In this document: piece after piece, positions 1 through 64,000 of the stretch
Layout: every line of letters starts with the position of its first letter
How positions within the stretch are numbered: position 1 is the first letter of the stretch
IMG/VR virus record: IMGVR_UViG_3300020723_000003
DNA length: 64,000 bases
Source: a virus
Lineage: Duplodnaviria > Heunggongvirae > Uroviricota > Caudoviricetes
Strand: one strand, 5' to 3'
Made by a program: the position numbers and the translations under genes
Notes under the pieces: model-generated
The model's input: the letters and a program-made list of their open reading frames with translations, nothing else
Database searches by the model: none
What the model was told of the DNA's origin: nothing

Positions 1-585
1 AAAGCTGGTGCTCAATTCGGTACTGTAACTCCTGGTATATTTGATTTAGATACTGACTCAAATGGTCGTTGGTCAGTTGAGCGTTTCAAAGGTTTGATTT
101 ATCATATCGAAAGAGAAGCTAACCAAATCGCGAAAACTACTCGTAGAGGAAAAGGTAACATCTTAATCGTTTCTTCTGATGTTGCTTCTGCTTTAGCAAT
201 GGCTGGTGTATTACAATATACTCCTGCTCTTTCTGCTGATCTACAAGTAGATGACACTGGAAATACTTTTGCTGGTTTGTTACATGGTCGTATCAAAGTT
301 TATATCGATCCTTATTTTGGTGGTTCTGCACAAAACGTAGAATTATGTACTGTTGGTTATAAAGGTACTTCTCCTTATGATTCAGGTTTATTCTACTGCC
401 CATACGTTCCTTTACAAATGGTTCGTGCAGTTGATCCTTCAACTTTCCAACCAAAAATTGGATTTAAGACTCGTTACGGTTTAGTTGCTAATCCTTTTGC
501 TGAAGGTTTAAACCAAGGTTTAGGACAATTAAATGCTCGTGCAAACTTATATTACAGAATTTTTGCTATCAAAAACTTAATGTAA
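1..585 (+). CDS. 23: Major capsid protein gp23, C-terminal portion (5' partial, continues upstream of window)
   Basis: Open frame from base 1 in the frame of ORF 94..585. T4 gp23-like C-terminal motifs (LFYCPYVPLQMVRAVDP...NPFAEGLNQGLGQLNARANLYYRIFAI). Followed by a strong terminator and the conserved g23-g3 neighbourhood. Confidence 0.8.
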   Translation, partial: KAGAQFGTVTPGIFDLDTDSNGRWSVERFKGLIYHIEREANQIAKTTRRGKGNILIVSSDVASALAMAGVLQYTPALSADLQVDDTGNTFAGLLHGRIKVYIDPYFGGSAQNVELCTVGYKGTSPYDSGLFYCPYVPLQMVRAVDPSTFQPKIGFKTRYGLVANPFAEGLNQGLGQLNARANLYYRIFAIKNLM

Positions 586-614
586 TAGAAACTATAACTT
601 CGGTTATATTAGGA

Positions 615-639
615 AAGGGGCTGAAAAGCCCCTTTTTTA
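615..639 (+). terminator. Rho-independent terminator after g23
   Basis: GGGGCT-GAAA-AGCCCC hairpin followed by a TTTTTT run. Confidence 0.8.
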
Positions 640-642
640 TGC

Positions 643-1983
643 TTAAAAGAAAGAATCAAAAGTAACAATTTCTTCTTCAATAAAATGATCTTTCCATAAT
701 TTATCAGCAACCCTTTTTACTTCAGGATTCTCTTTTCCAACAAGGGGTTGTTCATATTCTCCGCTATTATTACCTCCAAATGCAAGATTAATGAATTGTG
801 AAGCAATAGTTTTTCTATCAAACGATAAAAGTTTCTTTTGATTGTTTTTAATAATTTTAAGATAATCTTTTTCATTAATATTAAAATATTGATTGATAAG
901 ATCACCAAACTCTTTTGGTGTTGCATCATGAGGAATCATTAAATAATTTTCGTTTGGTTTAAATACTTCACCAATACCTTTTTCGTTGTCTGAAACTCCA
1001 AAATTTCTAGCAATAGGGACAACACCATTAAGCATAGAATCAACAATTACTCTATTAAAATGTTCTCCATAATTCATAGACCAACTAGGATCTAATAAAA
1101 ATTTACATGTATCAAGAATTTCGTCACGCTTATTTTCGGTAATAAATCCAATATATGAGAATTTTCCTGAATTTGCAGCATTGTCCCAAATTGGCATATT
1201 TAATCTATCACTACCAGCATTTGGATCTAATTGTTTTGTACAATGATATTCTGGCTTACACTTATCAACGGAAGTCATATAATTCCTTTCAATCCCATCA
1301 CCAGCTACAATAACATATCCATCAATATAGGGAACTGCTGCAATTAAATCATCAACCCTTTTCCACCGCTTAAATGTTTGTAAAGATAAAATTTTATCTT
1401 CTTTTAAAGCAAAAGATGGTATTTTCTGTTTTGATAAATCTTGAGGATTTAAAATTAAATTTCTTGGAACAGTTAAAAAATTAGCTGATTTTACTGCTGA
1501 TGGGTGAACACAAGCAAGACCTGAAAATTTATGTTGAAATTTATATATCCAAGAATAATTCTTAATAAGATTTCCGTCATGAATAACAACAATTTGTTTT
1601 GCTGTTACATCTTCAATCATTGGAGTCCAATCAAGAAAGTGTTCTGTTTCTGAATTTTTAAACCCAAAAATAGATTGCCAAATAACCAAATCATGTTTAT
1701 TTGCATCTTCCACAAATCTAGAAATTTCATTAGTGTTCTTTAAAGCATAATACGGACAAATCCAACCCTTTCCTTGATGGACTGGATATCCAGTCCCCAC
1801 ACCAATCTCATATCCTTCTTTTAAAGAATAATCAAGATCTCCTTTCTGAGGAGTTTTTGTTGGTTTCACAAATGCAAATGTCACATCATGACCAAGTTCT
1901 TTTAATCCAGCACATAACTGCTCATTATGATTAATAATTCCACCAAAATTATTAAACACATGCATAACTACAAATATTTTCAT
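643..1983 (-). CDS. GT-B fold glycosyltransferase (GT4-like)
   Basis: N-terminal MKIFVV...FGG motif. C-terminal EHFNRVIVDSMLNGVVPIARNFG resembles the GT1/GT4 EX7E donor-binding motif. Lies on the opposite strand between g23 and g3. Confidence 0.5.
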   Translation of the reverse strand: MKIFVVMHVFNNFGGIINHNEQLCAGLKELGHDVTFAFVKPTKTPQKGDLDYSLKEGYEIGVGTGYPVHQGKGWICPYYALKNTNEISRFVEDANKHDLVIWQSIFGFKNSETEHFLDWTPMIEDVTAKQIVVIHDGNLIKNYSWIYKFQHKFSGLACVHPSAVKSANFLTVPRNLILNPQDLSKQKIPSFALKEDKILSLQTFKRWKRVDDLIAAVPYIDGYVIVAGDGIERNYMTSVDKCKPEYHCTKQLDPNAGSDRLNMPIWDNAANSGKFSYIGFITENKRDEILDTCKFLLDPSWSMNYGEHFNRVIVDSMLNGVVPIARNFGVSDNEKGIGEVFKPNENYLMIPHDATPKEFGDLINQYFNINEKDYLKIIKNNQKKLLSFDRKTIASQFINLAFGGNNSGEYEQPLVGKENPEVKRVADKLWKDHFIEEEIVTFDSFF

Positions 1984-1995
1984 TTAATTCTCGCC

Positions 1996-3414
1996 TCAGA
2001 AGAAATCTTCAATACCATTTAATTCAAATGATTTTTTTAACCATGGATGATGTTTTTCTAACCATTCATCACCTTGATCGCCTTTGGATTTTAAATAATC
2101 ATACCACTCTTTTGCTCTAGCATAATCGTGATGTTTGTCTTCAGAGTCAGCCCACATTCCTGGACTTATTCCATTCCAACGGTTTCTTTGTTCTGGATGA
2201 TCTTTGTTTAATCTTCTTGATTCAACAAATATTCTTCTTTCTTGTTCATACTCAAAAGAACCTAATTCAGCCATAGATTCATGAGTAAATGCAATTATTG
2301 ATAATCTTTCTGCATCAGGATCCTCAAGAACAATTGGTGTATTTCCATGTAAACCAACAGTATTTAAAACTAATAATAAATCTCTTGGTCTAACATTTAC
2401 AGCATAACCAATTTCAGGGAATGTTAGATAACCACCAGAAAACTTATCATTATTGCTCATGACACATAAATTTGCCATCCCTAATTCCATATTCTTGGCG
2501 TCATGATGTGCTGCAGTTCTAAAATTACGATTCACAGTTACTGTTGTAAATGGAGTTCCTGGAACTCGAAATTTAGAATCAATTTTTTCTGCTACTTCCA
2601 TTTGATTACTAAATCTCCATGGAAGTAATTCTTTAAATCCTTTAGATAAGGATTGTAAAAATGGATATGCTAATGCAAATTCTTCTGGATTATCTCTGGT
2701 ATAAGATGTTGCTCTACCATATGGAATTCTTGGATATCTTGAATACCAACCAGAAATGCCACTATTAACAACATTAGCATAAGTTGTATCGCTAATATAA
2801 TTATCTAAAATATCTTGTGCTTTCTTTTTTGCAATATCTACCTCTTCGTCACACAATGAATTTGCAAAATCATCAAATATAAAATTATTTGCTTTGATTT
2901 TTTCGGTCAACCAAACAACACCCCTACTCTCATCAGATTTTAATGTTTTATATTTCTCTCTAATTATATTAATTTCTTTTCTTGGATTTCTTTCTCCAAA
3001 AATATCAGAAATATTATTTTTTAAAAAATGTTCAAGAATATCGAATTGCTCATCTGTAACCCATTCTCTTCCGCCACATGTACCTGTTCTTGGTCCACCA
3101 GCAATACCTCTATTTTGAGTTTCAACTGCTGCTTCTCGTAATCCAGCATAAGCTGAATCAGCTTCTTCTTGTGTAAAGAAGTTTTTACGGAATTTAAAAA
3201 CAATATTTTTTTCGTTCAACCCCTTTCCACAATGCCCACAATCCATATTTTTTTCACAATTTTCTTCAGCTGTGAAATCAGCACAATCTGGTGGTAAATA
3301 TATATCACAATCTTCTTCTATCAATGTATGATAATGTGAATCATCTAACCATTGACCTATTAAATCTGGTCTTGGTATAACTTCTTCAGGTTTTAATACA
3401 ATTACTTTTGTCAT
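1996..3414 (-). CDS. 2OG-Fe(II) oxygenase domain protein with N-terminal Cys-rich region
   Basis: C-terminal HHD ... about 60 aa ... HGNTPIV ... RLS is consistent with the HxD...H facial triad plus RxS 2-oxoglutarate-binding motif. N-terminal CxxC pairs (MDCGHCGKG). Confidence 0.45.
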   Translation of the reverse strand: MTKVIVLKPEEVIPRPDLIGQWLDDSHYHTLIEEDCDIYLPPDCADFTAEENCEKNMDCGHCGKGLNEKNIVFKFRKNFFTQEEADSAYAGLREAAVETQNRGIAGGPRTGTCGGREWVTDEQFDILEHFLKNNISDIFGERNPRKEINIIREKYKTLKSDESRGVVWLTEKIKANNFIFDDFANSLCDEEVDIAKKKAQDILDNYISDTTYANVVNSGISGWYSRYPRIPYGRATSYTRDNPEEFALAYPFLQSLSKGFKELLPWRFSNQMEVAEKIDSKFRVPGTPFTTVTVNRNFRTAAHHDAKNMELGMANLCVMSNNDKFSGGYLTFPEIGYAVNVRPRDLLLVLNTVGLHGNTPIVLEDPDAERLSIIAFTHESMAELGSFEYEQERRIFVESRRLNKDHPEQRNRWNGISPGMWADSEDKHHDYARAKEWYDYLKSKGDQGDEWLEKHHPWLKKSFELNGIEDFF

Positions 3415-3528
3415 TTTTTGATCCTATTAATATTAATACTCATAGTTTACTATACTTTTTAAATAAAGTAAAGCGCTTTTTGTTATTTAGAAAAATATAA
3501 ATATAGTAATAAAACAAAGGAACTTAAA

Positions 3529-4059
3529 ATGGCTGCACAAGACTTTTCTCCATGTGATCAAGATATTTTGCAATCTGCAAAATTTATCTTTACTATTCCT
3601 AGATTAACCTCTACACAATTCTTTTGTCAGGCAGCAAATATTCCTGGAATATCAACACATGCAAAATATCAAACTACTACATTTTTAGACCTAGCAATTC
3701 CAGGCGATAAAATAATTTTTGAGGATTTAAATATAGAATTTTTGTTAGATGAGGAATTGCAGTCATGGATTGGAATAAGTGAATGGATGCGGGGTATTGC
3801 GTTTCCTGAAAATTTTGATCAATATATAAATTTAAGGCATCAATCAAAATATAGTGAACGAGTAGAATTCCCTCAATATGCTGATGCAGAATTGGTTGTT
3901 TTATCTTCATCAAATCAACCAACAGTAAAAGTATATTTTAAAGATTTATTTCCTATTTCTTTATCTGCGATAGACTTTGATATAAGATTGAGTTCTGAAA
4001 AAGTAATGACAGCATCTGCGTCCTTTAAATATAAAAGGTATGATGTAGAAATATTGTAG
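3529..4059 (+). CDS. 3: Tail completion/sheath stabiliser gp3 (assigned by size and synteny)
   Basis: 176 aa, same as T4 gp3. Position g23-g3-uvsY-uvsW matches cyanomyovirus core order. TATAAATA late promoter about 35 nt upstream. Confidence 0.5.
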   Translation: MAAQDFSPCDQDILQSAKFIFTIPRLTSTQFFCQAANIPGISTHAKYQTTTFLDLAIPGDKIIFEDLNIEFLLDEELQSWIGISEWMRGIAFPENFDQYINLRHQSKYSERVEFPQYADAELVVLSSSNQPTVKVYFKDLFPISLSAIDFDIRLSSEKVMTASASFKYKRYDVEIL

Positions 4060-4092
4060 TACCTATATAAATTTATTTGAGAATTAATTATT

Positions 4093-4533
4093 ATGCTAAA
4101 ACTTGATCAAATCATTGAGGAATGGAAATCTGATTGTAAAATAGATGAAACAGACCCTCAACACGAACTAATAAAAACCCCATTGCTCCATGCAAAATAT
4201 ATTGAAATATTGTCTCAACAAAGACTAGCATCACATAAAATGAAATTTAACCACTCAAAAATGAAAAAAATCAGAAGGGAATATTATTTTGGGAATTTAG
4301 ACAAAGAAACCCTTGATGAATATGGGTGGGAGCAGTTTGATCTTAGGATTGGAACTAAAGGTAATGTAGATTACTACTTAGATTCAGACGAGAATTTAAT
4401 AAGACTTCTTGAAAAAAAAGCTTATTATGATGAATGTGTATCAATATGCGAATCAATTCTAAAAGAATTGTCTGCTCGTACTTGGCAACTCAGGGAATTT
4501 ATGCAATATAACAAATTTTTGGCTGGTGGATAA
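4093..4533 (+). CDS. uvsY: UvsY recombination mediator
   Basis: 146 aa. N-terminal LxDLQEEL-like pattern and C-terminal region similar to T4 UvsY. Synteny. Late-type TATAAAT upstream. Confidence 0.75.
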   Translation: MLKLDQIIEEWKSDCKIDETDPQHELIKTPLLHAKYIEILSQQRLASHKMKFNHSKMKKIRREYYFGNLDKETLDEYGWEQFDLRIGTKGNVDYYLDSDENLIRLLEKKAYYDECVSICESILKELSARTWQLREFMQYNKFLAGG

Positions 4534-6038
4534 TGATAGAAGTACATAAAATAAACGAATCCTTTGTTATCCTTAAATGCGATAGAGGAATAGCCCAAGA
4601 ATTATCTGAATATTTTTCGTTTCTAGTTCCTGGTTACAAATATATGCCTGCATTTAAAAATAAAATGTGGGATGGAAAATTAAGATTAGCTAAACTTCTT
4701 CCAAATGGTGATGTTGAATTTTATGTCGGATTAATTAACCAACTAGAAATATTTTGTTCGGACAGAGAATATTCCCTAATTAAAAATTATGATGATCGTT
4801 TGAATTTAATTTCATCAGAAGAATTACAATGCTTTATTGAAAAATTAAATATACATTCTTACGGAAAACGTATTGAAGTTAGAGATTATCAATTTGAATG
4901 TGTGTTAGATTTTTTAAATACGAAAAGAATGGTAGGATTAAGTCCAACCAGTTCTGGAAAGAGTCTGATTCTTTATATTATAATACGCTATTTAATACAA
5001 AATACTTGTAAAAAAACATTATTAATTGTACCAAATGTATCATTATGCCACCAATTAGCCTCAGATTTTGTAGATTATGCATCACACAATAAATGGGATT
5101 CTGATAATCATATACATCTAGTGTTTTCCGGAAAAGATAAAGATGCTGATAAAGAAATAATTTTATCTACATGGCAATCTTTATATACCATAAAAGATAA
5201 AAATTACTTTAAACAATTTGATCTTGTTATTTGTGATGAAGCGCATCTTTCTTCAGGAAAAGAAATAACTACTATAATAGAAAAGTGTATTAATGCTGAA
5301 TATAGAATTGGTGTAACTGGTACTCTAAATGGTCAAAAAATACATTCATTGCAGTTAGAATCATTATTTGGTCCAGTAAAAAAAGTTATTACAACAAAAG
5401 AATTAATGGATAATAATCAAGTAACAAATTTAGCCATTAAATGTATTGTATTAAAGTATCCAGAAGAAATAACAAAACTTACCCAAAATTTAAAATACCA
5501 AGAAGAATTAGATTTTATTATATCAAATAAAGAAAGAAATAAATTTATTAAAAATCTAACTTTATCTCTTAAAGGAAATACATTATTGTTGTATCAATTC
5601 GTAGAAAAGCATGGAGATGTGTTATATAACCTTATTTCTAATTCGAAATTTGCACAAGATAAAATTGTATACTATATACATGGAGATATAAAAGCGGAAG
5701 AAAGGGAATCTATAAGAAAGGCGATGGAGACTCAAAATAATGTTATTCTAATAGGTTCTGTTGGTACTGTTTCTACTGGAACAAATATTAAAAACTTACA
5801 CAACATTATTTTTGCAAGTCCAAGCAAATCAAGAGTTAGAAATCTCCAAGCAATTGGAAGGGTTCTTCGACTTAATGAGAATAAGGATAAAGCTATCCTT
5901 TATGATTTAGCAGACGATCTGAGGTATAAAAAGCATCAAAATTATACTATTCTTCATTTTAAAGAAAGAATTAAAATTTACAATGAAGAAAAATTTAATT
6001 ATAAATTGATTAATATTGATCTAGATCAGACCCTATAG
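4533..6038 (+). CDS. uvsW: UvsW DNA/RNA helicase (SF2)
   Basis: Walker A SPTSSGKS, DEAH box VICDEAH, helicase C motifs. Synteny after uvsY. Confidence 0.85.
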   Translation: MIEVHKINESFVILKCDRGIAQELSEYFSFLVPGYKYMPAFKNKMWDGKLRLAKLLPNGDVEFYVGLINQLEIFCSDREYSLIKNYDDRLNLISSEELQCFIEKLNIHSYGKRIEVRDYQFECVLDFLNTKRMVGLSPTSSGKSLILYIIIRYLIQNTCKKTLLIVPNVSLCHQLASDFVDYASHNKWDSDNHIHLVFSGKDKDADKEIILSTWQSLYTIKDKNYFKQFDLVICDEAHLSSGKEITTIIEKCINAEYRIGVTGTLNGQKIHSLQLESLFGPVKKVITTKELMDNNQVTNLAIKCIVLKYPEEITKLTQNLKYQEELDFIISNKERNKFIKNLTLSLKGNTLLLYQFVEKHGDVLYNLISNSKFAQDKIVYYIHGDIKAEERESIRKAMETQNNVILIGSVGTVSTGTNIKNLHNIIFASPSKSRVRNLQAIGRVLRLNENKDKAILYDLADDLRYKKHQNYTILHFKERIKIYNEEKFNYKLINIDLDQTL

Positions 6039-6142
6039 ATCTTAATTACGGCTAACTGGAGGCTTACTGTTTAATGATATTTTTTAATTGACCTTATAGT
6101 ATCAATTAGTAATTATCTATCTTCAAATGCTTTAAAATGATG

Positions 6143-6422
6143 GTTGCGAGCGCAGCGAAGCAGGAGCGAAGCGACTTAATAAGACCTAATTGAATTTAAT
6201 TAATACTATCTCTACTTTAAAAATATTAATTGAATTTAAACTACATCGAGTTGCTTTAACTCGTCGCTTCGCTCCTGCTTCGCTGCGCTCGCACAACATC
6301 TATTTTGTTTAATATTAGATTTAAACTACATCGAGTTGCTTTAACTCGTCGCTTCGCTCCTGCTTCGCTGCGCTCGCACAACATCTATTTTGTTTAATAT
6401 TAGATTTAAGCAGCAGCGAAGG
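6143..6422. repeat. GC-rich inverted/tandem repeat element
   Basis: Arm A (6143..6175, GTTGCGAGCGCAGCGAAGCAGGAGCGAAGCGAC) is the reverse complement of arm B. Arm B occurs twice inside two tandem 85-bp units (6235..6319 and 6320..6404), each of which also carries a small hairpin CGAGTTgctttAACTCG. A partial GCAGCGAAGGA copy lies at 6412..6422. Confidence 0.8.
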
Positions 6423-6430
6423 ATATGACA

Positions 6431-6462
6431 CCCCATTTTCAGGGGGCATCAAAATTTTTTTT
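6431..6462 (+). terminator. Possible weak terminator (CCCC-attttca-GGGGG hairpin then T-run)
   Basis: Hairpin 6431..6446 followed, after catcaaaa, by T8. The spacing is not ideal. Confidence 0.3.
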
Positions 6463-6883
6463 AGATTTATGACAGTAAGTATTTTTATTTGAATCCGCAT
6501 TATTGGGCTCTGTACCTTACCCCACTTACTACGATTTTTAAAGAGAACTCGGTGTCAGTTTCTCTATATAATGCTTTTTATGAATTCTAGATCGAATAAA
6601 ATATATTAACAAGTTAATGTTCTATTCTGACCTTTATTTAACCTTTTACGATTATCTTAACCGAATCCCAGAACGGCTGGTACGATTTAAGGCATCCCTT
6701 TCGGGGCAGAAGATAAAAGACTACGGTATGAAGCGTAGATTTGGAGTACCATCTCCTTTAAGAATGGATTTTCCGGTGAAATATAAATCGGCTCACCAAC
6801 CTTTAAACTCATACATTTATAGTTAATATTTAGTCAATACTAAATACACATAAATCAAAGTCTACTATAACATTTAAAAAAAG

Positions 6884-7111
6884 TCAAGCATTATTTTTAA
6901 TTTTTTTCTTGTATCCTTTTTCGTAGCATAATTTTTTTCTAGGTTTCTTTTTTTGTTTTGTATATTTATGTTCTTCGTAATATGCTTCTAATTTTCTAAA
7001 CATATTAATATCTGTTGTATACCAGCGCCTATATTGGTGGTCAAAGTAAATCCCAATTCTTTTAGCTCGGTCTAACTGTTCTTTATTATCAAATTGTAAA
7101 TATGTTATCAT
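6884..7111 (-). CDS. Hypothetical small basic protein
   Basis: 75-aa ORF with a Lys-rich C-terminus. Only reverse-strand ORF in this interval that does not sit inside another gene. Confidence 0.35.
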   Translation of the reverse strand: MITYLQFDNKEQLDRAKRIGIYFDHQYRRWYTTDINMFRKLEAYYEEHKYTKQKKKPRKKLCYEKGYKKKIKNNA

Positions 7112-7176
7112 ATTAAAATACCGTTTAAATAAAAATATATATAATTATATATTAATGTTATTTTGAGGTTTGTATT

Positions 7177-7560
7177 ATGATTGAAAAGTTTGAATTGAAA
7201 ATTATTAGAATGAAGACGGGCGAAGATCTTATTGGTTTTTGTTTTGAAGATAGAATTAATAATAAGATAATAATAAAATACCCAAAAACATTTTATTCCT
7301 ATATAGATCCAGATACAAGTGATGAAGAGATTGTCCTTATTGATTGGCTTCCTAAACTTGCTTTTTATTCGCAAGAAGTTAAATTTGATTCCAGCAACGT
7401 TTTATTTTCATCTTATACGAATACTGCATTTGGTTATCAATACCTTTCTGTGATACAAGATTCATTAGATGAGACGACAGAATTAGCAACAAAAATACAA
7501 AAATTGTTATCTGAAACAAAAGATTCTTTTCCTGAAGTTAAAAATGATATATTACATTAA
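7177..7560 (+). CDS. Hypothetical protein
   Basis: 127-aa ORF with non-repetitive, acidic composition. Precedes an early promoter. Confidence 0.45.
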   Translation: MIEKFELKIIRMKTGEDLIGFCFEDRINNKIIIKYPKTFYSYIDPDTSDEEIVLIDWLPKLAFYSQEVKFDSSNVLFSSYTNTAFGYQYLSVIQDSLDETTELATKIQKLLSETKDSFPEVKNDILH

Positions 7561-7565
7561 AACTA

Positions 7566-7594
7566 TTGACTTTTTTATAATTCTATAGTATAAT
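7566..7594 (+). promoter_or_regulatory. Early sigma70-type promoter (TTGACT-17-TATAAT, extended TATAGTATAAT)
   Basis: TTGACT at 7566, 17-bp spacer, TATAAT at 7589. The same extended -10 TATAGTATAAT is seen at 18260, 47795 and 55798. Confidence 0.7.
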
Positions 7595-7623
7595 TGGAAA
7601 AAGTGTAATAATATGAGGTTAAA

Positions 7624-8295
7624 ATGAAAGAATTAGATTTAGATTTAGATATAAGGTTTGATGAAGTCATACCAGAAGAAATTATTCCTGAGGAAATCTT
7701 TTTAGATGATCCTATAAAAGACGAAACTGTAAAAGTTAAAAGGAAGAAGGTTCCAAAGAATTATATTAATAATGCAGATTTTTATGAAGCTATTGTAGAA
7801 TATAAGAAAAAATGTGATTTAGCTAAAGAAAATGGAACAAAAAAACCGATTGTTTCCAATTATATTGGTGAGTGTTTTACAAAGTTAGCAGAGGGTCTTT
7901 CTAGAAGACCAAATTTTTTCGGTTATTCTTATCGTGATGAAATGGTTTCTGATGGTATAGAAAATTGTTTGAGATATATTGAAAATTTTAATCCAGAAAA
8001 AACAAAAAACCCTTTTGCATATTTTACCCAAATATTATGGTGGGCTTTTGTTCGTAGAATTAAAAAAGAAAAAACACAACAATACATCAAATATAAAGCT
8101 ACAGAAAATTTTGGTATTTTAGATACTGCTGAATTGATGGAATTGGGTGATGGAAATATTAAACAAATTGAAGTTTATGATAATTTATATGAGTATATTA
8201 AGAAATTTGAAGAAACATCTTTAAAGAAAACAGAAAAACCCATAAAAGAAAAGCAAATTAAAGTTTGTGGAATTGAAACTTTCTTGGAGGGTTAA
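7624..8295 (+). CDS. 55: Late-transcription sigma factor gp55
   Basis: Strong similarity to T4 gp55 blocks (KNPFAYFTQ vs KNPHAYITQ; RRIKKEK vs QRIKKER; GLSRRPNFFGYSY vs GLSKRFNFSGYTQ). Synteny before g47. Confidence 0.9.
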   Translation: MKELDLDLDIRFDEVIPEEIIPEEIFLDDPIKDETVKVKRKKVPKNYINNADFYEAIVEYKKKCDLAKENGTKKPIVSNYIGECFTKLAEGLSRRPNFFGYSYRDEMVSDGIENCLRYIENFNPEKTKNPFAYFTQILWWAFVRRIKKEKTQQYIKYKATENFGILDTAELMELGDGNIKQIEVYDNLYEYIKKFEETSLKKTEKPIKEKQIKVCGIETFLEG

Positions 8296-9362
8296 TGAAA
8301 TTCGTTTTTCTTGGCGATACACATTTCGGTTGTAGAAATGCGAATCAACACCTTCAAGGTTTATTTGAAAAATTTTATTCAGAAACATTCTTTCCATATT
8401 TACTTAAAAATGATATAAAATTAGTTATACAACTTGGTGATATTTTTGATTCTAGAAAATATTCTAATCATAATGCTTTGCATGAAGCAAAGAAGATGTT
8501 TTTCTCTAAATTCGAAGAATATGATATAAAACTTATAACATTACTTGGGAATCATGATATTGCTTTTAAAGAATCGTTATCTGTCAGTTCGTCAGATTTA
8601 TTTTTATCTCAGTTTGAGAATGTTGAAGTAATAAAAGAACCATCTAGAATATTAAAAGATGGTGTTAGTATAGATATTATTCCGTGGATCTGTAAAGAAA
8701 ATTATGAAGAATGTGTTAAATTTATAAAACAATCAAGTTCTGAAATGTGTGTCGGCCATTTTGAAATCCAAGGTTTTAAAATGTATCAAGGTGGTATTTC
8801 TTCTGAGCATGGATTATCAGAAAAAACTTTTTCTAATTATGATAGAGTTTTGTCTGGCCATTATCATCACAGGTCTAAGAAAGGTAATATAGAATATATT
8901 GGTACACCTTATGAAATGACTTGGCAAGATTTTGGCGACCAAAAAGGTTTTCATTTGTTTGATACAGAAACTAGAAAACTACAATTTATTAAAAACCCCT
9001 TTTCAATTTATGTAAAGGTTGATTATGATGATACTGGTGTTGAAATAACAAATTCAAGTTATTTGGATAAAGAGTATCTTGAACAATTTAAATCTAAATA
9101 TGTAAAAATACAAGTAAAAGAAAAAACAAATCCATATCTTTATGATTTGTTTATTGATCAAGTATATGCACAAAACCCTATAGATGTTTCTACAATAGAA
9201 GAAATTGTTGATACTGAGGTTGAGGATTCTATTGATGAAACAGATGATACATTGACAATCACATACAAATATATTGATGGAATAAATCAACAAGATTTAG
9301 ATAAAGTTAAATTGAAAAATATAATGAATAGTTTATATAATGATGCGTTGGCGGTAGAATGA
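8295..9362 (+). CDS. 47: Recombination endonuclease subunit gp47 (Mre11-like)
   Basis: Calcineurin-like phosphoesterase motifs LGDTHFG, LLGNHD, SGHYHH. Synteny. Confidence 0.85.
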   Translation: MKFVFLGDTHFGCRNANQHLQGLFEKFYSETFFPYLLKNDIKLVIQLGDIFDSRKYSNHNALHEAKKMFFSKFEEYDIKLITLLGNHDIAFKESLSVSSSDLFLSQFENVEVIKEPSRILKDGVSIDIIPWICKENYEECVKFIKQSSSEMCVGHFEIQGFKMYQGGISSEHGLSEKTFSNYDRVLSGHYHHRSKKGNIEYIGTPYEMTWQDFGDQKGFHLFDTETRKLQFIKNPFSIYVKVDYDDTGVEITNSSYLDKEYLEQFKSKYVKIQVKEKTNPYLYDLFIDQVYAQNPIDVSTIEEIVDTEVEDSIDETDDTLTITYKYIDGINQQDLDKVKLKNIMNSLYNDALAVE

Positions 9363-11071
9363 TTATTTTTACAAAAGTAAGATTTAAAAATCTATTATCT
9401 TATGGGAATACATTTACTGAAATTGAATTAAATACAGCAAATAAAACATTGTTGTGTGGAAAAAATGGTTTTGGTAAATCTGTTGCTATTGATGCAATAA
9501 CATTTGCATTATATGGAAAGCCATTCAGGAAAATAAACAAATCGGGTTTATTAAATTCAATTAATAAATTAGAATTGGTTACTGAAATTGAATTCTCTAT
9601 TGGGTCACATTATTATAAAATAATTCGTGGCATTAAACCAAATATCTTTGAAATTTATTGCAATGACGTTTTAGTGCAACAAGACGCAAAAGTTAAAGAT
9701 TATCAAGATCATCTAGAACGTTATATCCTCAAAATGAGCTATAAATCCTTTACTCAGGTGGTGATTTTAGGTTCAGCGAGATATACTCCGTTTATGCAAT
9801 TATCAGCTTCTGATAGACGCTCAGTTATTGAGGATTTACTTGATATCCAGATTTTTTCGAATATGAATCTTATTGTAAAGGATAAATTATCTGCGTTGAA
9901 AGAATCAATACAAGATTGTAAATATAATATAGAATTGTATAAAGATAAAATTGATATTCAGAAATCTAATATAAAGCAAAGTAAAAAAGCATCAGAAGAA
10001 ATAATATTAAAAAAAGAATCTTTAATTGCTAATACATTTAATGATGCTGAATTGCATCAAAATGAATTAAATACTTTGTTGGAAATTAATCAATCTTTAT
10101 CTGAAATTATTTTAGATTTTGATTTAGTAGAATCAAAAAAACAAAAATTTGTTGTTATCCAAGAAAAATTTAAAACAAATAAGTTAAAATTTGAAAAAGA
10201 AAATTCTTTTTATGATTCTAATAATAATTGTCCAACATGCAAACAATCAATAGATTTGGAATTTAAATCGTCAATTGTTGAAAGTAATAATACAAAACTA
10301 CAACAATTAAAGGATGGTGAAGAGAAATTATCTGGAGAATTATTAAGTGTTAAAAAAAGATTAGAAGAAATTAATATAATAAACAAAACTATATCAGAAA
10401 ATAATATAGAAATTTCTAAACTTAATGCTTCTATCGTTTCAGCTCATAAATATATAAAATTGATTTCTCATGAATTGCAAGAACTAAATGTTGTAAATCA
10501 AACTGAAGGGAGTGATAATTTACAGTCTTTGGTTGAGAGTCTTGATGTTTATGTTGAAAATTATGAAGAATATATAATTGAAAAATCTTATTATGATTTT
10601 ATATCTGTTATGTTGAAAGATGGTGGGATTAAAACGCGGATAATTAAACAATATCTTCCAGTTTTAAACAAATATATAAATCAATATTTGACTCAATTAG
10701 ATTTTTTTGTTAATTTTAATATAAATGAAAATTTTGAAGAAGTAATTAAATCTAGACATAGAGACGAATTTACATATTCAAATTTTTCTGAGGGCGAAAA
10801 GATGAGATTAGATCTTGCTGTCTTATTTTCGTTTAGACAATTAGCAAGATTAAAAAATTCAGTAAATACAAATTTATTGATTTTGGACGAAGTTATGGAT
10901 TCTAGCTTAGATGCTAATGGAACAGATGTTTTTATGGATCTCATTTCTTCTACAGATAAACATACAAATATTTTTGTAATAAGTCATAAAACGGATCAGA
11001 TTTCTGATAAGTTTGATAGAATATTACAATTTGATAAAGTGAAAAATTTCTCTAAAATGAAGGTGATCTAA
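9359..11071 (+). CDS. 46: Recombination endonuclease subunit gp46 (Rad50/SbcC-like ATPase)
   Basis: Walker A GKNGFGKS, coiled coil with CPTC zinc hook, signature LSEGEKMRLDLA, Walker B LLILDEV. Confidence 0.85.
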   Translation: MIIFTKVRFKNLLSYGNTFTEIELNTANKTLLCGKNGFGKSVAIDAITFALYGKPFRKINKSGLLNSINKLELVTEIEFSIGSHYYKIIRGIKPNIFEIYCNDVLVQQDAKVKDYQDHLERYILKMSYKSFTQVVILGSARYTPFMQLSASDRRSVIEDLLDIQIFSNMNLIVKDKLSALKESIQDCKYNIELYKDKIDIQKSNIKQSKKASEEIILKKESLIANTFNDAELHQNELNTLLEINQSLSEIILDFDLVESKKQKFVVIQEKFKTNKLKFEKENSFYDSNNNCPTCKQSIDLEFKSSIVESNNTKLQQLKDGEEKLSGELLSVKKRLEEINIINKTISENNIEISKLNASIVSAHKYIKLISHELQELNVVNQTEGSDNLQSLVESLDVYVENYEEYIIEKSYYDFISVMLKDGGIKTRIIKQYLPVLNKYINQYLTQLDFFVNFNINENFEEVIKSRHRDEFTYSNFSEGEKMRLDLAVLFSFRQLARLKNSVNTNLLILDEVMDSSLDANGTDVFMDLISSTDKHTNIFVISHKTDQISDKFDRILQFDKVKNFSKMKVI

Positions 11072-11073
11072 CT

Positions 11074-11670
11074 ATGCAAGAAATAGTTTATAATACAAAT
11101 GAATTAAACCCTCCAGCGAAAATAGTTCCAGAGTTTGAACCTTATACGTTGGCTCCTCAGGATGCTGAAATATTAGGATCGAAAATACAAATTTTTGATT
11201 TTGGATATCCAAATCATGATCCATTAGAAATTGGTTCTAGATTAGTAGAAACTGCAAAATTGCATAATTCTTTTGGGATTGCAGCAAATCAATGTGGTGA
11301 AAGATATAGGGTTTTTGTTGCTGGTGCTGATGAAAATTATATTGCATTTTTTAACCCAGAAATTATACTTGAATCTGAAGAAACGTCATTAATTCCTGAA
11401 ACAGATTTGAGTAATATGGGTTTGTTGTTGCATGTTAAACGGCCAAAATCTGTAACTGTTCAATTTCAAGATTTAAATGGTCAACTACAAACATTACACT
11501 TCGATGGTTTAACTGCAAGAATTGTACAACAATGTATTGACAGGTTAAATGGTATTGGGTTTGAGATGCGAGTTTCAAAATTGGTTCTTGATAGAGCAAC
11601 TAAAGCTCTTGATAAAAAGGTTAAAAAATTCGTAAAACAAAATACTTATATAAAAACGGTGAGAAAATAA
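11074..11670 (+). CDS. Peptide deformylase-like protein, catalytic residues apparently lost
   Basis: PDF motif I GIAANQ present and fold-level blocks align (NPEIILESEETSLIPE, GLTARIVQQCIDRLNGIGFE), but the EGCLS Cys and the HExxH metal ligands are replaced (ETSLIPE; QQCIDR). Confidence 0.5.
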   Translation: MQEIVYNTNELNPPAKIVPEFEPYTLAPQDAEILGSKIQIFDFGYPNHDPLEIGSRLVETAKLHNSFGIAANQCGERYRVFVAGADENYIAFFNPEIILESEETSLIPETDLSNMGLLLHVKRPKSVTVQFQDLNGQLQTLHFDGLTARIVQQCIDRLNGIGFEMRVSKLVLDRATKALDKKVKKFVKQNTYIKTVRK

Positions 11671-11693
11671 TTTTAATTTAAAGGTGAAATATT

Positions 11694-12488
11694 ATGGAAA
11701 TAAAAATTAGTAAAGAAACATTGGAAGGAAAATCAATATTTATTGCAACACCAATGTATGGTGGTCAATGCCTTGGTATGTATATGAAATCTTGTTTGGA
11801 CCTTCAAACATTATGTATCCAATATGGTGTTGAAATTAAATTCTCATTTCTTTTTAATGAGAGTCTTATCCAAAGAGCTAGAAATTATCTAGTTGATGAA
11901 TTTGTACGGTCTTCATGCACACATATGATGTTTATTGATGCAGATATTTCTTTCAATCCAATTGATATTCTTGCAATGATCTCTTTGGATAAAGATATTA
12001 TTGGCGCACCATATCCAAAGAAAACTATTAAGTGGTCTAATGTCAAAAAGGCTATTTTAAAAAATCCAGATATTGATGTTGGGGAATTAGAAAAACTTGG
12101 TGGTGATATTGTATTTAATCCAGTTGCTGGGACAGAAAGATTTAGTGTAACAGATCCTCTTGAAGTATTGGAAGTTGGTACTGGAATGATGATGATTCGT
12201 AGAGATGTTTTTGAGCGATATAAAGAAGCATATCCAGAATATTCTTATCTTCCTGATCATGTTGGTACTGCAAATTTTAGTGGTGATAGAGAGATTATGT
12301 CATATTTTAATGTTGAGATTGATCCAGGATCAAGAAGAACTTTGAGTGAAGATTATCACTTCTGTCAGCATAGTAGAAAAATTGGTATTCAAATTTGGAT
12401 GGCTCCATGGATTATTTGTGGTCATACTGGAACCTATATGTTCCAAGGAAGTCTTCCTTCAATTGCAGCAAATTTGGGCGAATTATAA
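11694..12488 (+). CDS. Putative GT-A-like glycosyltransferase (DxD)
   Basis: MMFIDADISF DxD-type motif; otherwise unassigned. Confidence 0.3.
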   Translation: MEIKISKETLEGKSIFIATPMYGGQCLGMYMKSCLDLQTLCIQYGVEIKFSFLFNESLIQRARNYLVDEFVRSSCTHMMFIDADISFNPIDILAMISLDKDIIGAPYPKKTIKWSNVKKAILKNPDIDVGELEKLGGDIVFNPVAGTERFSVTDPLEVLEVGTGMMMIRRDVFERYKEAYPEYSYLPDHVGTANFSGDREIMSYFNVEIDPGSRRTLSEDYHFCQHSRKIGIQIWMAPWIICGHTGTYMFQGSLPSIAANLGEL

Positions 12489-12495
12489 AAAGTGC

Positions 12496-12524
12496 TTGAC
12501 AATTTAAAATATATGCTATACAAT
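12496..12524 (+). promoter_or_regulatory. Early promoter TTGACA-17-TACAAT
   Basis: TTGACA 12496..12501, 17-bp spacer, TACAAT 12519..12524, upstream of the dNMP kinase gene. Confidence 0.55.
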
Positions 12525-12555
12525 AATATTGTAGTTTGAATTTGAGAAATATGTT

Positions 12556-13161
12556 ATGATTATTGGTTTATGTGGTTTAATTGGTTCAGGAAAAGGCACT
12601 GCTGGTGAAATCTTAGTGGAACATGGTTTTGTTCCACTATCATTTGCTGGTTCTCTTAAGGATGCTGTTTCTGCTATCTTTGGATGGGAAAGAGCATTAC
12701 TTGAGGGTGATACTGATGAATCTAGAGATTTTAGAGAAGATGTTGATCCATTTTGGACAAAAAAGTTTGGAAGGGAGATTACCCCTAGAATTATATTACA
12801 GGAGTTTGGGACTGAGGTTGTTCGAAACAATTGTCTTGATTCTATTTGGGTTGATTCGCTTGAAAGAAAACTTTCTTTATATGAAAATGTTGTGGTTACA
12901 GATGTTAGATTTTCTAATGAGATTGATTTCTTAAGAAACTTAAATGGTCAAATTATACAAATCAATAGAGGTGAATTACCTGAATGGTATTCTGTTGCTG
13001 AAAGAAACAATACATTGTATACTAATGATATTCTTTTTATAAGAGAATACCCAAGGATACATAAATCGGAATGGGGTTGGATAGGTAATAAAGGTATTGA
13101 CTATATAATTGACAATAATGGTTCAAAAGAAGATTTAGAACAAAAATTGTTGAACAGGTAG
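12556..13161 (+). CDS. 1: Deoxynucleoside monophosphate kinase (T4 gp1-like)
   Basis: P-loop GLIGSGKGT. FAGSLKDAVSAIFGW matches T4 gp1 LAGPIKDALAYAWG. C-terminal NNGSKEDLEQKL matches T4 NDGSLEELFSKI. Confidence 0.75.
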   Translation: MIIGLCGLIGSGKGTAGEILVEHGFVPLSFAGSLKDAVSAIFGWERALLEGDTDESRDFREDVDPFWTKKFGREITPRIILQEFGTEVVRNNCLDSIWVDSLERKLSLYENVVVTDVRFSNEIDFLRNLNGQIIQINRGELPEWYSVAERNNTLYTNDILFIREYPRIHKSEWGWIGNKGIDYIIDNNGSKEDLEQKLLNR

Positions 13162-13181
13162 AATAGTGAAAAGTGAGCAGT

Positions 13182-13270
13182 GCTCTTAGGTACTCTAATG
13201 GTAAGAGATTTGACTGTTAATCAAACGTATACAGAAATGTTATGGGGGTTCGAGTCCCTCCCTAAGAGCA
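13182..13270 (+). tRNA. Unusual tRNA-like gene: anticodon GUU (Asn) with long variable arm and extended acceptor helix
   Basis: Cloverleaf: acceptor TCTTAGG/CCTAAGA, D-arm CTCT-AATGGTA-AGAG, anticodon arm TTTGA-CTGTTAA-TCAAA, 18-nt variable region, T-arm GGGGG-TTCGAGT-CCCTC. The helix continues to 16 bp into flanks (13175..13190 with 13261..13276). No encoded CCA. Confidence 0.45.
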
Positions 13271-13385
13271 CTGCTCATTTAAATAAATTACAAGGTAAAA
13301 TCTTGAAAGAAAACACTTCAAAGGTCGGGAGATACACTTTGAATAGTGGTGCAGTAAAAGTCTGTGATATCTCCCCCTTGTTTTG

Positions 13386-13460
13386 AGGATGGTAGCTCAA
13401 TGGTAGAGCAGTTTGTTAGAAATAACATTTAAGCATGGGTTCGAATCCCATCGTTCCTCA
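13386..13460 (+). tRNA. tRNA-like element / probable tRNA pseudogene
   Basis: Canonical D-arm (GCTC-AATGGTA-GAGC) and T-arm (ATGGG-TTCGAAT-CCCAT), but no foldable 7-nt anticodon loop (GTTA-GAAA-TAAC tetraloop hairpin instead) and only 5/7 acceptor pairs. Confidence 0.35.
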
Positions 13461-13470
13461 CTTAGTTTAT

Positions 13471-13546
13471 CTCTCTGTAGTGTAGTCTGGTAACATGATG
13501 CGTTTGGGGCGCATTGTCCTTCGTTCAAATCGAAGCAGAGAGACCA
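13471..13546 (+). tRNA. tRNA-Pro (anticodon UGG)
   Basis: Acceptor CTCTCTG/CAGAGAG, anticodon arm ATGCG-TTTGGGG-CGCAT, T-arm CTTCG-TTCAAAT-CGAAG, discriminator A, encoded CCA. Confidence 0.75.
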
Positions 13547-13550
13547 GTTT

Positions 13551-13641
13551 GGAAGAGTGGTTGAGTGGTTTAAGACAGCAGTCTTGAAAACTGTCGAGGG
13601 TTAATACCCCTCCGTGGGTTCGAATCCCACCTCTTCCGCCA
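13551..13641 (+). tRNA. tRNA-Ser (anticodon UGA), type II
   Basis: Acceptor GGAAGAG/CTCTTCC, anticodon loop CTTGAAA, long variable arm CGAGGGTTAATACCCCTCCG, T-arm GTGGG-TTCGAAT-CCCAC, discriminator G, encoded CCA. Confidence 0.75.
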
Positions 13642-13646
13642 TTTTC

Positions 13647-13724
13647 GCACCACTAGCTCAATTGGTTAGAGCTCTCCGCTCATAACGGATAGGTTCTGGG
13701 TTCAAATCCCAGGTCGGTGCACCA
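13647..13724 (+). tRNA. tRNA with CAU anticodon (Met or Ile-lysidine type)
   Basis: D-arm GCTC-AATTGGTTA-GAGC, anticodon loop CTCATAA, T-arm CTGGG-TTCAAAT-CCCAG, encoded CCA. The acceptor stem has 2 mismatches and one extra nucleotide at the T-stem junction. Confidence 0.55.
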
Positions 13725-13734
13725 AATAAAATAC

Positions 13735-13763
13735 TTGACAAAATCTTAATTATAAGTTATAAT
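13735..13763 (+). promoter_or_regulatory. Promoter TTGACA-17-TATAAT upstream of g45
   Basis: TTGACA 13735..13740, 17-bp spacer, TATAAT 13758..13763. Confidence 0.6.
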
Positions 13764-13799
13764 TATATCTGATTTAAAATTTTAACATGAGGAAATAAA

Positions 13800-14483
13800 A
13801 TGAAAATATCACCAGAAACAAATGCGATTCTAAAAAACTTCGCACATATTAATCAATCATTATTCTTTAAAAAAGGTTCTGTCATCTCAACTATGAGTCC
13901 ACAAAAGAATATTCTTGTTGATGCAACAATTACAGAAACTATACCACAAGATTTTGGTATTTACGATTTAAATAATTTTTTATCTGTGACATCATTATTT
14001 AAAGATGGCTCTGAATTAGAATTTGATCAAAATCATGTAATTATCAAAGGTTTGAATGGTAGGTCAAAAATTAAATACCGTATTACTGATCCATCAATGA
14101 TTGTAGTTGCTCCAGATAAACGTCCCAAACTTCCAGTTGTTGATGTTAAATTTACATTCTCAAAAGAAGATCTAGAATGGGTTATTAAAACAGCGTCTGT
14201 TATTGGTGCACCACATTTAGCTGTTGAATCAGACGGTACAACTGTATCATTAGTGACATTTGATGAGAGTAATGATGCAGGTCATACAAACTCATTAGAA
14301 ATGAGTGATGTGGATCCAGAAGGAAATGTGTTTAAATTAGTTTATAAAACTGAAAATTTAAAAGTTATTCCTGATTCATATTCTGTTGAAATTAGTTCTA
14401 AAGGTATTTCAACATGGACTTCAATAACTAATGAAATTAAATATTACATTACATTAGAAACATCAAGTAAATTTGGAGGGTAA
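13800..14483 (+). CDS. 45: Sliding clamp gp45
   Basis: 227 aa (T4: 228). N-terminus TNAILKNFAHINQS matches T4 TTALLKNFATINSG. Synteny. Confidence 0.9.
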   Translation: MKISPETNAILKNFAHINQSLFFKKGSVISTMSPQKNILVDATITETIPQDFGIYDLNNFLSVTSLFKDGSELEFDQNHVIIKGLNGRSKIKYRITDPSMIVVAPDKRPKLPVVDVKFTFSKEDLEWVIKTASVIGAPHLAVESDGTTVSLVTFDESNDAGHTNSLEMSDVDPEGNVFKLVYKTENLKVIPDSYSVEISSKGISTWTSITNEIKYYITLETSSKFGG

Positions 14484-14712
14484 TTTGCAAACAATTGAAT
14501 TTTTTTTGTCTGAAAATAGTATAAAAGTTTTAGATTCGCAACAATTAACTGAAAAACATAAATTATTAGTTAGTGTTGATATTGGCGATTTATCATATGA
14601 AAAAGCACAAGAATATTTGTCTGCTGTGACTGAAGCATTTAAAAGTGTTGTTGATCCAGCTTCAGTTTTGGTTTATCCAGATAGCATTGATGTAACATTG
14701 ATTGAACAATAA
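14473..14712 (+). CDS. Hypothetical small acidic protein
   Basis: 79-aa ORF between g45 and g44. Confidence 0.4.
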   Translation: MEGNLQTIEFFLSENSIKVLDSQQLTEKHKLLVSVDIGDLSYEKAQEYLSAVTEAFKSVVDPASVLVYPDSIDVTLIEQ

Positions 14713-15010
14713 AATTAGGAAATATATTATGAGTAATAAAATTAGTATTGAAACAGTATTTGGAACATTAGACGATAACCAATCACAAACTCTTCGTGAA
14801 GGTATTAAAGAAATATCTGTCCATCTGTCTAGGATGGATATTGAAAAGGAAGCGATTAAAGATATTGTCGCTTCCGTTTTTGATGAAACTAAAGTTCCTA
14901 AAAAAATGATTAATAGATTTGCTAAAGTTTATCATAAACAATGCTTTTCTGAAGTAGTTGTTGAAGACAACGAATTCCAATCACTATATTCTGCTTTATT
15001 TAGTAATTAA
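14702..15010 (+). CDS. Hypothetical protein
   Basis: 102-aa ORF between g45 and g44. Confidence 0.4.
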   Translation: MNNKIRKYIMSNKISIETVFGTLDDNQSQTLREGIKEISVHLSRMDIEKEAIKDIVASVFDETKVPKKMINRFAKVYHKQCFSEVVVEDNEFQSLYSALFSN

Positions 15011-15068
15011 ATTATGATTTTTGCCTCGCTGAGAAATTGGTGAGGCTTTTTTATGTGAGATATATAAT

Positions 15069-16010
15069 ATGGTAAGAGAAGAGATTCTGTGGGCTCAAAA
15101 ATACAGACCAAATAAAATTGCAGATTGTATTCTTCCTGAATCAATCAAAACATCATTTCAAGAATTTGTTAACCAAGATAAAATCCCAAATCTGTTGATT
15201 TCTGGTTCTCAAGGTTCTGGTAAAACAACACTTGCAAAAGCTCTTTGTGAAGAAGTTGGTTGTGATTACATAATTATTAATGGATCTGATGAAAATGGTA
15301 TTGATGTTCTTCGTGGGAAAATTAAAAATTATGCTTCTTCAGTTTCTTTGAGTGGAGGGAGAAAGGTTGTAATTATTGATGAAGCGGATTATCTTAATGC
15401 AAATTCGTTACAACCAGCATTGCGTAACGCTATAGAAGAATTTTCTATTAATTGTTCTTTTATTTTCACATGCAATTATAAAAATAGAATTATTGAACCA
15501 TTACATTCAAGATGTTCTGTTATTGATGTGAAAATATCAAAGGAAGATAAACCTAAATTGATGGCTCAGTTTTTTAAACGAGTTTGTTGGATTTTAGGTG
15601 AAGAAAAGATAGAATATAATAAAGAAGTTGTAGCTCAAGTTATTTCTAAATATTATCCAGATAACCGTAGAATCCTTAATGAATTACAACGTTATGCGAT
15701 GGGTGGAACAATTGATGTAGGTTTATTGTCTCAAGTTTCCGATATTCAATTAACACCTTTAATTACAGCGTTAAAAGAAAAGAATTTTGCAGATACTAGA
15801 AAATGGTTATCTGATAATGACGATATTGATTCTGTAACACTTTTCAGAAAATTGTATGATAATTCTTATGAATTGTTAAAACCAAATTCAATTCCACAAT
15901 TAGTTTTATTGATAGCAAAATATCAATATCAAAACGCTTTCGTTGCTGATCAGCAAATTAATACGTTAGCATTGTTTACTGAAATGATGATAGAATTGGA
16001 ATATCAATAA
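15069..16010 (+). CDS. 44: Clamp loader large subunit gp44 (AAA+)
   Basis: Walker A GSQGSGKTT, Walker B VVIIDEAD, sensor motifs, 313 aa. Synteny. Confidence 0.9.
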   Translation: MVREEILWAQKYRPNKIADCILPESIKTSFQEFVNQDKIPNLLISGSQGSGKTTLAKALCEEVGCDYIIINGSDENGIDVLRGKIKNYASSVSLSGGRKVVIIDEADYLNANSLQPALRNAIEEFSINCSFIFTCNYKNRIIEPLHSRCSVIDVKISKEDKPKLMAQFFKRVCWILGEEKIEYNKEVVAQVISKYYPDNRRILNELQRYAMGGTIDVGLLSQVSDIQLTPLITALKEKNFADTRKWLSDNDDIDSVTLFRKLYDNSYELLKPNSIPQLVLLIAKYQYQNAFVADQQINTLALFTEMMIELEYQ

Positions 16011-16390
16011 TGGATTTATTTAAGGATTTGCTTCCAGGTATATTGCAAAAAAAGAATTATATCCTTAATGAAGATAACGAAAAAGAATATAAACCTTATA
16101 TTGTTAATATGGCATTATCGCAACATACTGATTGTGTATTATATGTAAATGAGATGAATCAATATCCAAGTCTTGATAATAAGATGCAATATGATTTTTA
16201 TTATTATGCTTTACGAGCCCAGAAACGTCCGTATCAAAAGTGGTTTAAATCTACAGAATCAAAAGACCTATTAAATGTGAAAGAATACTTTGGATTTTCT
16301 TCTGAGAAGGCAAAAGAAGCTTTGAGAATACTGACAACAGAACAATTAGGACATATAGCTAAAATTGTTGATAAAGGTGGTAGGGAATAG
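16010..16390 (+). CDS. 62: Clamp loader small subunit gp62 (by synteny)
   Basis: Translationally coupled to g44 (ATG overlapping the stop). Position g44-g62-regA. Confidence 0.55.
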   Translation: MDLFKDLLPGILQKKNYILNEDNEKEYKPYIVNMALSQHTDCVLYVNEMNQYPSLDNKMQYDFYYYALRAQKRPYQKWFKSTESKDLLNVKEYFGFSSEKAKEALRILTTEQLGHIAKIVDKGGRE

Positions 16391-16451
16391 CAACATTTTA
16401 TGTTTTATAAATACTTTTATTTTAAAACATAAGGATTTATGGAGCTATATT

Positions 16452-16856
16452 ATGAGTGATATTTTTAATGGATTTGGGGTTGAGGTCTTCATTGATGAAG
16501 AAAATTTTTTAAAAATAAAAGAAACGTTATCAAGAATTGGTGTTTTATCAAAAAAAGATAATTCATTGTATCAGTCTTGTCATATATTACATAAACAAGG
16601 CAGATATGTTGTAATTCATTTTAAAGAATTATTTGCTCTTGATAATAAACTACATAGTATTGATGAAAATGATATTGCTAGAAGAAATACAATTGTAAAA
16701 TTATTACAAGATTGGGAACTTCTTGAGATTCAAAATCCAGATTCTTGTAAATCTCCATTAGTTCCAATATCTCAAATAAAAATTCTTTCTTATAAAGAAA
16801 AATCTGATTATAATTTAGTTAGTAAATATAATATTGGCAAAATAAAATCAAAGTAA
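16452..16856 (+). CDS. regA: Translational repressor RegA
   Basis: From the internal Met with a GGAG RBS. FLKIKETLSRIGVLSKKDNSLYQSCHILHKQGRYVVIHFKELF closely matches T4 RegA FLKVKETLTRMGIANNKDKVLYQSCHILQKKGLYYIVHFKEML. Confidence 0.85.
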   Translation: MSDIFNGFGVEVFIDEENFLKIKETLSRIGVLSKKDNSLYQSCHILHKQGRYVVIHFKELFALDNKLHSIDENDIARRNTIVKLLQDWELLEIQNPDSCKSPLVPISQIKILSYKEKSDYNLVSKYNIGKIKSK

Positions 16857-16871
16857 ATTTGGAAATTAATC

Positions 16872-17666
16872 ATGCCTTGTCATAATGAATTAAATTCGCA
16901 ATTAAAGGGTCTTCAAGCTAGGTTAGAACAAGCTGAGAATGATATAAACGCACATTATGCTGGTATATCTCAATTAGCGTTGTCGTTAGCTGCAAATCCA
17001 TTTACTGCTGGAAGTGCAGCAGCTACTGCAGCAATTTATAATTTAAATCCTATAGGGATGAAAATCCTTCGTGCATTATTATCAGCCTTGATTCCAAAGG
17101 AACTTCAAAATACAATGAGAATGTTGACCATGTTGTCGGCTTCAAGTATTGATGATTTAGCGGAAGGTATTGTTGATTCTGCTGCTGCACAAGTTGTTGG
17201 AGCTGTTAATTATGGTATTGATTCGATAACTGAAACAGCATTAAGTGAAATGATTTCTGTACAAAACGAATTAAATTCTTTGGTACCAAATGCGGTCAAT
17301 GGGACCGTTCAAGCATTAGCAATGTCATCATTAAATAATGATAAATCTCATAATATTAATTTAGCGCAACAAGCATATGATGCTTGGTATTCAGCTTCTA
17401 TTGCTCCTGTTGGAGAATTTACACAAAGTCAAATTAATTCTTTAAGAGTTGCATATCTTAAGGCTCAACAAGTTGTTAATACAATTAATGCGGGTGCTGC
17501 TGGTGTTGTTGCTCAAGCTGGAGGTCTTTTATCTGGAGCTTCTCCAACCATCCAAGAAATAAATACTGCATTGCAACAATTTAATAATATTGCTGCTTTT
17601 ATTCTTACACAAAATGATATTTCAAGCTGTAAGTCTAAAGCAATGAAGATTGGACCACATACCTAA
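16872..17666 (+). CDS. Hypothetical Ala/Gln-rich protein
   Basis: 264-aa ORF. Composition is atypical for the neighbouring replication genes. Followed by a double stem-loop terminator. Confidence 0.45.
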   Translation: MPCHNELNSQLKGLQARLEQAENDINAHYAGISQLALSLAANPFTAGSAAATAAIYNLNPIGMKILRALLSALIPKELQNTMRMLTMLSASSIDDLAEGIVDSAAAQVVGAVNYGIDSITETALSEMISVQNELNSLVPNAVNGTVQALAMSSLNNDKSHNINLAQQAYDAWYSASIAPVGEFTQSQINSLRVAYLKAQQVVNTINAGAAGVVAQAGGLLSGASPTIQEINTALQQFNNIAAFILTQNDISSCKSKAMKIGPHT

Positions 17667-17673
17667 ATAGAAT

Positions 17674-17725
17674 TTGTAGGGTGTTCCTACAAAGCTTAAA
17701 CCTGCTTCGGGGGTTTAAGAATTTT
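17674..17725 (+). terminator. Tandem stem-loop terminator
   Basis: TTGTAGG-gtgtt-CCTACAA followed by CTTAAACC-tgcttcgg-GGTTTAAG, then aattttt. Confidence 0.6.
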
Positions 17726-17758
17726 TAAATAAAATCTTGCTTTTTAAAGGAGACTAAA

Positions 17759-18208
17759 ATGACACAATTAGAACAATTTAGAACAATTCACAATACTGCG
17801 TTAATAGGTTTTGATGATCTATTTCGTAGAATCAAAGAATTAGAAAGTCCAAAAACAAATTTCCCTCCCTATGATATAATTAAAACATCTGATGATGCTT
17901 TTGTTATTAAATTGGCTGTTGCTGGTTATACGAAAGATGATATTTCTGTAACATTAGATTCTGGAAGATTATTTGTGGATGGATCAATAAGACCTGATGA
18001 TTATTCATTAGATTCTTTATTGGATAAAAAAGAAAAATATCCCGAATATCTTTATAAAGGAATTTCGCAAAGGAATTTCAAAAGAGAATTTACTCTTGCA
18101 GATACTGTTGAAGTTTCTGAAGTAAAATTGTCTGAAGGTATGTTATCTATACATTTAAAAAATGTAATTCCAGAAAGCCAAAAACCAAAAACTTTTGAAA
18201 TTATATAG
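17759..18208 (+). CDS. Small heat-shock protein (Hsp20/alpha-crystallin-like)
   Basis: 149 aa. Central beta-rich DDAFVIKLAVAGYTKDDISVTLDSGRLFVDGS is typical of the ACD domain. Confidence 0.4.
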   Translation: MTQLEQFRTIHNTALIGFDDLFRRIKELESPKTNFPPYDIIKTSDDAFVIKLAVAGYTKDDISVTLDSGRLFVDGSIRPDDYSLDSLLDKKEKYPEYLYKGISQRNFKREFTLADTVEVSEVKLSEGMLSIHLKNVIPESQKPKTFEII

Positions 18209-18226
18209 GTTTAATGTTCTAAATAA

Positions 18227-18271
18227 AACGGCAAATTAAACCTTGCCGTTTTATCACTTTTATAGTATAAT
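18227..18271 (+). promoter_or_regulatory. Stem-loop terminator overlapping an early promoter (PeSL-like unit)
   Basis: AACGGCAA-attaaacc-TTGCCGTT hairpin plus T-run. Its 3' arm supplies the -35 TTGCCG, then a 17-bp spacer, then TATAAT at 18266 with the extended TATAGTATAAT. Confidence 0.55.
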
Positions 18272-18294
18272 AAATTTTTAATTTAGGATTTTTT

Positions 18295-18810
18295 ATGAAA
18301 CAAAAATTTATTGACTATTTTATGTCTGTTGCAGAATTAACTGCAAATCTCTCTCATGCTAAAAAATTAAAAGTTGGTTCTGTTATTGTAAAAGATGATA
18401 GAATAATTTCTTGTGGATATAATGGATTACCTGCAGGATGGAATTCAAATATATGCGAGAAAGTTTCATTTCTTTCTGATGCTGAATATTTCAATTCTAC
18501 AACCGAAGAAAAGCAAAAATATACCCCAATAGATGGGATTTATTTTTGGAAGGGTTTAAAAACATATGATGAAGTAATACATTCTGAAGCAAATTCAATC
18601 TCAAGATTAGCGAGTTCAACTGAATCTGGCGTTGGTGCGATAATGTTTTGCACGCATTCTCCTTGCATTCAATGTAGTAAAATAATTTATAGTGCTGGAA
18701 TTAAAACTGTATATTATAAACACGAATATCGTTCAACAGAAGGAATAAAATTTTTAAAAATGTGTGGAGTTGAGATTATAAAATACATTGACGAAAGAGC
18801 TAATGTATAG
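18295..18810 (+). CDS. cd: dCMP deaminase
   Basis: Zinc-binding HSE ... PCIQC (H-x-E and PCxxC) cytidine/deoxycytidylate deaminase motifs. 171 aa. Confidence 0.8.
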   Translation: MKQKFIDYFMSVAELTANLSHAKKLKVGSVIVKDDRIISCGYNGLPAGWNSNICEKVSFLSDAEYFNSTTEEKQKYTPIDGIYFWKGLKTYDEVIHSEANSISRLASSTESGVGAIMFCTHSPCIQCSKIIYSAGIKTVYYKHEYRSTEGIKFLKMCGVEIIKYIDERANV

Positions 18811-18845
18811 TATAATATAATCTTAAATACAATAAAGGAAAAATC

Positions 18846-19157
18846 ATGACAGATATTAGAATGTTTAGAACAATTAGTGGTGAAGATGTTATTGCGGAAT
18901 TTGTGGAAACAAACAAAACAGGTGATGTTTATAAAAATGCCATACAATTAGTTATTGTGCCTAAAAGAAGTAATCCAGAAGAGCAATCCTATGCATTTGC
19001 ACCATTCCCACAATATGCTCAACAAAATACAGAAGGTAAAATTACATTTAATACAAATTTAATTTCATTTTTTATTGATATTGATGAACAATTCTTAGAA
19101 CAATATAATTCAATTTTCGGAATTATATCGGCACCTGCTCCAAAAATTATTATTTAA
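18846..19157 (+). CDS. Hypothetical protein
   Basis: 103-aa ORF upstream of the DNA polymerase. Confidence 0.4.
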   Translation: MTDIRMFRTISGEDVIAEFVETNKTGDVYKNAIQLVIVPKRSNPEEQSYAFAPFPQYAQQNTEGKITFNTNLISFFIDIDEQFLEQYNSIFGIISAPAPKIII

Positions 19158-19195
19158 AAATAATTCTAAATATGATAATTGATAGGAGTTGATAT

Positions 19196-21742
19196 ATGGA
19201 AAGTGAAGGTTCTTCCTTCTACACAAATGTAAGAGTTATTGGAAATAATATTTGTTATAGGGGTGTTGATGACTCGGGCCAACAGATCAGATTTAAATAT
19301 GAATATAGCCCAAAGGTTTATGTTCCTTCTAATAAACAATCGAATTTTAAAACTTTGGATGGAAAGTATGTAGATGAAATTGAACCTGGATGTATCAAAG
19401 AAACAAGAGATTTCATAAAACGATATGAAGAAGTTGATAATTTCGATATTTATGGTGATATTGGATTTGATGTACAATACATTTCAGATAAGTTCCAATC
19501 TAATGTAGATTGGGATATAAATAAAATTTCAATTCATATCTTAGATATTGAAACTGCTTCTGAAAATGTAAATGCTGTGTCTCATAAATTAACAGCACCA
19601 GAAGAAATTCTTTTAATTTCTATGACTGAATTGTCTACAAAAAAAGTCACAACATTCACATCAAGAGATTACAATGGGACAAATGATGATAATGCTGAAA
19701 TTATTTTATGCCAAGATGAGTATTCGTTATTAAATCAATTTCTTGATCATTGGAATCGTATTGGTATTGATATCGTTTCTGGTTGGAATATTGATGGTTT
19801 TGATATACCATATTTGATTAATAGAATATCGAATGTTATGGGAGATGATCATGCTAAACGATTAAGTCCATGGAAAATGGTTTCTTCTAGAAAAATAAAA
19901 GGTAAGTTTGGTAAAGATGATATTGTTTATGATATTGCTGGAGTTAGTTGTTTGGATTTTATGCAACTATATCTCAAATTTACATATGTTAAAAGAGAAA
20001 TGTATTCTTTAGATTATATTTGTCAAGTTGAATTGGGTAAAGGTAAATTAGATCATAGTGAATTTGCTACATTTAAAGAATTTTACACTAAAGGATTTGA
20101 TAAGTTCATTGATTATAACATCATTGATACGATTCGAGTTATTGAACTTGAAGAGAAATTAAAGTTAATTGAACTTTGTTTAACAATGTCATATTTGGCA
20201 AAAATAAATTATAATGATGTATTCTCACAAATTAGAATGTGGGATTCAATCATTTATAATCATTTAAAACATCAGAACATTGTAATACCTAAAAAAGCAT
20301 CTGGTTCTAAATCAGAACAATTTGAAGGCGCATTTGTAAAAGAACCAGTTCCTGGATTATACAATTGGGTTGTTAGTTTTGATGCAACTTCACTTTATCC
20401 TAGTATTATGCAGACATGGAATATTTCTCCAGAAACTTATATGGGTGTTGATACATCAATTTCTGTATCTGGGTTAATGGGTAAGAAATGTGAGATATCA
20501 GAAGAATATGCTACTGCTGCTAATGGAGCTATGTATAAAAGAGATAAGAAAGGGTTGCTTCCAGAACTTATTGATATTTACATGGCAAAAAGAAGATCTG
20601 CTAAAAATAGTATGATTGAAGCAGAAAAACAGTTGGAAAAATTAAAGAAAATTAAATTTGATTCTGATATTGATGAACAAAAAGAATACAAACGTCTTGT
20701 TAATGAAATATCTAAATTTAATAATGAACAAATGGCGTTTAAAATTGGTCTTAATAGTCTCTATGGGGCGATTGGAAATGCTTACTGTAGGTATTTTGAA
20801 TTAGAAAATGCAAGAGCTATTACTTTGACTGGACAATATATAATTAAAACGGTCGGTGAAGGATTGAATAGAGATCTTAGTAAATTATTTAAAATTGATG
20901 ATTACGATTGGTCTTTTTATTCTGATACAGATTCTTGTTATGTTTCTTTGGAACCTATGGTAAATAAGTTTTATAAGGATTTGTCTGATGAAAAACTTGT
21001 CAATCTTATTGATAAGATTTCTAAAGAAAAAATAACACCTATTATTAATGATAATTGTTTAGACCTTCAAACATATACAAATTCTTATAGAAATATGATT
21101 TCTTTTAAACAAGAGGGTATTTCTAGTAATGGCATTTGGGTTGCTAAAAAACGTTATTTTTTGAATGTTCTTGATAATGAAGGGGTAAGGTATGCTTCTC
21201 CAAAATTAAAAGTTATGGGTTTAGAAGTTGTAAAATCTTCAACTCCAGGTGTTGTAAGGGAGAAATTAAAGACGTGTTTATCTTTAATTCTTGATAACAA
21301 AGAAGATGATTTACAAAATTTTATTGAGGATTTTAGATTAGAATTTAAATCTCTTCCTGTTGAAGATATTGCATCTCCAAGAGGAGTTAATGGTATTGAA
21401 AAATATTCTAATTCCACTACGGTGTATAATTCTGGGTGTCCTTTGCATACAAAAGGTGCAATTATTTACAATAAAAAATTAAGGGAATTAAAGTTGGATA
21501 ATACTTATCCTATTGTTGGTGAAGGTGATAGAATTAAATATACATATTTAAAATCGCCAAACCCAATTAAAGATATTGTTATTGGATTTCCCTCTGAACT
21601 TCCAAAAGAATTTAAACTTGAAAATTATATCGATTATGATAAACAATTTGAAAAAACATTTTTAGAACCAATAAAATCTATCCTTCAAATATTAGATTGG
21701 ACAACTGAAAAAACCAATTCTATTGAAGACTTTTTTTCTTAA
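19196..21742 (+). CDS. 43: DNA polymerase gp43 (family B)
   Basis: 848 aa. Exo motifs (ILDIETAS; YNIIDT), pol motifs (SLYPSIM; KIGLNSLYG; YSDTDSCYV). Synteny regA-43-uvsX. Confidence 0.9.
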   Translation: MESEGSSFYTNVRVIGNNICYRGVDDSGQQIRFKYEYSPKVYVPSNKQSNFKTLDGKYVDEIEPGCIKETRDFIKRYEEVDNFDIYGDIGFDVQYISDKFQSNVDWDINKISIHILDIETASENVNAVSHKLTAPEEILLISMTELSTKKVTTFTSRDYNGTNDDNAEIILCQDEYSLLNQFLDHWNRIGIDIVSGWNIDGFDIPYLINRISNVMGDDHAKRLSPWKMVSSRKIKGKFGKDDIVYDIAGVSCLDFMQLYLKFTYVKREMYSLDYICQVELGKGKLDHSEFATFKEFYTKGFDKFIDYNIIDTIRVIELEEKLKLIELCLTMSYLAKINYNDVFSQIRMWDSIIYNHLKHQNIVIPKKASGSKSEQFEGAFVKEPVPGLYNWVVSFDATSLYPSIMQTWNISPETYMGVDTSISVSGLMGKKCEISEEYATAANGAMYKRDKKGLLPELIDIYMAKRRSAKNSMIEAEKQLEKLKKIKFDSDIDEQKEYKRLVNEISKFNNEQMAFKIGLNSLYGAIGNAYCRYFELENARAITLTGQYIIKTVGEGLNRDLSKLFKIDDYDWSFYSDTDSCYVSLEPMVNKFYKDLSDEKLVNLIDKISKEKITPIINDNCLDLQTYTNSYRNMISFKQEGISSNGIWVAKKRYFLNVLDNEGVRYASPKLKVMGLEVVKSSTPGVVREKLKTCLSLILDNKEDDLQNFIEDFRLEFKSLPVEDIASPRGVNGIEKYSNSTTVYNSGCPLHTKGAIIYNKKLRELKLDNTYPIVGEGDRIKYTYLKSPNPIKDIVIGFPSELPKEFKLENYIDYDKQFEKTFLEPIKSILQILDWTTEKTNSIEDFFS

Positions 21743-21756
21743 TTAAAGGAAATATT

Positions 21757-22665
21757 ATGAGTTTACTTGAAAAACTTAAAAAAAATTCAACGATAAAAGA
21801 ATCATCTATTTTATCTGTATCAAAATTTTTTACTAAAAAGGATATGATAACAACTCCAATTCCTGCGTTTAATGTTGCATTATCAGGCAGATTGGATGGC
21901 GGATTAACTCCAGGACTTTCATTATTTTGTGGTCCTAGTAAACATTTTAAAAGCCTTTTTTGTTTGATTTTAGCTAAAGCATATATGGATAAATATCCAG
22001 AATCTGTATTAGTATTTTATGATTGCGAATTTGGTACACCCGAAGCGTATTTTGATTCATTAGGTATGGATAAAGATAGAATTCTCCATACCCCAATTAT
22101 GAATATGGAAGAGTTTAAATTTGATATTATTAATCACCTTCAAAATATTACTAGAGGCGACAAAGTAATATTTGTTGTTGATTCTTTAGGAAATATGGCT
22201 AGTAAAAAAGAAACTGATGATGCTATTGATGGTAAATCTGTTGCTGATATGACTCGTGCAAAATCTATGAAATCTATGTTTCGTATGATTACACCATATC
22301 TAGTTAAATATGATATTCCTATGGTAGCAGTAAATCATATCTATATGACTCAGGAAATGTTCAGTAAACCAGTCGTTAGCGGGGGTTGTGTTGTAGCAGG
22401 CACTAAAATTCAAATGTTTGATAGATCGTTAAAATCTATTGAGGATATTACACCTGGATGTTTGGTTAAAACTCAAGATGGTCCTAAAATTGTTACACAT
22501 AGTTGGAACCCAGAGACACTTTTAGATGGAAATCCAGAATGTTATAAAATTACATTTGAAGATGGTTACTCTGTAATTTGCTCTGATGAACACCCATTTC
22601 TTAAAAATTCAGAATTTGTATCGGCAAAGGAACTTAGTATTGGAGATGATATAACAACATTGTGA
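21757..22665 (+). CDS. uvsX: UvsX recombinase N-terminal extein (aa 1-210) fused to an N-terminal split-intein half (91 aa)
   Basis: RecA-like N-part ends ...KPVVSGG. It then switches at Cys (22387) to a Hint N-domain (CVVAGTKIQMFDRSLKSIEDITPGCLVKTQDG...CSDEHPFL...) and stops at 22663. Confidence 0.85.
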   Translation: MSLLEKLKKNSTIKESSILSVSKFFTKKDMITTPIPAFNVALSGRLDGGLTPGLSLFCGPSKHFKSLFCLILAKAYMDKYPESVLVFYDCEFGTPEAYFDSLGMDKDRILHTPIMNMEEFKFDIINHLQNITRGDKVIFVVDSLGNMASKKETDDAIDGKSVADMTRAKSMKSMFRMITPYLVKYDIPMVAVNHIYMTQEMFSKPVVSGGCVVAGTKIQMFDRSLKSIEDITPGCLVKTQDGPKIVTHSWNPETLLDGNPECYKITFEDGYSVICSDEHPFLKNSEFVSAKELSIGDDITTL

Positions 22666-22702
22666 AATACAAAAAGTGGAAAAAAATATATTTGATACTG
22701 TT

Positions 22703-22834
22703 ATGGATAAAGATGTTTGGGCAACAACATCATCATTTCAAAAACGTGAAATTTGCATATATTGTGGGAAAGAAAGTGTGGTCGGTAATATTAAACGCTG
22801 GCATAATGATAATTGTAAAGAGAAAAAAATATGA
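22703..22834 (+). CDS. Mini-ORF encoding a zinc-finger-like peptide between the intein halves
   Basis: 43 codons in a different frame from the uvsX halves (MDKDVWATTSSFQKREICIYCGKESVVGNIKRWHNDNCKEKKI; CxxC...HxxxC). Its stop overlaps the ATG of the downstream half (ATATGA). Confidence 0.3.
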   Translation: MDKDVWATTSSFQKREICIYCGKESVVGNIKRWHNDNCKEKKI

Positions 22835-23388
22835 AAATTGTTAATATAGAAAAAGTTGGTAAAAGAAACGTATTTGATATAACTGTTGCTGATAATCATC
22901 AATATGTACTAGAAAATGGTGTTATCACACATAATACTGGTGTTTATCTTTCTGCTGATAATATTTACATCTTGGGCAGACAACAAGAAAAAGAAGGTAC
23001 TGATGTTGTTGGGTATAATTTTATTATAAATGTTGAAAAATCAAGACATGTTCGTGAAAAATCAAAAATACCAATTACTGTAAAATATGAAGGCGGTTTA
23101 AGTTCTTGGTCAGGTTTAATTGATATGGCTCTAGAATCAGGACATGTTGTAAAACCATCTAATGGTTGGTATTCGCGAGTTAATACTGCGACAGGCGAGG
23201 TTGAAGAAAAGAAATATCGCCTTAAAGATACAGATACAAAGGACTTCTGGAATAAAATATTATTAGATAAAACTTTTCAAGATTGGATTAAATCTAATTA
23301 TCAAGTATCTCATGGAAATATTTTAGCTTCAGATAAAGATATAGAACAAACATTTGCAGAAATTGGGGATGATGATGAAGAATTATAA
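22831..23388 (+). CDS. uvsX: C-terminal split-intein half (35 aa) fused to the UvsX C-terminal extein
   Basis: Own ATG and RBS. MKIVNIEKVGKRNVFDITVADNHQYVLENGVITHN (intein block F/G ending HN), then TGVYLSADNIYILGRQQ..., which aligns to T4 UvsX TGVMYSADTVFIIGKRQ right after SGG. Confidence 0.85.
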   Translation: MKIVNIEKVGKRNVFDITVADNHQYVLENGVITHNTGVYLSADNIYILGRQQEKEGTDVVGYNFIINVEKSRHVREKSKIPITVKYEGGLSSWSGLIDMALESGHVVKPSNGWYSRVNTATGEVEEKKYRLKDTDTKDFWNKILLDKTFQDWIKSNYQVSHGNILASDKDIEQTFAEIGDDDEEL

Positions 23389-23572
23389 AAATTGTGCTGA
23401 ATTGACAGGAGCAATATTTGCAATTTGTCTTATTGTTGTATTATTATCAGCATGGATAACTCATGTTGTTGTTTGTATTAAAACTGCATCTTGGGGTTTT
23501 TTGATTGCTGGTGCTATTGCATTTCCTGTTGCATGGGTTCATGGAATTGGATATTGGTTTAATATTTGGTAG
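23354..23572 (+). CDS. Small hydrophobic (2-TM) protein
   Basis: 72-aa ORF with two predicted TM helices. Confidence 0.35.
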   Translation: MQKLGMMMKNYKNCAELTGAIFAICLIVVLLSAWITHVVVCIKTASWGFLIAGAIAFPVAWVHGIGYWFNIW

Positions 23573-23581
23573 GAGAAAATA

Positions 23582-23920
23582 ATGCTTGACTATAAAGAGG
23601 AAATAGATTATACTTTCATTGAGGCTAATGGTGCTGCTGGTATAAAGATTATTAGTGGTAATTTTGAAGATGTAATTTATACATATTCTCGTGTTTCAAT
23701 ATCAGAAGCAAAAGATGATGTTACAGATGAAGATCTTCCGGCAATGTTGAGTTTTAATTATGATATTGTTGATTCGTCTGGTTACACTGAAGAAGAGTTT
23801 CAGACAATTGAATTTAAAACTAAAATTGGTGATATTTTAATGTCAATTTTAGCAAAAAGTGCGGAGAATACTATTGAACTTGAACAAACTGATTCTAAAG
23901 AATCTGCAATATTGGGATGA
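23582..23920 (+). CDS. Hypothetical acidic protein
   Basis: 112-aa ORF. Overlaps the g41 start by about 60 nt. Confidence 0.4.
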   Translation: MLDYKEEIDYTFIEANGAAGIKIISGNFEDVIYTYSRVSISEAKDDVTDEDLPAMLSFNYDIVDSSGYTEEEFQTIEFKTKIGDILMSILAKSAENTIELEQTDSKESAILG

Positions 23921-25271
23921 TTATTCTCGAAAAGTTTTACCGTTTATAAAACAAGATTATTTTAGTGAAAGAAGTGAAAAATTAATATTTAATGAAATAA
24001 CTTCTTTCATTGGAGAATATGGTAATTTGCCAACTTATGAATCATTAATTATCCAATTAGAAAATAAATCTTTATCTGATGGAGAATATAGTGATGCAAT
24101 TGGATTATTAAACGAGTTTCATGAATCGAAAGCAGAAACAGTTGAATTGGAATGGTTGATTGATAAAACAGAAACATTTTGTCAAGAAAAAGCAGTATAT
24201 AATGCTGTTGTTGAATCAATTTCAATTTTAGAAAATAAACATCCTGATTTATCTAAAGGATCTATTCCAAAATTGCTATCTGATGCATTAGCTATTTCTT
24301 TTGATTCTAGTGTTGGTCATGAATATGTTGATGATAGTGATTCGAGATATGAATACTATCATAGAACTGAAGAAAAAATTCCATTTAGTTTAAATTGGTT
24401 TAATAAGATAACAAATGGAGGTTTACCTAAGAAAACATTATCAATAATTCTAGCTGCTCCACATTCTGGAAAAAGTTTGATGATGTGCGATTTTGCAACA
24501 AGTTTTTATCAATCTGGTAAAAACGTTCTTTATATAACTGCTGAAATGGCAGAAGAAGAAATTGCAAAAAGAATTGATGCAAATTTATTAAATGTCTATA
24601 TGGACGATTTAATGAATATGACAAAAGCTCAATATGAGAAAAAAATAAATTTCGTAAAATCTAAAACTTCTGGAAAATTGTTTATAAAAGAATATCCAAC
24701 ATCTTGTGCTTCTGTGACACATTTCAGAACTCTTTTAAATGAGTTAAGATTAAAAAAGAATTTTGTCCCTGATGTTATATTTGTTGATTATTTAAATATC
24801 ATAGCGTCTTCAAGAATGAAGATGTCGGGGGCAGTTAATTCCTACACATATATTAAAGCTATTGGTGAGGAATTAAGGGGTTTGGCTCAAGAGTTTAATG
24901 TTCCTATTGTGAGCGCCACACAGACCACCAGAGGCGCAGCAAATTCTAGTGATACCGATATGACCGATATCTCAGAAAGTTTCGGTATTGCTCATATTGC
25001 GGACTTTATGGTGTCTATTATTAACTCTGAAGAACTTCAAGAATTGAATCAATTGATGGTAAAACAATTAAAAAATAGATTTAGAGATTTAAATTTAAAT
25101 AAACGTTTTGTTGTTGGAATTGATCGTGCAAAAATGAGGTTGTACGATGTTGAAGATTCAGCTCAAGACGGATTAGTTGATACTGGTTCTCCTGAACCTG
25201 AATATAATGCTGCTTCTTTTGGAAGTAAAAAGAAAATAGATAAAAACTCATTTAGTGGATTCAAGGTATAA
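23859..25271 (+). CDS. 41: Replicative helicase gp41 (DnaB-like)
   Basis: Walker A AAPHSGKSL, Walker B VIFVDYL. Aligns to T4 gp41 (RIDANLLNV vs RIDANMLDV; NELRLKKNFVP vs NELKLKKNFVP). Apparently intact, no intein. Confidence 0.9.
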   Translation: MRRILLNLNKLILKNLQYWDDYSRKVLPFIKQDYFSERSEKLIFNEITSFIGEYGNLPTYESLIIQLENKSLSDGEYSDAIGLLNEFHESKAETVELEWLIDKTETFCQEKAVYNAVVESISILENKHPDLSKGSIPKLLSDALAISFDSSVGHEYVDDSDSRYEYYHRTEEKIPFSLNWFNKITNGGLPKKTLSIILAAPHSGKSLMMCDFATSFYQSGKNVLYITAEMAEEEIAKRIDANLLNVYMDDLMNMTKAQYEKKINFVKSKTSGKLFIKEYPTSCASVTHFRTLLNELRLKKNFVPDVIFVDYLNIIASSRMKMSGAVNSYTYIKAIGEELRGLAQEFNVPIVSATQTTRGAANSSDTDMTDISESFGIAHIADFMVSIINSEELQELNQLMVKQLKNRFRDLNLNKRFVVGIDRAKMRLYDVEDSAQDGLVDTGSPEPEYNAASFGSKKKIDKNSFSGFKV

Positions 25272-25274
25272 AAT

Positions 25275-25610
25275 ATGGAAAAACGATATACAGTTGTTGG
25301 TGAAGATATTGATATATCTGATGGTTATCATACAATGTCAGAATTATATGCACATAGATGTACACTATTTGCTGCATTGTTAAAGTCTCACCCACAAGCT
25401 TCTTGGAAGAGTAAAAAACACAGCGATGGTACATCTTGGGATGGTTGGTTTATTGCTGGTATGAGATTACCAACAGGTGATGTTACATATCACCTTCCTG
25501 TAGACGAATTTTGGGAAATTCTTCCGATTGCTGAGTTGGAATTTGGTGTCGTTTGGGATGGTCATACATCTGATGATGTTGTGAGACGAATTATGGAATG
25601 GATAAAATGA
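25275..25610 (+). CDS. Hypothetical protein
   Basis: 111-aa ORF. Confidence 0.4.
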   Translation: MEKRYTVVGEDIDISDGYHTMSELYAHRCTLFAALLKSHPQASWKSKKHSDGTSWDGWFIAGMRLPTGDVTYHLPVDEFWEILPIAELEFGVVWDGHTSDDVVRRIMEWIK

Positions 25611-26317
25611 GTAGTGCTGTTGTAATAATTCCAACAATTGGTTCTGTTGTTTTAGATCAAACATTAAAAAGTTTAGAGAATCAAACTCATAAAGATGTAA
25701 CAACATTAATTGTTGTTGATGGTCCTGAATATAAATCTAAAGTTGATAATATTATAGATAAACATCCAAATTTAAACAAACAGGTTGTTTATTTACAAGA
25801 AAATGTTGGCGCAAATGGATTTTATGGACAAAGAGTATATGCTGCATTTTCCCATTTAGTAAATAAAGATTATGTTTTCTATCTTGATCAAGATAATTGG
25901 TATGAGCCTAATCATATTGAATATATGATTAATACAATAGAATCTACTGGATGCCAATGGGCATATAGTTTAAGAAATATATATTCTCCTGATGGCGATT
26001 ATTTGCTTCAAGATAATTGTGAAAGTTTGGGGAAATGGAACGCTTATACAAATACTAACATGGTTGATACTAATTGTTATTGTATTCCAAGAAATATAGC
26101 TGTAGAAATATCAAGATTTTGGCATTGTGGTTGGGGTGAAGATCGTGTTATTTTCTCTATTTTAAATGAACATTTTCCTAATTATGAATGTTCTGGTAAA
26201 TATACAATAAATTATAGATTAGGTGGAAATGTGGGTTCTGTATCAAAAGATTTTTTTGAACAGGGAAACAGTGTAATTGATAGTCAATATAAAGGAAAAT
26301 ATCCATGGGCGAAATAA
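25598..26317 (+). CDS. Glycosyltransferase family 2-like (GT-A)
   Basis: N-terminal VVIIPTIGSVVLDQTLKSLENQT...LIVVDGP is typical of GT2 with an LDQD-like DxD. Confidence 0.45.
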   Translation: MDKMSSAVVIIPTIGSVVLDQTLKSLENQTHKDVTTLIVVDGPEYKSKVDNIIDKHPNLNKQVVYLQENVGANGFYGQRVYAAFSHLVNKDYVFYLDQDNWYEPNHIEYMINTIESTGCQWAYSLRNIYSPDGDYLLQDNCESLGKWNAYTNTNMVDTNCYCIPRNIAVEISRFWHCGWGEDRVIFSILNEHFPNYECSGKYTINYRLGGNVGSVSKDFFEQGNSVIDSQYKGKYPWAK

Positions 26318-27072
26318 AAATATTATGTTATATATTTTCTTGGAAAGGTCAGTTTGAAAATGCTGTCAAATTGCAAGAACAATTATCTCCGTTATTAGAT
26401 GTAGTTGTAATAAATTCTGATGATGATAATACAAAAGAGGGTTGGATTAATATTGGGAACGAATGTTATTTTTCTGATCAGTTTAGAACTGCTCTAGATG
26501 CATTTGATGATTCAAAATATGATGTTTTGTGGCATATTCAAGCTGATGCTTCTTATTCTGAGTGGGAACCAATTATAAAATCAGCAAGAGAAAGTTATAA
26601 TACTTATAATTGGGGTGTATTTGCTCCAAATGTTAACGATACATTTTACATTTCAGAAAGAACTGATGTTTCAGATTTAGATGGAAATTTAAAACTTGTT
26701 GCAACAACTGATAATACTTGTTGGTTTATTCATAAAGATTATATTAATGCAATGAAAGCTAATTATCATTTAATGAGAGAAAATATTTTAGGTTGGGGTT
26801 GGGATTTAATTATTTGTGCTCTTAGTCATCTTGATGGTCGATATGTCATAAGAGATTATTCTTTCGAAGTTAATCATCCTACTTCAACAGGATATATGAA
26901 AGATAAAGCAGAGAAAGAAATGCAAGAAATGTTTCAAAAATGTGATTTAAAATTACAAGAAACTATTTATAATATTAAGGTAAAACCAAGAGAATTGGGA
27001 AAATTATATAATATTCAACAAGTTTCTAATTCTGCTGAAATAATTTATAATACTGCAACAGGAATTTATTGA
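26305..27072 (+). CDS. Hypothetical protein in the glycan island
   Basis: 255-aa ORF. Confidence 0.4.
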   Translation: MGEIKILCYIFSWKGQFENAVKLQEQLSPLLDVVVINSDDDNTKEGWINIGNECYFSDQFRTALDAFDDSKYDVLWHIQADASYSEWEPIIKSARESYNTYNWGVFAPNVNDTFYISERTDVSDLDGNLKLVATTDNTCWFIHKDYINAMKANYHLMRENILGWGWDLIICALSHLDGRYVIRDYSFEVNHPTSTGYMKDKAEKEMQEMFQKCDLKLQETIYNIKVKPRELGKLYNIQQVSNSAEIIYNTATGIY

Positions 27073-27911
27073 TGAAAATTTCATATTTAGATTTTTGGCC
27101 AGGATTTGATCCTTCTTCAAATTGGTTTAATTTACTATTGCGTGGTGCATTTCCTGACAGAGAAATAAAAATAACAGCACCTGAATATGCTGATGTTATT
27201 TTCTTTTCATGTTTTGGTAGTGAACATCAAGTATATAAAAATTCTAAAGCAATTAAAATTTTATATATTGGCGAAAATGAAAGACCCAATTATTCTGTTG
27301 CTGATTATTCGTTAAGTTTTGATTTTGATGATTATTCAGGAAGAAATTTTAGACTTCCTCATTGGTATCTATATATAAATTGGTGGGACGAACCAAATTT
27401 TCAACATGCTGAAATTCCATTGATTGCTTTGACTAAATGGATTGACTCTAAAGAAATTTGGAATAGAAAAGAATTTTGTTCTATAATAATTGGTAATCCA
27501 GTTCAAAATAGAATAGATACTGCAGCAAAATTAAACGAATTTAAACCTGTTCATGGATTTGGTAGGGTGTTTAATAATCCTGTAGATGATAAACTTAAAC
27601 TTTTGTACAACTATAGGTGGAATATTTGTTTTGAGAATTCTATATATGATGGATATGTGACAGAAAAATTATTACAAGCTAAAATTTCTGGGTGTATTCC
27701 TTTATATTATGGATCTAATGCAGCTACTATAGATTTTAATAAAGATTGTTATCTTGATATTACAGGTCTTTCATTAGAACAAATTTATAAAAAAGTTGTA
27801 GATATTGAAAATGATAAAAATCTATTTTTGGCTATTTCTTCTGAGCCATTATTTAATACTTTACCAACATTAGACCCATTATATAATTTTTTAAAGGATA
27901 AATTAAAATAA
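27069..27911 (+). CDS. Alpha-1,3-fucosyltransferase-like (GT10)
   Basis: YNYRWNICFENSIYDGYVTEKL matches the GT10 signature (F/L-x-F-E-N-S ... Y-V-T-E-K). Confidence 0.6.
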   Translation: MMKISYLDFWPGFDPSSNWFNLLLRGAFPDREIKITAPEYADVIFFSCFGSEHQVYKNSKAIKILYIGENERPNYSVADYSLSFDFDDYSGRNFRLPHWYLYINWWDEPNFQHAEIPLIALTKWIDSKEIWNRKEFCSIIIGNPVQNRIDTAAKLNEFKPVHGFGRVFNNPVDDKLKLLYNYRWNICFENSIYDGYVTEKLLQAKISGCIPLYYGSNAATIDFNKDCYLDITGLSLEQIYKKVVDIENDKNLFLAISSEPLFNTLPTLDPLYNFLKDKLK

Positions 27912-27912
27912 T

Positions 27913-28836
27913 ATGCAAAAAGATTTTTATGAAATAAATGATTTGATTGGTGAGCGATTACAATCTGGAGAACCATTTTCTGTTTTGCGTATTGATAATA
28001 CTGCTGGATATGTTCTTGATTGTTTACACGAAAAACAATCTCCAAGCGAAGAATTTTACAATAATTATACGTTAGTTGAAAGTGGAATTTATCCGACTGA
28101 TTTAAATTATTCATTTCAGGTTGTGATGCCTAAAACTATAGAAATGATGAAACAATGTAATATTTTAGGGTTTGTTGATGTTTCTGGTAAAATTAAAGCA
28201 AATGAAAATAAATTTTTAGATCAATTCCCAGATAAACCCACATTTTTTGATTTTCATATTTTTGATGCTGGATATATAATGGGGTATTCTAAGTTTGGAA
28301 AACTAGAAAATCCTTGGACAAAATATCTCAAAGGGAAAAAGGTTCTTATTATTTCTTCCCATGCAAAAACGATTTTACATCAATGGAAAAATATTAATAA
28401 AATATGGGGCGATAGAGTAGAAGAAATAGTTCCTTTTGAATTGGTTGATGCAATCAGTACGCCATTTCATCCTGCTATTGATGATAGACAATATAAAGAT
28501 TGTGGTGATTTTGAGCAATTAGTAAATATAACGAAAGATAGAATTGATCAATATGATTATGATGTATTATTAACAAGCGTTACAACACAATCTCCGTTTT
28601 ATGCAAATCATGCTAGAGAAAGAGGAAAGGTTGGTATACAAACTGGCGGTGCTTTACAGTTATTTTTTGGTATTTTAGGTGGAAGATGGTTGAATCCTGA
28701 TTATTATAATTATTGTTATCCATCACCAGAAAAATTATTTAATGAGTATTGGATTTATCCTCTTGAAGAAGATGAACCACAAAAACGAAACGAAATTGGA
28801 TTTCTTGAAACCTCAACTGCATATTGGAAAGTATAA
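27913..28836 (+). CDS. Hypothetical protein in the glycan island
   Basis: 307-aa ORF. Confidence 0.4.
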   Translation: MQKDFYEINDLIGERLQSGEPFSVLRIDNTAGYVLDCLHEKQSPSEEFYNNYTLVESGIYPTDLNYSFQVVMPKTIEMMKQCNILGFVDVSGKIKANENKFLDQFPDKPTFFDFHIFDAGYIMGYSKFGKLENPWTKYLKGKKVLIISSHAKTILHQWKNINKIWGDRVEEIVPFELVDAISTPFHPAIDDRQYKDCGDFEQLVNITKDRIDQYDYDVLLTSVTTQSPFYANHARERGKVGIQTGGALQLFFGILGGRWLNPDYYNYCYPSPEKLFNEYWIYPLEEDEPQKRNEIGFLETSTAYWKV

Positions 28837-28839
28837 ATT

Positions 28840-30174
28840 ATGAATAATAATGATTTAAGTGAAATTTTAGCATCAGTAAAAAGTTATGCTGAAAATAATT
28901 TGTTGACAAAAAAATGGGAAGCTGGTATTGATTATGTAAATTATGCTGGTCCATTTTTTGATCATAATGAATATGTTGCTGCCGTAAATACTATTTTAAA
29001 TGGTTGGCTTGTGATGGGAAATGATAGTTTAAAATTTGAACATAAATTTCCTAAATTTTTTGGTAAAAATCATGGGATTCTAACAAATAGTGGATCTAGT
29101 TCAAATTTGTTAATGATGTATAGCCTAACAAGCAAAAACGGTCATAATTTCCCAAAAGGAACAAAAGTCTTGATGCCTATTGCTGGTTTCCCGACAACAT
29201 TAAATCCGACACTTCAAGTTGGATTTGAACCTATATTTCTTGATATCGAATTAGATACTTTAAATCTTGATTTAACTAAAGCTGAAGACTTGATAAAAGA
29301 ACATGACATTAAAATAATAACATTTGCTCATGTTTTAGGTAATCCGCCAGATATGGACAAATTGATGGATTTAGTTAACAAATATAATTTGATTCTTTTG
29401 GAAGATTGTTGTGATGCTTTAGGTTCTAGTTATGATGGAAAACCATTAGGCAGTTTTGGTGAGATGGCTTCTTGTAGTTTTTATCCAGCACATCATATTA
29501 CAATGGGTGAAGGTGGATTTGTTTCTTGTAACACTAAAGAACAAGAAGTTATTTTAAGAAGTTTAAGAGAGTGGGGTCGTGGTTGTTATTGTGTTGGTCC
29601 CAAAGCAAATACCCTAAAATGTGGAACATGTAAAAATAGATTTAGTAATTGGATTCCAGCATTGGAAAATGAAACTTTTGATCACAAATATGTTTATGAT
29701 GAAATTGGATTTAATTTAAAGCCTATTGAAATGCAAGCATCAATTGGTCTTCATCAAATTGAGAAATTGGATACTATTGGACAATTAAGAAAGAAAAATT
29801 ATAATCTGTTATTTCAAATTTATGAAAAATATGAAGAATTCTTTCATCTTCCAAGAGCTAGAGATAAATCTGATGTGAGTTGGTTTGCTTTTCCATTGAC
29901 TATTAGAAAAGGTGCTCCATTTACACGATTTGAGTTTGTTAATTATCTTGAAAATAAAAAAATTCAAACTAGACCATATTTTGCTGGAAATATTATGTTA
30001 CAACCTGCGTATACACATATTATGGATACAAATACTGCAAAAGTGAATTATCCAAATGCAACATATACTACTACACATACATTATTCCATGGAACAAGTC
30101 CAGTAATTAGCGATGATCAAATTGCCTATATAAAAATAGTAGTAGATGATTTTATGAAACAGTTTATAGGATAG
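28840..30174 (+). CDS. DegT/RfbH-family PMP-dependent sugar 3-dehydrase (E1/DdhC-like)
   Basis: 444 aa. CSFYPAHHITMGEGGF has His in the position of the PLP lysine, as in the E1 dehydrase. Cys-rich CYCVGPKANTLKCGTCKNRF is consistent with an Fe-S motif. Confidence 0.65.
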   Translation: MNNNDLSEILASVKSYAENNLLTKKWEAGIDYVNYAGPFFDHNEYVAAVNTILNGWLVMGNDSLKFEHKFPKFFGKNHGILTNSGSSSNLLMMYSLTSKNGHNFPKGTKVLMPIAGFPTTLNPTLQVGFEPIFLDIELDTLNLDLTKAEDLIKEHDIKIITFAHVLGNPPDMDKLMDLVNKYNLILLEDCCDALGSSYDGKPLGSFGEMASCSFYPAHHITMGEGGFVSCNTKEQEVILRSLREWGRGCYCVGPKANTLKCGTCKNRFSNWIPALENETFDHKYVYDEIGFNLKPIEMQASIGLHQIEKLDTIGQLRKKNYNLLFQIYEKYEEFFHLPRARDKSDVSWFAFPLTIRKGAPFTRFEFVNYLENKKIQTRPYFAGNIMLQPAYTHIMDTNTAKVNYPNATYTTTHTLFHGTSPVISDDQIAYIKIVVDDFMKQFIG

Positions 30175-30177
30175 GTT

Positions 30178-30864
30178 ATGATTTTATTGGCATCTATTCA
30201 TACCCCATTAAATGGGTATGAACAAAATGATTTTTCTGAAGTTGCAAATATTACTTGGAATTTAAATAAGGTAAATTATGCTAAAAAACATAATTATCTT
30301 GCAATAAGTAAATCGAATGGTTTTTATAATGTTCAAATAGGGTTTGAAAAAATAATTTTTCTTTATGATTTGTTAGTTAGCGTTCCTCAGTGTTCTTGGA
30401 TTTGGTGGACTGGTTGTGATACACTAATTACAAATTTTAATGTTAGAGTTGAAGAAAAGCTTGAAGAAGCATTAAACATAAATCCAAACGCAAATATTAT
30501 TATGAGTGGTGATTTTAATTTCCCTATTAATAGTGATTCTATTTTGATTAAAAATACTGAAGAATCGAAATTGTGGTTAAAATTTATACTTGATAATTTT
30601 GAGGTATATTCACAAAAACCATATTTTGAACAAGAATGTATGATTGATTTTTTATCAAATTTTGATAAACTGATTCAAATAATGCCACAAAATTTTATGA
30701 ATAGTTATGATGAAAATTCGGCTGATAGTGAAAAGATAAAATTTGATACAAAAGGTAATAGAGGTAATTGGGAAAAGGGTGATTGGTTACTACATCTTGC
30801 TGGAATTAGCTGGCAAAAACGTGCCCAATTGGTTAAACAATATTCTAAAGAAATAATATATTAA
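30178..30864 (+). CDS. Hypothetical protein
   Basis: 228-aa ORF. Confidence 0.4.
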   Translation: MILLASIHTPLNGYEQNDFSEVANITWNLNKVNYAKKHNYLAISKSNGFYNVQIGFEKIIFLYDLLVSVPQCSWIWWTGCDTLITNFNVRVEEKLEEALNINPNANIIMSGDFNFPINSDSILIKNTEESKLWLKFILDNFEVYSQKPYFEQECMIDFLSNFDKLIQIMPQNFMNSYDENSADSEKIKFDTKGNRGNWEKGDWLLHLAGISWQKRAQLVKQYSKEIIY

Positions 30865-30865
30865 T

Positions 30866-31492
30866 ATGAAAGATCAAGAACTTATTGAATTTGAAAACAA
30901 AGTTGCTGATTTGTTTAATAATAAACAAATTAGAGCTCCTATCCATTTATATCATGGAAATGAAAAGCAAATACAAACAGTATTTGAAAAAATAGATACT
31001 GAAAATGACTGGGTTTGTTGTACATGGAGAAATCACTATCAATGCTTATTAAAAGGTGTTCCTGAAGAATTGTTGATAGAGAAAATCCTTGCTGGTAAAA
31101 GTATGGTAATAAACTTGGAACAATATAAAATTGTATGTTCAAGTATTGTTGGTGGAATTCCTAGTATTGCAGCTGGTATTGCAAAAGCAATCCAACTTAA
31201 AGAAGAAAAATCTAGAGTCTGGTGTTGGTTAGGGGATATGAGTGCTGAAACTGGAGCTTTTCATGAAGCATATAAATATGCTGTTGGATTTAATCTTCCA
31301 ATAACATTTATTGTTGAAGATAATGGATTAAGTGTTACATCTCCAACTTCAGAAATTTGGGGTAGACAAACTCCTTGGTATTTACCTGAAGAGTTTACTG
31401 GTGATAAATTTGAATCAGAACATTTAATATACTACAAATATAAAAACGAAAAATATCCTCATGCTGGTGCTGGGGTTAGGGTGGAATTTTAA
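30866..31492 (+). CDS. TPP-dependent enzyme, alpha/N-terminal subunit (transketolase/E1-like)
   Basis: TPP-binding GDG-x(26)-N motif: LGDMSAETGAFHEAYKYAVGFNLPITFIVEDNG. Confidence 0.55.
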   Translation: MKDQELIEFENKVADLFNNKQIRAPIHLYHGNEKQIQTVFEKIDTENDWVCCTWRNHYQCLLKGVPEELLIEKILAGKSMVINLEQYKIVCSSIVGGIPSIAAGIAKAIQLKEEKSRVWCWLGDMSAETGAFHEAYKYAVGFNLPITFIVEDNGLSVTSPTSEIWGRQTPWYLPEEFTGDKFESEHLIYYKYKNEKYPHAGAGVRVEF

Positions 31493-31493
31493 T

Positions 31494-32036
31494 ATGAATG
31501 AACAACAATTATATAATAATGAATTGATCGCTGCCATGAAATGGCTTTCTGAGCAAGAAAATACTTTATTTTTGGGTCAGGCTGTTAAATATCCAGGAAC
31601 TGGATTATTTCAAACATTACATTCTGTTCCTGACGAATTGAAACTTGAATTTCCTGTTACCGAAAATTTACAAATAGGATTTAGTATTGGAATGGCATTA
31701 AATGGTATTGTTCCAATTTCTATTTTCCCAAGGTGGAATTTTCTTGTTTGTGCCGCCGATCAACTCGTCAATCATTTAGATAAATTGCCGTCAATGAGTC
31801 TTGGTGAATATAACCCAAAAGTTATCATTAGAGTTGCTGTTGGGTCAGAATTACCTATCGATCCACAAGACCAACATAAAGGTAATTTTTCTGAAGGATT
31901 TAGAAATTTGTTTAAACATGTAGATATTATTGAATTACACACACCTGATGATATTTTAAAAAGTTATCAGTATGCATATAATAGAACTGATAATAAAAGT
32001 ACAATATTAGTAGAATTTTCTGATTATGGAAAATGA
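31494..32036 (+). CDS. TPP-dependent enzyme, beta/C-terminal subunit
   Basis: Follows the alpha subunit. Start chosen at the Met with a GGTGGA RBS; pyrimidine-binding-domain-like. Confidence 0.4.
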   Translation: MNEQQLYNNELIAAMKWLSEQENTLFLGQAVKYPGTGLFQTLHSVPDELKLEFPVTENLQIGFSIGMALNGIVPISIFPRWNFLVCAADQLVNHLDKLPSMSLGEYNPKVIIRVAVGSELPIDPQDQHKGNFSEGFRNLFKHVDIIELHTPDDILKSYQYAYNRTDNKSTILVEFSDYGK

Positions 32037-32820
32037 TTCTGATATTTTAATATTAGGATCTACAGGATTTATTGGTAATTTTCTTTCAAAGAATTTAAAT
32101 TGTGTTTCATTGTCTAGAAACGATGTCAATTTTTTGGATTTTGATTCTTTGTATAAATGTATAAAAAAAATAAAACCAAAAGTTGTTGTTAATTGTGCGT
32201 CTAATGTTGATACCCAATTAACAACATTTAAATTTGAATGTTTCCATGAAAACTTAACATTATATAATAATATATATAAAATGAAAGACGAATTTGAATT
32301 TGTTCTTCATTTTGGTTCTGGGGCTGAATTTGATAGATCTTCTTCTATTGATTATGTTAAAGAATACGAAATCTTTAAAAAATTCCCAAAAGATCATTAT
32401 GGTTTTAGTAAAAATATAATTTCAAGAAATATTTATGAGGTTGATAATTTTTATAACCTTAGATTATTCGGTTGTTTTCATGGCTCAGAAAAATCTAGAT
32501 TGTTGTATAAGGTATTATTAGAAGATAATATAATACTAGAAGATAAGTTGTTTGATTATTTTTGGTTGAATGATGTTCTTGAAGTTATAAATTATTATTT
32601 AAATCCGAAAAACGAAAAAATAAAAGATTTGAATTTGGTATATAAAGAAAAATATCTGTTAAGTGAGTTTGTAAATAAATTTTTAACATTCCATAACATT
32701 CAAAAAACAATTAAATTCAAAGATTCACATATAAATTATACAGGTTCGTCTAAAGTATTAGATTCATTAAATTTAAATTTTGGCGGTATTGAAAAGGGCA
32801 TTAAGGATTATTTTAAATGA
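32026..32820 (+). CDS. NAD-dependent epimerase/reductase (SDR)
   Basis: Rossmann GSTGFIGNFL at the N-terminus. Confidence 0.45.
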   Translation: MENDSDILILGSTGFIGNFLSKNLNCVSLSRNDVNFLDFDSLYKCIKKIKPKVVVNCASNVDTQLTTFKFECFHENLTLYNNIYKMKDEFEFVLHFGSGAEFDRSSSIDYVKEYEIFKKFPKDHYGFSKNIISRNIYEVDNFYNLRLFGCFHGSEKSRLLYKVLLEDNIILEDKLFDYFWLNDVLEVINYYLNPKNEKIKDLNLVYKEKYLLSEFVNKFLTFHNIQKTIKFKDSHINYTGSSKVLDSLNLNFGGIEKGIKDYFK

Positions 32821-33764
32821 AAAAGATTATTTATATTACAGGATGTCTAGGGTTTATAGGTTCTGAAATAACAAGAGCATATTTAGATAAAGGTTGGTAT
32901 GTTATTGGTGTTGATAAAGTCACATATGCTGCAAATGAATCATTAATACCAGAATTTGAATCATATTCAAATTTTAAATTTATAAAATCAGATATAAACG
33001 ATTTAGAATATCTTTATGATTGTGATTATATTATTAACACAGCAGCCGAAACACATGTAGACAATTCTATAATAAGTTCTAGCGAATTTTTAAATAGTAA
33101 CATTAATGGTGTGCATCATCTATTGGAGTTAATAAAACAAAAACATAAATTTAAAATGCCAACATTACTACATTTCAGTACTGATGAAGTTTATGGTGAT
33201 ATAGTTGATGGGTTTCATAAAGAATATGATTTATTAAAACCTTCAAATCCTTATTCGGCAACAAAAGCTTCTGCGGATATGCTTGTTCTTGCATGGAATA
33301 GAACTTTTAATATTCCTTATGTTATTGTACGTCCAACAAATAATTATGGTATTGGTCAGTATGTTGAAAAATTAATACCTAAAACATGTAAATATCTGCA
33401 ATTAGATAGAAAAATTCCTGTACATGAAAATGGAAAACCAAAACGAACTTGGTTACATGTTTCTGATACTGTTTCAGCAGTTATACATATAATTGAATCG
33501 GGAGTAACAAATTCAATTTTTAATATTTCTGGAAATTATGAAGATGAGAATATTAAAGTAGTTGACAAAATCATAAAATTATATTATAATACTTCTATAG
33601 ATTATAATAATTATGTTGATTTTAAATATAATAGGATTGGTCAAGATGTTAGGTATGCTATTGATGATTCAAAATTAAAATCTCTTGGATGGAATCCTGT
33701 TGCAAATTTTGATTTAGAATTAGAGAAAATTGTTGAATATAATAAAAATCACTTTATATGGTGA
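32817..33764 (+). CDS. NDP-sugar 4,6-dehydratase/epimerase (extended SDR)
   Basis: GCLGFIGSEI Rossmann motif and YSATK catalytic YxxxK. Confidence 0.6.
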   Translation: MKKIIYITGCLGFIGSEITRAYLDKGWYVIGVDKVTYAANESLIPEFESYSNFKFIKSDINDLEYLYDCDYIINTAAETHVDNSIISSSEFLNSNINGVHHLLELIKQKHKFKMPTLLHFSTDEVYGDIVDGFHKEYDLLKPSNPYSATKASADMLVLAWNRTFNIPYVIVRPTNNYGIGQYVEKLIPKTCKYLQLDRKIPVHENGKPKRTWLHVSDTVSAVIHIIESGVTNSIFNISGNYEDENIKVVDKIIKLYYNTSIDYNNYVDFKYNRIGQDVRYAIDDSKLKSLGWNPVANFDLELEKIVEYNKNHFIW

Positions 33765-33782
33765 TTAATTGAAGGTGAACTT

Positions 33783-34790
33783 ATGAAGAAAGCGTTAATA
33801 TTTGGTGTAACTGGTCAAGATGGGAGTTATCTTTCTGAAATTCTTTTAGAAAAAGGTTATGAGGTTCATGGTGTAAAACGAAGAAGTTCTTCATATAATA
33901 CATCACGAATCGATCATATCTATGAAAACAAAAACTTTAAATTACATTATGGTGATGTTACTGATTCGCTTAATGTGACAAGTCTTATTCAAGCAATTCA
34001 GCCTGATGAGATCTATAATTTGTCCGCTCAATCTCATGTAAAAGTTTCTTTTGAAATTCCAGAATATACTGCGAATGTTGATGCTGTAGGTACTCTTAGA
34101 GTTCTTGAATCTATTCGTTTACTTGGTATGGAAAATCGAGTTAAATTTTATCAAGCATCAACTTCTGAATTGTATGGTTTAGTGCAAGAAATTCCACAAA
34201 AAGAAACAACTCCATTTTATCCAAGAAGTCCATATGGCGTTGCTAAACTCTATGGATTTTGGATTGTAAAAAATTATAGAGAATCATATAATATATTTGC
34301 GTGTAATGGTATTTTATTTAATCACGAATCTGAGAGAAGAGGTGAAACTTTTGTCACTCAGAAAATTGTAATGGGATTAAATGATATTTCTCAAGGCAAA
34401 TCAGACATATTGACGCTTGGTAATTTAAATGCATTAAGAGATTGGGGTCATGCTAAAGATTATTGTTATGCCATGCATTTAATGCTCCAACAAGATACTC
34501 CAGATGATTATGTCGTTGCTACTGGCGAACAATATTCCGTTAGACAATTTGTAGAAGCTTGCGCCCCGCATTTTAATATGAACATTGAATGGCAAGGTGA
34601 AGGCTTGGATGAAACTGGAATTGATGTTAATACTGGAAAAACTATAATTGCAGTTGATCCTAAGTATTTTAGACCAGCAGAAGTTGCAACATTATTAGGT
34701 GATTCTACAAAAGCTAGAACTGTATTAGGATGGAAACCAGAATATAGTTTTATTGATTTGGTTGAAGAAATGTGTTTAGGGGTTCAATAG
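33783..34790 (+). CDS. gmd: GDP-mannose 4,6-dehydratase
   Basis: [47 protein letters not shown] is the canonical Gmd N-terminus. YGVAK catalytic motif. 335 aa. Confidence 0.85.
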
Positions 34791-35549
34791 GTGAGCATAG
34801 TTTTACGTGAAGAATCTGGTCGTGGATTTTTGTCAAATTATATTACAATTTTAAATTCGTATAAAAAGTTTGTTGGTAAAGAAGGAATATCTTATAAAGA
34901 TATACACATTTCAACAGAACATTTTAAATTGTATGGTGGAAATCCTAGAGAATGGTTTGATGTTTATAATTTTTCTGATGGCGACGAAAACTCGGAATTC
35001 TGGAGTACTGGAGAGTTAAATGAAATTGAAGAATATCCAAATGTTGAATCCTTAAATTTATTAAGTTATTCAAAGTTTATACCATATAATACAAGACTTA
35101 AAACATTTCTTAATAAAAATATAAAATCATTAAATAAATGTTTAGGTGTTCATTATAGAGGGACTGATCATTTTAATGCTGTTATTAAACCTGATATTAT
35201 GTTTCTTAATGTAGAAGAACAGTTAAAAACAGGTAAATATGAGCAAATTTTTATTTGTAGCGAACAACAAAACTTTATTGATCTTATAGCAGGTTTTGTT
35301 CAAATTAATTTTAATGACGTTGATATAATTGTTAATGATGTTGAACGATGTGATTCAACTCCTGTATTTTATTTAGATACCAATAAGATATCATTAGGCG
35401 ATCAAGTTTTATTGGATGCTCATATGTTATCAGCTTGTGATTTTGTATTGGGTAAATCATCAAACATTGTTAGTTATGCACGGATTCTAAATTTAAGTTT
35501 GAATGGTTTTTATTTAGATACTCAAAAATATTTTTTAATTGGTAATTAA
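34791..35549 (+). CDS. Hypothetical protein (GTG start)
   Basis: 252-aa ORF between gmd and fcl. Confidence 0.35.
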   Translation: MSIVLREESGRGFLSNYITILNSYKKFVGKEGISYKDIHISTEHFKLYGGNPREWFDVYNFSDGDENSEFWSTGELNEIEEYPNVESLNLLSYSKFIPYNTRLKTFLNKNIKSLNKCLGVHYRGTDHFNAVIKPDIMFLNVEEQLKTGKYEQIFICSEQQNFIDLIAGFVQINFNDVDIIVNDVERCDSTPVFYLDTNKISLGDQVLLDAHMLSACDFVLGKSSNIVSYARILNLSLNGFYLDTQKYFLIGN

Positions 35550-35551
35550 TT

Positions 35552-36484
35552 ATGGAAAAGAATTCAAAAATTTATGTTGCTGGCCATAATGGCTTAGTTG
35601 GTTCGGCAATTGTTAGAAAATTAAAAGAATTAGGATATACTAATCTTGTTTTAAAAACAAGAAAAGAATTAGATCTTAGGAATCAATATGCTGTTGACAG
35701 GTTTTTTGATATTGAGCGACCTGAATATGTTTTTGTTGCTGCAGCAAAAGTTGGTGGAATTAATTACAATAAAATGTATCCTGCAGAATTTATTACTGAA
35801 AATTTACAAATTCAAACAAATATAATCAAAAGTGCTTTTGATTATAGAATAAAAAAGATTTGTCAATTGGGTACTGCTTGCATTTATCCTAAAATAACAG
35901 AACAACCAATAAAAGAAGAATACTTAATGACAGGTCCATTAGAACATACTAATGAAGCTTATGCATTAGCTAAAATTTCTGGTTTGATGATGTGTAAAAA
36001 ATATTATGAACAATATGGATTTAAAAGTATTAATGTGATGCCAACAAATCTTTATGGTATAAATGATAGATTTGATGTGAATCATGGTCATGTTATTCCT
36101 GGATTAATTAATAAATTTTTAGAAGCTAAAGAAAGCAATTCTAGTAGTGTAGAATGTTGGGGAACTGGTACTCCTACAAGAGAATTTTTATTTTCTGATG
36201 ATTTAGCTGATGCATTGATTTTTCTGATGAATACTCAAGAATATGTTGATTTGATTAATATTGGTATTGATAATGAAATTACTATTAAAGAATTGGCAGA
36301 AAAGATTAAAGATTTGGTTGGATATGAAGGTGAAATAATTTGGAATTCTGATAAACCGGATGGAACTCCAAGAAGAAAGATGTGTAATGCTAAATTGAAA
36401 GAACTTGGTTGGAAACCAAAATATACTTTAGAAGAAGGATTAAAAATAACATTAGATTGGTATTTGGAAAACATTAGGTCATAA
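35552..36484 (+). CDS. fcl: GDP-4-keto-6-deoxymannose 3,5-epimerase/4-reductase (GDP-fucose synthase or ColC-like)
   Basis: KIYVAGHNGLVGSAIVR N-terminus, YALAK motif. 310 aa, typical of Fcl/WcaG. Confidence 0.8.
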   Translation: MEKNSKIYVAGHNGLVGSAIVRKLKELGYTNLVLKTRKELDLRNQYAVDRFFDIERPEYVFVAAAKVGGINYNKMYPAEFITENLQIQTNIIKSAFDYRIKKICQLGTACIYPKITEQPIKEEYLMTGPLEHTNEAYALAKISGLMMCKKYYEQYGFKSINVMPTNLYGINDRFDVNHGHVIPGLINKFLEAKESNSSSVECWGTGTPTREFLFSDDLADALIFLMNTQEYVDLINIGIDNEITIKELAEKIKDLVGYEGEIIWNSDKPDGTPRRKMCNAKLKELGWKPKYTLEEGLKITLDWYLENIRS

Positions 36485-36486
36485 TA

Positions 36487-37665
36487 ATGAAAAAATTGAA
36501 ATTGAAATGTGGTTGGAAATTGATGAATAATTCTATCACAATAAAAGATAGAATTAATTTGGCTAAATTTGTTTTATTTTCTGATAGATTCACTATGGCA
36601 GATAAAGTAAACCAAGTAGAGAAAGAATGGGCTGAATGGGTTGGCGCTAAACATTCTTTATTTGTTTCTTCTGGAAGTACTGCAAATTTTTTATTATTAG
36701 CTGCGATTAAAGAAAAATTTAATTTAAAACAAAAAGATAAAGTTTTAGTTTCTTCTTGTACTTGGATGACAAATGTTTCTCCAGTAATGCAATTAGGTTT
36801 TACTCCTATCTTTTGTGATGTTTCTTTTGATAATTTCAGTTTTGATGAATCTGAATTAGCATATATTTCAGAAAAACATCCTGACATTAAAGTTGTTTTT
36901 ACAACACACCTTTTGGGATTTAATTCAGATACTAAAATATTAGAATCATATTTTCCAAATGCTATCATATTAGAAGATGCGTGTGAAGCAATGGGCGCAA
37001 AAGCTAATGATGGAACTTATCTTGGTGCAAATTCTTTAGGGTGTACATTCAGTTCATATTTTGGTCATACTATTTCTTCAATTGAAGGTGGTTTTGTTAC
37101 TACAAATGATACAGAATTATATGATTTGATGAAAATGAAAAGAAGTCATGGTTTAGCGAGAGAATCAATATTTTTTGATGATTATGCTGCCAAATATCCT
37201 TATATTGATAAACAGTTTTTATTTATTACTGATGGTTATAATTTCAGAAACCACGAAATATGTGCAATTTTAGCTTCTTCTCAGATTAAAAGATTAAAAT
37301 CCTTTGTTGATATTAGAAGTAAAAATCATAAATTGTTTTCTGAGATGACTGAAAAATATTTAGATAAAATTCAACAGATTAAATTTTATGAAACTAGTGC
37401 GAGTTTTTGTTTTCCTATTATATGTAAGGATGCAGAATCGTTATCTAAATTAAAAACGTTGTTGGTAGAATATGATATTGAATATAGACCAATTTTATCT
37501 GGAAATTTATTAAAACATCCATTTCTAAAAGATTATATATTGACAACGAATCGTTTAGTCGCTAATGTTGATGTATTACACACTAATGGATTATATATAG
37601 GAAATAATCAATTTGTATCTGAAAAACATTTAAAGTTATTGGATAAAGTTTTAAGTTTATTATAA
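36487..37665 (+). CDS. DegT-family PMP-dependent dehydratase, ColD-like (His replaces the PLP lysine)
   Basis: 392 aa. SSGSTANFLLLAAI and FSSYFGHTISSIEGGFVTTND with His in place of Lys, as in GDP-4-keto-6-deoxymannose 3-dehydratase ColD. Adjacent to gmd/fcl. Confidence 0.55.
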   Translation: MKKLKLKCGWKLMNNSITIKDRINLAKFVLFSDRFTMADKVNQVEKEWAEWVGAKHSLFVSSGSTANFLLLAAIKEKFNLKQKDKVLVSSCTWMTNVSPVMQLGFTPIFCDVSFDNFSFDESELAYISEKHPDIKVVFTTHLLGFNSDTKILESYFPNAIILEDACEAMGAKANDGTYLGANSLGCTFSSYFGHTISSIEGGFVTTNDTELYDLMKMKRSHGLARESIFFDDYAAKYPYIDKQFLFITDGYNFRNHEICAILASSQIKRLKSFVDIRSKNHKLFSEMTEKYLDKIQQIKFYETSASFCFPIICKDAESLSKLKTLLVEYDIEYRPILSGNLLKHPFLKDYILTTNRLVANVDVLHTNGLYIGNNQFVSEKHLKLLDKVLSLL

Positions 37666-37672
37666 GGGTTTT

Positions 37673-38518
37673 ATGAATTCAATTAGAGAAAAGGTAAAAG
37701 AACTTAGTGTTGTTTTTGTAGGTCCAACAAGAGATAGTTCTGGAAATCTTACAAAAATATTTGAGAATATTGAAAGAATTGGTGGACTATTTAAATCTTT
37801 TTCTTGTGTATTTGTGGAAAGTGATTCTTCTGATAATACTTTAGAAATTCTTAAAAATTATAAAAGTGGTCGCGATAATATTCATATACTTTCTTTAGGG
37901 AAATTAGAAGATAGAATTAATTCTAGAACATGTAGGATTGCTACAGCAAGAAATGTTGGGATTGAATATTGTGAACAAAATAATATCTTAGATACTCATG
38001 ATTATTATATTCATATGTGTGTTGATGATGTTAATAGTGAAAAGATTGAAGAAGAAGATTTCTTAAGTTGCTTTAAATACGACATATCTTCTTGGGAAGG
38101 TATGACAGCAAATCAGTTAAATTATTATGATATTTGGTGTTTACGAGCAAAAGGTTGGGTTGAAAATGATTGTTGGTATGCAATTCATAATAGACCTTCT
38201 TATATGTCTTATGATGAAGCATTTATAATGTATGTAGGATCTAAATTTATACAAATTCCAAAAAATTACGGTTTAATTGAAGTTGATGCTGCTCATGGCG
38301 GTTTTGGAATCTACAAAAGTTCTTTTGCTAAAGGTTCTCGGTATAGAGGTTCTTCTGAAGCTGGTAATGCAGAAGAATGTGATTTAGTAAATTTCTGTAG
38401 TGATGTTAAGAAGAAAGGTGGAAGAATATTTATAAACTCAGAATTGATGAATATGAATAATGTAAATAATAGACATGATACCACAGTTCAAAGTTTACGA
38501 TCTTTAGGTAAATTGTAA
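37673..38518 (+). CDS. Hypothetical protein
   Basis: 281-aa ORF. Confidence 0.4.
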   Translation: MNSIREKVKELSVVFVGPTRDSSGNLTKIFENIERIGGLFKSFSCVFVESDSSDNTLEILKNYKSGRDNIHILSLGKLEDRINSRTCRIATARNVGIEYCEQNNILDTHDYYIHMCVDDVNSEKIEEEDFLSCFKYDISSWEGMTANQLNYYDIWCLRAKGWVENDCWYAIHNRPSYMSYDEAFIMYVGSKFIQIPKNYGLIEVDAAHGGFGIYKSSFAKGSRYRGSSEAGNAEECDLVNFCSDVKKKGGRIFINSELMNMNNVNNRHDTTVQSLRSLGKL

Positions 38519-39303
38519 TGGGAAATATTACTAATACAAATATTCATGGGTCGTGTCTATTAGGGTCTCAAATGTTTGAGTATTCTTATTTAATTGCTGT
38601 TTCTTTAGAAAATCCTGGAGTTGTTCCAGGATTTTATTTAAAAAATCTTCCTGGAATGTTTGGTTTGTTAATAAATTTTCCATTTATACATAAACCTAAA
38701 ATTTTTGAAGGAGAATGTGATTATTCTGGTATAAACTACAATCCTTCTGATGTTTTAGCTTTTGATCGTAATTATGATATACATTTCAATTTCGATTATA
38801 GCATTTTTCATAAACATAAAGAATATTTGTTAAATTTATATACATTTTTGCCAGAAATATATTCTAATTGTAATACATGGATAAAAGATAATTCTTCACC
38901 AGACGAATTGTTAGTTTCAATCCATTTTAGAAGAGGCGATTATTTATCGATTTCTTCATTAAACCTTTCTTTAGAATATTTTTATGGAGCAGTTGAAACA
39001 ATTAAAAATAAACTTCCAAATTCAACATTAAAATTTGTGTGTTTTTCTAATGATATTACATGGGTGAAAGAGAAATTTGTTGGTATAGATAATATGATAT
39101 TTGTTGAATCGTTATCTGATCCTGAACAAATGTGTTTAATGTCTTTATGTGACCATAATATCATTGCAAATAGTAGTTATAGTTGGTGGGGTGCATATTT
39201 AAATAAGACACCTGAAACAATAACTATTTGTCCATCAAGTTATGGTAGTGCAGATGTAATAAGTTATTATCCTGATGAATGGATAAGAATGAACGTGCTT
39301 TAA
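38518..39303 (+). CDS. Alpha-1,2-fucosyltransferase-like (GT11)
   Basis: VSIHFRRGDYLS matches GT11 motif I (HxRRGDY). Confidence 0.6.
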   Translation: MGNITNTNIHGSCLLGSQMFEYSYLIAVSLENPGVVPGFYLKNLPGMFGLLINFPFIHKPKIFEGECDYSGINYNPSDVLAFDRNYDIHFNFDYSIFHKHKEYLLNLYTFLPEIYSNCNTWIKDNSSPDELLVSIHFRRGDYLSISSLNLSLEYFYGAVETIKNKLPNSTLKFVCFSNDITWVKEKFVGIDNMIFVESLSDPEQMCLMSLCDHNIIANSSYSWWGAYLNKTPETITICPSSYGSADVISYYPDEWIRMNVL

Positions 39304-40319
39304 TTGAGATTAATATGATAATAGAATCTGATGTAAATAATATAATAAAATCTATAGATTTTGAAAAACTAAGGAATAAATCTATCTTAATCACAGGATC
39401 TTCTGGGTTATTAGGAATTTATTTTGTTTCTTGTTTAAAAACAATACAGAAAGAATATAATATTGATGCTTATTTTTGGATAAAAAGTGATATTGATTCA
39501 AATTTTAAATCCTTTTTTGATTTTGATTGTCATATAATTAAGGAAGATATTAGCGATCTAAAAGCATTCGATTCATTACCTATGTTTGATTTTATTATTC
39601 ATTCATCAGGTTATGGTCAGCCAGATAAATTCTTAGAAGATCAGATAAAAACCATCCAAATAAACACCACAGCTACAATTAATTTATTTGAAAAATTAAA
39701 TCCAAATGGAACATTTTTATTTTTAAGTTCTAGTGAAGTTTATAATGGTTTAGATAAGTTTTCTGTGTCAGAAGATGAGATCGGGGTATCAAATACAACT
39801 AACCCTAGAGCGTGTTATATTGAATCAAAGCGTTGTGGTGAAGCTATTTGTCATATTCAAAAAAATATGGGTAAAGATGTAAAAATTGCTAGATTGAGTT
39901 TAACATATGGTCCAGGAACAAAACCGTTTGATACTAGGGTTGTTAGTTCTTTGATTCAAAAATCTATATTAAATGATTCTATAGAATTGAGAGATAGGGG
40001 CGAAGCTATTAGAACTTATTGTTATATTTCTGATGTAATAGAAATGATGTGGAATATTATTTTGCATGGAAAAGAAGTGACTTATAATGTTGGTGGAAAT
40101 ACTACATTTAGTATATTTGAAATGGCAAATATTATCTCTACTAAAACGAATAAACCAATACTTTTGCCAGAAACATCAAAAACGTTAACTGGCAGCCCTA
40201 AAGTTGTTAATATTAATATTGATAAGTATATATCCGAATTTAACAAAACTTCATTCATTGCTCTTGATGAAGGTTTAAATAATACAATTCTTTGGCAACA
40301 ACATATATACAAAATTTAA
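39279..40319 (+). CDS. NAD-dependent epimerase/dehydratase
   Basis: ITGSSGLLGIYF Rossmann motif; YIESK YxxxK. Confidence 0.5.
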   Translation: MDKNERALIEINMIIESDVNNIIKSIDFEKLRNKSILITGSSGLLGIYFVSCLKTIQKEYNIDAYFWIKSDIDSNFKSFFDFDCHIIKEDISDLKAFDSLPMFDFIIHSSGYGQPDKFLEDQIKTIQINTTATINLFEKLNPNGTFLFLSSSEVYNGLDKFSVSEDEIGVSNTTNPRACYIESKRCGEAICHIQKNMGKDVKIARLSLTYGPGTKPFDTRVVSSLIQKSILNDSIELRDRGEAIRTYCYISDVIEMMWNIILHGKEVTYNVGGNTTFSIFEMANIISTKTNKPILLPETSKTLTGSPKVVNINIDKYISEFNKTSFIALDEGLNNTILWQQHIYKI

Positions 40320-40436
40320 CATCAGAAAATGTGATAATATTTGAAGTTCAACATGGTGATAAGTGTATTGAAGAAGATATTATTAGAATTTAATTGATTT
40401 ATAAATACTTAAATAACTTTTAAATTTTGGGTACTT

Positions 40437-41369
40437 ATGAAATCTTTTAGACAATTTATCGTAGAATCTGTTAGACAAGGTTTACCACACATTTCTACAA
40501 TGACACATGAACAATTCGGTAATCTTACAAAAGGTGGAAAAGTTCATATTAATCATGTAACAGAAAAAACTGATGGTCAAACAATGGTTTTTGGGCATGA
40601 TGAACATGGTTTTTATACTCAATCTTCTGGTTCTGGAAATGAAAAAATGCGAGCTCCGGAACATTATGCTGAAAGAGCAAAACGTAGAGCAGAAGAAACA
40701 GGAAAACCATTTGATCCAACTTCGTCAAACGCATTTGGTGATATCCATAAGCACCTCCAAAATAATAAAGCCCTCCAAGAACACCTAAAATCAACATATA
40801 AAAAAACTGGTAATGAAGTAAAAGTTAGGGGAGAATCTTTTTATAAACCTTGGGGTAGACCTAGCGAAGTTCCTGGAGAAGTAAAATTTGTTGGCACTTC
40901 CTATGACCCTAGTCATATGGGAACGGTTGGTAAATTTGTGATTCATAGTAAATTGCCAGAAAATCAAGGTCATGATTTAGAACATTTTAAAAAGAATTTA
41001 TCTGATAAAAATATAAATTTTGATGATGATATTATAGAGCATAAGTCTGGTCATGTTGATGTTTCTCCAGAAAAGAAAGATTTTGATGATTTAAATCATG
41101 AATTATTAAAATCAAGAAAAACTAAAAAAAATTCAGAAGATAAAGAAGTTGAGACTGCTAAATTTAATGCAATAAAACAAAAAGTTTCTGATAAAGTTGA
41201 TTCTCACATCAAATCTCAAAATATTAAACCGAAATGGGGTACAGGTACTGAAGGTGCTGTAATACACCCTCCAAAAGAAAATCCTGATGCTCCAAGATTT
41301 AAAGTGACAAGTGATGCATTTAGAAAATATAAAAGTTCCGATGAATCTAAAAACTTATTAAAGAGATAA
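40437..41369 (+). CDS. Hypothetical protein with capsid-targeting-sequence-like N-terminus (MKSFRQFIVE|S)
   Basis: 310-aa Lys/His-rich protein. Its first 10 aa resemble the T4 IPIII/Alt CTS MKTYQEFIAE. TATAAATA late promoter at 40391. Confidence 0.5.
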   Translation: MKSFRQFIVESVRQGLPHISTMTHEQFGNLTKGGKVHINHVTEKTDGQTMVFGHDEHGFYTQSSGSGNEKMRAPEHYAERAKRRAEETGKPFDPTSSNAFGDIHKHLQNNKALQEHLKSTYKKTGNEVKVRGESFYKPWGRPSEVPGEVKFVGTSYDPSHMGTVGKFVIHSKLPENQGHDLEHFKKNLSDKNINFDDDIIEHKSGHVDVSPEKKDFDDLNHELLKSRKTKKNSEDKEVETAKFNAIKQKVSDKVDSHIKSQNIKPKWGTGTEGAVIHPPKENPDAPRFKVTSDAFRKYKSSDESKNLLKR

Positions 41370-41373
41370 TTAA

Positions 41374-42849
41374 ATGCTAAATTTTAAACAATTTTTACAA
41401 GTTTTAACAGAAGGCGGGAACATTAAGATTGGAGAATCAGAGGCTAATCCAATTCATATTACACCTGAAAATAGAAAATCTGTTACTTCTGATATTGGTG
41501 GTTTTTTACATGGATTGAGTAATTCTCATAAAATGGTTCATGGTTCTCATTTATTTGGAAATAATTCTTCGGCACTTGATGATGGGTCAGCATTTTCTGG
41601 TTCCACTCATCATTTATTTGATAAAACGATCAGTGATAAAGAATTCGCAAAACATAAACCTGTTGTTGGTGATATTGATGTAAAAGTTCCAAAACAACAT
41701 CTTGCTACATTAGAACATCATTTAGTTCCAGGAAAACAAATAGGAAAATATACTGTTGTTGGTGTTAAACATGGAGCTGGTGGACATCATGCTTTAATAA
41801 AACACGAAAATGGACAAATACATCAAATAGATTTTGAAGGTTCAAATTATGAAAATGATAAACCATCAGATTTTGATAAATTCGCACATAGTTCTAATTG
41901 GAAAGATGTAAAAGAAGGAATTAAAGGCGCACATCATAAGATGCTATTGAATGCGATTGGAACTGATAAACACAAATTTTCAATTCTTTATGGTTTAGGT
42001 TCTAGAGAAGGAACTGACCCAAAATGGGAAAACAATAAAAATAAAATATCTTCTACATTATTTGGAGAAAAAGCTCCAGTTAAAAATTTAGAGTCGTTTC
42101 ATGGATTAGTTAAAAGTATTAAAAATCATATTCCAGAAGAAAAACATCAAGAAATTTATGACAAATTTAAAGATTCTGCAAAATCTTCTAGAGGAATAAA
42201 TTTTTCTTCTGCATTATCTCATATGAGAAAACATCTTAATGTTCATGATAATACTATTCAAGAATCTGTTGAAGAAGTACATCATGCATCAGTAGTGCCA
42301 ATAACTGGGTTTGTTCCAATTTCTCATGAAGGGCATAAATTGGATTTAGGAAATACCCTAAATAGATTACCTGGAAGTAAACATATCGGAATTTCAGGAA
42401 AATCTGATGCTTATTCTCCAGAAGAAAGAAAGGATGTTCTTGAAAGGCAATGGGGAAAAGGAGTAACGGCACATAATGTTTCCGGTGCTGGGCAAACAAT
42501 AAGAGCAGCATATGATTCTTTACCAAAAACAGGAAAAAAAGTATTGCATTTATTGGTGGGTCATGATAGAAAATCCCTTGCCGATGGATTAAAGTCTTCT
42601 TTAGAAGCAGGAAAACTTAAGGAAATGCATGGTTTAGCTTTTGATGAAATACACATTCATCATCCAGAAGATACAAAAAGAAGTCATGGTATGAGTGGAA
42701 CAAAAATGAGAGAAGCTGCAGCAGCAGGTAACATAGAAGAATTCCATAAACATTTAGGTCCAAATTTTACTAGAAAAGAAGCTGAAGAACATATGTCAAG
42801 ATTCCAAACTGGTATTAAAAATGGAACAATTCCTCTAAAAAGAAAATAA
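41374..42849 (+). CDS. Hypothetical His-rich protein with CTS-like N-terminus (MLNFKQFLQVLTE|G)
   Basis: 491-aa ORF. Contains a GDIDV motif, a possible nucleotidyltransferase-like fragment. Confidence 0.5.
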   Translation: MLNFKQFLQVLTEGGNIKIGESEANPIHITPENRKSVTSDIGGFLHGLSNSHKMVHGSHLFGNNSSALDDGSAFSGSTHHLFDKTISDKEFAKHKPVVGDIDVKVPKQHLATLEHHLVPGKQIGKYTVVGVKHGAGGHHALIKHENGQIHQIDFEGSNYENDKPSDFDKFAHSSNWKDVKEGIKGAHHKMLLNAIGTDKHKFSILYGLGSREGTDPKWENNKNKISSTLFGEKAPVKNLESFHGLVKSIKNHIPEEKHQEIYDKFKDSAKSSRGINFSSALSHMRKHLNVHDNTIQESVEEVHHASVVPITGFVPISHEGHKLDLGNTLNRLPGSKHIGISGKSDAYSPEERKDVLERQWGKGVTAHNVSGAGQTIRAAYDSLPKTGKKVLHLLVGHDRKSLADGLKSSLEAGKLKEMHGLAFDEIHIHHPEDTKRSHGMSGTKMREAAAAGNIEEFHKHLGPNFTRKEAEEHMSRFQTGIKNGTIPLKRK

Positions 42850-42851
42850 CT

Positions 42852-43757
42852 ATGCAAAAATATCAAGCAATCTTTGTTATTGGTAGTCCAGGTTCTGGTA
42901 AAGATGTTATTATCAGAGATACAATTTCAAATTTCAACATTGTTGAATTTACATCAACACAAATAGATGAGATGTTATCTGATGACTCTGTATTTAAAAG
43001 AGCAAAATACGAAAAAAGAAATTCTCTTTTAGAAAGAAAATCTATTTTAGTAACCGCAAATTCTTTTGACTTGGGATTTATTCTTACAAAATCTGTATTA
43101 GAATCTGTTGGATATACTCCACATTTAATTTTTGTTGAAGCCAATCTTTCTGTTTCTTATGATAGATTACATAATAGAAATAATCTTAAAGAGTCTCTTG
43201 AAAGAATAAGTATTGGAAATAATAATAAATCTTCTATTTTAGAATTATTTGATTCTTTGTTTGTTGTTGACAATTCAGAAAATTTAGATTTAACTGAATC
43301 AAGAGAATTTATTTCAGATATTTTGAGCGAATTATCATTTAAATCGGATCTAACTGTTGAGCGTGTATTAAATGTAAATTTGAGAGATAAATTACAAAAA
43401 ACATCAAAACCAACAATATCAAGACAAGTTCCTGGACCTGCTGCAATAGTTTTACCTATTATTGATAGTTTTGATTCTAAAGAAAAGAAAAAAACAATAA
43501 AAAAATACCCAAAAACACCAAGTTATTTTTTTGATGGTAGTGGAGATCAACAACCAAACATTGCGTTGGGTGAAGCGGAAGATTGGCCTATTGCTTCTCC
43601 AGGATTTGGTGATGCAATGATGGGAGCTCCTGGACAACAATCTTCTGCTCCAGTAACTAATTTGGGTTCTGATCAACAAAAACAAGATATAAAAAAAGTT
43701 TTGAATAAAATTAAAAAAATTCATTTTAAAACTGCAATACCAAAACAAATTGGATAA
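42852..43757 (+). CDS. P-loop kinase-like protein (resembles polynucleotide kinase N-domain) with low-complexity tail
   Basis: YQAIFVIGSPGSGKDVIIRD resembles T4 Pnk IILTIGCPGSGKSTWAREF. C-terminal half is S/G/Q/K-rich. Confidence 0.4.
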   Translation: MQKYQAIFVIGSPGSGKDVIIRDTISNFNIVEFTSTQIDEMLSDDSVFKRAKYEKRNSLLERKSILVTANSFDLGFILTKSVLESVGYTPHLIFVEANLSVSYDRLHNRNNLKESLERISIGNNNKSSILELFDSLFVVDNSENLDLTESREFISDILSELSFKSDLTVERVLNVNLRDKLQKTSKPTISRQVPGPAAIVLPIIDSFDSKEKKKTIKKYPKTPSYFFDGSGDQQPNIALGEAEDWPIASPGFGDAMMGAPGQQSSAPVTNLGSDQQKQDIKKVLNKIKKIHFKTAIPKQIG

Positions 43758-43789
43758 AATATTTTAAATCATTTAAGTAAGGAATTTTA

Positions 43790-44329
43790 ATGAAACTTCA
43801 AGATATACAAAAAATGTTAAGTGAGAGAAAATTAACAAAAGCAGAATCAAAAAAGAAAGAAGAAATTGCTCAAGCAATGGAAAAAGAACATCCTGGGATG
43901 GGTTCGACTCCAGAAGGAATGTCAAAAAAAATGGCAATTGCAACTGCTCAAGCAAAAAAGTGCTGTGAAGAAATAGAAGGCGAATTAGAAACTGAAGAAA
44001 CTTTAGATGAAGTTTCTAATTATGATTTAGTTGTAAACTATTATAGACATTTAGGTTTAGATCCATATAAACTACGTGGCGTAGTTGGCAAACAATTAAG
44101 AACAAAAATTAAAACTTCTCCAGCATTTCAAGCATGGGCAAGAATTAATTCTAGTTTTGAATATGAAAAGAAATATACTCAAATTATCGAAAAAATAAAA
44201 GAAGCTAAAAAAGAAGCAAAGGGAAAAGTTCAAATTGATTTTTTTGGATATCCTGAATCAACAGCAAATACTTCTAATTCAGATAAAGATATTGCTCAAA
44301 CTGATGATAATTTCATAACCCCAAATTAA
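43790..44329 (+). CDS. Hypothetical Lys/Glu-rich protein
   Basis: 179-aa ORF. Confidence 0.4.
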   Translation: MKLQDIQKMLSERKLTKAESKKKEEIAQAMEKEHPGMGSTPEGMSKKMAIATAQAKKCCEEIEGELETEETLDEVSNYDLVVNYYRHLGLDPYKLRGVVGKQLRTKIKTSPAFQAWARINSSFEYEKKYTQIIEKIKEAKKEAKGKVQIDFFGYPESTANTSNSDKDIAQTDDNFITPN

Positions 44330-44383
44330 AATTTTTAATAAATACTATTATAATTTTTATCATATTAAAAAAGGAATAAAACT

Positions 44384-44956
44384 ATGTCAGGTTGGAAAAA
44401 TACAGACGCTCAAGCAAATAACGAACCATCTTATATTACCCATATTGGGATGCCACAACCAATAACAAATAATTATAGCAACAATACGGTTTTAGTTGAT
44501 GCTTCTCGTTTAGCAAATGCTAATGTTCAATTTGGAGTTTCTTCAAAAGGAACATCACATACTGGTTGGGTTCATTACCAACATGGAACAGGTCCTTTGG
44601 CTTCTATTACTGTTGCTAATGTTACTCCAGGACTTGTATATTCTAATGATTATTTAACTATTGTTGGCGCAAATACAGCTTCTTTTGTTAATACTCCTTA
44701 TGTCGCAGCTAATGCTCAAATTATTGTTACTGGTGCAAACACAATTACCATTCAAATTAATAGTGTCGGTTCTGGTTTTATTCAAGACCCAACTGTAGTT
44801 TCTTCTACTTCAGGTAATGCAAATAATGCAACTTTAGTATTTACTGGTAAAGCAGGCGGAAGAGCTAATAGAGTTAAATCTGAAGTTTTAGTTGCTTTGT
44901 CATCTCCTACTTCAACAAATGCTAATGGCGCTGAACCTTGGTTCCATGGCGTATAA
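44384..44956 (+). CDS. Hypothetical T/N/G/V-rich protein (possibly structural)
   Basis: 190-aa ORF, beta-rich composition. Confidence 0.35.
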   Translation: MSGWKNTDAQANNEPSYITHIGMPQPITNNYSNNTVLVDASRLANANVQFGVSSKGTSHTGWVHYQHGTGPLASITVANVTPGLVYSNDYLTIVGANTASFVNTPYVAANAQIIVTGANTITIQINSVGSGFIQDPTVVSSTSGNANNATLVFTGKAGGRANRVKSEVLVALSSPTSTNANGAEPWFHGV

Positions 44957-44959
44957 TTT

Positions 44960-45346
44960 ATGAAGTCGTTTAAAGAATTTAAATCGTATCTACAGGAGCA
45001 TCAATCTCCTGTAGCATATATTGATACTACTGGAACTCAAGATATCGCTATTCCTGAAATTCGTAATGAATTAAACCGCCATATAAGTTTGATTTTTCGT
45101 CAAAGTTTTGTGACAGTTGAATCTGCAGTGCAAAGATTAGCAAAACTTTTATCTATGTATAGTCTTGATATTCCACAAGTTGATTCAAATGATAAAGATT
45201 CGGATACATTAAAAATAATTGTTGGGCATAATAATACAAAATGGGACGAATTTGATGGAAAAGTTGAAAATGATAACCCATGGATTTTAATATTTTCGTA
45301 TAAATTAGAAGACGGATTGTATAAGTGCTCAGCTAAAATAAAATAA
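44960..45346 (+). CDS. Hypothetical protein with CTS-like N-terminus (MKSFKEFKSYLQE|H)
   Basis: 128-aa ORF. Confidence 0.45.
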   Translation: MKSFKEFKSYLQEHQSPVAYIDTTGTQDIAIPEIRNELNRHISLIFRQSFVTVESAVQRLAKLLSMYSLDIPQVDSNDKDSDTLKIIVGHNNTKWDEFDGKVENDNPWILIFSYKLEDGLYKCSAKIK

Positions 45347-45352
45347 TATATT

Positions 45353-45739
45353 ATGTTTGATGAATTGACTCCAGAAAATTTTGTATTATTTGCTGCAAAA
45401 CACTATTGGTCTATACACTATTCAATGGCTGAGTTTGAATCAGATTTACAAAGAATAGTGTATATAAAAAGGCTTTTGAAGAAATACAAAAAAACTGGAG
45501 TCGTTTCAGAAAGGTTAATTCTTAATCATCTTATATTATTGTATAATGTCTTTGAACCGACCGTTGCTGTTAATAGAATGTTATTTTTTAAAATAGATTC
45601 AGATTGTTACTCTAGTTTAAAAACGTTTCTGGTATATTTAAATAGGATACCAGAAACAATTATAATAAATAATAATATAGTTGTTTCTTCAGATATTCAA
45701 GTAGATATGAATGTTGCAAATTTATTAAGGGTTTTATGA
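45353..45739 (+). CDS. Hypothetical protein
   Basis: 128-aa ORF. Confidence 0.4.
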   Translation: MFDELTPENFVLFAAKHYWSIHYSMAEFESDLQRIVYIKRLLKKYKKTGVVSERLILNHLILLYNVFEPTVAVNRMLFFKIDSDCYSSLKTFLVYLNRIPETIIINNNIVVSSDIQVDMNVANLLRVL

Positions 45740-46575
45740 AAGGTTTTAAACAATTTGTATTAGAAAAAGTAGAACATGAAAATCCGAATGCCGGAAGTTT
45801 ACACGTTCTAGATGTTGATGATACATTAGTACACCCAAAAGCACAAATCCATGTTGTTCAAAATGGAGAAAGAGTTAAATCGCTACATAATTCCGAATTT
45901 AATACCCACAAACTAGAACCTGATCAACACTATGATTTTAGTGAATTTAGAAATTCTGATACGTTTAGCAAATCTGCTCCAATTCAAAAAATGATTTCTA
46001 AAGTAAAAGCAATCCATAAGAATATCTCAAGTAATCCAAATCATAGAATTATTATCAATACTGCTAGATCAGATATGGATAATAAACATACATATCTTAA
46101 TACTTTTAAGAAATTTGGTCTTCCGATTAACGATATACATGTATATAGAGCTGGTAATGATACTGGATCGGATACAGTTGCTGTTAAAAAGGCAAATGTA
46201 ATATCAAAAATATTAGAAAAACAACCATATAAAAAAGTTCATGTATATGATGACGGAAAAGAAAATTTAGATGCCGTTCATAAATTAAAACAAAAACACC
46301 CTGAAACAGAATTTCATACCTATCATGTTCAACATGATGGTTCTGTTAAAAAATACAAACCTACAAATTTAAATGAAGATGGTGGTGCTGCAGGCGGTAT
46401 TGGCGGTGGTGGTGGAAATACTGTCGGTGGCGGAGCAATAGCTGGAGTTGGGGTAAATAATCCTTCTGTTGGGCCAAATCAAGGGGAACCTGGAGTTTTT
46501 CCAAAATATAAAAAAAGAAAATCGGATTTTCCAAAAAGTCCTGTCTTAACACAAATTCTTGCGAGAAAAAACTAA
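45736..46575 (+). CDS. HAD-family phosphatase with CTS-like N-terminus (MKGFKQFVLE|K) and Gly-rich C-tail
   Basis: HAD motif I LDVDDTLV, motif II IINTAR, motif IV YDDGKENLD. Resembles the Pnk phosphatase domain or 5'-deoxynucleotidases. GGAAGGIGGGGGNTVGGG tract. Confidence 0.55.
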   Translation: MKGFKQFVLEKVEHENPNAGSLHVLDVDDTLVHPKAQIHVVQNGERVKSLHNSEFNTHKLEPDQHYDFSEFRNSDTFSKSAPIQKMISKVKAIHKNISSNPNHRIIINTARSDMDNKHTYLNTFKKFGLPINDIHVYRAGNDTGSDTVAVKKANVISKILEKQPYKKVHVYDDGKENLDAVHKLKQKHPETEFHTYHVQHDGSVKKYKPTNLNEDGGAAGGIGGGGGNTVGGGAIAGVGVNNPSVGPNQGEPGVFPKYKKRKSDFPKSPVLTQILARKN

Positions 46576-46576
46576 A

Positions 46577-47116
46577 ATGGACAAATATCTAAATAAAATT
46601 AAATCAATCGTTGATAATAATGGTTTTGAGCGTCATTATAAAGAAACAGAAATTGTTGAATCTGTTGATGATACGTTAGAGAGAGTATTGTTTGAAGCAA
46701 GAAGTCCAGCCAATCCCCCAGAAGAAGCTAACGATCCATCTTCAAAAGAAGGAATTTCAAATACTGTTGCTAGTGAATTTTTTGCTAGAGCAAGAGCTTT
46801 AGCGACTGTTACTCATTTTGCACATTTAAGTACAGATTCGTTTTCTGAACATATAGCTTTAGCTACATTTTATGAAGAAATTGTTGAATCTATTGATACT
46901 TTTTGTGAAGCGTATATTGGAAAATATGGTAAATTTATAAATCTTCCTCCAATCGCTGCTGAGATGCAACAAGCAGTTGATGCAATAATTGAATTTAGAG
47001 ATTGGATGGATAAGAATCGTAGTTTAATTACTGATGATAGTTCTCTACAAAATATAATAGATGAAACAGAACAATTATGTAATAGTACAGTATATAAATT
47101 ACAGAAATTAAACTAA
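46577..47116 (+). CDS. Hypothetical protein
   Basis: ORF 46559..47116; likely start at the internal Met MDKYLNK. Confidence 0.4.
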   Translation: MDKYLNKIKSIVDNNGFERHYKETEIVESVDDTLERVLFEARSPANPPEEANDPSSKEGISNTVASEFFARARALATVTHFAHLSTDSFSEHIALATFYEEIVESIDTFCEAYIGKYGKFINLPPIAAEMQQAVDAIIEFRDWMDKNRSLITDDSSLQNIIDETEQLCNSTVYKLQKLN

Positions 47117-47143
47117 ATTATTTTCTCTTTTTAGGTATTTTTT

Positions 47144-47326
47144 ATGGTAACTTATGAACAAATAAATACTACGTTATATTATAATGAAGTATTGTCTACT
47201 AAGAAAGAAGAAAGAATAGATTTTAATAAATGTCAGAAAATATTAGATTCTTTTGAGTCGTATTCTAAAAAATTAGATAAATTAATAGAAACTGTAAATA
47301 CCGAAAAAAATAATTATAAGGATTAA
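47144..47326 (+). CDS. Hypothetical small protein
   Basis: 60-aa ORF. Confidence 0.3.
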   Translation: MVTYEQINTTLYYNEVLSTKKEERIDFNKCQKILDSFESYSKKLDKLIETVNTEKNNYKD

Positions 47327-47329
47327 GTT

Positions 47330-47770
47330 ATGGCAGAAAACCAACTTGAAAATTCTATTATTATGGATTTAAAAGTTGAAGTGGCTATGTTAAAAAAAGA
47401 AGTTTCGTTCATTAATAAATTATTTGAAAAAATGGATGTTGTGATTAATAAAATTGATTCACAACATGACATATTAATAGACAAAACTACTAAAGTTGAA
47501 TCAACCCTTTCTTTTACTAAAGAAGAATTGGTTAATTTATATACATCTTTTGAACAAACTGAAAAAGAAATTTCTGAAAGAATAAATTCTATAGAAAGAT
47601 TATTAACAGAAGAAATTAAAACAATTAATCACGATTTGTCAGTAAGATTAGATAAACAAGAAAAAATTACTGGTAATCTATCAAATATAAAGATGATGGC
47701 TTTAGGAATGATTGCTCTTGTTACTTGGTTAGCTTCTAATCTTGATTTTATAAAAAATGTGTTACATTAA
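47330..47770 (+). CDS. Coiled-coil protein with C-terminal TM helix
   Basis: 146 aa. Heptad-like composition and a hydrophobic C-terminus MMALGMIALVTWLASNL. Confidence 0.4.
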   Translation: MAENQLENSIIMDLKVEVAMLKKEVSFINKLFEKMDVVINKIDSQHDILIDKTTKVESTLSFTKEELVNLYTSFEQTEKEISERINSIERLLTEEIKTINHDLSVRLDKQEKITGNLSNIKMMALGMIALVTWLASNLDFIKNVLH

Positions 47771-47776
47771 AATAAC

Positions 47777-47835
47777 TTTACAAATTGTGTATTTTATAGT
47801 ATAATAAAGCCTGGATATAATTTCAGGCTTTTTTA
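47777..47835 (+). promoter_or_regulatory. Early promoter (TTTACA-17-TATAAT, extended TATAGTATAAT) immediately followed by a stem-loop plus T-run (PeSL-like)
   Basis: -35 at 47777, -10 at 47800. AAGCCTG-gatataattt-CAGGCTT then TTTT at 47807..47834. Upstream of primase. Confidence 0.55.
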
Positions 47836-47845
47836 TGGATATTGT

Positions 47846-48856
47846 ATGAGTATTTACATTGATCGAAAATATATTCTTTTGTTATCTCCAAAATTAGAAC
47901 AATTTAAACAAAAGAATACAAATCTTTTTAATATGCGTTGTCCATATTGTGGGGATTCAGAGAAAAACAAATCAAAAGCAAGGGGATTTGTTTATGAAAA
48001 AGATAATCATTATTTTTTTCGTTGTCATAATTGCGAAACTGGAACAACTTTAAGAAATTTAATTAAATTCCTAGATCCATATCTTGAGAAAGAATATGTT
48101 ATGGAAAATTTTAAAGATTTGAGTTCTGAAAAAAAAATTAAAATCCCTAAAATTCCTAAAATTCCAATATTTAAAACAAAAGAAGCTGTAAAACCAAAAC
48201 TGGATTTACCAACAATTTCGTCATTATCTGATGATCATATTGCAAAACAATATATACTAAAAAGAAAGCTTCCAGATTATTCTCTAGATCTTTTATATTT
48301 TGCGGAAGATTTTAAATCTTTTACAGAAAGTGTTTCTGATAAAAAATTAGATAGAACAAGCCCAAGAATTGTGATTCCATTTTTCTCTGTTGATGGGAAA
48401 TTGATTGCATTTCAAGGAAGAGCTTTAGATGATTATTCGATGAGATATATCACAGTTAAAATTGATAGAGATGTTGAAAAAATATTTGGTTTAGATAGGG
48501 TTAATACAAAAAAACAAATTATTGTAGTTGAAGGACCGTTTGATAGTTTGTTCATACCAAATGCAGTCGCCGTTGCCGACTCCAATTTAGCTGCTGCAGG
48601 TAATATTTTTGATAAAGGTACTTTGGTATTAGTTCCTGACAACGAGCCCAGAAACCGAAATATAGTAGAAAATGTTGAGAGGTTTATAAAATCTGGATTT
48701 TCTGTTTGTTTATTTCCTGAATCTATTAAAGAAAAGGATATTAATGAAATGGTACTTTCTGGGTTGACGAAAGAGGAAATATCAGGTATAATAAATCAAT
48801 ATACATATAAAGATTTAAGGGCGAAATTAGAATTTATAAGATGGAGAAAAGTTTGA
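47846..48856 (+). CDS. 61: DNA primase gp61
   Basis: Zinc finger CPYCGDSEKNKSKARGF...RCHNC matches T4 gp61 CPFCGDSQKDKNKARGH...CFNC. Toprim-like C-terminal region. 336 aa. Confidence 0.8.
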   Translation: MSIYIDRKYILLLSPKLEQFKQKNTNLFNMRCPYCGDSEKNKSKARGFVYEKDNHYFFRCHNCETGTTLRNLIKFLDPYLEKEYVMENFKDLSSEKKIKIPKIPKIPIFKTKEAVKPKLDLPTISSLSDDHIAKQYILKRKLPDYSLDLLYFAEDFKSFTESVSDKKLDRTSPRIVIPFFSVDGKLIAFQGRALDDYSMRYITVKIDRDVEKIFGLDRVNTKKQIIVVEGPFDSLFIPNAVAVADSNLAAAGNIFDKGTLVLVPDNEPRNRNIVENVERFIKSGFSVCLFPESIKEKDINEMVLSGLTKEEISGIINQYTYKDLRAKLEFIRWRKV

Positions 48857-49007
48857 AAAGTGAAAAATTTAAAACGACTTTAAAATTTAAAGTTAATGGT
48901 GTGGAATATGTAAGGGTCGATGGGATTTGGTTCAAATATTTGAATGATGCCTATATGCCATCAAAAGATTCAACGGTATTAGAACAATTATACAAAGAGA
49001 AATATAT

Positions 49008-49835
49008 ATGATGAAATCTCAAATTCAAGTTAAGATGATTGAAGATTCAATTTCAAAAACTAATAGAATCTGTACATTACAATTAAAATATCATAGATAT
49101 ATACATGCGGAATTTATGACACATCGTGTTTTTTCTAGATCTGCATCCAGTTCAAGAGCAATACCAATCAAAAAAATTATATCAGAAGTTTGGAATAATC
49201 CAGCAACGCCATTGCATTGGGGTCAAAATATTTCTGGTATGCAAGCTAAAACTGAATTAACTGGTATTAAATTATACTTAGCAAAAACCTTTTGGAATCT
49301 TGCTTCTAAATTTGCTTGTATTCTTGCATATTTTATGTACAATATAGGATTACACAAACAAATTGGAAATAGAATATTAGAACCATTTTCTTTTATTAAT
49401 GTCATTTTAACATCTACTGAATTTGATAATTTTTTTGAATTAAGGATTCATCCCGATGCTCAACCAGAAATACAAGAATTAGCTAAACAAATTAAAGAAG
49501 CTATTGATAATAGTAATCCAAAGTCTTTAGAAGATGGTGATTGGCATCTCCCTTATATTTCATATGAAGAAAGAGAATTATTTGATGTTACTGATCTGTT
49601 AAAAGCTTCTACAGCAAGGTGTGCTAGAGTTTCATATAATAATCATGATGGAAGTTTGCCTTCTGTTACTAAAGATATTCAATTACACGATAGATTGGTT
49701 GGTTCTAAACCATTACATGCTTCTCCTGCCGAACATCCAGCAAAAGCAGAAGGAAATGATACATTTTATAAGAATTTTAAAGGATGGAATCAATATAGAA
49801 CTATTCTTGAAGATACAGTTTTTAACAAACGATAG
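49008..49835 (+). CDS. thyX: Flavin-dependent thymidylate synthase ThyX
   Basis: ThyX signature RHRx7S (THRVFSRSASSSRA). 275 aa. Confidence 0.8.
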   Translation: MMKSQIQVKMIEDSISKTNRICTLQLKYHRYIHAEFMTHRVFSRSASSSRAIPIKKIISEVWNNPATPLHWGQNISGMQAKTELTGIKLYLAKTFWNLASKFACILAYFMYNIGLHKQIGNRILEPFSFINVILTSTEFDNFFELRIHPDAQPEIQELAKQIKEAIDNSNPKSLEDGDWHLPYISYEERELFDVTDLLKASTARCARVSYNNHDGSLPSVTKDIQLHDRLVGSKPLHASPAEHPAKAEGNDTFYKNFKGWNQYRTILEDTVFNKR

Positions 49836-49844
49836 GAACATATT

Positions 49845-50261
49845 ATGAGTAAAATAGATACAAAAGATTATCAAGATTTCGTAAAGAAGACAATTTCTCC
49901 TGCATCAAGTGATGTTTCATCATTTTTGACAAGATTAGACTCTTTATATGTTGATTCTATCCCACTACAAATAAAACTTCCAGAATTATTAACAGCATCT
50001 GCTGGATTATCTGCTGAATCAGGGGAATTTACTGAAGTTGTTAAGAAAATATTATTCCAAGGGAAACCATTGGACGAAGATAATATCTATCATATGAAAA
50101 GAGAATTGGGTGATATTTGTTGGTATCTTGCTGTTGCATGTACAGCACTAAATACTACACTAGAAGATATTCTTGTTATGAATGTTGAAAAGTTATCAGC
50201 TCGTTATCCTCAAGGGTTTGAGATTATTAAATCTGAAATTCGTCAAGATGGTGATATTTAA
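49845..50261 (+). CDS. mazG: MazG-like nucleotide pyrophosphohydrolase
   Basis: ELGDICWYLAVA EExx-type MazG motif. 138 aa. Confidence 0.6.
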   Translation: MSKIDTKDYQDFVKKTISPASSDVSSFLTRLDSLYVDSIPLQIKLPELLTASAGLSAESGEFTEVVKKILFQGKPLDEDNIYHMKRELGDICWYLAVACTALNTTLEDILVMNVEKLSARYPQGFEIIKSEIRQDGDI

Positions 50262-50278
50262 AAATAAAATATAAAAGG

Positions 50279-51277
50279 ATGGTTATGGGAATAAGAATAC
50301 TAACTCCTAAAACAATTTATACAACGGATTATCCTACTGCTATAGAATTTGCAGAAAAACAAGCTGAGGTATTTTGGCTTCCTACTGAAATTGAAGTAGA
50401 AAAAGATCTTCATGAGTTAAAAACAAATTTTACTGAAGCAGAATATCATGGTGTTATTTCAACATTAAAATTATTCACTCTTTATGAATTAAATGTTGGA
50501 AATGATTATTGGCAAAATTATATTTCTAAAGTTTTTCCGAGACCAGATATTCAAAGAATGGCTGCAACATTTTCTTTTATGGAATTGGGTGTTCATGCAC
50601 CATTCTATAATAAAATTAATGAAGTTCTTGGTTTAGATAATGATGAGTTCTATACTGATTATTTAAATGATGAAGTTCTTGCAAATAGAATGGCTTGGAT
50701 AGGTAAACGAACTGAGAAAAGAAATACTGTTTATGACGTATTAAAATCAGTTGGTATTTTCTCTATGATTGAAGGTGCAATTCTTTATTCAAGTTTTGCT
50801 TTCTTGAAACATTTCAATTCTGCAGGTAAAAATAAATTAGTAGCTATTAATGCTGGAATCAATTTCTCTGCGATTGATGAAACTTTACATTCACAAGCTG
50901 GCGGTTGGTTATTTAGAACATTATTAAAAGAAGCTAAAGAAGATGGTCAAGTAACAGATATATTTGTTGAAGAATTAATTCGAGAACTTGAAGAAACTGC
51001 TAAAGTGATATTAGAACACGAATCAATAATTATTGATAAAATATTTGAGAAAGGTCAAATTAAAGGTATTACTGAAAATCAATTGAAACGGTTTGTTGAA
51101 TCTAGATTAGATATTTGTTTAGAAAATCTTGGATATAAAGGAATTTTTAAACCAACGTATAATCCGATTAAATCTTGGTTCTATAAAGATCTAGAATCTT
51201 CTACGTTGCACGACTTTTTTTCGTCGCAAGGTTCTGATTATAATAGAAATTGGATTGAAAATAAATTTAAATGGTAA
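50279..51277 (+). CDS. nrdB: Ribonucleotide reductase small subunit NrdB (class Ia)
   Basis: Di-iron and Tyr-radical regions (MELGVHAPFY; SAIDETLHSQAG). 332 aa. Upstream of nrdA. Confidence 0.8.
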   Translation: MVMGIRILTPKTIYTTDYPTAIEFAEKQAEVFWLPTEIEVEKDLHELKTNFTEAEYHGVISTLKLFTLYELNVGNDYWQNYISKVFPRPDIQRMAATFSFMELGVHAPFYNKINEVLGLDNDEFYTDYLNDEVLANRMAWIGKRTEKRNTVYDVLKSVGIFSMIEGAILYSSFAFLKHFNSAGKNKLVAINAGINFSAIDETLHSQAGGWLFRTLLKEAKEDGQVTDIFVEELIRELEETAKVILEHESIIIDKIFEKGQIKGITENQLKRFVESRLDICLENLGYKGIFKPTYNPIKSWFYKDLESSTLHDFFSSQGSDYNRNWIENKFKW

Positions 51278-52419
51278 CTGAAATGAAAGAATTATCAATA
51301 TACGACGAATTAGGTGAAGAAAGAAAAAAATTGCAAGGTGAAGGTAAATTACCAATGTGGTGTTCGACTATTGCATGGCAAATGCTTAAAGAAAATTATC
51401 TTTCTGAAAAATATCCTGATTTAAAATCAGTATATACACGTGTAGCTAAACATGCTGCGCAATATACTACAAATCCTGATGAATGGGAACAAAAATTCTT
51501 TGATCTATTCTGGAAAGGATATTTGGCAGCTTCAACTCCTGTATTGTCTAATATGGGAACAGGATTTGGTTGTTCTGTAAGTTGTTCAGGCGGATATATC
51601 AATGATTCAGTTTATGATTTCTATGATGCACAAAAAGAAGCTGCAGTTCTATCAAAAAATGGTTTTGGTACATCAGGCTATCTTGGTGCAATTAGACCAA
51701 GAGGTTCTAAAATTTTTGGAATGAAAGGTAGTGCTTCTGGTGTCCTTCCAGTATTCAAAGATTTTATACAAATGTCTAGAGATATTTCTCAAGGTTCACA
51801 AAGACGAGGTGCTTGGGCTGGGTATCTTGAAATTGATCATGATGATTTTTATGAATTGGTAAATTATATCGGTAAGAATCCTGACGATGCAAATATTGGA
51901 TGGATTATCACAAAAAACTTTATTGATAGATTAGATGCTGGTGATAATGATGCAATTTCTAGATATCAAAAAGCGTTAAAGTTGAAAATGATTACTGGAA
52001 AGGGTTATTTCATTAAAATTGATGCTATTAATGAACAAAATCCACAAATGTATAAAGATAAAGGTTTATCTGTAAAAGCATCAAATTTGTGTTTAACTGG
52101 TGATACTAGAATTAATATTAAAGGTGATATTAGTGGCGAACTACAAGTATCAATGGAAGGGTTAAATAATTATTTAGGTAAAAATGATGATGTAGAAAAT
52201 TGGAAGGTTTGGTCATATAACACAGAAACTAACATGAGCGAATGGAAAAAAATTATAAAATCTGCACAAACATCAATATCGACTAAGATAATGAATATTA
52301 CAGACGAAATAACTGGAAAATCTATAAAATGTACGCCAGATCATAAGATTTTTACCGAGAACCGTGGATATGTTTGTGCAAAAGATTTAATGGAAAATGA
52401 TGTATTATTATTAAAATAG
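51271..52419 (+). CDS. nrdA: NrdA N-terminal extein fused to an N-terminal split-intein half
   Basis: RNR large-subunit sequence up to the active-site ...KASNL. It then switches to CLTGDTRINIKGD... (Hint N-domain, about 98 aa) and stops with TAG. Confidence 0.85.
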   Translation: MVTEMKELSIYDELGEERKKLQGEGKLPMWCSTIAWQMLKENYLSEKYPDLKSVYTRVAKHAAQYTTNPDEWEQKFFDLFWKGYLAASTPVLSNMGTGFGCSVSCSGGYINDSVYDFYDAQKEAAVLSKNGFGTSGYLGAIRPRGSKIFGMKGSASGVLPVFKDFIQMSRDISQGSQRRGAWAGYLEIDHDDFYELVNYIGKNPDDANIGWIITKNFIDRLDAGDNDAISRYQKALKLKMITGKGYFIKIDAINEQNPQMYKDKGLSVKASNLCLTGDTRINIKGDISGELQVSMEGLNNYLGKNDDVENWKVWSYNTETNMSEWKKIIKSAQTSISTKIMNITDEITGKSIKCTPDHKIFTENRGYVCAKDLMENDVLLLK

Positions 52420-52594
52420 TTTTGTGTACTGAAATATGACGAAAATATTCCTAGTTCATTTGGCGGAACTTATAGAGAAAATATTACTACTAAAAAGATT
52501 CAAAAATTACTTATAGATAAGTTTGGTGCAATTGATAAACAGTTGGGTTCATATGCTAAACACCATACAAATAAAATAAAAGAGGAAATTGAAA

Positions 52595-53590
52595 ATGAGT
52601 TTAAAAATTGAGTATTTAGAAAATGAAGAAGCGGTATATGATATATCTGTAGAAGATAACCACAATTTTTTTGCTAATGGTATATTAGTACATAATTGCA
52701 CGGAAATCACATTATTTTCTGATGAGGATCATACATTTTCTTGTGTTCTTTCATCTATGAATGCGTCTCTTTATGATGAATGGAAAGATACAGATGCTGT
52801 GTTTAATGCTACAGTATTCTTGGATTGCGTCAATCAAGATCTAATTGAAATTGGTAAAAACACTAAGGGAATGGAAAGGGTTGTTAGATTTGCTGAAAAA
52901 TCAAGAGCATTGGGATTAGGTCTTCTTGGTTTTCATACTTATCTTCAAGATCATTTAATTGCTTTTGAATCTTTAGAAGCTAATTTTAAAAATGTAGAAA
53001 TATTTAAACATCTTGATGCAGAATCAAAACGTGCTTCTGAATGGATGGCTAAAGAATTTGGTGAACCTGAATGGTGTAAAGGGTATGGAGTAAGAAATAC
53101 CCATAGAATTGCAGTGGCACCAAATCTTTCTTCTGCGTTAATCTGTGGTTCTGTGAGTCAAGGTATTGAACCTATCTATAAAAATGCTTATGTTCAAAAT
53201 ACAGCAGCAGGAAAAATGGATAGGGTTAATCCTTCATTATTAACGTTGATGAAAAAAATAAATGTATATTCAGAAGAAACTGTTAAAGATATTATTTCTA
53301 ATAATGGTTCTGTTCAGCATGTAGATTGGTTAACAGATGAAGAAAAAATAGTATTTAAAACTGCTTTTGAAATTAATCAGCATAGTATAATTAGATTGGC
53401 TTCTACAAGACAAAAATATATTGACCAAGCTCAATCTATAAATCTTTTCTTCTCTGCTGATGAAGATGAAGAATATATTTCAGAAGTCCATAAAGCTGCC
53501 TTTAAAGATCCTTATATTAAATCGTTGTATTATATTAGATCTGAAACTGGGGTTAATGTTTCAAAAGAGTGTCTGAGTTGTCATGGTTGA
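52595..53590 (+). CDS. nrdA: C-terminal split-intein half fused to the NrdA C-terminal extein
   Basis: AAGAGGA RBS. MSLKIEYLENEEAVYDISVEDNHNFFANGILVHN then CTEITLFS..., which restores the SNLCTEI active-site motif. Different reading frame from the N-half. Confidence 0.85.
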   Translation: MSLKIEYLENEEAVYDISVEDNHNFFANGILVHNCTEITLFSDEDHTFSCVLSSMNASLYDEWKDTDAVFNATVFLDCVNQDLIEIGKNTKGMERVVRFAEKSRALGLGLLGFHTYLQDHLIAFESLEANFKNVEIFKHLDAESKRASEWMAKEFGEPEWCKGYGVRNTHRIAVAPNLSSALICGSVSQGIEPIYKNAYVQNTAAGKMDRVNPSLLTLMKKINVYSEETVKDIISNNGSVQHVDWLTDEEKIVFKTAFEINQHSIIRLASTRQKYIDQAQSINLFFSADEDEEYISEVHKAAFKDPYIKSLYYIRSETGVNVSKECLSCHG

Positions 53591-53602
53591 TATAGAGTTA
53601 TT

Positions 53603-53860
53603 ATGAAAATTGAAATTATTAAAGAGTTTAATATTGAATTAAAAGGTTTTAAGTGTACTGTTACTTATGATGAAGCAAAATATCTTTATGATGAACTCAA
53701 TAAAGAGTTTGGGTATAATGCTGAAAAGATCTGGGAAGATACATTGCCTGAAGGTGACTATATATTCAAAACGAAAGATAGATATGATATTCAGCAAGTG
53801 CCATATGTAGATGATGTTCCAGATGGTAATTATGTTTTTTCGTGTAAAAGTAAAGGTTGA
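53603..53860 (+). CDS. Hypothetical protein
   Basis: 85-aa ORF. Confidence 0.4.
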   Translation: MKIEIIKEFNIELKGFKCTVTYDEAKYLYDELNKEFGYNAEKIWEDTLPEGDYIFKTKDRYDIQQVPYVDDVPDGNYVFSCKSKG

Positions 53861-54039
53861 TTATGAATATATATTTTAAATGTGTGTTTTATTTTTTATT
53901 ATTTTTTGGTGTTGAGGGGTTTTTGTTGCCAAACTTATTCTCTTCAGAATCAGATTATGGTGTGTTACTTGGGTTAATGATCGCTGTATTGTTTATCCCA
54001 ATTTCTTTTTGGTATATTAAGTGGAGTTTTAAAAAGTGA
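53857..54039 (+). CDS. Small membrane protein
   Basis: 60-aa ORF with two hydrophobic helices. Confidence 0.35.
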   Translation: MIMNIYFKCVFYFLLFFGVEGFLLPNLFSSESDYGVLLGLMIAVLFIPISFWYIKWSFKK

Positions 54040-54893
54040 AACAAATTATAATATTATGTTTAGCGTTATTTCTTGTTGCGTGTTCTGATGTTCCTAATGG
54101 CTATGTTGGAATTAAAATAAACAAATTGGGTTCTGATAAAGGTATTGAAAATCAAACCCTTCCTGTTGGTAGGTATTGGTTAACACCTAATGAACAACTG
54201 TTTATTTTTCCAATGTTTACTCAAACACATGTCTGGACTCAAAATGTAACTGAAGGATCTCCTACAGATGAAAGTTTTTCTTTTCAAACTATTGAAGGGA
54301 TGACTGTTAATACAGATATTGGTATAACATATTCTCTGGACCCAAATAAAGTTTCTATTGTCTTCCAAAAATATCGTAAAGGTATTGATGAAATTACTAG
54401 CTCTGTTCTGAGATCTATGGTTAGAGATTCTCTAATTAATGCTGCTTCAACAAAACCTATTGAAACTGTTTATGGATCGGGTAAAGCTTCTCTTATCAAA
54501 GAAGTTGAAGATTCTGTTAAAATTCAATGTGTTGAAATTGGGATAAATATTGAACATGTATACTGGGTTGGTGGATTAAGATTGCCTGAATCAATTATTT
54601 CTTCTATTAATGCAAAAGCAGCTGCCTCTCAGATGACTGCTCAGAGGGAACAAGAAATCCAACAATCTAAAGCGGAAGCTGATAAGAAAATCCAAGAAGC
54701 TAGAGGTGATGCGGAATCAACTCTTCTGAGAGCAAATGCTGAAGCTCAAGCAATTTTAATTAAAGGTAAAGCTATTTCTGATAATCCTCAGATTATTGAA
54801 TTGTCAAAAATTGAAAAATGGAATGGAATTTTACCACAAATCACTGGTAATGCAGGCACTTTAGTCCAGCTAAGTCCAGTTCAGGTCAAATAA
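54036..54893 (+). CDS. SPFH/band-7-like lipoprotein
   Basis: Lipobox LFLVAC-SD signal, followed by a prohibitin/HflC-like region and a C-terminal coiled coil (AQREQEIQQSKAEADKKIQEARGDAE). Confidence 0.45.
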   Translation: MKQIIILCLALFLVACSDVPNGYVGIKINKLGSDKGIENQTLPVGRYWLTPNEQLFIFPMFTQTHVWTQNVTEGSPTDESFSFQTIEGMTVNTDIGITYSLDPNKVSIVFQKYRKGIDEITSSVLRSMVRDSLINAASTKPIETVYGSGKASLIKEVEDSVKIQCVEIGINIEHVYWVGGLRLPESIISSINAKAAASQMTAQREQEIQQSKAEADKKIQEARGDAESTLLRANAEAQAILIKGKAISDNPQIIELSKIEKWNGILPQITGNAGTLVQLSPVQVK

Positions 54894-54927
54894 ATAGATA
54901 AAATAAACGAAAAAAGAAAGGATTCAA

Positions 54928-55072
54928 ATGAAATATCAAATAATCTGTGAAGAATGTGACTCTGAATATATTATCTTCTCTGAAGATGATCTCTATCAAG
55001 ATGATCCCTCTTTCTGTGCAATTTGCTCTGAACCTATTTCTCCTGATATTATTGAAGAAGATGAAGAATAAA
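54928..55072 (+). CDS. Mini zinc-ribbon protein (47 aa)
   Basis: CEEC ... CAIC pairs, acidic tail, RBS AAAGGA. Not in the ORF track because it is shorter than 60 aa. Confidence 0.3.
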
Positions 55073-55122
55073 ATCTTCTAATGAATTCTAATGAATTCTA
55101 ATGAATTCTAATGAAGAATAAA
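55063..55122. repeat. Short tandem repeat (TCTAATGAAT x about 4) flanked by a duplicated ATGAAGAATAAAATCT
   Basis: Direct reading of 55063..55122. Confidence 0.8.
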
Positions 55123-55326
55123 ATCTAACCTTCTCCCGAGGTCAGGTAATGGGAGTATTCTCCTAGTCCTTTTGCTGTTTCGACTATAACTAAACAGTAT
55201 CCCTCTAAATCTCTCCTCTGAGGCTAAATCTCAACTCTTCTATACCTTTCTCCCTCTACTAATAAATCACCACTCCAATCTCTCCTAAATATCTCTATCT
55301 GAAACTTATATCTCTCTCTCTATCTA

Positions 55327-55770
55327 ATGGAAAATCTAATCCAACCCTCCTGGATCTACCAATCTCTTCCTCTTCTATCTCCTCCTGAAAATGCTATTGC
55401 CTTTGTCTATCTTATCTATAATCCCTCTACTAATAAATCCTATATCGGGAAAAAACAATTCTTCTCGAAAAAAATCTCGCAAAAATCTATTACTCAAATT
55501 GATGGCTCTAAAATTGTAAAAAAGAAAAAATTGACTGTGGAATCTGATTGGAAATCCTATAATGGCTCTAACTCTTCTCTTATTGAACATGCTAAAATAC
55601 ATCTTCTTGAAAAAACAATTCTCCATATCTGCTACTCAAAATCTCATGCTTCCTATCTGGAACTGAAAGAACAAATGTCTAGGGATGTTATTCTCTCTTC
55701 TCTCTACTATAATGACTGGGTCTCTGCTAAAATTACTAGGAAACATCTGCAAAAATTTCAAAAATTCTGA
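55327..55770 (+). CDS. GIY-YIG nuclease domain protein (free-standing, homing-endonuclease-like)
   Basis: FVYLIYNPSTNKSYIGKK (GIY...YIG), downstream E (ELKEQ) and YN as in the I-TevI catalytic domain. Embedded in a CT-rich tract with composition unlike the rest of the window. Confidence 0.45.
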   Translation: MENLIQPSWIYQSLPLLSPPENAIAFVYLIYNPSTNKSYIGKKQFFSKKISQKSITQIDGSKIVKKKKLTVESDWKSYNGSNSSLIEHAKIHLLEKTILHICYSKSHASYLELKEQMSRDVILSSLYYNDWVSAKITRKHLQKFQKF

Positions 55771-55780
55771 TTTTTATTGC

Positions 55781-55809
55781 TTGACTTTTCTATCTTCTTA
55801 TAGTATAAT
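55781..55809 (+). promoter_or_regulatory. Early promoter TTGACT-17-TATAAT (extended TATAGTATAAT)
   Basis: Perfect consensus hexamers with a 17-bp spacer. Reads into the tandem arrays. Confidence 0.7.
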
Positions 55810-55860
55810 ATCTCTATGAATTTGATAATTGTGTCTGTGATAATGGTGTCTTTGTATGAT

Positions 55861-56312
55861 CTGAATCTTTGAATCTTTGTTCGAATCTTTGAATCTTTGT
55901 TCGAATCTTCGAATCTTTGAATCTTTGTTTGAATCTTTGTTCGAATCTTTGAATCTTTGTTCGAATCTTCGAATCTTTGTTCGAATCTTTGAATCTTTGA
56001 ATCTTTGAATCTTTGTTCGAATCTTTGTTCGAATCTTTGAATCTTTGTTCGAATCTTTGTTCGAATCTTTGAATCTTTGTTCGAATCTTTGTTCGAATCT
56101 TTGTTCGAATCTTCGAATCTTCGAATCTTCGAATCTTTGAATCTTTGTTCGAATCTTTGTTCGAATCTTTGAATCTTTGTTCGAATCTTTGAATCTTTGA
56201 ATCTTTGTTCGAATCTTTGAATCTTTGAATCTTTGTTCGAATCTTTGAATCTTTGAATCTTTGTTCGAATCTTTGAATCTTTGTTCGAATCTTTGTTCGA
56301 ATCTTTGTTCGA
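55861..56312. repeat. Tandem array 1: about 45 units of GAATCTT(T/C) with or without GTTC (8- and 12-bp units, dominant 20-bp period)
   Basis: Direct reading. No ORF; TGA is present in every unit. Confidence 0.9.
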
Positions 56313-56327
56313 GAAAATATTAATTAA

Positions 56328-56336
56328 AGAAATTAT
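56328..56336 (+). promoter_or_regulatory. Late-promoter-like TATAAATA between the arrays
   Basis: AATTATAAATAGG. Confidence 0.35.
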
Positions 56337-56349
56337 AAATAGGTCTAAG

Positions 56350-56612
56350 TCAACTAAGAACTATTTACAGTTATTTACAGTTATTTACAGTTAATTACAG
56401 TTAATTACAGTTATTTACAGTTAATTACAGTTAATTACAGTTAATTACAGTTAATTGCAGTTAGATCCAGCTATTTACAGTTAATTGCAGTTAGACCCAG
56501 CTATTTACAGTTAATTACAGTTAGATCCAGCTAATTACAGATATTTACAGCTAATTACAGTTAATTACAGTTAGATCCAGATATTTACAGATAGATTCAG
56601 ATAAATACGATG
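56350..56612. repeat. Tandem array 2: about 26 units of a 10-bp repeat (TTAATTACAG / TTATTTACAG / TTAGATCCAG variants)
   Basis: Direct reading. Strict 10-bp periodicity; every unit ends in CAG. Confidence 0.9.
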
Positions 56613-56710
56613 TTATCTTTCTCTAATATATAAAGAGTAATTGGTATTTATTCAGGTTAAATCAAGAAAAGAACAATTGCGGGACAATTTCCGTTAAAAG
56701 ATATTAGAAT

Positions 56711-56804
56711 ACTAGATATAGTGTTTGTGCACTAGATATAGTATTTTATTTTAGGCAATACTATATGTAGTAGTAGACCCTTAGGGGTAGATACTAGATG
56801 TAGT
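56711..56804. promoter_or_regulatory. Four imperfect-palindrome sites ACTA-N4-TAGT (operator-like) upstream of a small ORF
   Basis: ACTAGATATAGT at 56711 and 56731, ACTATATGTAGT at 56760, ACTAGATGTAGT at 56793. Confidence 0.45.
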
Positions 56805-56842
56805 AGTAATTTATAAAAACATTCAGAAAAAGGTGAAAAATT

Positions 56843-57070
56843 ATGGCAGAACAAGAGATTAAAACAGAAGAAGCGACAATCACATTCCGAGGAAAGGAAT
56901 ATTTTGTGAAGGATTTAAGCCCCGAAGCAAACAGATACGTTGAGCAGATATTAGATTTAGAGAAGAAGATCAGAAGTACAGGATTAGATTTAGAGCAGTA
57001 TCATTTCGCCAACGAGTATTTCAACGAGATGTTATTCAGAGCATTAGAGCCAGTAGAAGAAGAAGAGTAG
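56843..57070 (+). CDS. Small protein (75 aa) with acidic tail, candidate DNA-binding regulator
   Basis: RBS AAAGGTGA. N-terminal beta-strand-like ATITFRGKEYFV followed by helices, which would be compatible with an RHH-type fold. Ends EEEE. Confidence 0.4.
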   Translation: MAEQEIKTEEATITFRGKEYFVKDLSPEANRYVEQILDLEKKIRSTGLDLEQYHFANEYFNEMLFRALEPVEEEE

Positions 57071-57082
57071 AAGAGAGAGAGA

Positions 57083-57112
57083 GGGGAGTTATAGAGACTC
57101 CCCTTTTTTTTA
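57083..57112 (+). terminator. Rho-independent terminator
   Basis: GGGGAGT-tatagag-ACTCCCC followed by T9. Confidence 0.8.
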
Positions 57113-57595
57113 TTGTTGATTAGTTTTATAGAGAAAGCTCCTAGATAGAGATTCCCCATTAGATTTAGTAACTTGATTAGTCAATTCAAATTGAGTAATC
57201 GAGGAGTCGAAGGGACCGATATTAGTAGCAGTTTTAGCACCACTAGAACCAGAAGACTGTATATTCACATTAGCAGAAGCAGACCAAGTTGACAGAGTAA
57301 TAGATTGATATGGGAGAAGCCATAGATCCCAAGGAGTTGCAGTAAACACCGCAGTACCAGAAGTAGTATCCCCTTGATTCCAAGTAGGTTCAACCGAGCC
57401 AGAGACCCCATTAGTAGTACAGATATAGTAATAGCCATTATCTACAGAAGGACGAACAACATCATCCAGACGATAGACAGCATTTGGCACAACTGTTTGC
57501 GCACCCCAGAAAACAGATACAATAGTAGTATCATCAGGATCAACAAACCCAGATATTTTCAGAGGACCTTTTTGGTTAGGAGAATATGTTTGCAT
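57110..57595 (-). CDS. Putative structural/host-recognition protein
   Basis: 161 aa, S/T/N/G-rich. Co-directional with, and immediately downstream of, the large repeat protein. Confidence 0.45.
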   Translation of the reverse strand: MQTYSPNQKGPLKISGFVDPDDTTIVSVFWGAQTVVPNAVYRLDDVVRPSVDNGYYYICTTNGVSGSVEPTWNQGDTTSGTAVFTATPWDLWLLPYQSITLSTWSASANVNIQSSGSSGAKTATNIGPFDSSITQFELTNQVTKSNGESLSRSFLYKTNQQ

Positions 57596-57599
57596 AGAA

Positions 57600-60500
57600 T
57601 TATTCCAATTTAATTAGTATGTTATTATCAGGTTGTTTAATAAGATACTTATTATCCCCTTCTAGGATTTTAACAGAGGTATCTAAAGGTTTAATCAAGT
57701 AAGTATAATCAGGAGCTTTAATTAATATTCTGTGAGTATTACCATAAATAAGAGTAACTAGAGCTACTGGAAATACATTACAAATAGCAGAGATATTACC
57801 TGCCAAAAGAATATTTGTTCTTAGATTCGATGTAGCTGTAGAAACTGCAGCTACATTAGAAGCTAATTGTATACTTGTTATTAAATTAATTGGCCTAATA
57901 GTAGAAACTGCAGCTACATTAGAAGCTAATTGTATACTTGTTATTAAATTAATTGGCCTAATAGTAGAGAATACAGATACAATTGATGCAAGTTGTATAC
58001 TTGTATATAGAGTAGCATTAGTCGATACAACACAAAGATCAACAGAAGCAAGTTGAATATTTGTATGTAGATTAGCATTAGTCGATACAACAGAAGTAAC
58101 AATAGAAGCTAATTGTATACTTGTGTGTAAAGTGGCATTAGTTGATACAACACATAGATCAACAGAAGCAAGTTGAATATTTGTATGTAGATTAGCATTA
58201 GTCGATACAACAGAAGTAACAATAGAAGCTAATTGTATACTTGTGTGTAAAGTGGCATTAGTCGATACAACACATAAATCAATAGAAGCTAATTGAATAT
58301 TTGTTCTTAGATTCGATGTAGCTGTAGAAACAACAGTTACATTTGATGTTAGTTCTATGCTTGTATGTAGAGTAGCATTAGTCGATACAATACATAAATC
58401 AACAGAAGTTAGTTGAATGTTTGTATTTAAATTAATTGGACTAATTGATACAACAGATGCTAAAGTATTTGATGCAAGTTGTATACTTGTATGTAGAGTA
58501 GCATTAGTAGATACAACACACAGATCAATAGAAGCTAGTTGTATGTTTGTATTTAGATTCGATGTAGCTGTAGAAACTGTAGATACATTAGAAGCTAATT
58601 GTATGTTTGTATTTAAATCAATTGGGTTAATTGATACGACAGATGCTAAAGTATTTGATGCTAATACAATATTTGTATTTAACGAAGCATTAGTCGATAC
58701 AACACACAGATCAACAGAAGCTAGTTGTATGTTTGTATTTAAATCAGCAGGGCTAATAGATACAACAGAAGAAATATTTGATGCTAATACAATATTTGTA
58801 TTTAACGAAGCATTTGTCGCTACAACACACAGATCAACAGAAGCTAGTTGTATAGCAGTTGTTAGGCTAGAAGAAGCAGTAGAAACAACAGATACATTAG
58901 AAGCCAGTTTGATATTTGTGTTAAGAACAGCATTAGTTGATACAACACATAAATCAACAGAAGCTAGTTGTATAGCAGTTGTTAGATTAGAAGAAGCAGT
59001 AGAAACAACAGATACATTAGAAGCTAGTTTGATATTTGTGTTAAGAACAGCATTAGTTGATACAACACACAGATCAACAGAAGCTAGTTGTATAGCAGTT
59101 GTTAGGCTAGAAGAAGCAGTAGAAACAACAGATACATTAGAAGCTAGTTGGATGTTTGTATTTAAATTAACAGAAGTAACAGATACAACAGATGTTAAGA
59201 TATTTGATGCTAATGTAATATATGTTCTTAAATCAATTGGACTAATTGATACGACAGATGCTAAAGTATTTGATGCTAATGTGATATTTGTTCTTAACGA
59301 AGCATTAGTCGATACAACACACAGATCAACAGAAGCTAGTTGGATGTTTGTATTTAAATTAACAGAAGTAACAGATACAACAGATGTTAAGATATTTGAT
59401 GCTAATACAATATTTGTATTTAACGAAGCATTAGTCGATACAACACACAGATCAACAGAAGCTAGTTGGATGTTTGTATTTAAATTAACAGAAGTAACAG
59501 ATACAACAGATGTTAAGATATTTGATGCTAATACAATATTTGTATTTAACGAAGCATTTGTCGCTACAACACACAGATCAACAGAAGCTAGTTGTATGTT
59601 TGTATTTAAATCAGCAGGGCTAATAGATACAACAGAAGAAATATTTGATGCTAATACAATATTTGTATTTAACGAAGCATTTGTCGCTACAACACACAGA
59701 TCAACAGAAGTTAGTTGTATAGCAGTTGTTAGGCTAGAAGAAGCAGTAGAAACAACAGATACATTAGAAGCTAGTTGGATAGCATTTGTAAGATTCGATG
59801 TAGCTGTAGAAACAACAGAAGCAACAATAGATGCTAATGTATTATTTGTATTAAGAACAGCATTAGTTGATACAACACATAAATCAACAGAAGCTAGTTG
59901 TATAGCAGTTGTTAGATTCGATGTAGCTGTAGAAACAACAGAAGCAACAATAGATGCTAATGTATTATTTGTATTAAGAACAGCATTAGTCGATACAACA
60001 CACAGATCAACAGAAGCTAGTTGTATAGCAGTTGTTAGGCTAGAAGAAGCAGTAGAAACAACAGATACATTAGAAGCTAGTTGGATAGCATTTGTAAGAT
60101 TCGATGTAGCTGTAGAAACAACAGATACATTAGAAGCCAGTTTGATATTTGTATTAAGAACAGCATTAGTCGATACAACACACAGATCAACAGAAGCTAG
60201 TTGTATAGCAGTTGTTAGGCTAGAAGAAGCAGTAGAAACAACAGATACATTAGAAGCTAGTTGGATAGCATTTGTAAGATTCGATGTAGCTGTAGAAACA
60301 ACAGATACATTAGAAGCCAGTTTGATATTTGTGTTAAGAACAGCATTAGTCGATACAACACACAGATCAACAGAAGCTAGTTGTATAGCAGTTGTTAGAT
60401 TAGAAGAAGCAGTAGAAACAGAAGAAATATTTGATGCTAATTGGATAGCATTTGTAAGATTCGATGTAGCTGTAGAAACAACAGAAGTAACAATAGAAGC

Positions 60501-61064
60501 TAATTGTATACTTGTATTAAGAACAGCATTAGTCGATACAACACATAAATCAACAGAAGCTAGTTGTATAGCAGTTGTTAGATTAGAAGAAGCAGTAGAA
60601 ACAGAAGAAATATTTGATGCTAATTGGATAGCATTTGTAAAAGAAGCAGAAACAATAGTTGATACTGATGCTACACTTGAATTTATTTTTATCGTTGTCG
60701 CTAACGAAGCACCAGATACAGCTAATGATGATGTAGAAGCAGCAAGAAAAATTTGTGTATTTAGTGTTATTGTTCCTACAACACTAATTGTATTCGCTGT
60801 TCCGAATAGTGTTATGTAAGTTGTTAAATTTGATGTAGTAACAGATGTTATACATGTTACTGTAGAATTTAACGAAATTCCAGTTATTAAATTGATAGAA
60901 GATGCAACAGCAACACATTTAGGTGCTGTTGTGCATAATATTTGTGTTGTAACATTTGATGATGTTGTAGAAACAACAAATACAGATGCGCTTAATTGAG
61001 CAGCAGATTTTGCTGTTCCTGATGAAGATATTGGATTTGAACTTATCGGGAAAAACCCTAACAT
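57600..61064 (-). CDS. Hyper-repetitive fibre-like protein (1154 aa; about 20-aa periodic repeats)
   Basis: Unique N- and C-termini flank dozens of near-identical ASVDLCVVSTNAVLNTNIKLASNVSVVSTASSSLTTAIQL units. These are encoded by 60/120/180-bp nucleotide tandem repeats. Confidence 0.65.
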   Translation of the reverse strand: MLGFFPISSNPISSSGTAKSAAQLSASVFVVSTTSSNVTTQILCTTAPKCVAVASSINLITGISLNSTVTCITSVTTSNLTTYITLFGTANTISVVGTITLNTQIFLAASTSSLAVSGASLATTIKINSSVASVSTIVSASFTNAIQLASNISSVSTASSNLTTAIQLASVDLCVVSTNAVLNTSIQLASIVTSVVSTATSNLTNAIQLASNISSVSTASSNLTTAIQLASVDLCVVSTNAVLNTNIKLASNVSVVSTATSNLTNAIQLASNVSVVSTASSSLTTAIQLASVDLCVVSTNAVLNTNIKLASNVSVVSTATSNLTNAIQLASNVSVVSTASSSLTTAIQLASVDLCVVSTNAVLNTNNTLASIVASVVSTATSNLTTAIQLASVDLCVVSTNAVLNTNNTLASIVASVVSTATSNLTNAIQLASNVSVVSTASSSLTTAIQLTSVDLCVVATNASLNTNIVLASNISSVVSISPADLNTNIQLASVDLCVVATNASLNTNIVLASNILTSVVSVTSVNLNTNIQLASVDLCVVSTNASLNTNIVLASNILTSVVSVTSVNLNTNIQLASVDLCVVSTNASLRTNITLASNTLASVVSISPIDLRTYITLASNILTSVVSVTSVNLNTNIQLASNVSVVSTASSSLTTAIQLASVDLCVVSTNAVLNTNIKLASNVSVVSTASSNLTTAIQLASVDLCVVSTNAVLNTNIKLASNVSVVSTASSSLTTAIQLASVDLCVVATNASLNTNIVLASNISSVVSISPADLNTNIQLASVDLCVVSTNASLNTNIVLASNTLASVVSINPIDLNTNIQLASNVSTVSTATSNLNTNIQLASIDLCVVSTNATLHTSIQLASNTLASVVSISPINLNTNIQLTSVDLCIVSTNATLHTSIELTSNVTVVSTATSNLRTNIQLASIDLCVVSTNATLHTSIQLASIVTSVVSTNANLHTNIQLASVDLCVVSTNATLHTSIQLASIVTSVVSTNANLHTNIQLASVDLCVVSTNATLYTSIQLASIVSVFSTIRPINLITSIQLASNVAAVSTIRPINLITSIQLASNVAAVSTATSNLRTNILLAGNISAICNVFPVALVTLIYGNTHRILIKAPDYTYLIKPLDTSVKILEGDNKYLIKQPDNNILIKLE

Positions 61065-61122
61065 CGCATCTCTCTATTTATTGTTGGATATCATCTATTT
61101 ATTTAATAGAAATTTTCTAATT

Positions 61123-61130
61123 ATAAATAC
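61123..61130 (+). promoter_or_regulatory. Late promoter TATAAATA
   Basis: CTAATTATAAATACTG upstream of the 61196 fibre gene, in a divergent intergenic region. Confidence 0.5.
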
Positions 61131-61195
61131 TGAATAATGTTAAGGCTTAAATAGGAATTTTTATGTATTTTATTTTTAGGGTTGTAGAATAAATT

Positions 61196-63400
61196 ATGAC
61201 GTTATTAATAAAAGATAGAGTCAAGGAAATATCAACTACTGTTGGGGTAGGACCTATATTAGTAGGGACAACTCCAGTTGTAGGTTTTACTACTATTGAT
61301 GCAGCAATAGCGAATGGCAATACAACTCCCTATGTTATAGAACATCAATCTGATGGATCTTACGAAATTGGTGTGGGTCAATATTATTCTTCAAATACAT
61401 CATTAGTAAGACTTCAAGTTTTAGCATCAAACAATTCAAATCAATTAGTTTCTTTTGCTGCTGGAAATAAAAATATTTTTGTAACTATTCCAGCTGCATA
61501 TTCTGCTATGGTGGTCAGAGATTTAAGTCAATTTGCTGTTACAACTTCTGCAAATTTGGCAAGTATTATTTCTGATGAAACGGGAGTTGGTCCTTTAGTT
61601 TTTGCAAATAATGCTACATTATTTAATCCCACGATTACTGGTAATACAGCACAATTTACAGATACAACGAACGCAACAAACTATTCAACTGCTCCTGCAA
61701 CATTTTCTGGTGGTGTTGGTGTTGCGAAAGATGTTTATGTTGGTGGAACATTATCAGTTTCTGGAAATGTTTATATTAATGGTAATACAATATCAATTAG
61801 CGCAAATAACTTAGAGATTAATGACTCTTTAATTTATATGGCTCAAGGAAATCCTGCTAATTTAAATGATATTGGAATAGTTGGTCATTTTAATAATGGA
61901 ACTTATCAACATACTGGATTAGTTAGAGATCATAGTGATGGTGTTTGGAAATTATTTTCTGGAGTAACCACAGAACCAACAGGAAATATAATAAGTCTTT
62001 CTAGTGCAACATATGATACGTTAAAGGTTGGATCTATTATTTCCAATACTTTCACATCTTTAATCACAACTGGCGTTGCTCCATTAGTAATAAATTCTAC
62101 AACTCCTGTTGCTAATTTAAGCATTTATGCTAATAATATATCAGGATCAATTGTTAATAGTTCTTTGGCTAATACCTCAGTTACAATCAATACCGGTGCT
62201 GGGTTGTCTGGTGGTGGTTCTGTTGCCTTGGGTTCTTCTGTTTCTGTAAGTGCTAATACTGGGAACACAACACAAGCAGGAATTGTTCAGTTAAATGATA
62301 GTGTAATTTCTATTAGCACTGTATTAGCAGCCACTGCCAATGCTGTTTATACTGCATATAATTTTGCAGTAACTGCAAATACTAATGCTGCTAATGCTTC
62401 ATATTTAACAACTGGAACAGTTCCTAATGTTAGATTGTCTTCTATTCCAAATAGTTCATTAGCAAATAATTCTATTACAATAGGATCAACAGTTATACAA
62501 TTAGGAAGTTCAAATACAACACTTTCTGGTTTAAATTTATTATCAAGTAATACATTTATAGCTAACAATGGATTCTATTCTTCTAATAATTATACTGGAT
62601 CTTATTCACATGGCATAGTCGTTGATTATGTGCCTGGAACTGGTAGGATTTCTGTTGGTTCTGCTGATGGAATTACAATTTATAATGGCGGAGTTGGAAC
62701 AACTCCATTAGTATCTGTTACTGCTGGTGGTGTCGTTACATCAAATGTTTATACATCTTCAGCTGTTACAGGTATTGCCCCATTAGTAATAAATTCTACA
62801 ACTCCTGTTGCAAATTTAACTGCAAATCTAGCATTAGGTGTTGCTGGTGGTTCAGCGAATAATCTTTTATATCAAACAGCTGCTAATATTACAAGTTATA
62901 TAACAGCACCAGCAGCAAACAATACCTATTTAAAATGGAATACAGCTGGTGGATTTTCTTGGGCTACTGTTACAGGTGGCGGAGGTTTGACAACAACTGA
63001 TGATAATGCAACAAATGCAACGTATTATCCAGTTTTTGTTACTGCAGCTGGTGGGAGCACTGCTAAAACAGCATCAACTGATTTGACATTTAATCCATCA
63101 TCTGGAACATTATCTGCCACCTTATTCCAATCATTATCAGATAAATCTAAGAAAATAAATATTATTGGAATTTCTGGTGCGATAAATACAGTTAAAAAAT
63201 TAAATGGTGTAGAATTTGATTGGATAGATAATGGATTTCATTCTTCAGGTGTTATTGCGCAAGAAATAGAACAAATATTACCACATTTAGTACAAGAAAC
63301 TGATGGAATAAAGAGCGTGAATTATTCAGGTTTGATTGGATATTTAATCGAAGCAATAAAAGATTTATCAGATAAGATTGATAATTTGGAGAACAAATAA
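61196..63400 (+). CDS. Tail fibre/tailspike protein with C-terminal intramolecular chaperone (peptidase S74) domain
   Basis: S/T/N/G-rich with an internal duplication (APLVINSTTPVANL twice). C-terminus SDKSKKINIIGISGAINTVKKLNGVEFDWIDNG...QEIEQILPHLV...SVNYSGLIGYLIEAIKDLSDKIDNLE matches the autocleaving chaperone-domain pattern. Confidence 0.65.
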   Translation: MTLLIKDRVKEISTTVGVGPILVGTTPVVGFTTIDAAIANGNTTPYVIEHQSDGSYEIGVGQYYSSNTSLVRLQVLASNNSNQLVSFAAGNKNIFVTIPAAYSAMVVRDLSQFAVTTSANLASIISDETGVGPLVFANNATLFNPTITGNTAQFTDTTNATNYSTAPATFSGGVGVAKDVYVGGTLSVSGNVYINGNTISISANNLEINDSLIYMAQGNPANLNDIGIVGHFNNGTYQHTGLVRDHSDGVWKLFSGVTTEPTGNIISLSSATYDTLKVGSIISNTFTSLITTGVAPLVINSTTPVANLSIYANNISGSIVNSSLANTSVTINTGAGLSGGGSVALGSSVSVSANTGNTTQAGIVQLNDSVISISTVLAATANAVYTAYNFAVTANTNAANASYLTTGTVPNVRLSSIPNSSLANNSITIGSTVIQLGSSNTTLSGLNLLSSNTFIANNGFYSSNNYTGSYSHGIVVDYVPGTGRISVGSADGITIYNGGVGTTPLVSVTAGGVVTSNVYTSSAVTGIAPLVINSTTPVANLTANLALGVAGGSANNLLYQTAANITSYITAPAANNTYLKWNTAGGFSWATVTGGGGLTTTDDNATNATYYPVFVTAAGGSTAKTASTDLTFNPSSGTLSATLFQSLSDKSKKINIIGISGAINTVKKLNGVEFDWIDNGFHSSGVIAQEIEQILPHLVQETDGIKSVNYSGLIGYLIEAIKDLSDKIDNLENK

Positions 63401-64000
63401 TGTCAAGTTTTAGTTCACCAGCGACTGGCGATTTTGACAAATATTTTATGACTACAACTGATTTAATTGATCGGTTTGCAGTAGGCGGGTTATGGGTTTG
63501 TGGTTATAATGGTTATGGAGAACTTGGCGATAGTACCATAACAAATAAAAGTTCTCCAGTTCAGACCATAGCAGGTGGAACAAATTGGAAACAAGTTGCT
63601 ACTGGTTATTATCATACCGCAGCAATCAAGACCGATGGTACATTATGGACTTGTGGTTATAATGGTACTGGACAACTTGGCGATAGTACCACCGTTACTG
63701 GTAGAAGTTCTCCAGTTCAAACCATAGCAGGTGGAACAAATTGGAAACAGGTTGCTTGTAGTTTTGATCATACCGCAGCAATCAAGACCGATGGTACATT
63801 ATGGGGATGGGGTAGAAATTCTTATGGAGGGCTTGGCGATAGTACCGTTACAAATAAAAGTTCTCCAGTTCAAACCATAACAGGTGGAACAAATTGGAAA
63901 CAAGTTGCTTGTGGAACTTATCATACCGCAGCAATCAAGACCGATGGTACATTATGGACTTGGGGTTATAATGTTACTGGACAACTTGGCGATAGTACCA
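63400..64000 (+). CDS. RCC1-repeat (beta-propeller) protein, 3' partial
   Basis: ATG overlaps the upstream stop (TAATG). At least four repeats of GGTNWKQVA-x-HTAAIKTDGTLWTCGYN-x-GQLGDST. The frame is open to the window end. Confidence 0.6.
   Translation, partial: MSSFSSPATGDFDKYFMTTTDLIDRFAVGGLWVCGYNGYGELGDSTITNKSSPVQTIAGGTNWKQVATGYYHTAAIKTDGTLWTCGYNGTGQLGDSTTVTGRSSPVQTIAGGTNWKQVACSFDHTAAIKTDGTLWGWGRNSYGGLGDSTVTNKSSPVQTITGGTNWKQVACGTYHTAAIKTDGTLWTWGYNVTGQLGDST

Follow-up and report, generated by a model that had tools for sequence, protein, structure and literature searches.

It was found that the uvsX gene of the phage analysed here consists of two separate ORFs, each bearing one half of a gp41-1-type split intein. 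The window, by which I mean the whole 64,000-nucleotide stretch of DNA that was analysed, contains only one uvsX. Very probably, this uvsX belongs to the fractured genes that Dassa et al. described in 2009, with a homing endonuclease gene (HEG) that decayed after homing and two protein halves that would be trans-spliced. The arrangement plainly adds another member to a known kind and does not represent a new type of system.

A split intein fractures the uvsX gene

The positions of the features are listed in Table 1. The initial annotation had described uvsX as two ORFs joined only by a naturally split intein; the ORFs and the match of the intein to 6qaz confirm both the two-ORF structure and the split intein. 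The N-ORF, which is preceded by the Shine-Dalgarno (SD) sequence AAGGA, reads ...KPVVSGG/CVVAGTKIQMFD...SIGDDITTL before its stop codon (a slash marks a splice or insertion point), and the C-ORF opens with MKIVNIEKVGKRNVFDITVADNHQYVLENGVITHN/TGVYLSADN. The N-extein is colinear with T4 UvsX (3io5) in the alignment. When the exteins were joined in silico, they matched 3io5 with E=4e-109 and no gap at the junction, and the intein-less alleles L014/L015 have an empty site reading ...GGCGGG/ACTGGT... Thus, the insertion lies exactly between SGG and TG, as had been stated. About 55 other IMG/VR uvsX loci likewise have no intein at the SGG/TG site.

Table 1. Features of the fractured uvsX locus (positions in the window)
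Feature	Position	Strand	Content or basis
N-ORF	21757..22665	+	302 aa; UvsX residues 1-210 and 92-aa IntN
uvsX N-extein, UvsX residues 1-210, end ...KPVVSGG	21757..22386	+	Pfam RecA and PHROG UvsX-like recombinase matches
IntN, 92 codons, Cys1 at 22387, block B CSDEH	22387..22665, including TGA 22663..22665	+	alignment to solved inteins
Deletion junction, single GTGAAAT copy left	22662..22668	+	repeat flanks the 396-bp segment kept in L085
Spacer between the intein halves, 165 nt	22666..22830	+	from 22669 on, former 3′ end of the HEG
HEG remnant ORF, CCHC zinc-finger tail CIYCGKESVVGNIKRWHNDNCKEKKI	22676..22834	+	51/52 match to the C-terminus of the L004 HEG
SD-like AAAGAG for the C-ORF	22817..22822	+	sequence; lies in the HEG-tail codons C-K-E-K
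C-ORF	22831..23388	+	185 aa; 35-aa IntC, then Thr+1, UvsX residues 211-360
IntC, 35 codons MKIVNIEKVGKRNVFDITVADNHQYVLENGVITHN	22831..22935	+	TIGR01443 above cut-off; gp41-1 alignment
uvsX C-extein, Thr+1, TGVYLSADN..., 150 codons and stop	22936..23388	+	Pfam T4_UVSX_C E=4.9e-18; colinear with T4 UvsX

Several details of the initial annotation could be read directly in the DNA: a TGT codon for the Cys at 22387, an RBS and ATG belonging to the C-ORF itself (the SD-like AAAGAG stands 8 nt before the ATG), and a 35-aa intein C-segment ending in HN before a Thr+1 residue. Three of its figures had to be revised. The Hint N-domain was counted as 92 aa instead of 91, the gap as 165 nt instead of 166, and the exteins add up to a spliced UvsX of 360 aa instead of about 390. 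The N-ORF and the C-ORF share a reading frame, their starts being 1074 nt apart. Read-through of the N-ORF stop codon was ruled out, because 10 stop codons lie in that frame across the gap.

Identity and conservation of the intein

When the two halves were fused and aligned with known inteins, the best match was the gp41-1 split intein (6qaz, E=1.7e-9), and the alignment runs through the IntN/IntC junction. This agrees with the natural split intein architecture, of the DnaE or fractured-gene type, that had been proposed. A profile made from 14 family sequences matched 6qaz with E=2.5e-12 and about 40 other solved inteins. Tako8, a designed protein, also turned up in this profile search against the PDB, but its eight weak repeats account for these matches, which were rejected as an artefact. 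The TIGR01443 (intein_Cterm) model scored 26.4 bits on the C-ORF against a curated cut-off of 15.6, and PRK07373, a model of split DnaE, matches IntC with its own C-half (positions 2-36). The N-terminal intein models TIGR01445 and Pfam Intein_splicing scored under their curated cut-offs.

The first residue of the intein is the Cys nucleophile. Together with S66, H69, D108, H126, N127, and T+1 (T128), it is invariant in the 14 family members, which are 47-77% identical. Block B, CSDEH, fits (T/S)xxH with a Ser in place of the commoner Thr, and the C-terminus reads ...VITHN/T at 22921..22938. The dN/dS of the intein is 0.15-0.33 against seven diverged homologues; for two further homologues dS was saturated. 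IntN has a net charge of -7 and the first 14 residues of IntC have +3, a complementarity that fits a split intein and is weakly supportive. An AlphaFold2 single-sequence model of the fused intein had a pLDDT of 35, too low to be informative, and the predicted Hint fold is supported only through homology to solved inteins. From the alignments, the split falls between block B and block F, the canonical place, and contiguous relatives (L101, L129, and others) bridge this point. I read the IntN/IntC junction as the native split point of gp41-1, the 6qaz chain being a fused construct in which the split is unmarked.

The spacer holds the tail of a homing endonuclease gene

The mini-ORF between the halves has 43 codons when started at the ATG at 22703, or 52 codons when started at the GTG at 22676, and contains CIYC...HNDNC. 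The 43-codon zinc-finger ORF reported in the initial annotation therefore stands, except for its frame: the N-ORF and the C-ORF are in the same frame, and therefore the mini-ORF occupies the second frame and not the third. What had been offered there as a possible endonuclease remnant is now demonstrated by the following match and by mapped deletion junctions. In L004, a full-length GIY-YIG/NUMOD3 HEG of 292 aa occupies the place of the mini-ORF, which is identical to its C-terminus at 51 of 52 residues; the full L004 protein matches NUMOD3 (E=1e-7) and PHROG homing endonucleases. It also clusters at 90% or more with HEGs of 282-285 aa and is homologous to the tail of the HEG of Vibrio phage EniLVp02, while its own PHROG homing endonuclease match is weak. 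At the nucleotide level, positions 22662..22900 of the window and 3327..3565 of L004 are identical at 236 of 239 residues.

Sister alleles reveal the intermediate states. In L167, from the same phage lineage, the full HEG is present in a gap of about 920 bp, and L085 has the HEG minus 358 bp. L085/L086 and the window represent the same phage (4 mismatches in 6162 nt), with a gap of 561 bp in the former. The window allele equals L085 minus a further 396 bp, and this deletion ends at 7-bp GTGAAAT direct repeats. Thus, no free-standing HEG lies between the intein halves in the window, only its last 52 codons. The GIY-YIG catalytic domain and NUMOD3 are absent from the mini-ORF, both lying in the deleted 754 bp, and the CCHC tail was kept. 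At the level of aligned alleles, these comparisons demonstrate that the mini-ORF is the leftover C-terminal tail of a predicted GIY-YIG HEG that was deleted in two steps. Most likely, it is a non-functional pseudogene fragment. Its TGA (22832..22834) overlaps the ATG of the C-ORF as ATGA. In L008, L009, and L163, the equivalent of the IntC SD is AAAGGA within TGT AAA AGG AAA.

The intein-plus-HEG unit is 98-100% identical between the window phage and L004, while the flanks are only 60-75% identical in nucleotides. Positions 22381..22940 differ from L004 by 8 mismatches only, and no breakpoint is more than 6 nt away from an intein end. Such a unit in such flanks indicates that it reached the window lineage recently by homing.

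A scan of 21400..23700 for sigma-70 promoters and terminators gave counts at background level and none in the gap. The T4 late-promoter motif TATAAATA is absent from the window gap, whereas a late-promoter-like TATAAATA stands just after IntN in L004, L008, L009, and L018. The deletion took this element out, and therefore expression of the C-half would depend on read-through transcription and the weak SD AAAGAG.

Distribution of the fractured uvsX gene

The initial annotation implied that this arrangement is rare. Instead, many T4-like phages in culture share this fractured uvsX, and the intein family is encoded by at least 178 IMG/VR contigs, in contiguous, HEG-bearing, and HEG-less forms. 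Among cultured Straboviridae, Proteus phage Pm5461 and Vibrio phages EniLVp02 and VmeM-32 have the same split uvsX as their only uvsX, and so do HY03, TG1, Thanatos-1, PspYZU05, and others. In many GenBank phage genomes the fractured uvsX is not annotated as such. When 78 IMG/VR contigs were examined, the intein was contiguous in 9 and split in the others; the halves were 570 bp or more apart in 48 and separated by a short gap in 21. Most of the 48 long-gap contigs carry an ORF of HEG size in the gap.

The window phage is an AT-rich T4-like phage. When 20 kb surrounding the locus were compared with GenBank phages by megablast, no close relative appeared, so the phage is known from metagenomes alone.

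At the split point, L129 and other contiguous members have GAGGAAATT-ATG in frame, a possible sign that these inteins were once split and have fused again. That the family interconverts between contiguous and split forms in both directions is a conceivable but unlikely reading.

Comparison with known systems

The fractured helicase genes of gp41-1 and gp41-8 in T4-like phages (Dassa et al. 2009, PMC2677866; 6QAZ) have the same layout: a gene half with IntN, a free-standing HEG, and IntC with the other gene half. The window locus differs in its host gene (uvsX, not gp41), in its Thr at +1, and in its HEG, which is cut to a 52-codon tail; in that study UvsX is merely a neighbouring gene. The gp41-7 locus (Dassa et al. 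2009, PMC2677866) likewise has adjacent split-intein halves with no functional HEG between them, whereas in the window the loss of the HEG can be traced stepwise by sister alleles and mapped deletion junctions.

The cyanobacterial DnaE split inteins (Npu/Ssp) share the canonical split position, and the window IntC matches PRK07373 and Npu DnaE structures. However, DnaE has Cys+1 where the window has Thr+1. The two parts of DnaE come from distant chromosomal positions, while the window halves are 165 nt apart and probably co-transcribed. The mycobacterial RecA and Pho RadA inteins also reside in RecA/RadA-superfamily hosts; they are contiguous, give weak profile matches, are distant in sequence, and occupy other insertion sites than the uvsX intein. 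Split inteins from Lake Vida have reportedly been catalogued in UvsX genes. VidaL (6vgv) is metagenome-derived and split as well, but has an atypical IntN of 16 aa (PMC13014065) against 92 aa in the window. Its match to the window intein is marginal (E=0.26 with the single sequence, 1e-4 with the profile).

The window contains a second fractured gene, for RNR (51271..52419 and 52589..53590), with a HEG-less gap of 169 nt. The intein in it is split and resembles NrdJ-1 (8ubs, E=1.5e-17), and both the intein family and the host gene differ from those of the uvsX element. In phage Aeh1, a HEG, mobE, likewise fractures an essential phage gene, nrdA, but the NrdA halves have no intein and are functional without one (PMC2677866). 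The uvsX gene is a known HEG target, that of SegA (PMC2988022); T4 segA lies beside uvsX and not within it, whereas the HEG remnant of the window lies within uvsX.

Proposed history and alternative explanations

Judging from the family, a gp41-1-class mini-intein would have sat in uvsX at the conserved L2-loop motif (S/G)GG/TG. A free-standing GIY-YIG/NUMOD3/zinc-finger HEG would then have split this mini-intein at the canonical site into an IntN of 92 aa and an IntC of 35 aa. After homing, the HEG decayed by the loss of 358 bp and then of 396 bp between the GTGAAAT repeats, leaving the last 52 codons as a zinc-finger tail whose extreme 3′ end also encodes the SD of the IntC-ORF. One transcript would carry both the N-ORF and the C-ORF, and each would be translated on its own. 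IntN, which is acidic, and the N-terminus of IntC, which is basic, would associate and trans-splice via Cys1, Asn127, and Thr+1 to give a 360-aa UvsX with the junction ...VVSGG-TGVYLS... I infer protein trans-splicing of the UvsX halves from the conserved catalytic residues and the dN/dS of 0.15-0.33.

The conceivable alternative that the split is an assembly or sequencing artefact, hiding a continuous intein or an intact HEG, is effectively refuted and extremely improbable. Contiguous inteins do occur in other family members, and the longer gaps of sister alleles make mis-assembly of mixed alleles conceivable in principle. However, the ENA contig L084 shows no difference from the window in 6558 nt, and the ENA, JGI, and Logan collections index the exact C-ORF in 59 blocks. 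In addition, the deletion left a clean 7-bp microhomology at its junction, 10 stop codons lie in the N-ORF frame across the gap, and independently sequenced cultured phages are split at the same place. Independent ENA, JGI, and Logan assemblies repeat the alleles, so the split is not an assembly error. An interruption at the RNA level, by a group I intron or by a translational bypass like that of T4 gene 60, has a vanishingly small probability. T4-like phages do have group I introns and one bypass element, but the additional coding sequence that flanks the gap on either side is fully explained by the intein halves, and an Rfam scan of 21500..23600 found nothing relevant at E<=1, giving a single chance snoRNA match outside the gap. 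It is also quite unlikely that the fractured uvsX works without splicing, either as a decaying pseudogene or as halves that the intein parts hold together non-covalently, comparable to the mobE-split NrdA of Aeh1. T4 does not strictly require UvsX, since its uvsX mutants are viable, and therefore occurrence in viable phages is by itself no proof of function. Trans-splicing is so far an inferred step, the element, with its HEG decaying in the window lineage, has left its selfish phase behind, and Dassa et al. 2009 (PMC2677866) cite functional split genes without inteins. Against this, all catalytic residues are invariant down to 47% identity, the dN/dS of the intein is low at 0.15-0.33, and both ORFs are intact. 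The insertion site is the L2 loop motif, which binds DNA; a further 127 residues there would probably be disruptive. In addition, gp41-1, the closest solved relative, is among the fastest trans-splicing inteins reported (PMC13014065).

For the mini-ORF, the preferred reading as a pseudogene fragment was weighed against the alternative that selection maintains it, as a small functional zinc-finger protein or as a device for translational coupling, which I consider very unlikely. The ATGA overlap with the C-ORF is kept, the 52-aa ORF is called by JGI gene calling, and 3′ remnants of the HEG with CxxC...RWHxDNC lie beside IntC at several independent HEG-less loci (L091, L093, L125, L136, and L155), L163 retaining the last tail codons only. 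However, there is no SD upstream of either the GTG at 22676 or the ATG at 22703. Remnants elsewhere are clearly in decay: the first Cys is gone in L125, a start codon is missing in L093, and L136 breaks off at RWHN. Nothing recognisable is left in the HEG-less L088, L097, L115, L127, and L133, and 5′ remnants occur too (L085 and L153). The consistently kept part is only the last 20 nt or so, the SD of IntC (L163), and the window remnant, with 3 differences in 156 nt from L004, is too young for a selection test. A 3′-end retention bias of the HEGs was rejected as a firm sign of selection, because 5′ remnants and remnant-free gaps also exist. A related idea, that the 3′ segment of the HEG was co-opted as an expression bridge which couples translation of the C-half to that of the N-half and sets the stoichiometry of the splicing partners, is an unlikely one. 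Features able to serve such a bridge are the zinc-finger frame, whose end forms ATGA with the IntC start, the SD in the C-K-E-K codons, and a 60-codon frame created by the deletion, which runs from GTGA on the IntN stop to 13 nt past the IntC ATG.

Significance

In the literature searched, no published description of a UvsX split intein was found; only Dassa et al. 2009 surfaced, with UvsX as a neighbour. The UvsX recombinase would be an added host gene for canonical split inteins, one naturally assembled by protein trans-splicing. The gp41-1-like split inteins with a Thr+1 junction are a possible pool for the screening of protein-engineering tools. The alleles form a natural series at one site: empty, contiguous mini-intein, split with a GIY-YIG or an HNH HEG, split with part of the HEG deleted, and split with no HEG. 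Within a single phage lineage, the locus is polymorphic for three of them, with the deletion junctions mapped to the base. The series gives direct sequence-level support for gene-breaking and homing-cycle models.

The uvsX gene of the window is fractured

As the initial annotation had proposed, uvsX is divided into two ORFs (see table), which was confirmed by the ORF list and the raw sequence. The upstream N-ORF encodes UvsX as far as ...KPVVSGG and then, from TGT 22387, the N-terminal intein half (IntN), CVVAGTKIQMFD...CSDEHPFL...SIGDDITTL, followed by a stop codon. The downstream C-ORF begins with MKIVNIEKVGKRNVFDITVADNHQYVLENGVITHN, the C-terminal half (IntC), and UvsX is resumed at TGVYLSADNIYILGR. 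A Hint N-part does lie at the end of the N-ORF, although its length is 92 aa instead of the 91 aa first given, and the expected spliced product is 360 aa rather than ~390 aa. Since the two ORFs share one frame with 10 stop codons across the gap, read-through is excluded. A search within the window did not find a second uvsX.

Features of the two fractured genes of the window
Feature	Coordinates	Strand	Size	Remarks
N-ORF (uvsX)	21757..22665	+	302 aa	ORF list and raw sequence
Gap between N-ORF and C-ORF	22666..22830		165 nt	
Mini-ORF (zinc finger)	from ATG 22703 or GTG 22676		43 or 52 codons	TGA 22832..22834 overlaps the C-ORF ATG
60-codon ORF	22662..22844		60 codons	remaining frame; GTG start overlaps the IntN stop (GTGA); stops 13 nt beyond the IntC ATG
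C-ORF (uvsX)	22831..23388	+	185 aa	ORF list and raw sequence
RNR N-side ORF	51271..52419			ends ...KASNL, then CLTGDTRINIKGD...DVLLLK and stop
RNR C-side ORF	52589..53590			MKMSLKIEYLENEEAVYDISVEDNHNFFANGILVHN, then CTEITLF...

RecA/UvsX parts were recognised on both ORFs, with weak intein matches at the inner ends (Pfam, PHROGs). The fused halves matched the solved gp41-1 split intein (6qaz, E=1.7e-9) in an alignment spanning the IntN/IntC junction. A profile of the 14-member family matched gp41-1 at E=2.5e-12, along with ~40 further inteins of solved structure, among them DnaX, Npu DnaE, and the Mtu RecA mini-intein. TIGR01443 (intein C-terminal region) scored above its curated cut-off and C-ORF residues 1-35 matched the IntC portion of PRK07373 (split-DnaE model); the N-terminal intein models scored under cut-off. 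The joined exteins are colinear with T4 UvsX (3io5, E=4e-109), and the junction aligns without a gap (TQEMFSKPVVSGG/TGVYLSAD vs TQEMFSKTVMGGG/TGPMYSAD), at the position where the L2 DNA-binding loop of RecA-family proteins ends. Two intein-less uvsX alleles from IMG/VR (L014 and L015; N-extein 86% identical) have the precise empty site.

In other loci (L021/L047, ~4586..5770; L024/L025), two more split-intein insertion sites lie within the uvsX L2 region, each accompanied by a separate homing endonuclease gene (HEG). At one, 13 residues upstream of the window site, IntC ends SHN before TQEMYSKPVVSGG and the HEG is of the HNH type; at the other, IntC ends AHN before SMYPKAIVSGG and the gap holds a 375-aa ORF.

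Signs of function

Among 14 aligned members, whose identity to the window intein is 47-77%, no variation was seen at Cys1, Ser66/His69 (block B), Asp108 (block F), His126-Asn127, or Thr+1. For the intein halves, comparison with diverged homologues gave dN/dS values of 0.15-0.33 (seven comparisons with unsaturated dS). The acidic IntN (net charge -7) and the basic IntC start (+3) fit the electrostatic pairing described for split-intein halves (PMC2677866). Among cultured Straboviridae, including Proteus phages Pm5461 and PM2, Yersinia phage TG1, Escherichia phage HY03, Salmonella phage pSe_SNUABM_01, Shewanella phage Thanatos-1, Pseudomonas phage PspYZU05, and Vibrio phages VmeM-32 and EniLVp02, a homologous fractured uvsX with a HEG occupies the sole uvsX place in the record. 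PHROGs keeps the uvsX halves apart, with one family for each. I strongly infer from these sequence features that the window UvsX halves would be joined by trans-splicing.

Stepwise loss of the homing endonuclease

The mini-ORF had been suspected to be an endonuclease remnant, and both a close homologue and the mapped deletions proved this right. In L004, an IMG/VR locus, IntN (98%) and IntC (97%) lie on either side of a 919-bp gap, whose product of 282-292 aa has a GIY-YIG-type N-terminus, a NUMOD3 motif, and PHROG homing-endonuclease matches. The mini-ORF is identical to the last 52 residues of this protein at 51 positions, and both the CxxC...RWHxDNCK tail and the ATGA overlap recur in the EniLVp02 HEG. 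In a DNA alignment, the window corresponds to L004 with 754 bp removed.

Searching ENA, JGI, and Logan assemblies for the exact C-ORF protein located the source population. L085 and L086, which match the window at all but 4 of 6162 flanking positions, have a 561-bp gap that contains the 52-aa tail and a GIY-YIG fragment of 98 aa. Compared with L004, L085 lacks 358 bp; relative to L085, another 396 bp between direct GTGAAAT repeats are missing from the window, where a single repeat copy is left at 22662..22668. L167 has a full 285-aa HEG and shares downstream phage genes with the window (3499/3521 nt identical). Full, once-deleted, and twice-deleted HEG alleles thus coexist within one phage lineage, which shows that the HEG decayed stepwise and rules out an assembly artefact. 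The assembly error initially considered was not seen in L084 either, whose assembly is identical to the window across 6558 nt.

The uvsX-gap HEG of the cultured Vibrio phage vB_VmeM-32 (KU160494.1; locus L002, 2784..3306) is broken as well, its zinc-finger tail and a GIY-YIG fragment of 133 aa being in separate frames; the DNA polymerase gene immediately upstream is annotated as two pieces.

A scan of the gap revealed no prominent promoter or terminator signal. The late-promoter-like TATAAATA after IntN in L004 was lost from the window through deletion, and thus the halves are probably co-transcribed. The SD-like AAAGAG of the C-ORF sits within the HEG tail codons; in L008, L009, and L163, the equivalent AAAGGA lies within TGT-AAA-AGG-AAA. 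This location explains the survival of at least the last ~20 nt of the HEG even in the 23-nt gap of L163. The frame of the 60-codon ORF is open within the intact L004 HEG too (3324..3509). This ORF is possibly an AT-rich chance product, or may be relevant to translational coupling.

Mobility and the wider family

Between the window and L004, nucleotide identity is 60-75% across DNA polymerase, the uvsX exteins, and helicase, and 98-100% (8 mismatches) at window 22381-22940, dropping sharply at most 6 nt from either intein end. This collapse indicates that the mobile unit is exactly IntN, HEG, and IntC, which was recently exchanged between divergent phages with nearly no extein co-conversion.

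Relatives of the window IntN are encoded by at least 178 IMG/VR contigs. Among 78 loci with both halves locatable, the mini-intein is contiguous in nine, split by a gap of at least 570 bp in 48, and split by a gap of 23-324 bp without an intact HEG in 21. Most of the long gaps hold a HEG-size ORF; the motifs recognised were GIY-YIG or HNH, and the same zinc-finger tail is often shared. HEG fragments from either end are recognisable in several short gaps, and these remnants look like neutral decay and not selection for the zinc finger.

HNH-type (L008, L009, L092, L099, and others) and GIY-YIG-type (L003, L004) HEGs in the same gap have a common C-terminal module, ...WVNPRK...CxxC...GN(L/I)KRWHNDNCK(R/E)K, which suggests that nuclease domains have been shuffled onto a single DNA-binding tail. 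L129 (contiguous, 2780..2840) and L137 (split, 2780..3566) form a natural before/after pair, with no direction implied. Their IntN DNA (2483..2806) has no mismatches, in contrast to 39 in the extein next to it. L137 corresponds to L129 with an additional 726-nt HNH-HEG cassette ahead of GAGGAAATTATG, whose bases encode E-E-I-M in the contiguous form and provide the IntC SD, the ATG, and the last HEG codons in the split form.

A second fractured gene at 51271..53590 of the window encodes the ribonucleotide reductase (RNR) large subunit. When fused, its intein halves match the split intein NrdJ-1 (8ubs, E=1.5e-17); the gap between the two ORFs, 169 nt, holds no ORF of HEG size. In other phages (L063-L065), uvsX itself is intein-less, and a gene ~2.2 kb downstream contains an IntN-like sequence with 30-32% identity to that of the window (e.g. 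L064 6219..6479); it is probably the intein of a gp41-type helicase.

In the literature searched, no account of uvsX carrying a canonical split intein was found. Atypically split inteins from Lake Vida have reportedly been catalogued in UvsX; the VidaL structure is only marginally similar to the window intein. The window uvsX has the architecture of the fractured genes of Dassa et al. 2009 (gp41, NrdJ, NrdA, IMPDH), among which gp41-7 also lacks an endonuclease, and UvsX appears there only as a neighbouring gene (PMC2677866). Since this architecture is already known, the fractured uvsX, well supported and evolutionarily instructive, adds to an existing kind and is not categorically new.

Follow-up and report, generated by a model that had tools for sequence, protein, structure and literature searches.

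A predicted glycan-biosynthesis island within the replication module

The DNA analysed here (the window, 64,000 nucleotides) comes from an uncultured T4-like phage. Between the DNA helicase and primase genes, 17 intact, co-directional ORFs on the (+) strand follow one another without gaps. They extend from 25598, where the first GT2 gene starts, to 40319, where the last SDR gene stops, exactly the bounds proposed in a first-pass annotation. That annotation had counted at least 20 co-directional genes; the shared direction holds and the number falls to 17. Because gene-to-gene junctions span only −32 to +18 nt, there is no space for extra genes. The left anchor of the island is:

23859–25610, (+) strand: gp41 helicase (23859–25271; tblastn, 55% identity to cyanophage gp41) and a WDGH-domain protein (25275–25610; PF25311, listed in the independent assembly L002)

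This left flank is common to all relatives examined. With gp43, UvsX and gp41 upstream and a primase-like gene, ThyX and NrdB/NrdA downstream, replication genes on both flanks bear out the earlier placement inside the replication module, and the T4-like core genes make the label ‘lytic myovirus’ reasonable. The downstream genes that the first-pass annotation had labelled a putative injected-protein cluster gave no family matches except for a cytidylyltransferase-like C-terminus in a 491-aa protein.

L002 contains the island at 100% identity, and two further assemblies match it at 99.9%, L003 over its whole length and L004 over the 9.9 kb present there; no internal stops occur. Since these assemblies are identical or nearly so and 17/17 genes are unbroken, an assembly artefact is rejected, as is the pseudogenisation that the first-pass annotation had named as a possible failing. 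Almost all family calls held up under profile, structure and motif tests. Those on which the earlier reading was said to hinge (ColD-like, GT10 and GT11) all survived, as did RfbH/E1, and profile matches support Gmd, the Fcl/ColC-like enzyme, the SDRs (five among the 17 proteins), the two-subunit TPP enzyme and GT2. GT34-like, GT-D-like, weak GT2-like and GT23/NodZ-like proteins are additions to the gene list.

Cassette A and a candidate branched dideoxyhexose

Five genes make up cassette A, which encodes an RmlB-type 4,6-dehydratase, an E1/RfbH 3-dehydrase, a minimal two-subunit ThDP enzyme and a reductase:

o5, 28840–30174, (+) strand: E1/RfbH-type NDP-4-keto-6-deoxyhexose 3-dehydrase, PMP- and Fe-S-dependent (NCBIfam, PDB)
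o7, 30866–31492, (+) strand: minimal ThDP enzyme, alpha (PP-domain) subunit (Pfam E1_dh, 63.7 bits)
o8, 31461–32036, (+) strand: minimal ThDP enzyme, beta (Pyr-domain) subunit (Transket_pyr, 20.7 bits, weak)
o9, 32026–32820, (+) strand: short SDR with RmlD-like N-terminus, putative cassette A ketoreductase (Pfam)
o10, 32817–33764, (+) strand: RmlB-type NDP-glucose 4,6-dehydratase (NCBIfam, PDB, motifs)

The RfbH/E1-like call for o5 is secure: the protein scored 430.2 bits against the NCBIfam RfbH equivalog (cut-off 423) and 323.7 bits against E1 (PDB 3BCX). Its residues 213–226, SFYPAHHITMGEGG, match E1 at every position, with His in place of Lys (the His220 motif), and cysteines in EDCCD and CYC...C align with the Fe-S cysteines of E1. 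The partner dehydratase o10, with STDEVYG and YSATK motifs, scored 290 bits against dTDP_gluc_dehyt, under the cut-off of 365. Every top PDB match was a dTDP-glucose 4,6-dehydratase, at up to 228 bits, versus 67.6 bits for the CDP-glucose dehydratase model. The first-pass annotation had described this chemistry as abequose-type, a reading that has no support: the partner o10 is RmlB-type, and the island genes include no recognised abequose synthase, paratose synthase, cytidylyltransferase or E3 reductase.

The ThDP subunits are much shorter than the PDH E1 subunits to which they are matched, o7 having 208 aa versus 365–400 aa for the PDH-type E1 alpha chains it matched. Its ThDP-binding stretch GDMSAETG...VEDNG (aa 123–154) aligns with BCKDH and PDH E1-alpha, and o8 scored 37.8 bits against the PDH E1-beta NCBIfam model; the two proteins match the N-terminal and C-terminal halves, respectively, of the fused family phrog_34187. 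We found 3504 homologues of o7, the best 120 of which are 63–99% identical and 205–225 aa long. The o8 gene, which probably begins near 31494 (180 aa, the start used in L002), always adjoins o7, both in phage and in cellular loci. Directly 3′ of the ThDP pair in six other loci (33–49% identity) is o9, which scored 29.3 bits against Pfam Epimerase and 26.4 bits against RmlD_sub_bind.

This arrangement is conserved. RfbH, ThDP alpha, ThDP beta and SDR genes are contiguous in three unrelated large viral contigs; an RmlB-type dehydratase lies directly 3′ of the block in L058 and L060, and a homologue 64% identical lies just upstream of it in L059. In cellular genomes, short ThDP alpha/beta pairs occur among sugar genes (GHMP kinase, RmlC, SDR). 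C-2 branching at C-4 of NDP-4-keto-deoxyhexoses has been assigned to the E1 alpha/beta-like pairs AviB1/B2 and Plm8/Plm9, and that in yersiniose biosynthesis to the ThDP flavoprotein YerE (PMC4753412, PMC4802897). Conservation of the RfbH–ThDP alpha/beta–SDR–RmlB cassette suggests that the sugar is a C-branched dideoxyhexose, and by analogy the product is probably a C-4-branched, yersiniose-like 3,6-dideoxyhexose rather than abequose. In phage P-TIM68, a fused ThDP homologue lies in a heptose-type cluster, where the substrate may differ.

Cassette B and the glycosyltransferases

Cassette B consists of Gmd, an Fcl/ColC-like epimerase-reductase and a ColD-type 3-dehydratase, accompanied by GT23-like, GT2-like and GT11 transferases and a UXS-like SDR:

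o11, 33783–34790, (+) strand: GDP-mannose 4,6-dehydratase, Gmd (NCBIfam gmd equivalog, 545.3 bits, cut-off 415)
o13, 35552–36484, (+) strand: Fcl/ColC-like GDP-4-keto-(3,)6-deoxymannose epimerase-reductase (NCBIfam, motifs, synteny)
o14, 36487–37665, (+) strand: ColD-type GDP-4-keto-6-deoxy-D-mannose 3-dehydratase, DegT family (PDB; phrog_3139, 356 bits)
o17, 39279–40319, (+) strand: UXS-like SDR, UDP-glucuronate decarboxylase-like, reaction uncertain (Pfam Epimerase, 112 bits)

Besides its NCBIfam score, o11 reached 483 bits against Pfam GDP_Man_Dehyd and carries STSELYG and YGVAK motifs; the collection index lists the same protein sequence in 75 blocks. The o13 protein scored 418 bits against NCBIfam GDP-L-fucose synthase, under the cut-off of 500, and has GTACIYP, YALAK and GHVIPG motifs. 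Its gene sits between gmd and the ColD-like gene here, at 42 IMG/VR loci and in phage ACG-2014f. For o14, which L002 calls from a later start (380 aa), the best solved relative is ColD/WbdK (2GMS, 175.6 bits, versus 95 bits for E1 and at most 87 bits for aminotransferases). Within SSYFGHTISSIEGG (aa 189–202), its His aligns with ColD His188, the residue altered in the 3B8X mutant sequence, and the ColD-like call stands. The best PDB matches of o17 were UDP-glucuronate decarboxylases (94 bits), and its motifs are SSSEVYN and YIESK. Judged by these families, cassette B should give GDP-L-colitose and/or GDP-L-fucose, a capacity that the first-pass annotation had proposed on what prove to be good grounds.

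The remaining genes encode transferases and one conserved protein; the GT2, GT10, GT-D-like and GT34-like members accompany cassette A:

o1, 25598–26317, (+) strand: GT2 glycosyltransferase, conserved anchor of the locus (Pfam Glycos_transf_2, 47.7 bits)
o2, 26305–27072, (+) strand: conserved protein, no assigned function, travels with o3 and o4 (synteny)
o3, 27069–27911, (+) strand: GT10 alpha-1,3/4-fucosyltransferase-like (FucT_N, 64.5 bits; Glyco_transf_10, 39.2 bits)
o4, 27913–28836, (+) strand: putative GT-D-fold-like glycosyltransferase, weak call (Pfam GT-D-like, 26.4 bits, cut-off 27)
o6, 30178–30864, (+) strand: GT34-like glycosyltransferase (Pfam Glyco_transf_34, 65.9 bits, cut-off 23)
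o12, 34791–35549, (+) strand: GT23/NodZ-like fucosyltransferase-superfamily protein (profile and fold search)
o15, 37673–38518, (+) strand: putative GT2-like glycosyltransferase, weak (Pfam Glycos_transf_2, 19.5 bits, under cut-off)
o16, 38518–39303, (+) strand: GT11 alpha-1,2-fucosyl(colitosyl)transferase-like (Pfam Glyco_transf_11, 84.4 bits, cut-off 23.9)

Both fucosyltransferase-like calls of the first-pass annotation are sound, and both proteins keep catalytic motifs. The o3 protein exceeds the Pfam cut-offs; among solved structures it scores highest against H. pylori FucT (2NZW/5ZOI, 89.9 bits), and its GENERPN (aa 68–74) and YVTEK (aa 196–200) align with GENESPN and YVTEK of that enzyme; o16 carries HFRRGDY at aa 136–142, an instance of HxRRGDY, and matches the glycosyltransferase family phrog_2644. 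The GT23/NodZ-like assignment of o12 is new from this analysis. This protein had no Pfam match, and a 22-sequence profile retrieved FUT8 (E = 1.7e-5), NodZ (2.5e-5) and POFUT1 (0.016), aligning GVHYRGTD with GVHVRRTD. Its AF2 model (pLDDT 91.5) returned only GDP-fucose fucosyltransferases among the top 40 Foldseek PDB matches (best E = 2.4e-7, TM about 0.6).

Several of these genes keep their neighbours in other loci. Homologues of o4, which scored 20.7 bits against NCBIfam GT-D_rel, lie beside o3 in four other loci (40–63% identity); o15 is directly 3′ of the ColD-like gene in five (54–63% identity); and in L058 cassette A is likewise flanked by GT34-like genes. Homologues of o2 (40–60% identity) adjoin GT10 in five loci; o2 itself had no Pfam, NCBIfam or PHROG match, profile search gave only spurious TPR matches, and the single-sequence AF2 model had a pLDDT of 39.8. 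The anchor o1 has 1728 homologues, many on 150–170 kb contigs, and no match among cultured phages or in the PDB.

Expression, pathway, acceptor and relatives

One promoter-like site stands inside the island and another just after it:

33562–33590, (+) strand: perfect sigma-70 consensus TTGACA-17-TATAAT (12/12 match) inside the 3′ end of o10
40400–40407, (+) strand: TATAAATA, similar to a T4-type late promoter, in the 117-nt gap that follows the island

The first, about 190 nt before gmd, is the sole 12/12 match in 22000–41500 and may be an internal promoter between cassettes A and B; sigma-70-like sites in total are not above chance. The placement of the second is suggestive of a right-hand transcriptional boundary; no such motif occurs on the (+) strand between gp43 and the island start, and over the window 10 were found versus 17 expected, not above chance. 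The junctions are tight and continuous with gp41, and from this layout we infer that early/middle transcription of the replication genes probably takes in the island as well.

We propose that the island equips the phage to make rare sugars and a glycan wholly in the cytoplasm, and that it consists of two exchangeable cassettes in a hypervariable, GT2-anchored slot adjoining gp41. In cassette B, Gmd (o11) would convert host GDP-mannose to GDP-4-keto-6-deoxymannose, o14 would remove the 3-OH, and o13 would epimerise and reduce the product to GDP-L-colitose; acting directly on the Gmd product, o13 would yield GDP-L-fucose. In cassette A, host NDP-glucose, probably dTDP-glucose, would enter via o10 and pass to o5, with electrons from host ferredoxin- or flavodoxin-type reductases; o7/o8 would then transfer a two-carbon unit from pyruvate to the C-4 ketone as a branch, and o9 would reduce the product to a yersiniose-like branched 3,6-dideoxyhexose. 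We assume that o5 has E1-type activity without an island E3 reductase. Searches of the window turned up no nucleotidyltransferase, phosphomutase or E3 reductase, and both pathways would therefore rely on host supply. Seven or eight soluble transferases (GT2, GT10, GT-D-like, GT34-like, GT23-like, GT2-like, GT11 and perhaps o2) would build a deoxyhexose-rich oligosaccharide at the cytoplasmic face, and all 17 island proteins are predicted to be soluble, without transmembrane segments. We consider this biosynthetic part of the explanation highly probable.

As acceptor we favour a lipid-linked or core intermediate of the host envelope glycan, which host machinery would export; the infected-cell surface would be remodelled so as to mask receptors or exclude superinfecting phages. 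Publications on comparable cyanomyovirus and pelagimyophage clusters read them as modifying the host surface (PMC9602691, PMC12801897, PMC7029224). However, no flippase, polymerase, initiating transferase, ligase or Gtr/Oac-type membrane protein occurs among the 17 island proteins, and conservation of the anchor GT2 across phages with probably differing hosts fits a phage-encoded acceptor better. To our knowledge, all well-studied phage O-antigen modification systems come from temperate phages and work through membrane proteins, which also argues against an envelope acceptor. We regard the host envelope as the leading candidate, possible rather than probable, and the whole explanation that includes it as tentative. 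Glycosylation of virion proteins is rather unlikely. DNA, a third candidate absent from the first-pass annotation, would accord with the TET/JBP dioxygenase and GT1 pair in the same window, 22 kb upstream, and is very improbable. Host-surface remodelling and virion glycosylation are both possible roles.

At the same site, a GT2-anchored glycan locus is also present in related uncultured T4-like phages, with conserved flanks and at least eight different gene contents; o1 adjoins gp41 or WDGH in all relatives examined (40–81% identity). The first-pass annotation had called this chemistry unusual for a phage, which overstates the case. Synteny of the gmd–fcl/colC–colD trio extends over 42 IMG/VR contigs and the cultured Synechococcus phage ACG-2014f, in most cases with GT10- or GT11-like genes coming next; the chemistry is therefore under-annotated rather than rare. 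RfbH-like genes are present in S-H68, S-B05 and S-B43, and glycan clusters with gmd, fcl, GT10 and GT11 have been published for S-SCSM1, S-SCSM2R and P-SSM2 (PMC9602691, PMC12801897). Such clusters are common and highly variable in related phages.

Gene content, integrity and expression of the island

The glycan-biosynthesis island (25598-40319, + strand) holds 17 ORFs, o1 to o17, and not the 20 or more genes counted in the first-pass annotation; because adjacent genes are separated by only -32 to +18 nt, there is no room for that many. We treat o1 as an anchor glycosyltransferase, o2-o10 as cassette A and o11-o17 as cassette B. The flanks on both sides are T4-type replication genes.

Features of the upstream flank and of the island (o1-o17 are consecutive genes, left to right, + strand)
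19196-21742: DNA polymerase gp43, upstream flank
23859-25271: gp41 helicase, upstream flank, followed by a WDGH-domain gene
o1: GT2 glycosyltransferase (47.7 bits); 239 aa, soluble
o2: unassigned, no family match
o3: GT10 glycosyltransferase; FucT_N 64.5 bits and GT10 C-terminal domain 39.2 bits, above cut-offs
o4: GT-D-like, weak match (26.4 bits)
o5: E1/RfbH 3-dehydrase; NF011936 430.2 bits (cut-off 423), PDB E1 323.7 bits
o6: GT34-like (65.9 bits)
o7, o8: ThDP enzyme of two minimal subunits, a PP domain (GD...DNG motif) followed by a Pyr domain
o9: short SDR with an RmlD-like N-terminus
o10: RmlB-type 4,6-dehydratase; dTDP model 290 bits versus CDP model 67.6
o11: Gmd; TIGR01472 545.3 bits (cut-off 415), with STSELYG and YGVAK (catalytic Thr/Glu, YxxxK)
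o12: FUT8/NodZ/POFUT-type fucosyltransferase superfamily; no Pfam match
o13: Fcl/ColC-like epimerase-reductase; NF047922 418 bits, below the cut-off of 500
o14: ColD-type 3-dehydratase; ColD 175.6 bits versus E1 94.9 and aminotransferases at most 87
o15: GT2-like, weak match (19.5 bits)
o16: GT11 glycosyltransferase (84.4 bits, cut-off 23.9); HFRRGDY (HxRRGDY) at aa 136-142; fucose or colitose as possible donor sugar
o17: UXS-like SDR; best PDB matches are UDP-glucuronate decarboxylases

Downstream of the island, a 117-nt gap is followed by nine genes of no assigned function, a primase-like gene, ThyX and NrdB/NrdA, and the window itself runs from the end of gp23 to a tail fibre gene. The phage is T4-like, with core proteins 45-57% identical to those of the nearest cultured phages, the cyanomyoviruses. 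No nucleotide match to the island came out of a megablast search of 50,697 phage records; the phage has no close cultured relative. Neither photosynthesis genes nor curli genes were seen among the window ORFs scanned.

The enzyme families of the island are typical of bacterial O-antigen clusters, as they would be if the region were not phage-encoded and had arrived as a bacterial O-antigen fragment through misassembly, or as a recent and decaying host capture. We consider such an origin extremely improbable. Independent assemblies contain the same 14.7 kb, set between the same phage flanks, at 100% identity in one and 99.9% in two (for one of these two the figure refers to the 9.9 kb of island covered). 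Across assemblies all island ORFs are open, with no stops and operon-tight spacing, which together with the agreement between assemblies rules out misassembly and pseudogenes. The near-identical assemblies differ by nine synonymous and six non-synonymous changes, too few for dN/dS. GC content is 0.281 in the island and 0.29-0.30 in phage core genes, and GC3 likewise matches, ruling out a compositionally distinct foreign island. Many viral contigs carry a homologous island in the interval from gp41 to the primase-like gene, and the closest homologues of the ThDP subunits found in cellular genomes are only ~43% identical, a scan with the alpha subunit having returned four distant matches only. 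Because independent assemblies agree, the ORFs are open and GC and GC3 equal those of core genes, the island is resident phage DNA, neither an artefact nor a recent foreign insertion.

Counts of sigma-70-like and TATAAATA motifs were not above shuffled expectation, and two sites are notable by their placement only. One is a perfect TTGACA-17-TATAAT sigma-70 consensus (33562-33590) inside the 3' end of o10, ~190 nt upstream of gmd and thus at the boundary of cassettes A and B; the other, the only nearby T4-type late-promoter-like motif (TATAAATA, 40400-40407), falls just after the island. From its sequence context, the island appears to be expressed with the early/middle replication genes. The late-promoter-like motif precedes a gene for a 491-aa protein (41374-42849) that has a cytidylyltransferase-like C-terminus with an HxGH-type motif, SHEGH (phrog_3041, phrog_395), and that resembles the conserved P-SSM2 'cytidyltransferase'.

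Further observations concern genes of the window outside the island. UvsX is split (21757-23388) into ORFs of 302 and 185 aa with ~165 nt between them; in the related contig L054 a NUMOD3 homing-endonuclease-like ORF lies between the halves, and in other relatives UvsX is a single gene of 336-360 aa. The RNR large subunit is interrupted as well (51271-53590), with a 170-nt gap between two ORFs and Intein_splicing signatures at the C-terminus of the first (51271-52419) and the N-terminus of the second (52589-53590), and may contain a frameshift-broken intein or a split intein. Genes for a peptide deformylase (11074-11670), which cyanophage ACG-2014f also carries, and an SPFH/Band-7 protein (54036-54893) are auxiliary genes of the cyanomyovirus kind.

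Predicted sugar pathways and transferases

The bacterial GDP-L-colitose route uses three enzymes, Gmd, ColD and an Fcl-type epimerase-reductase, which o11, o14 and o13 of cassette B would together provide; an Fcl-type enzyme acting straight on the Gmd product would give GDP-L-fucose. ColD was the best solved relative of o14, ahead of E1 and the sugar aminotransferases, bearing out the ColD-like label of the first-pass annotation. In o14, the His of SSYFGHTISSIEGG (aa 189-202) is aligned to the first His in ColD SSFYSHHIATMEGG; this ColD residue is His188, which stands in for the Schiff-base lysine and which the 3B8X sequence replaces by Asn. For o13 the closest family is clear, with the next-best family reaching 88 bits, and its score below the Fcl equivalog cut-off is compatible with ColC. 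It contains GTACIYP, YALAK and GHVIPG, which may correspond to Ser107, Cys109, Tyr136, Lys140 and His179 of E. coli GMER, covering the Ser/Thr-Tyr-Lys triad and the Cys/His acid-base pair used in epimerisation.

The gene order o11-o12-o13-o14 links the ColD-type gene to Gmd and the ColC/Fcl-type gene. In 42 IMG/VR contigs gmd, fcl/colC and colD stand in this order, with GT10- or GT11-like genes usually behind them, and the order also occurs in the cultured Synechococcus phage ACG-2014f, where the three genes (72%, 49% and 49% identical, respectively) occur with a GT11-like gene in the same order and are annotated as 'nucleotide-sugar epimerase' (twice) and 'aminotransferase'. Genomic context thus gives strong support to the predicted colitose/fucose route of cassette B.

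The GT10 and GT11 families named in the first-pass annotation also held, since o3 and o16 both exceed the Pfam cut-offs and carry the motifs. The best solved relative of o3 is the H. pylori FucT, and the catalytic Glu and the YVTEK GDP-fucose motif are conserved. A third candidate of this type is o12: a profile of 22 sequences matched FUT8 (E=1.7e-5), with GVHYRGTD aligned to GVHVRRTD (the HxRxxD GDP-binding motif), and the top 40 fold matches of its AF2 model (pLDDT 91.5) were all fucosyltransferases, in keeping with the GT-B-like fold of FUT8/NodZ. Profile and fold together place o12 in the GT23/NodZ-type superfamily, an assignment at superfamily level and not to CAZy family GT23. For o2, a profile search against the PDB matched designed TPR repeats only, via a short W-N-x-G-N-x-x-Y segment; a TPR identity was judged spurious, as one short segment only was involved, and its single-sequence AF2 model (pLDDT 39.8) was unusable. 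Outside the island, a 264-aa ORF in the replication module (11694-12488) has a weak Anp1 (mannosyltransferase-like) match, 23 bits against a cut-off of 28.8, and may encode a further glycosyltransferase.

In cassette A, o5 carries SFYPAHHITMGEGG, identical to Yersinia E1 and including the active-site His in place of Lys, and the cysteines of its EDCCD and CYC...C(K) segments align with those of E1, the [2Fe-2S] ligands among them presumably being the same as in E1. No FAD/NAD/Fer2-type protein that could serve as its E3 (AscD/RfbI) reductase partner was found in the island and window ORFs scanned or in the cassettes of three other contigs, L058-L060, and an E1-type o5 would have to draw on host reductases in place of E3. 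Sugar-1-phosphate nucleotidyltransferases and phosphomutases were likewise absent from the island and window ORFs scanned. The abequose-type sugar suggested at first reading does not survive this analysis: every top PDB match of o10 is a dTDP-glucose dehydratase, and the CDP-sugar context (RfbF cytidylyltransferase, RfbG CDP-glucose dehydratase) is missing, with no NTP_transferase, E3 or recognisable abequose/paratose synthase found. A CDP/abequose pathway is ruled out on these grounds, and the cassette A sugar is probably dTDP-linked.

An RmlB-type dehydratase acting with an E1 3-dehydrase would yield an NDP-4-keto-3,6-dideoxyhexose. Amid these NDP-4-keto-sugar genes, o7 and o8 are adjacent E1-alpha-like and E1-beta-like subunits that match the two halves of the fused PHROG 34187; at 208 and 180-191 aa, they have about half the length of the matched PDH E1 alpha chains. 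The block RfbH - ThDP alpha - ThDP beta - SDR is contiguous in unrelated large viral contigs, with o5, o7 and o8 at 62-73% identity, and an RmlB-type dehydratase (64-73% identical) adjoins it on the downstream side in L058 and L060 and lies a short way upstream of it in L059. The E1-alpha/beta-like pairs AviB1/B2 and Plm8/9, as well as the ThDP flavoprotein YerE, add a pyruvate-derived two-carbon branch at the C-4 ketone of NDP-deoxyhexoses, and YerE acts on the exact E1 product to give yersiniose (PMC4753412, PMC4802897). Because of the conserved block and these precedents, we infer that cassette A would make a yersiniose-like branched 3,6-dideoxyhexose, with o9 as ketoreductase. The case is weaker than that for cassette B, because the subunits are so short, a fusion of them in cyanophage P-TIM68 sits in a heptose-type cluster, and host reductases would be needed.

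That fused ThDP enzyme occurs in two cultured cyanophages, P-TIM68 (167767-168912) and S-SM2 (149451-149930), annotated as 'transketolase central region-containing protein'. Its neighbours in P-TIM68 are a carbohydrate kinase, heptose-7-P kinase/adenylyltransferase, phosphoheptose isomerase, SDRs and transferases, which suggests that the fusion there may modify a heptose-type sugar. The cellular homologues of the ThDP pair are also found amid sugar genes (GHMP kinase, RmlC, SDR). Among the other carriers of the block, L058 and L059 are very large viral-like contigs of 346 and 206 kb; the former also has endonuclease VII, several GT34-like genes and a CHASE2-guanylate cyclase, and the latter GTP cyclohydrolase I and PTPS (7-deazaguanine-type genes). 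In L060, a distant T4-like contig, the RfbH-like gene (7546-10008) contains an intein with a LAGLIDADG endonuclease, and its product has 820 aa. Since inteins are mostly found in essential, conserved genes, the RfbH-like enzyme may matter to this phage.

A variable GT2-anchored locus and its possible acceptors

The GT2 family of o1 comprises at least 1728 proteins, many on contigs of 150-170 kb, and none in cultured phages; o1 itself gave no match by tblastn against cultured phages and none by phmmer against the PDB. A GT2 of this family adjoins gp41 or the WDGH-domain gene in relatives, both in those with 70-75% gp41 identity and in a second clade, where gp41 identity is 56%. After this anchor each relative has a different set of sugar genes, including C-methyltransferases, DegT aminotransferases, an acetyltransferase, a HAD-nucleotidyltransferase fusion, HtrL/YibB, DUF8361 and other SDRs and GT2s, which spans ~6-10 kb before the conserved right-hand genes resume. 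We counted at least eight architectures. Four loci (L063, L068, L071 and L096) have nearly that of the window, L096 having cassette B without the RfbH block, and L060 has cassette A without B. The sugar enzymes of L060 are 60-73% identical to those of the window and its gp41 and gp43 45-49%, a contrast compatible with cassette exchange, though enzymes such as Gmd are intrinsically conserved. With its fixed position, conserved edge gene and modular variable content, the locus behaves like a bacterial O-antigen locus.

The island has no membrane proteins. Transmembrane segments were predicted in none of the 17 island proteins, the sole 19-residue window above the 1.6 threshold being the Rossmann-fold N-terminus of o17. 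No initiating phosphoglycosyltransferase and no Wzx, Wzy or ABC exporter was found in the island or window ORFs scanned, and no chain-length regulator or O-antigen export family had a Pfam match among the 17 island proteins. GtrB carries C-terminal helices, and o1 has none like them. The lack of membrane proteins rules out a complete O-antigen or capsule cluster, whether Wzx/Wzy- or ABC-dependent, and a Gtr-type seroconversion module (GtrABC, Oac, Wzy-replacement).

It is quite possible, if short of probable, that the acceptors are host envelope intermediates. The soluble transferases would act on lipid-linked or core intermediates, which host machinery would then export, and contiguity with early/middle genes, with a late motif only after the island, is what would be expected for an exclusion function. 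The host surface is also the published default target of cyanophage and pelagimyophage 'LPS genes' (PMC7029224, PMC9602691, PMC12801897). Two features count against a host-envelope acceptor: all membrane components are missing, and the anchor transferase is conserved.

Solubility of every enzyme and absence of export machinery would suit a glycan that the same sugar pathways supply and that is assembled, still in the cytoplasm, on structural proteins of the phage itself (capsid, decoration, tail or fibre), a tentative alternative. The anchor GT2 is conserved beside gp41 (40-81% identity) while the genes downstream vary, and we can only cautiously suggest that o1 primes the glycan by linking the first sugar to a phage acceptor that is itself conserved, and that the variable remainder gives rise to virion 'glycotypes'. 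The transferase set is self-contained, including GT-D-like and POFUT/FUT8-superfamily proteins. There is precedent in chloroviruses and mimiviruses, whose capsid or fibril glycans are made with virus-encoded Gmd/GMER and cytoplasmic transferases (PMC9614988), and mycobacteriophage virions glycosylated by phage transferases are mentioned, after Freeman et al. 2023, in PMC12801897. However, the locus sits in the replication module away from structural genes, the only nearby late-promoter-like motif is placed after it, and no acceptor sequence candidates were identified. We know of no report of virion glycosylation in T4-like phages of Gram-negative hosts, which also counts against a virion acceptor.

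A further potential acceptor is the phage DNA, as the same window encodes a pair of genes between gp23 and the tail-tube/UvsY/UvsW genes:

643-1983, - strand: GT1 glycosyltransferase (35 bits), directly adjoining the next gene
1996-3414, - strand: Tet_JBP 2OG/Fe dioxygenase (97 bits)

This pair looks like a module for DNA base oxidation and glycosylation, of 5hmC or 5hmU type. TET is 63-73% conserved in 18 related contigs and GT1 is not conserved. The region beside TET is a second small variable slot, since the distance from TET to gp23 varies from 0.9 to 3.8 kb among these contigs. The island might then feed rare NDP-sugars, and perhaps extending transferases, to phage bases oxidised by the dioxygenase, which we regard as improbable; equally improbable is the corollary that variability of the locus reflects an arms race with modification-dependent restriction. 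Besides the Tet_JBP-GT1 pair, such a link would be in keeping with the position of the island in the replication module and its apparent early/middle expression, and with the presence of TET on contigs with the gp41-GT2 junction (the contigs of junction loci L009, L010, L011 and L017 are those of TET loci L126, L128, L111 and L115). Phage transferases linked to MT/5mYOX place mono-, di- and trisaccharides on 5hmC, resemble LPS enzymes and in some cases need a partner sugar epimerase (10.1101/2023.12.21.572611). The island, however, lies on the strand opposite to TET and at a distance of 22 kb, whereas the described clusters are contiguous with the oxygenase, and its seven or eight transferases, including glycan-acting GT10, GT11 and GT23-like enzymes, exceed known DNA glycans. 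No DNA methyltransferase was identified among the ORFs scanned, and the four loci of near-window architecture, which belong to more distant phages, were absent from the TET scan, which reaches close relatives only.

We offer one broader proposal as speculation: the slot beside gp41 could be a phage counterpart of the bacterial O-antigen locus, in which the conserved anchor GT2 starts a glycan on a virion protein or an oxidised DNA base, freely exchanged cassettes create 'phage serotypes', and one cassette, with its minimal two-subunit ThDP enzyme, is the first viral pathway to a C-branched 3,6-dideoxyhexose. If so, uncultured T4-like phages that infect aquatic bacteria would be coated in rare sugars of hypervariable make-up or bear such sugars as adducts on their DNA.

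Novelty and relation to known systems

Auxiliary glycan-biosynthesis clusters are already known in T4-like aquatic phages, and 'LPS genes' have appeared in annotations of marine T4-like phages from the earliest cyanophage genomes onwards, with products and targets as predictions only. What is new here is an explicit colitose assignment, which also applies to genes of cultured cyanophages where it had gone unrecognised, the RfbH and minimal-ThDP cassette, which would imply a branched dideoxyhexose, the third fucosyltransferase-type enzyme (o12), and a hypervariable, serotype-like locus anchored by a GT2 at a fixed position, the gp41 junction, across a large uncultured lineage. The resulting chemical prediction is concrete, namely GDP-colitose or GDP-fucose together with a ThDP-branched 3,6-dideoxyhexose, and it can be tested in cultured cyanophages, since the same cassettes are widespread and generically annotated in ACG-2014f, S-H68/S-B05 and P-TIM68. 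The RfbH-like genes are those of S-H68 and S-B05, and S-B43 has one too. If the glycan proved to be on virions or DNA and not on the host, phage-host recognition, restriction evasion and losses to grazing or adsorption would have to be seen differently in aquatic systems. The minimal ThDP alpha/beta enzyme could also serve as a biocatalyst for making tertiary alcohols on sugars.

Among bacterial systems, the colitose pathways of E. coli O55/O111, Yersinia pseudotuberculosis and Vibrio cholerae O139 are matched in that Gmd, ColD/WbdK and ColC/WbdJ types are all present and adjacent in the island, which also has a GT11-type transferase. Colitosyltransferases such as WbgN are GT11-type. Unlike those clusters, the island lacks ManB/ManC and wzx/wzy. 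Cassette A would follow the logic of the yersiniose A pathway (E1/E3, YerE, YerF), in which a 4,6-dehydratase is followed by E1 3-deoxygenation, ThDP-dependent two-carbon addition at C-4 and ketoreduction (PMC4753412, PMC4802897), and for which the island offers an E1 orthologue, next to it a ThDP pair of E1-alpha/beta-like subunits, and an SDR. It differs in having no E3 and a dehydratase that is RmlB-type and not CDP-type, and in its alpha/beta pair, whereas YerE is a single acetolactate-synthase-like flavoprotein. The AviB and Plm enzymes, unlike cassette A, serve 2,6-dideoxy or pentose sugars in Gram-positive antibiotic pathways.

Giant viruses, such as chlorovirus PBCV-1 with GMD/GMER and A064R-type transferases and the Mimivirus/Megavirinae rare-sugar clusters, similarly encode host-independent cytoplasmic pathways to rare sugars of bacterial type, with transferases that are soluble and a gene content that varies by clade (PMC9614988). 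Their hosts are eukaryotic and their acceptors are the major capsid protein and fibrils, whereas the island belongs to a phage with a bacterial host and has candidate acceptors. MT/5mYOX(TET)/GT clusters, which build mono- to trisaccharides on 5hmC (10.1101/2023.12.21.572611; PMC8256090), have a parallel in the TET/JBP and GT1 genes of the same window; the island, by contrast, is detached from TET, far larger and equipped with glycan-extending fucosyltransferase families. The clusters of cyanomyoviruses (P-SSM2, S-SCSM1, S-SCSM2R, ACG-2014f) and pelagimyophages are likewise T4-like, marine or aquatic and co-directional (PMC9602691, PMC12801897, PMC7029224), and share with the island Gmd, GDP-fucose synthase, SDR epimerases and GT2, GT10, GT11 and NodZ-type transferases. 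Cyanomyovirus-type clusters lie near tail fibres and hli genes, whereas the island lies between gp41 and the primase-like gene; unlike the cyanomyovirus and pelagimyophage clusters it has as its anchor a GT2 family that occurs in no cultured phage, and it adds an RfbH - ThDP - SDR - RmlB cassette to the cyanomyovirus-type content.

Follow-up and report, generated by a model that had tools for sequence, protein, structure and literature searches.

A probable T4-type capsid targeting sequence on four gene products of a freshwater T4-like phage

The window, a stretch of 64,000 nucleotides, comes from a freshwater T4-like phage. Four of its open reading frames (ORFs) encode products that begin with a similar short leader. 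The genes and motifs of the region are listed below, with a slash at the predicted cleavage junction or its equivalent.

40400..40407, + strand: TATAAATA, a T4-type late-promoter-like motif, 29 nt before the ATG of the first leader gene
40437..41369, + strand: gene 1, 310 aa, RNA-ligase-fold nucleotidyltransferase with an invariant K44-T-D-G47; leader MKSFRQFIVE/S (40437..40466; F4, F7, I8, E10; predicted cleavage after E10)
41374..42849, + strand: gene 2, 491 aa, Pol-beta-type nucleotidyltransferase fused to an NMNAT/PPAT-like HxGH adenylyltransferase; leader MLNFKQFLQVLTE/GG (41374..41412; F4, F7, L11-T-E13; predicted cleavage before G14)
42852..43757, + strand: P-loop kinase-like protein without the leader (MQKYQAIFVIGSPGSGKD)
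43790..44329, + strand: 179-aa Lys/Glu-rich protein, N-terminus MKLQDIQKMLSE/RKLTKAE
44337..44344, + strand: AATAAATA, a late-promoter-like motif, 39 nt before 44384
44384..44956, + strand: 190-aa protein without the leader, candidate T4-GC425 counterpart
44960..45346, + strand: 128-aa protein; leader MKSFKEFKSYLQE/H (F4, F7, L11-Q-E13)
45353..45739, + strand: DUF7207 protein without the leader (Pfam E 1e-37), a synteny anchor
45736..46575, + strand: 279 aa, HAD-superfamily phosphatase with a C-terminal Gly-rich tail; leader MKGFKQFVLE/K (F4, F7, V8, E10)

The four ORFs lie where the first-pass annotation had placed them and have the N-termini that it gave. It had described a cluster of four; the four leader genes stand, with the refinement that they are interleaved with four genes lacking a canonical leader (42852, 43790, 44384 and 45353). 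When all ORFs of 40 aa or more that start with ATG, on either strand of the window, were scanned with the strict pattern ^M..F[KR][QE]F, the only matches were the four leader ORFs (40437, 41374, 44960 and 45736). By chance 0.0026 matches would be expected per window, as against the 4 observed, and shuffling the residues of the window ORFs gave a mean of 0.005 matches and a maximum of 1. A leader shared with cytoplasmic proteins had been named as evidence against packaging. In the scan of both strands the strict leader is absent from the replication and nucleotide-metabolism proteins of the window, whereas a loose pattern also matches a small number of such proteins, among them UvsY at 4093 and a UvsX-like ORF at 21757.

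Enzyme classes could be assigned to three of the leader genes by fold or motifs, namely RNA ligase, Pol-beta nucleotidyltransferase with an NMNAT-like domain, and HAD phosphatase. Gene 1 is Lys/His-rich (K 13.2%, H 6.1%) and gene 2 His-rich (H 8.6%), as had been remarked. The Pol-beta domain of gene 2 spans about residues 14-290 and the HxGH adenylyltransferase about residues 300-491. The identification of 45736 as a HAD phosphatase is borne out by the motifs that are invariant in its family (D26-x-D28, T109, K152 and D172-D173) and by a match to phrog_415 (E 2e-7). Members of this family also match Acid_phosphat_B, and among the matches listed nearly all of its at least 120 members begin with the leader. 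For the 128-aa protein no match was found in family and phage searches, and its sole homolog found, in the related locus L130, starts MLSFRKFLAE/MHT. Our best guess, held with low confidence, is that the enzymes serve RNA end-healing/sealing and/or nucleotide-cofactor chemistry against host defence.

The cluster is not uniformly one of cargo, because a kinase-like gene without the leader lies inside it. The product of this gene (42852) has weak matches only, to AAA_33, Zeta_toxin and UMP-CMP kinase, and its homologs in related loci likewise have no leader. The 43790 product, matched by the loose pattern only, may be a fifth cargo with a divergent leader, since its homolog in L130 starts MDFKKLKQIIAE/KHLTKAE. 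The 44384 product is probably the counterpart of the cyanophage virion protein T4-GC425 (SSM1_195 of S-SM1, ORF95 of S-SCSM1), which is flagged as structural; position and size agree and there is a weak C-terminal match. The DUF7207 protein at 45353 is 46% identical to SSM1_196 of S-SM1 and 45% to ORF96 of S-SCSM1.

A late promoter had been proposed ahead of the cluster and a late-promoter-like motif is indeed located there, at 40400. In 13 of 28 related loci NATAAATA is found 20-45 nt before the gene orthologous to gene 1, and these 13 are the loci in which that gene comes after an intergenic gap. Counted per gene, TATAAATA is not significantly enriched before leader genes (15/210 vs 85/2023, p = 0.055), and sigma-70-like sites show no excess over the shuffle expectation. 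The motifs suggest that the leader genes would be expressed late.

The capsid targeting sequence (CTS) of T4 is MKTYQEFIAE, in which mutagenesis has assigned positions 4 and 7 to targeting and positions 8 and 10 to processing; the prohead protease gp21 cleaves after the Glu of L/I-X-E. The parallel with this sequence, drawn at first reading, extends to these mapped positions, since the window leaders agree with the T4 CTS at 4, 7, 8 and 10. Counted against it is the Val at P3 of the HAD leader, where the T4 consensus has L/I. Leaders differ in length and sequence among hundreds of homologs, yet they end in L/I-x-E right where the conserved domain begins. In the gene 1 family the leaders are 10 to 28 residues long and stand immediately before the conserved SIRQGLPH; the terminal residue is Glu in 114/114 leader-bearing homologs, and P3 is occupied by L or I in 111 of them, by V in 2 and by M in 1. 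In the gene 2 family 43 homolog representatives have an [LIVM]-x-E leader directly ahead of GGN, as in the T4-like Campylobacter phage CP220 (MKLSELMFILE/GGN), and 31 representatives have an M-GGN start, exactly at the predicted cut, as do the homologs in phages X1 and Va1, which begin MGGN. In related loci where the NTase and NMNAT-like genes are separate each has one leader, and fusion proteins of 906, 981 and 2202 aa carry a single leader each. AF2 predicts the leader as a short helix; in gene 1 residues 1-20 have a lower pLDDT than the body and in gene 2 pLDDT is below 50 in residues 1-13 only, which places the leader outside the fold in these models. Judged from the homologs, the leader is modular and detachable in its families.

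A search of other genomes for the leader, suggested at the outset, found matches on at least 120 stretches of DNA among viral contigs, mostly T4-like, with at least 49 unrelated cargo clusters behind it. Among the matches listed, nearly all are at exact ORF starts and T4-like core genes are present in 73/81 loci of at least 6 kb. One contig, L176, has 100% identity to positions 1-6324 of the window and holds genes for a portal, Peptidase_S77, T4_CASP and Gp23, which places a gp21-type prohead protease gene (Peptidase_S77) of the same phage just upstream of the window. The gp23 propeptide in this contig ends ...TLNE/TTT.

Published mass spectrometry of purified cyanophage particles (S-SM1, S-SCSM1 and S-CREM2) provides evidence from virions. 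The S-SM1 'cytidylyltransferase' SSM1_190, detected in virions, starts MKKFSAFLNE/A and its gene occupies the gp41-gp61 slot, as gene 2 does; SSM1_192, flagged as structural, starts MLSFKELQE/K. The virion NMNAT of S-SCSM1, ORF91, starts MKSFLQFLKE/A and also lies between gp41 and gp61. These NMNAT/cytidylyltransferase-like virion proteins are the counterparts of gene 2 at this genomic position. In S-CREM2 the strict motif is found in gp6, gp14 and gp154 and 3/3 were detected in virions, against a background of 52/219 ORFs (p about 0.013). The leader-like starts of gp13, gp136 and gp155 also belong to detected proteins; gp92 and gp175, leader-like and both under 70 aa, are absent from the virion detections, and S-SCSM1 gene 30 (leader-like, 106 aa) has no virion-protein label. 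At least one match to the strict motif is probably false, namely the S-SM1 dioxygenase SSM1_034, which carries no structural flag. Replication and nucleotide-metabolism proteins of S-SM1 and S-CREM2 show poor or internal leader matches only, for example the gp51 endonuclease.

We consider it likely that the N-terminus common to the four proteins is a capsid targeting sequence like that of T4, cut off by the prohead protease. The computational tests used all agree with this reading, which is supported indirectly for this phage. The tag most likely loads enzymes into the head, because it matches the T4 CTS and marks enzymes in cyanophage particles. For this phage we infer core binding, cleavage, packaging, injection and enzyme function along the following lines. 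The leader is a short amphipathic propeptide, either M-x-x-F-x-x-F-(L/I/V)-x-E or a longer version with L-x-E at its end. It most likely attaches to the scaffolding core while the prohead is forming, and the protein that carries it would be enclosed in the head. After shell assembly the gp21-type serine protease (Peptidase_S77) would cut past the Glu of L/I-x-E; the mature enzymes, now beginning at S11, G14, H14 and K11, would thereby be set free within the capsid. Because of the likeness to T4 IPI-III and Alt, these would be expected to leave the head with the DNA and to act in the host ahead of any phage gene expression.

The leader might instead be an uncleaved amphipathic helix that docks the enzymes to each other, to a membrane or to a replication/repair factory, with virion detection due to co-purification, which the S-CREM2 authors name as a caveat, cautioning that abundant non-structural proteins might co-purify. 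The short helix predicted by AF2 fits such a role, and a common assembly tag is conceivable because fusions tie the cargo enzymes together functionally. Nothing in a docking helix, however, calls for a Glu that never varies at the domain junction, together with L or I at P3 (114/114 leaders end in Glu). Leaderless homologs begin exactly at the predicted cut; moreover the tag is found on 49 or more unrelated cargo clusters, nearly always in T4-like contigs, and virion detection follows the leader in three phages. We regard this explanation as improbable. A short basic and hydrophobic N-terminal tag with a Glu-ended junction suggestive of a processing site could also be a proteolysis signal unrelated to the capsid, either a ClpXP/Lon-type tag or a host-protease pro-sequence, that times cytoplasmic activity. 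This seems very unlikely, as the junction fits the cleavage specificity of a head protease that the phage itself encodes, the tag agrees with the T4 CTS targeting residues, and tagged proteins are not lost but turn up in virions.

The RegA protein of T4-like phages binds initiation regions that are rich in AU. The likeness could in principle lie in the RNA, as a shared translation-initiation region (a RegA-like repressor operator or a translational enhancer) in an AT-rich genome; regA is annotated in S-SM1 and S-CREM2 and the four leaders are AT-rich. Orthologs, however, retain a pattern of amino acids, with aromatics at 4 and 7 and L/I-x-E, but vary freely in codons and in residues 2, 3, 5 and 6 (ATGTTACGATTT, ATGAAAACATTC, ATGCTAACTTTC, ATGAAGTCTTTT), leader length ranges between 10 and 28 residues and the constraint lies at the C-terminal end, and the upstream regions of leader genes are dissimilar, all of which leaves this explanation hardly credible. 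Chance resemblance, or a functionless remnant of local duplication, might be suspected since the leader genes neighbour each other and an AT-rich genome favours K, F, I and N codons. The mature parts, however, are unrelated folds and the leader is kept across hundreds of homologs per family; junction conservation, leader conservation across families and the chance counts (0.003 expected vs 4 observed) effectively refute this, and its probability is negligible.

Compared with the IP-type CTS of T4, the leader is likewise an N-terminal propeptide of roughly 10 residues (MKTYQEFIAE in T4, MKSFRQFIVE here), with aromatics at 4 and 7, L/I/V at 8 and E at 10, and it too is borne by proteins that have no other relationship; gp21 (Peptidase_S77), the gp22 scaffold and gp23 are present in this phage too, and several leader genes are grouped in a variable region, as IP genes are. 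It differs in having Phe in place of Tyr at position 4, and leaders of at least 13 residues are common in this group. The cargo is made up of enzymes, 128-491 aa long here and as much as 2202 aa in relatives, rather than small basic GmrSD-type restriction inhibitors, and has no sequence homology to IPI-III. The phage is also very distant from the T-even coliphages (its DNA polymerase has at most 47% identity to the best-matching sequenced phages), and packaging and cleavage are predictions here. T4 Alt is known to be a head-carried enzyme that gp21 processes and that is injected, acting as infection begins, as is proposed here; its propeptides, however, are unlike the IP-type CTS, it is also processed at the C-terminus, and there is no ADP-ribosyltransferase among the four window proteins.

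Among the cyanophage virion enzymes compared (S-SM1 T4-GC190; S-SCSM1 ORF91; S-CREM2 gp154, gp14 and gp6), the leader is the same as in the window (MKKFSAFLNE, MKSFLQFLKE and MKNFSSFLTE), S-SM1 and S-SCSM1 also share the gp41-gp61 slot, and the NMNATs are of the enzyme class of the gene 2 C-domain (NMNAT-like HxGH). The window protein differs in its extra Pol-beta NTase domain, and its relationship to the cyanophage proteins is distant, at 27-29% identity over 70-100 residues. In phiKZ, 201phi2-1 and SPN3US many head-internal proteins likewise owe their maturation to a gp21-related protease, which cleaves behind the Glu of a three-residue motif, but the motif is S/A-x-E, the propeptides are long, the lineage is another one, and no short N-terminal address that can be transferred, like the one in T4, has been defined. 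The first-pass claim that cargo sets of this kind had not been characterised beyond T4-type coliphages has to be qualified in view of these ejection proteins of phiKZ-like phages and of the virion-associated NMNAT, kinase and 'SAM hydrolase' reported in cyanophages, whose leader was not recognised. In the literature searched, cyanophage virion enzymes appear as detections only, with no packaging mechanism offered, and 'capsid targeting sequence' and 'cyanophage' co-occur in a T4 review only. The related contigs L084, L026, L101 and L113 contain ART-like candidates that carry the leader. The mechanism itself is the one known in T4. What appears to be undescribed is how far it has spread, reaching distant aquatic T4-like phages and no fewer than 49 cargo clusters.

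The four genes whose products begin with the leader, a short N-terminal tag resembling the capsid targeting sequence (CTS) of T4, are present as the first-pass annotation had described them, with four further genes interspersed among them. In the sequences below a slash marks the predicted cut.

Leader genes, the genes between them and the upstream motifs
40400: motif TATAAATA, 29 nt upstream of the first ATG (gene 1)
40437-41369, + strand: gene 1, RNA-ligase fold, 310 aa, start MKSFRQFIVE-S
41374-42849, + strand: gene 2, Pol-beta nucleotidyltransferase (NTase) and NMNAT-like, 491 aa, start MLNFKQFLQVLTE-G
42852: P-loop kinase-like gene, without leader, between leader genes
43790: Lys/Glu-rich 179-aa gene, between leader genes
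44337: motif AATAAATA, 39 nt upstream of 44384
44384: 190-aa gene, between leader genes
44960-45346, + strand: gene 3, 128 aa, start MKSFKEFKSYLQE-H
45353: DUF7207 gene, between leader genes
45736-46575, + strand: gene 4, HAD, 279 aa, start MKGFKQFVLE-K

Starts of the form M-x-x-F-[KR]-[QE]-F occur at only four ORF starts on both strands of the 64-kb window, those of genes 1-4, against 0.0026 expected from the window's own amino-acid frequencies, and 2000 residue shuffles gave a mean of 0.005 and a maximum of 1, so that the four are far beyond chance. Loosening the pattern brings in false positives (UvsY at position 4093 of the window, the dioxygenase SSM1_034 of S-SM1 and the endonuclease gp51 of S-CREM2, both T4-like cyanophages with published virion proteomes), for which reason the statistics refer to the strict pattern. 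The first-pass annotation had taken a leader on cytoplasmic early proteins as evidence against head targeting. The loose pattern matches a few replication proteins in the window, such as UvsY and a UvsX-like ORF; the strict leader is carried by no replication or nucleotide-metabolism protein there, and among replication-type proteins of S-SM1 and S-CREM2 the matches are poor or internal only. A Sec/Tat signal peptide was ruled out because the sequence is charged and without a hydrophobic core, and an RNA-level element was rejected as the source of the similarity.

According to a review of T4, proteins bearing a CTS have in common an N-terminal propeptide of 10-19 aa and are otherwise unrelated, and amber-suppressor mutagenesis assigns targeting to residues 4 and 7 (Tyr4 and Phe7 in IPIII) and processing to residues 8 and 10; gp21 cuts after the Glu of L/I-X-E. 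The T4 sequence itself is MKTYQEFIAE, and its E10D mutant is still targeted but no longer processed. The window leaders are 10 or 13 aa long and stand on four proteins of unrelated folds. All four have Phe at positions 4 and 7, the functional equivalence of Phe with Tyr being backed solely by suppressor results from T4 that the review cites, followed by I/V8-x-E10 or L11-x-E13, with predicted cut sites I-V-E, L-T-E, L-Q-E and V-L-E, the last having Val at P3. A start of the type M-x-x-phi-x-x-phi is also seen in 103 of 114 gene-1 homologs. Propeptide length, residues 4 and 7, the L/I-x-E site and the presence of gp21 and gp22 genes all match the packaged CTS-bearing proteins of T4. [quoted passage not shown] No membership in the IP families was found, tblastn of genes 1 and 3 giving no phage match, and the leader proteins are thus like the IPs in their predicted packaging but lie outside those families.

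The window comes from a T4-like myovirus of about 30% G+C and is its replication module, encoding gp47/gp46, gp44, gp43, UvsX, gp41, gp61, Td and NrdAB. No close phage was found in GenBank, the best DNA-polymerase matches all being cyanomyoviruses at no more than 47% identity. The phage is found again in lake metagenomes (JGI 3300000162), JGI record TB03JUN2009H_c000014 being 100% identical to window 35736-53791. An ENA contig (L176) matches window 1-6324 at 100% identity and continues upstream of it; it carries TerL, gp18, gp19, portal (Portal_T4), Peptidase_S77 (gp21 prohead protease), the T4_CASP scaffold (gp22) and Gp23, so the same phage has the protease, the scaffold and Gp23. The gp23 propeptide ends ...RQTLNE/TTTNVAGG and the Peptidase_S77 protein starts MKLLNE/F. 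The window begins within the major capsid gene, the ORF at 94-585 (TTG start, 163 aa) being the C-terminal end of gp23.

In the 256 metagenomic homologs of gene 1, leaders that vary in sequence and length (10-28 residues) precede a strongly conserved mature start, (S/G)-IRQGLPHITTM; all 114 leaders have Glu at the end (P1), and 111 have Leu or Ile at P3. The 227 homologs of gene 4 almost always start M-x-x-F-x-x-[FY]-[ILV]-x-E, after which come a variable linker and the DxDxT motif. For gene 2, 43 of 150 cluster representatives have a leader ending [LIVM]-x-E directly before GGN, and 31 begin directly with M-GGN, exactly at the predicted cut, which supports removal of the leader indirectly; the homologs in Xanthomonas phage X1 and Vibrio phage Va1 have this MGGN start, and that of the T4-like Campylobacter phage CP220 has a leader of its own, MKLSELMFILE/GGN. 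In 37 related viral loci, separate NTase and NMNAT-like genes each have their own leader, and ligase/NTase/NMNAT-like fusions of 906, 981 and 2202 aa have a single N-terminal one. In the AlphaFold models the leader lies apart from the folded body; the model of gene 2 has a mean pLDDT of 93.8 and drops below 50 over residues 1-13 only. Taken together, the patterns in the families of genes 1, 2 and 4, the split and fused loci and the models show the leader as a detachable N-terminal module, needed once per polypeptide and joined through a predicted head-protease recognition site. Five NTase-domain homologs (P0277, P0337, P0340, P0356 and P0358) have M-GGN followed by a leader-like stretch ending L-x-E and a second GGN (as in MGGNLVIKSFKRFLAE/GGNV); it looks as if a leader had been inserted just behind the original start.

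The search for the leader in other genomes proposed in the first-pass annotation was carried out in IMG/VR with the 10-residue pattern M-K-x-F-[KR]-[QE]-F-[L/I/V/M/F]-x-E, and found it on at least 120 stretches of DNA. Among the matches listed, nearly all coincide with an ORF start that has no in-frame ATG upstream, the mature parts form at least 49 clusters, including HxGH nucleotidyltransferases, RlpA-like, ParB-like and methyltransferase-like proteins and ART-like candidates, and T4-like core genes are present on 73 of the 81 loci that measure 6 kb or more, gp21 being found on 13 loci. One contig of 27% G+C (L084) has four consecutive minus-strand genes (4803, 5904, 6361, 7196) starting MKTFKQFI[TSL]E; one of these continues KIFYRGLSD and is a possible R-S-E type ADP-ribosyltransferase, so possibly an Alt analogue.

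Purified virions of S-SM1 contained "a putative citidylyltransferase (T4-GC190)" (Sullivan et al, 2010), which bears a structural flag in File S1; the last column of that spreadsheet is displaced by one row and was realigned using the GenBank T4-GC notes. The gene, SSM1_190, starts MKKFSAFLNE/AERS, as leader-bearing as all 120 of its closest relatives, and lies between gp41/mazG and gp61, the slot of the window cluster. Its neighbours SSM1_188, 191, 192 (MLSFKELQE/K), 195 and 197 are also flagged, and no flag is given to the dioxygenase SSM1_034, which probably matches the motif falsely (File S1). In the cyanophage S-SCSM1 the NMNAT ORF91, which starts MKSFLQFLKE/AAES, was detected in virions. 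Of ORF90-97, which lie upstream of the primase, most carry a virion-protein label. In S-CREM2, where 52 of 219 ORFs were detected, all three with the strict motif were among them (gp6 MKDFDSFLEE, gp14 VKRFDAFLTE and gp154 MKNFSSFLTE; p about 0.013), as were gp13 (MKDLHSFLTE), gp136 (MQTFSMFFSE), gp155 and gp12, which has an internal ...LRFASFMAE/AAV. Leader-like ORFs missing from the virion detections are S-CREM2 gp92 and gp175 (both below 70 aa) and S-SCSM1 gene 30 (106 aa). For presence of the window proteins in mature heads these virion detections are a proxy. The CTS interpretation of the first-pass annotation has the support of the comparative evidence and of published virion proteomes in which homologs or analogs were detected. 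The cyanophage virion-proteome papers make no mention of a targeting sequence, and a full-text literature search found no paper tying the CTS to cyanophage proteins.

In S-CREM2 gp12 (OR473000 7704-10313, minus strand), annotated as "Cas9", ...KKPLRFASFMAE/AAV stands 16 residues in, and P-SSM4 PSSM4_093 (L124 5839-6507) has an internal MYYQDFIKLVE/GNP like the T4 sequence; the annotated starts of both are probably upstream of the real ones. Several virion-detected proteins have a second recurrent module behind the leader, approximately G-L-x-H/Y-x-G-x-G-x-Y/W-x-D-x-x-G, as in LNLKHIGYGRYADPSGNV, LNLKSDGHGGWYDSRGEF and MGLEYRGFGYWADKNTGKI. It is present in SSM1_190, S-SCSM1 ORF91, S-CREM2 gp14 and gp12 and two further viral loci (L041 and L046), and might be a core-binding or DNA-binding element.

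Gene 1 has the predicted fold of a nucleotidyltransferase and, within KxDG, the motif I lysine of the ATP-dependent RNA ligase/covalent nucleotidyltransferase superfamily, and the C-domain of gene 2 a Rossmann-type fold with the (H/T)xGH motif of NMNAT/PPAT-like proteins. Sequence profiles from Pfam, NCBIfam and PDB gave nothing significant for genes 1-3 or the kinase-like gene, so function is assigned to genes 1 and 2 from predicted folds and motifs. The cluster matched no GenBank phage in blastn, tblastn of gene 4 gave a single uncultured match, and for gene 3 a search for related loci in viral contigs found no relatives, the one homolog being in L130, the closest relative. Gene 4 is the HAD phosphatase it had been taken for, with HAD motifs I-IV (DxDxT, S/T, K, DD) represented by the invariant D26, D28, T109, K152, D172 and D173 and a nearly invariant T30, and with Pfam Acid_phosphat_B and Hydrolase_6 matches in the family; its best PHROG match is phrog_415, a "polynucleotide kinase" family. 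The Gly-rich tail of gene 4 has its counterpart in a small virion protein that cyanophages encode separately (T4-GC426; S-SCSM1 ORF97). At the position of the HAD gene L130 has at 7867 a 65-aa protein consisting of leader and Gly-rich tail only (MISFKQFLEE/DGAAGG...), so the window HAD looks like a domain inserted between the leader and a small virion peptide.

The ligase, NTase and NMNAT-like parts are fused in single polypeptides in related loci, which ties genes 1 and 2 functionally. T4 Pnkp and Rnl1 carry out RNA end-healing and sealing, and by analogy the ligase, the HAD phosphatase and the leaderless P-loop kinase may form a similar set. Alternatively, the cargo could have an NAD-related role, as cyanophage papers propose.

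The first-pass annotation had placed a late promoter before the cluster, where TATAAATA lies. Of 28 related loci, 13 have a NATAAATA motif 20-45 nt ahead of the ortholog of the first gene; these are the loci in which an intergenic gap precedes that gene. Tested gene by gene, TATAAATA is not significantly enriched ahead of leader genes (p = 0.055), and weight is therefore given only to the conserved motif at this orthologous intergenic position. Sigma-70-like sites show no excess over shuffles, and late expression of the leader genes is plausible. A "cytidylyltransferase" in a metatranscriptome study proved to be a different gene, of the LPS-heptose pathway, and so gives no evidence on timing.

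Within the literature searched, the proposed extension of the T4 mechanism to enzyme cargo in aquatic T4-like phages far removed from T4 appears to be new, and the CTS appears not to have been described as the explanation of "non-structural" virion enzymes. If the leader works as in T4, the injected proteins of uncultured T4-like phages could be read straight from sequence. T4-like phages are among the most abundant viruses of oceans and lakes, so a large set of candidates for first-wave effectors would become available: ligases, nucleotidyltransferases, phosphatases, kinases and ART-like and ParB-like proteins. It would also account for the NMNAT/cytidylyltransferase-like and other "non-structural" enzymes that recur in cyanophage virion proteomes, turn contaminant versus cargo into a question of neo-N-termini directly behind Glu, and offer natural CTS variants for loading foreign proteins into non-coliphage capsids. 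We consider rather unlikely the fullest reading, in which the leader would be a general, sequence-readable address label for the injected proteome of aquatic T4-like phages (at least 49 cargo clusters), here delivering a pre-made RNA end-healing-and-sealing and nucleotidyl-transfer kit (Rnl-like ligase, HAD phosphatase resembling the Pnkp phosphatase domain, Pol-beta NTase and NMNAT-like domain) against RNA- or NAD-targeting host defences at DNA entry, before phage transcription.

Elsewhere in the window two minus-strand genes stand as an insertion between gp23 and gp3, one for a Tet_JBP-family dioxygenase (1996-3414) and one glycosyltransferase-like (643-1983), and a 15-kb sugar-nucleotide biosynthesis cluster (about 25000-40300) lies between gp41 and the leader genes, which suggests glycosylated, hydroxymethyl-type hypermodified DNA. 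In T4, internal proteins protect such DNA from type IV restriction. The NrdA large subunit is split (51271-52419 and 52589-53590) with an Intein_splicing Pfam match on each part, which could mean that this ribonucleotide reductase has an intein that is split or disrupted. The DUF5856 (ferritin/Dps-like) ORF at 46559-47116 is listed with a TTG start at 46559; gene callers use the ATG at 46577 (179 aa), so there is no overlap with the HAD gene. A peptide deformylase gene (PF01327; 11074-11670) adjoins gp46.
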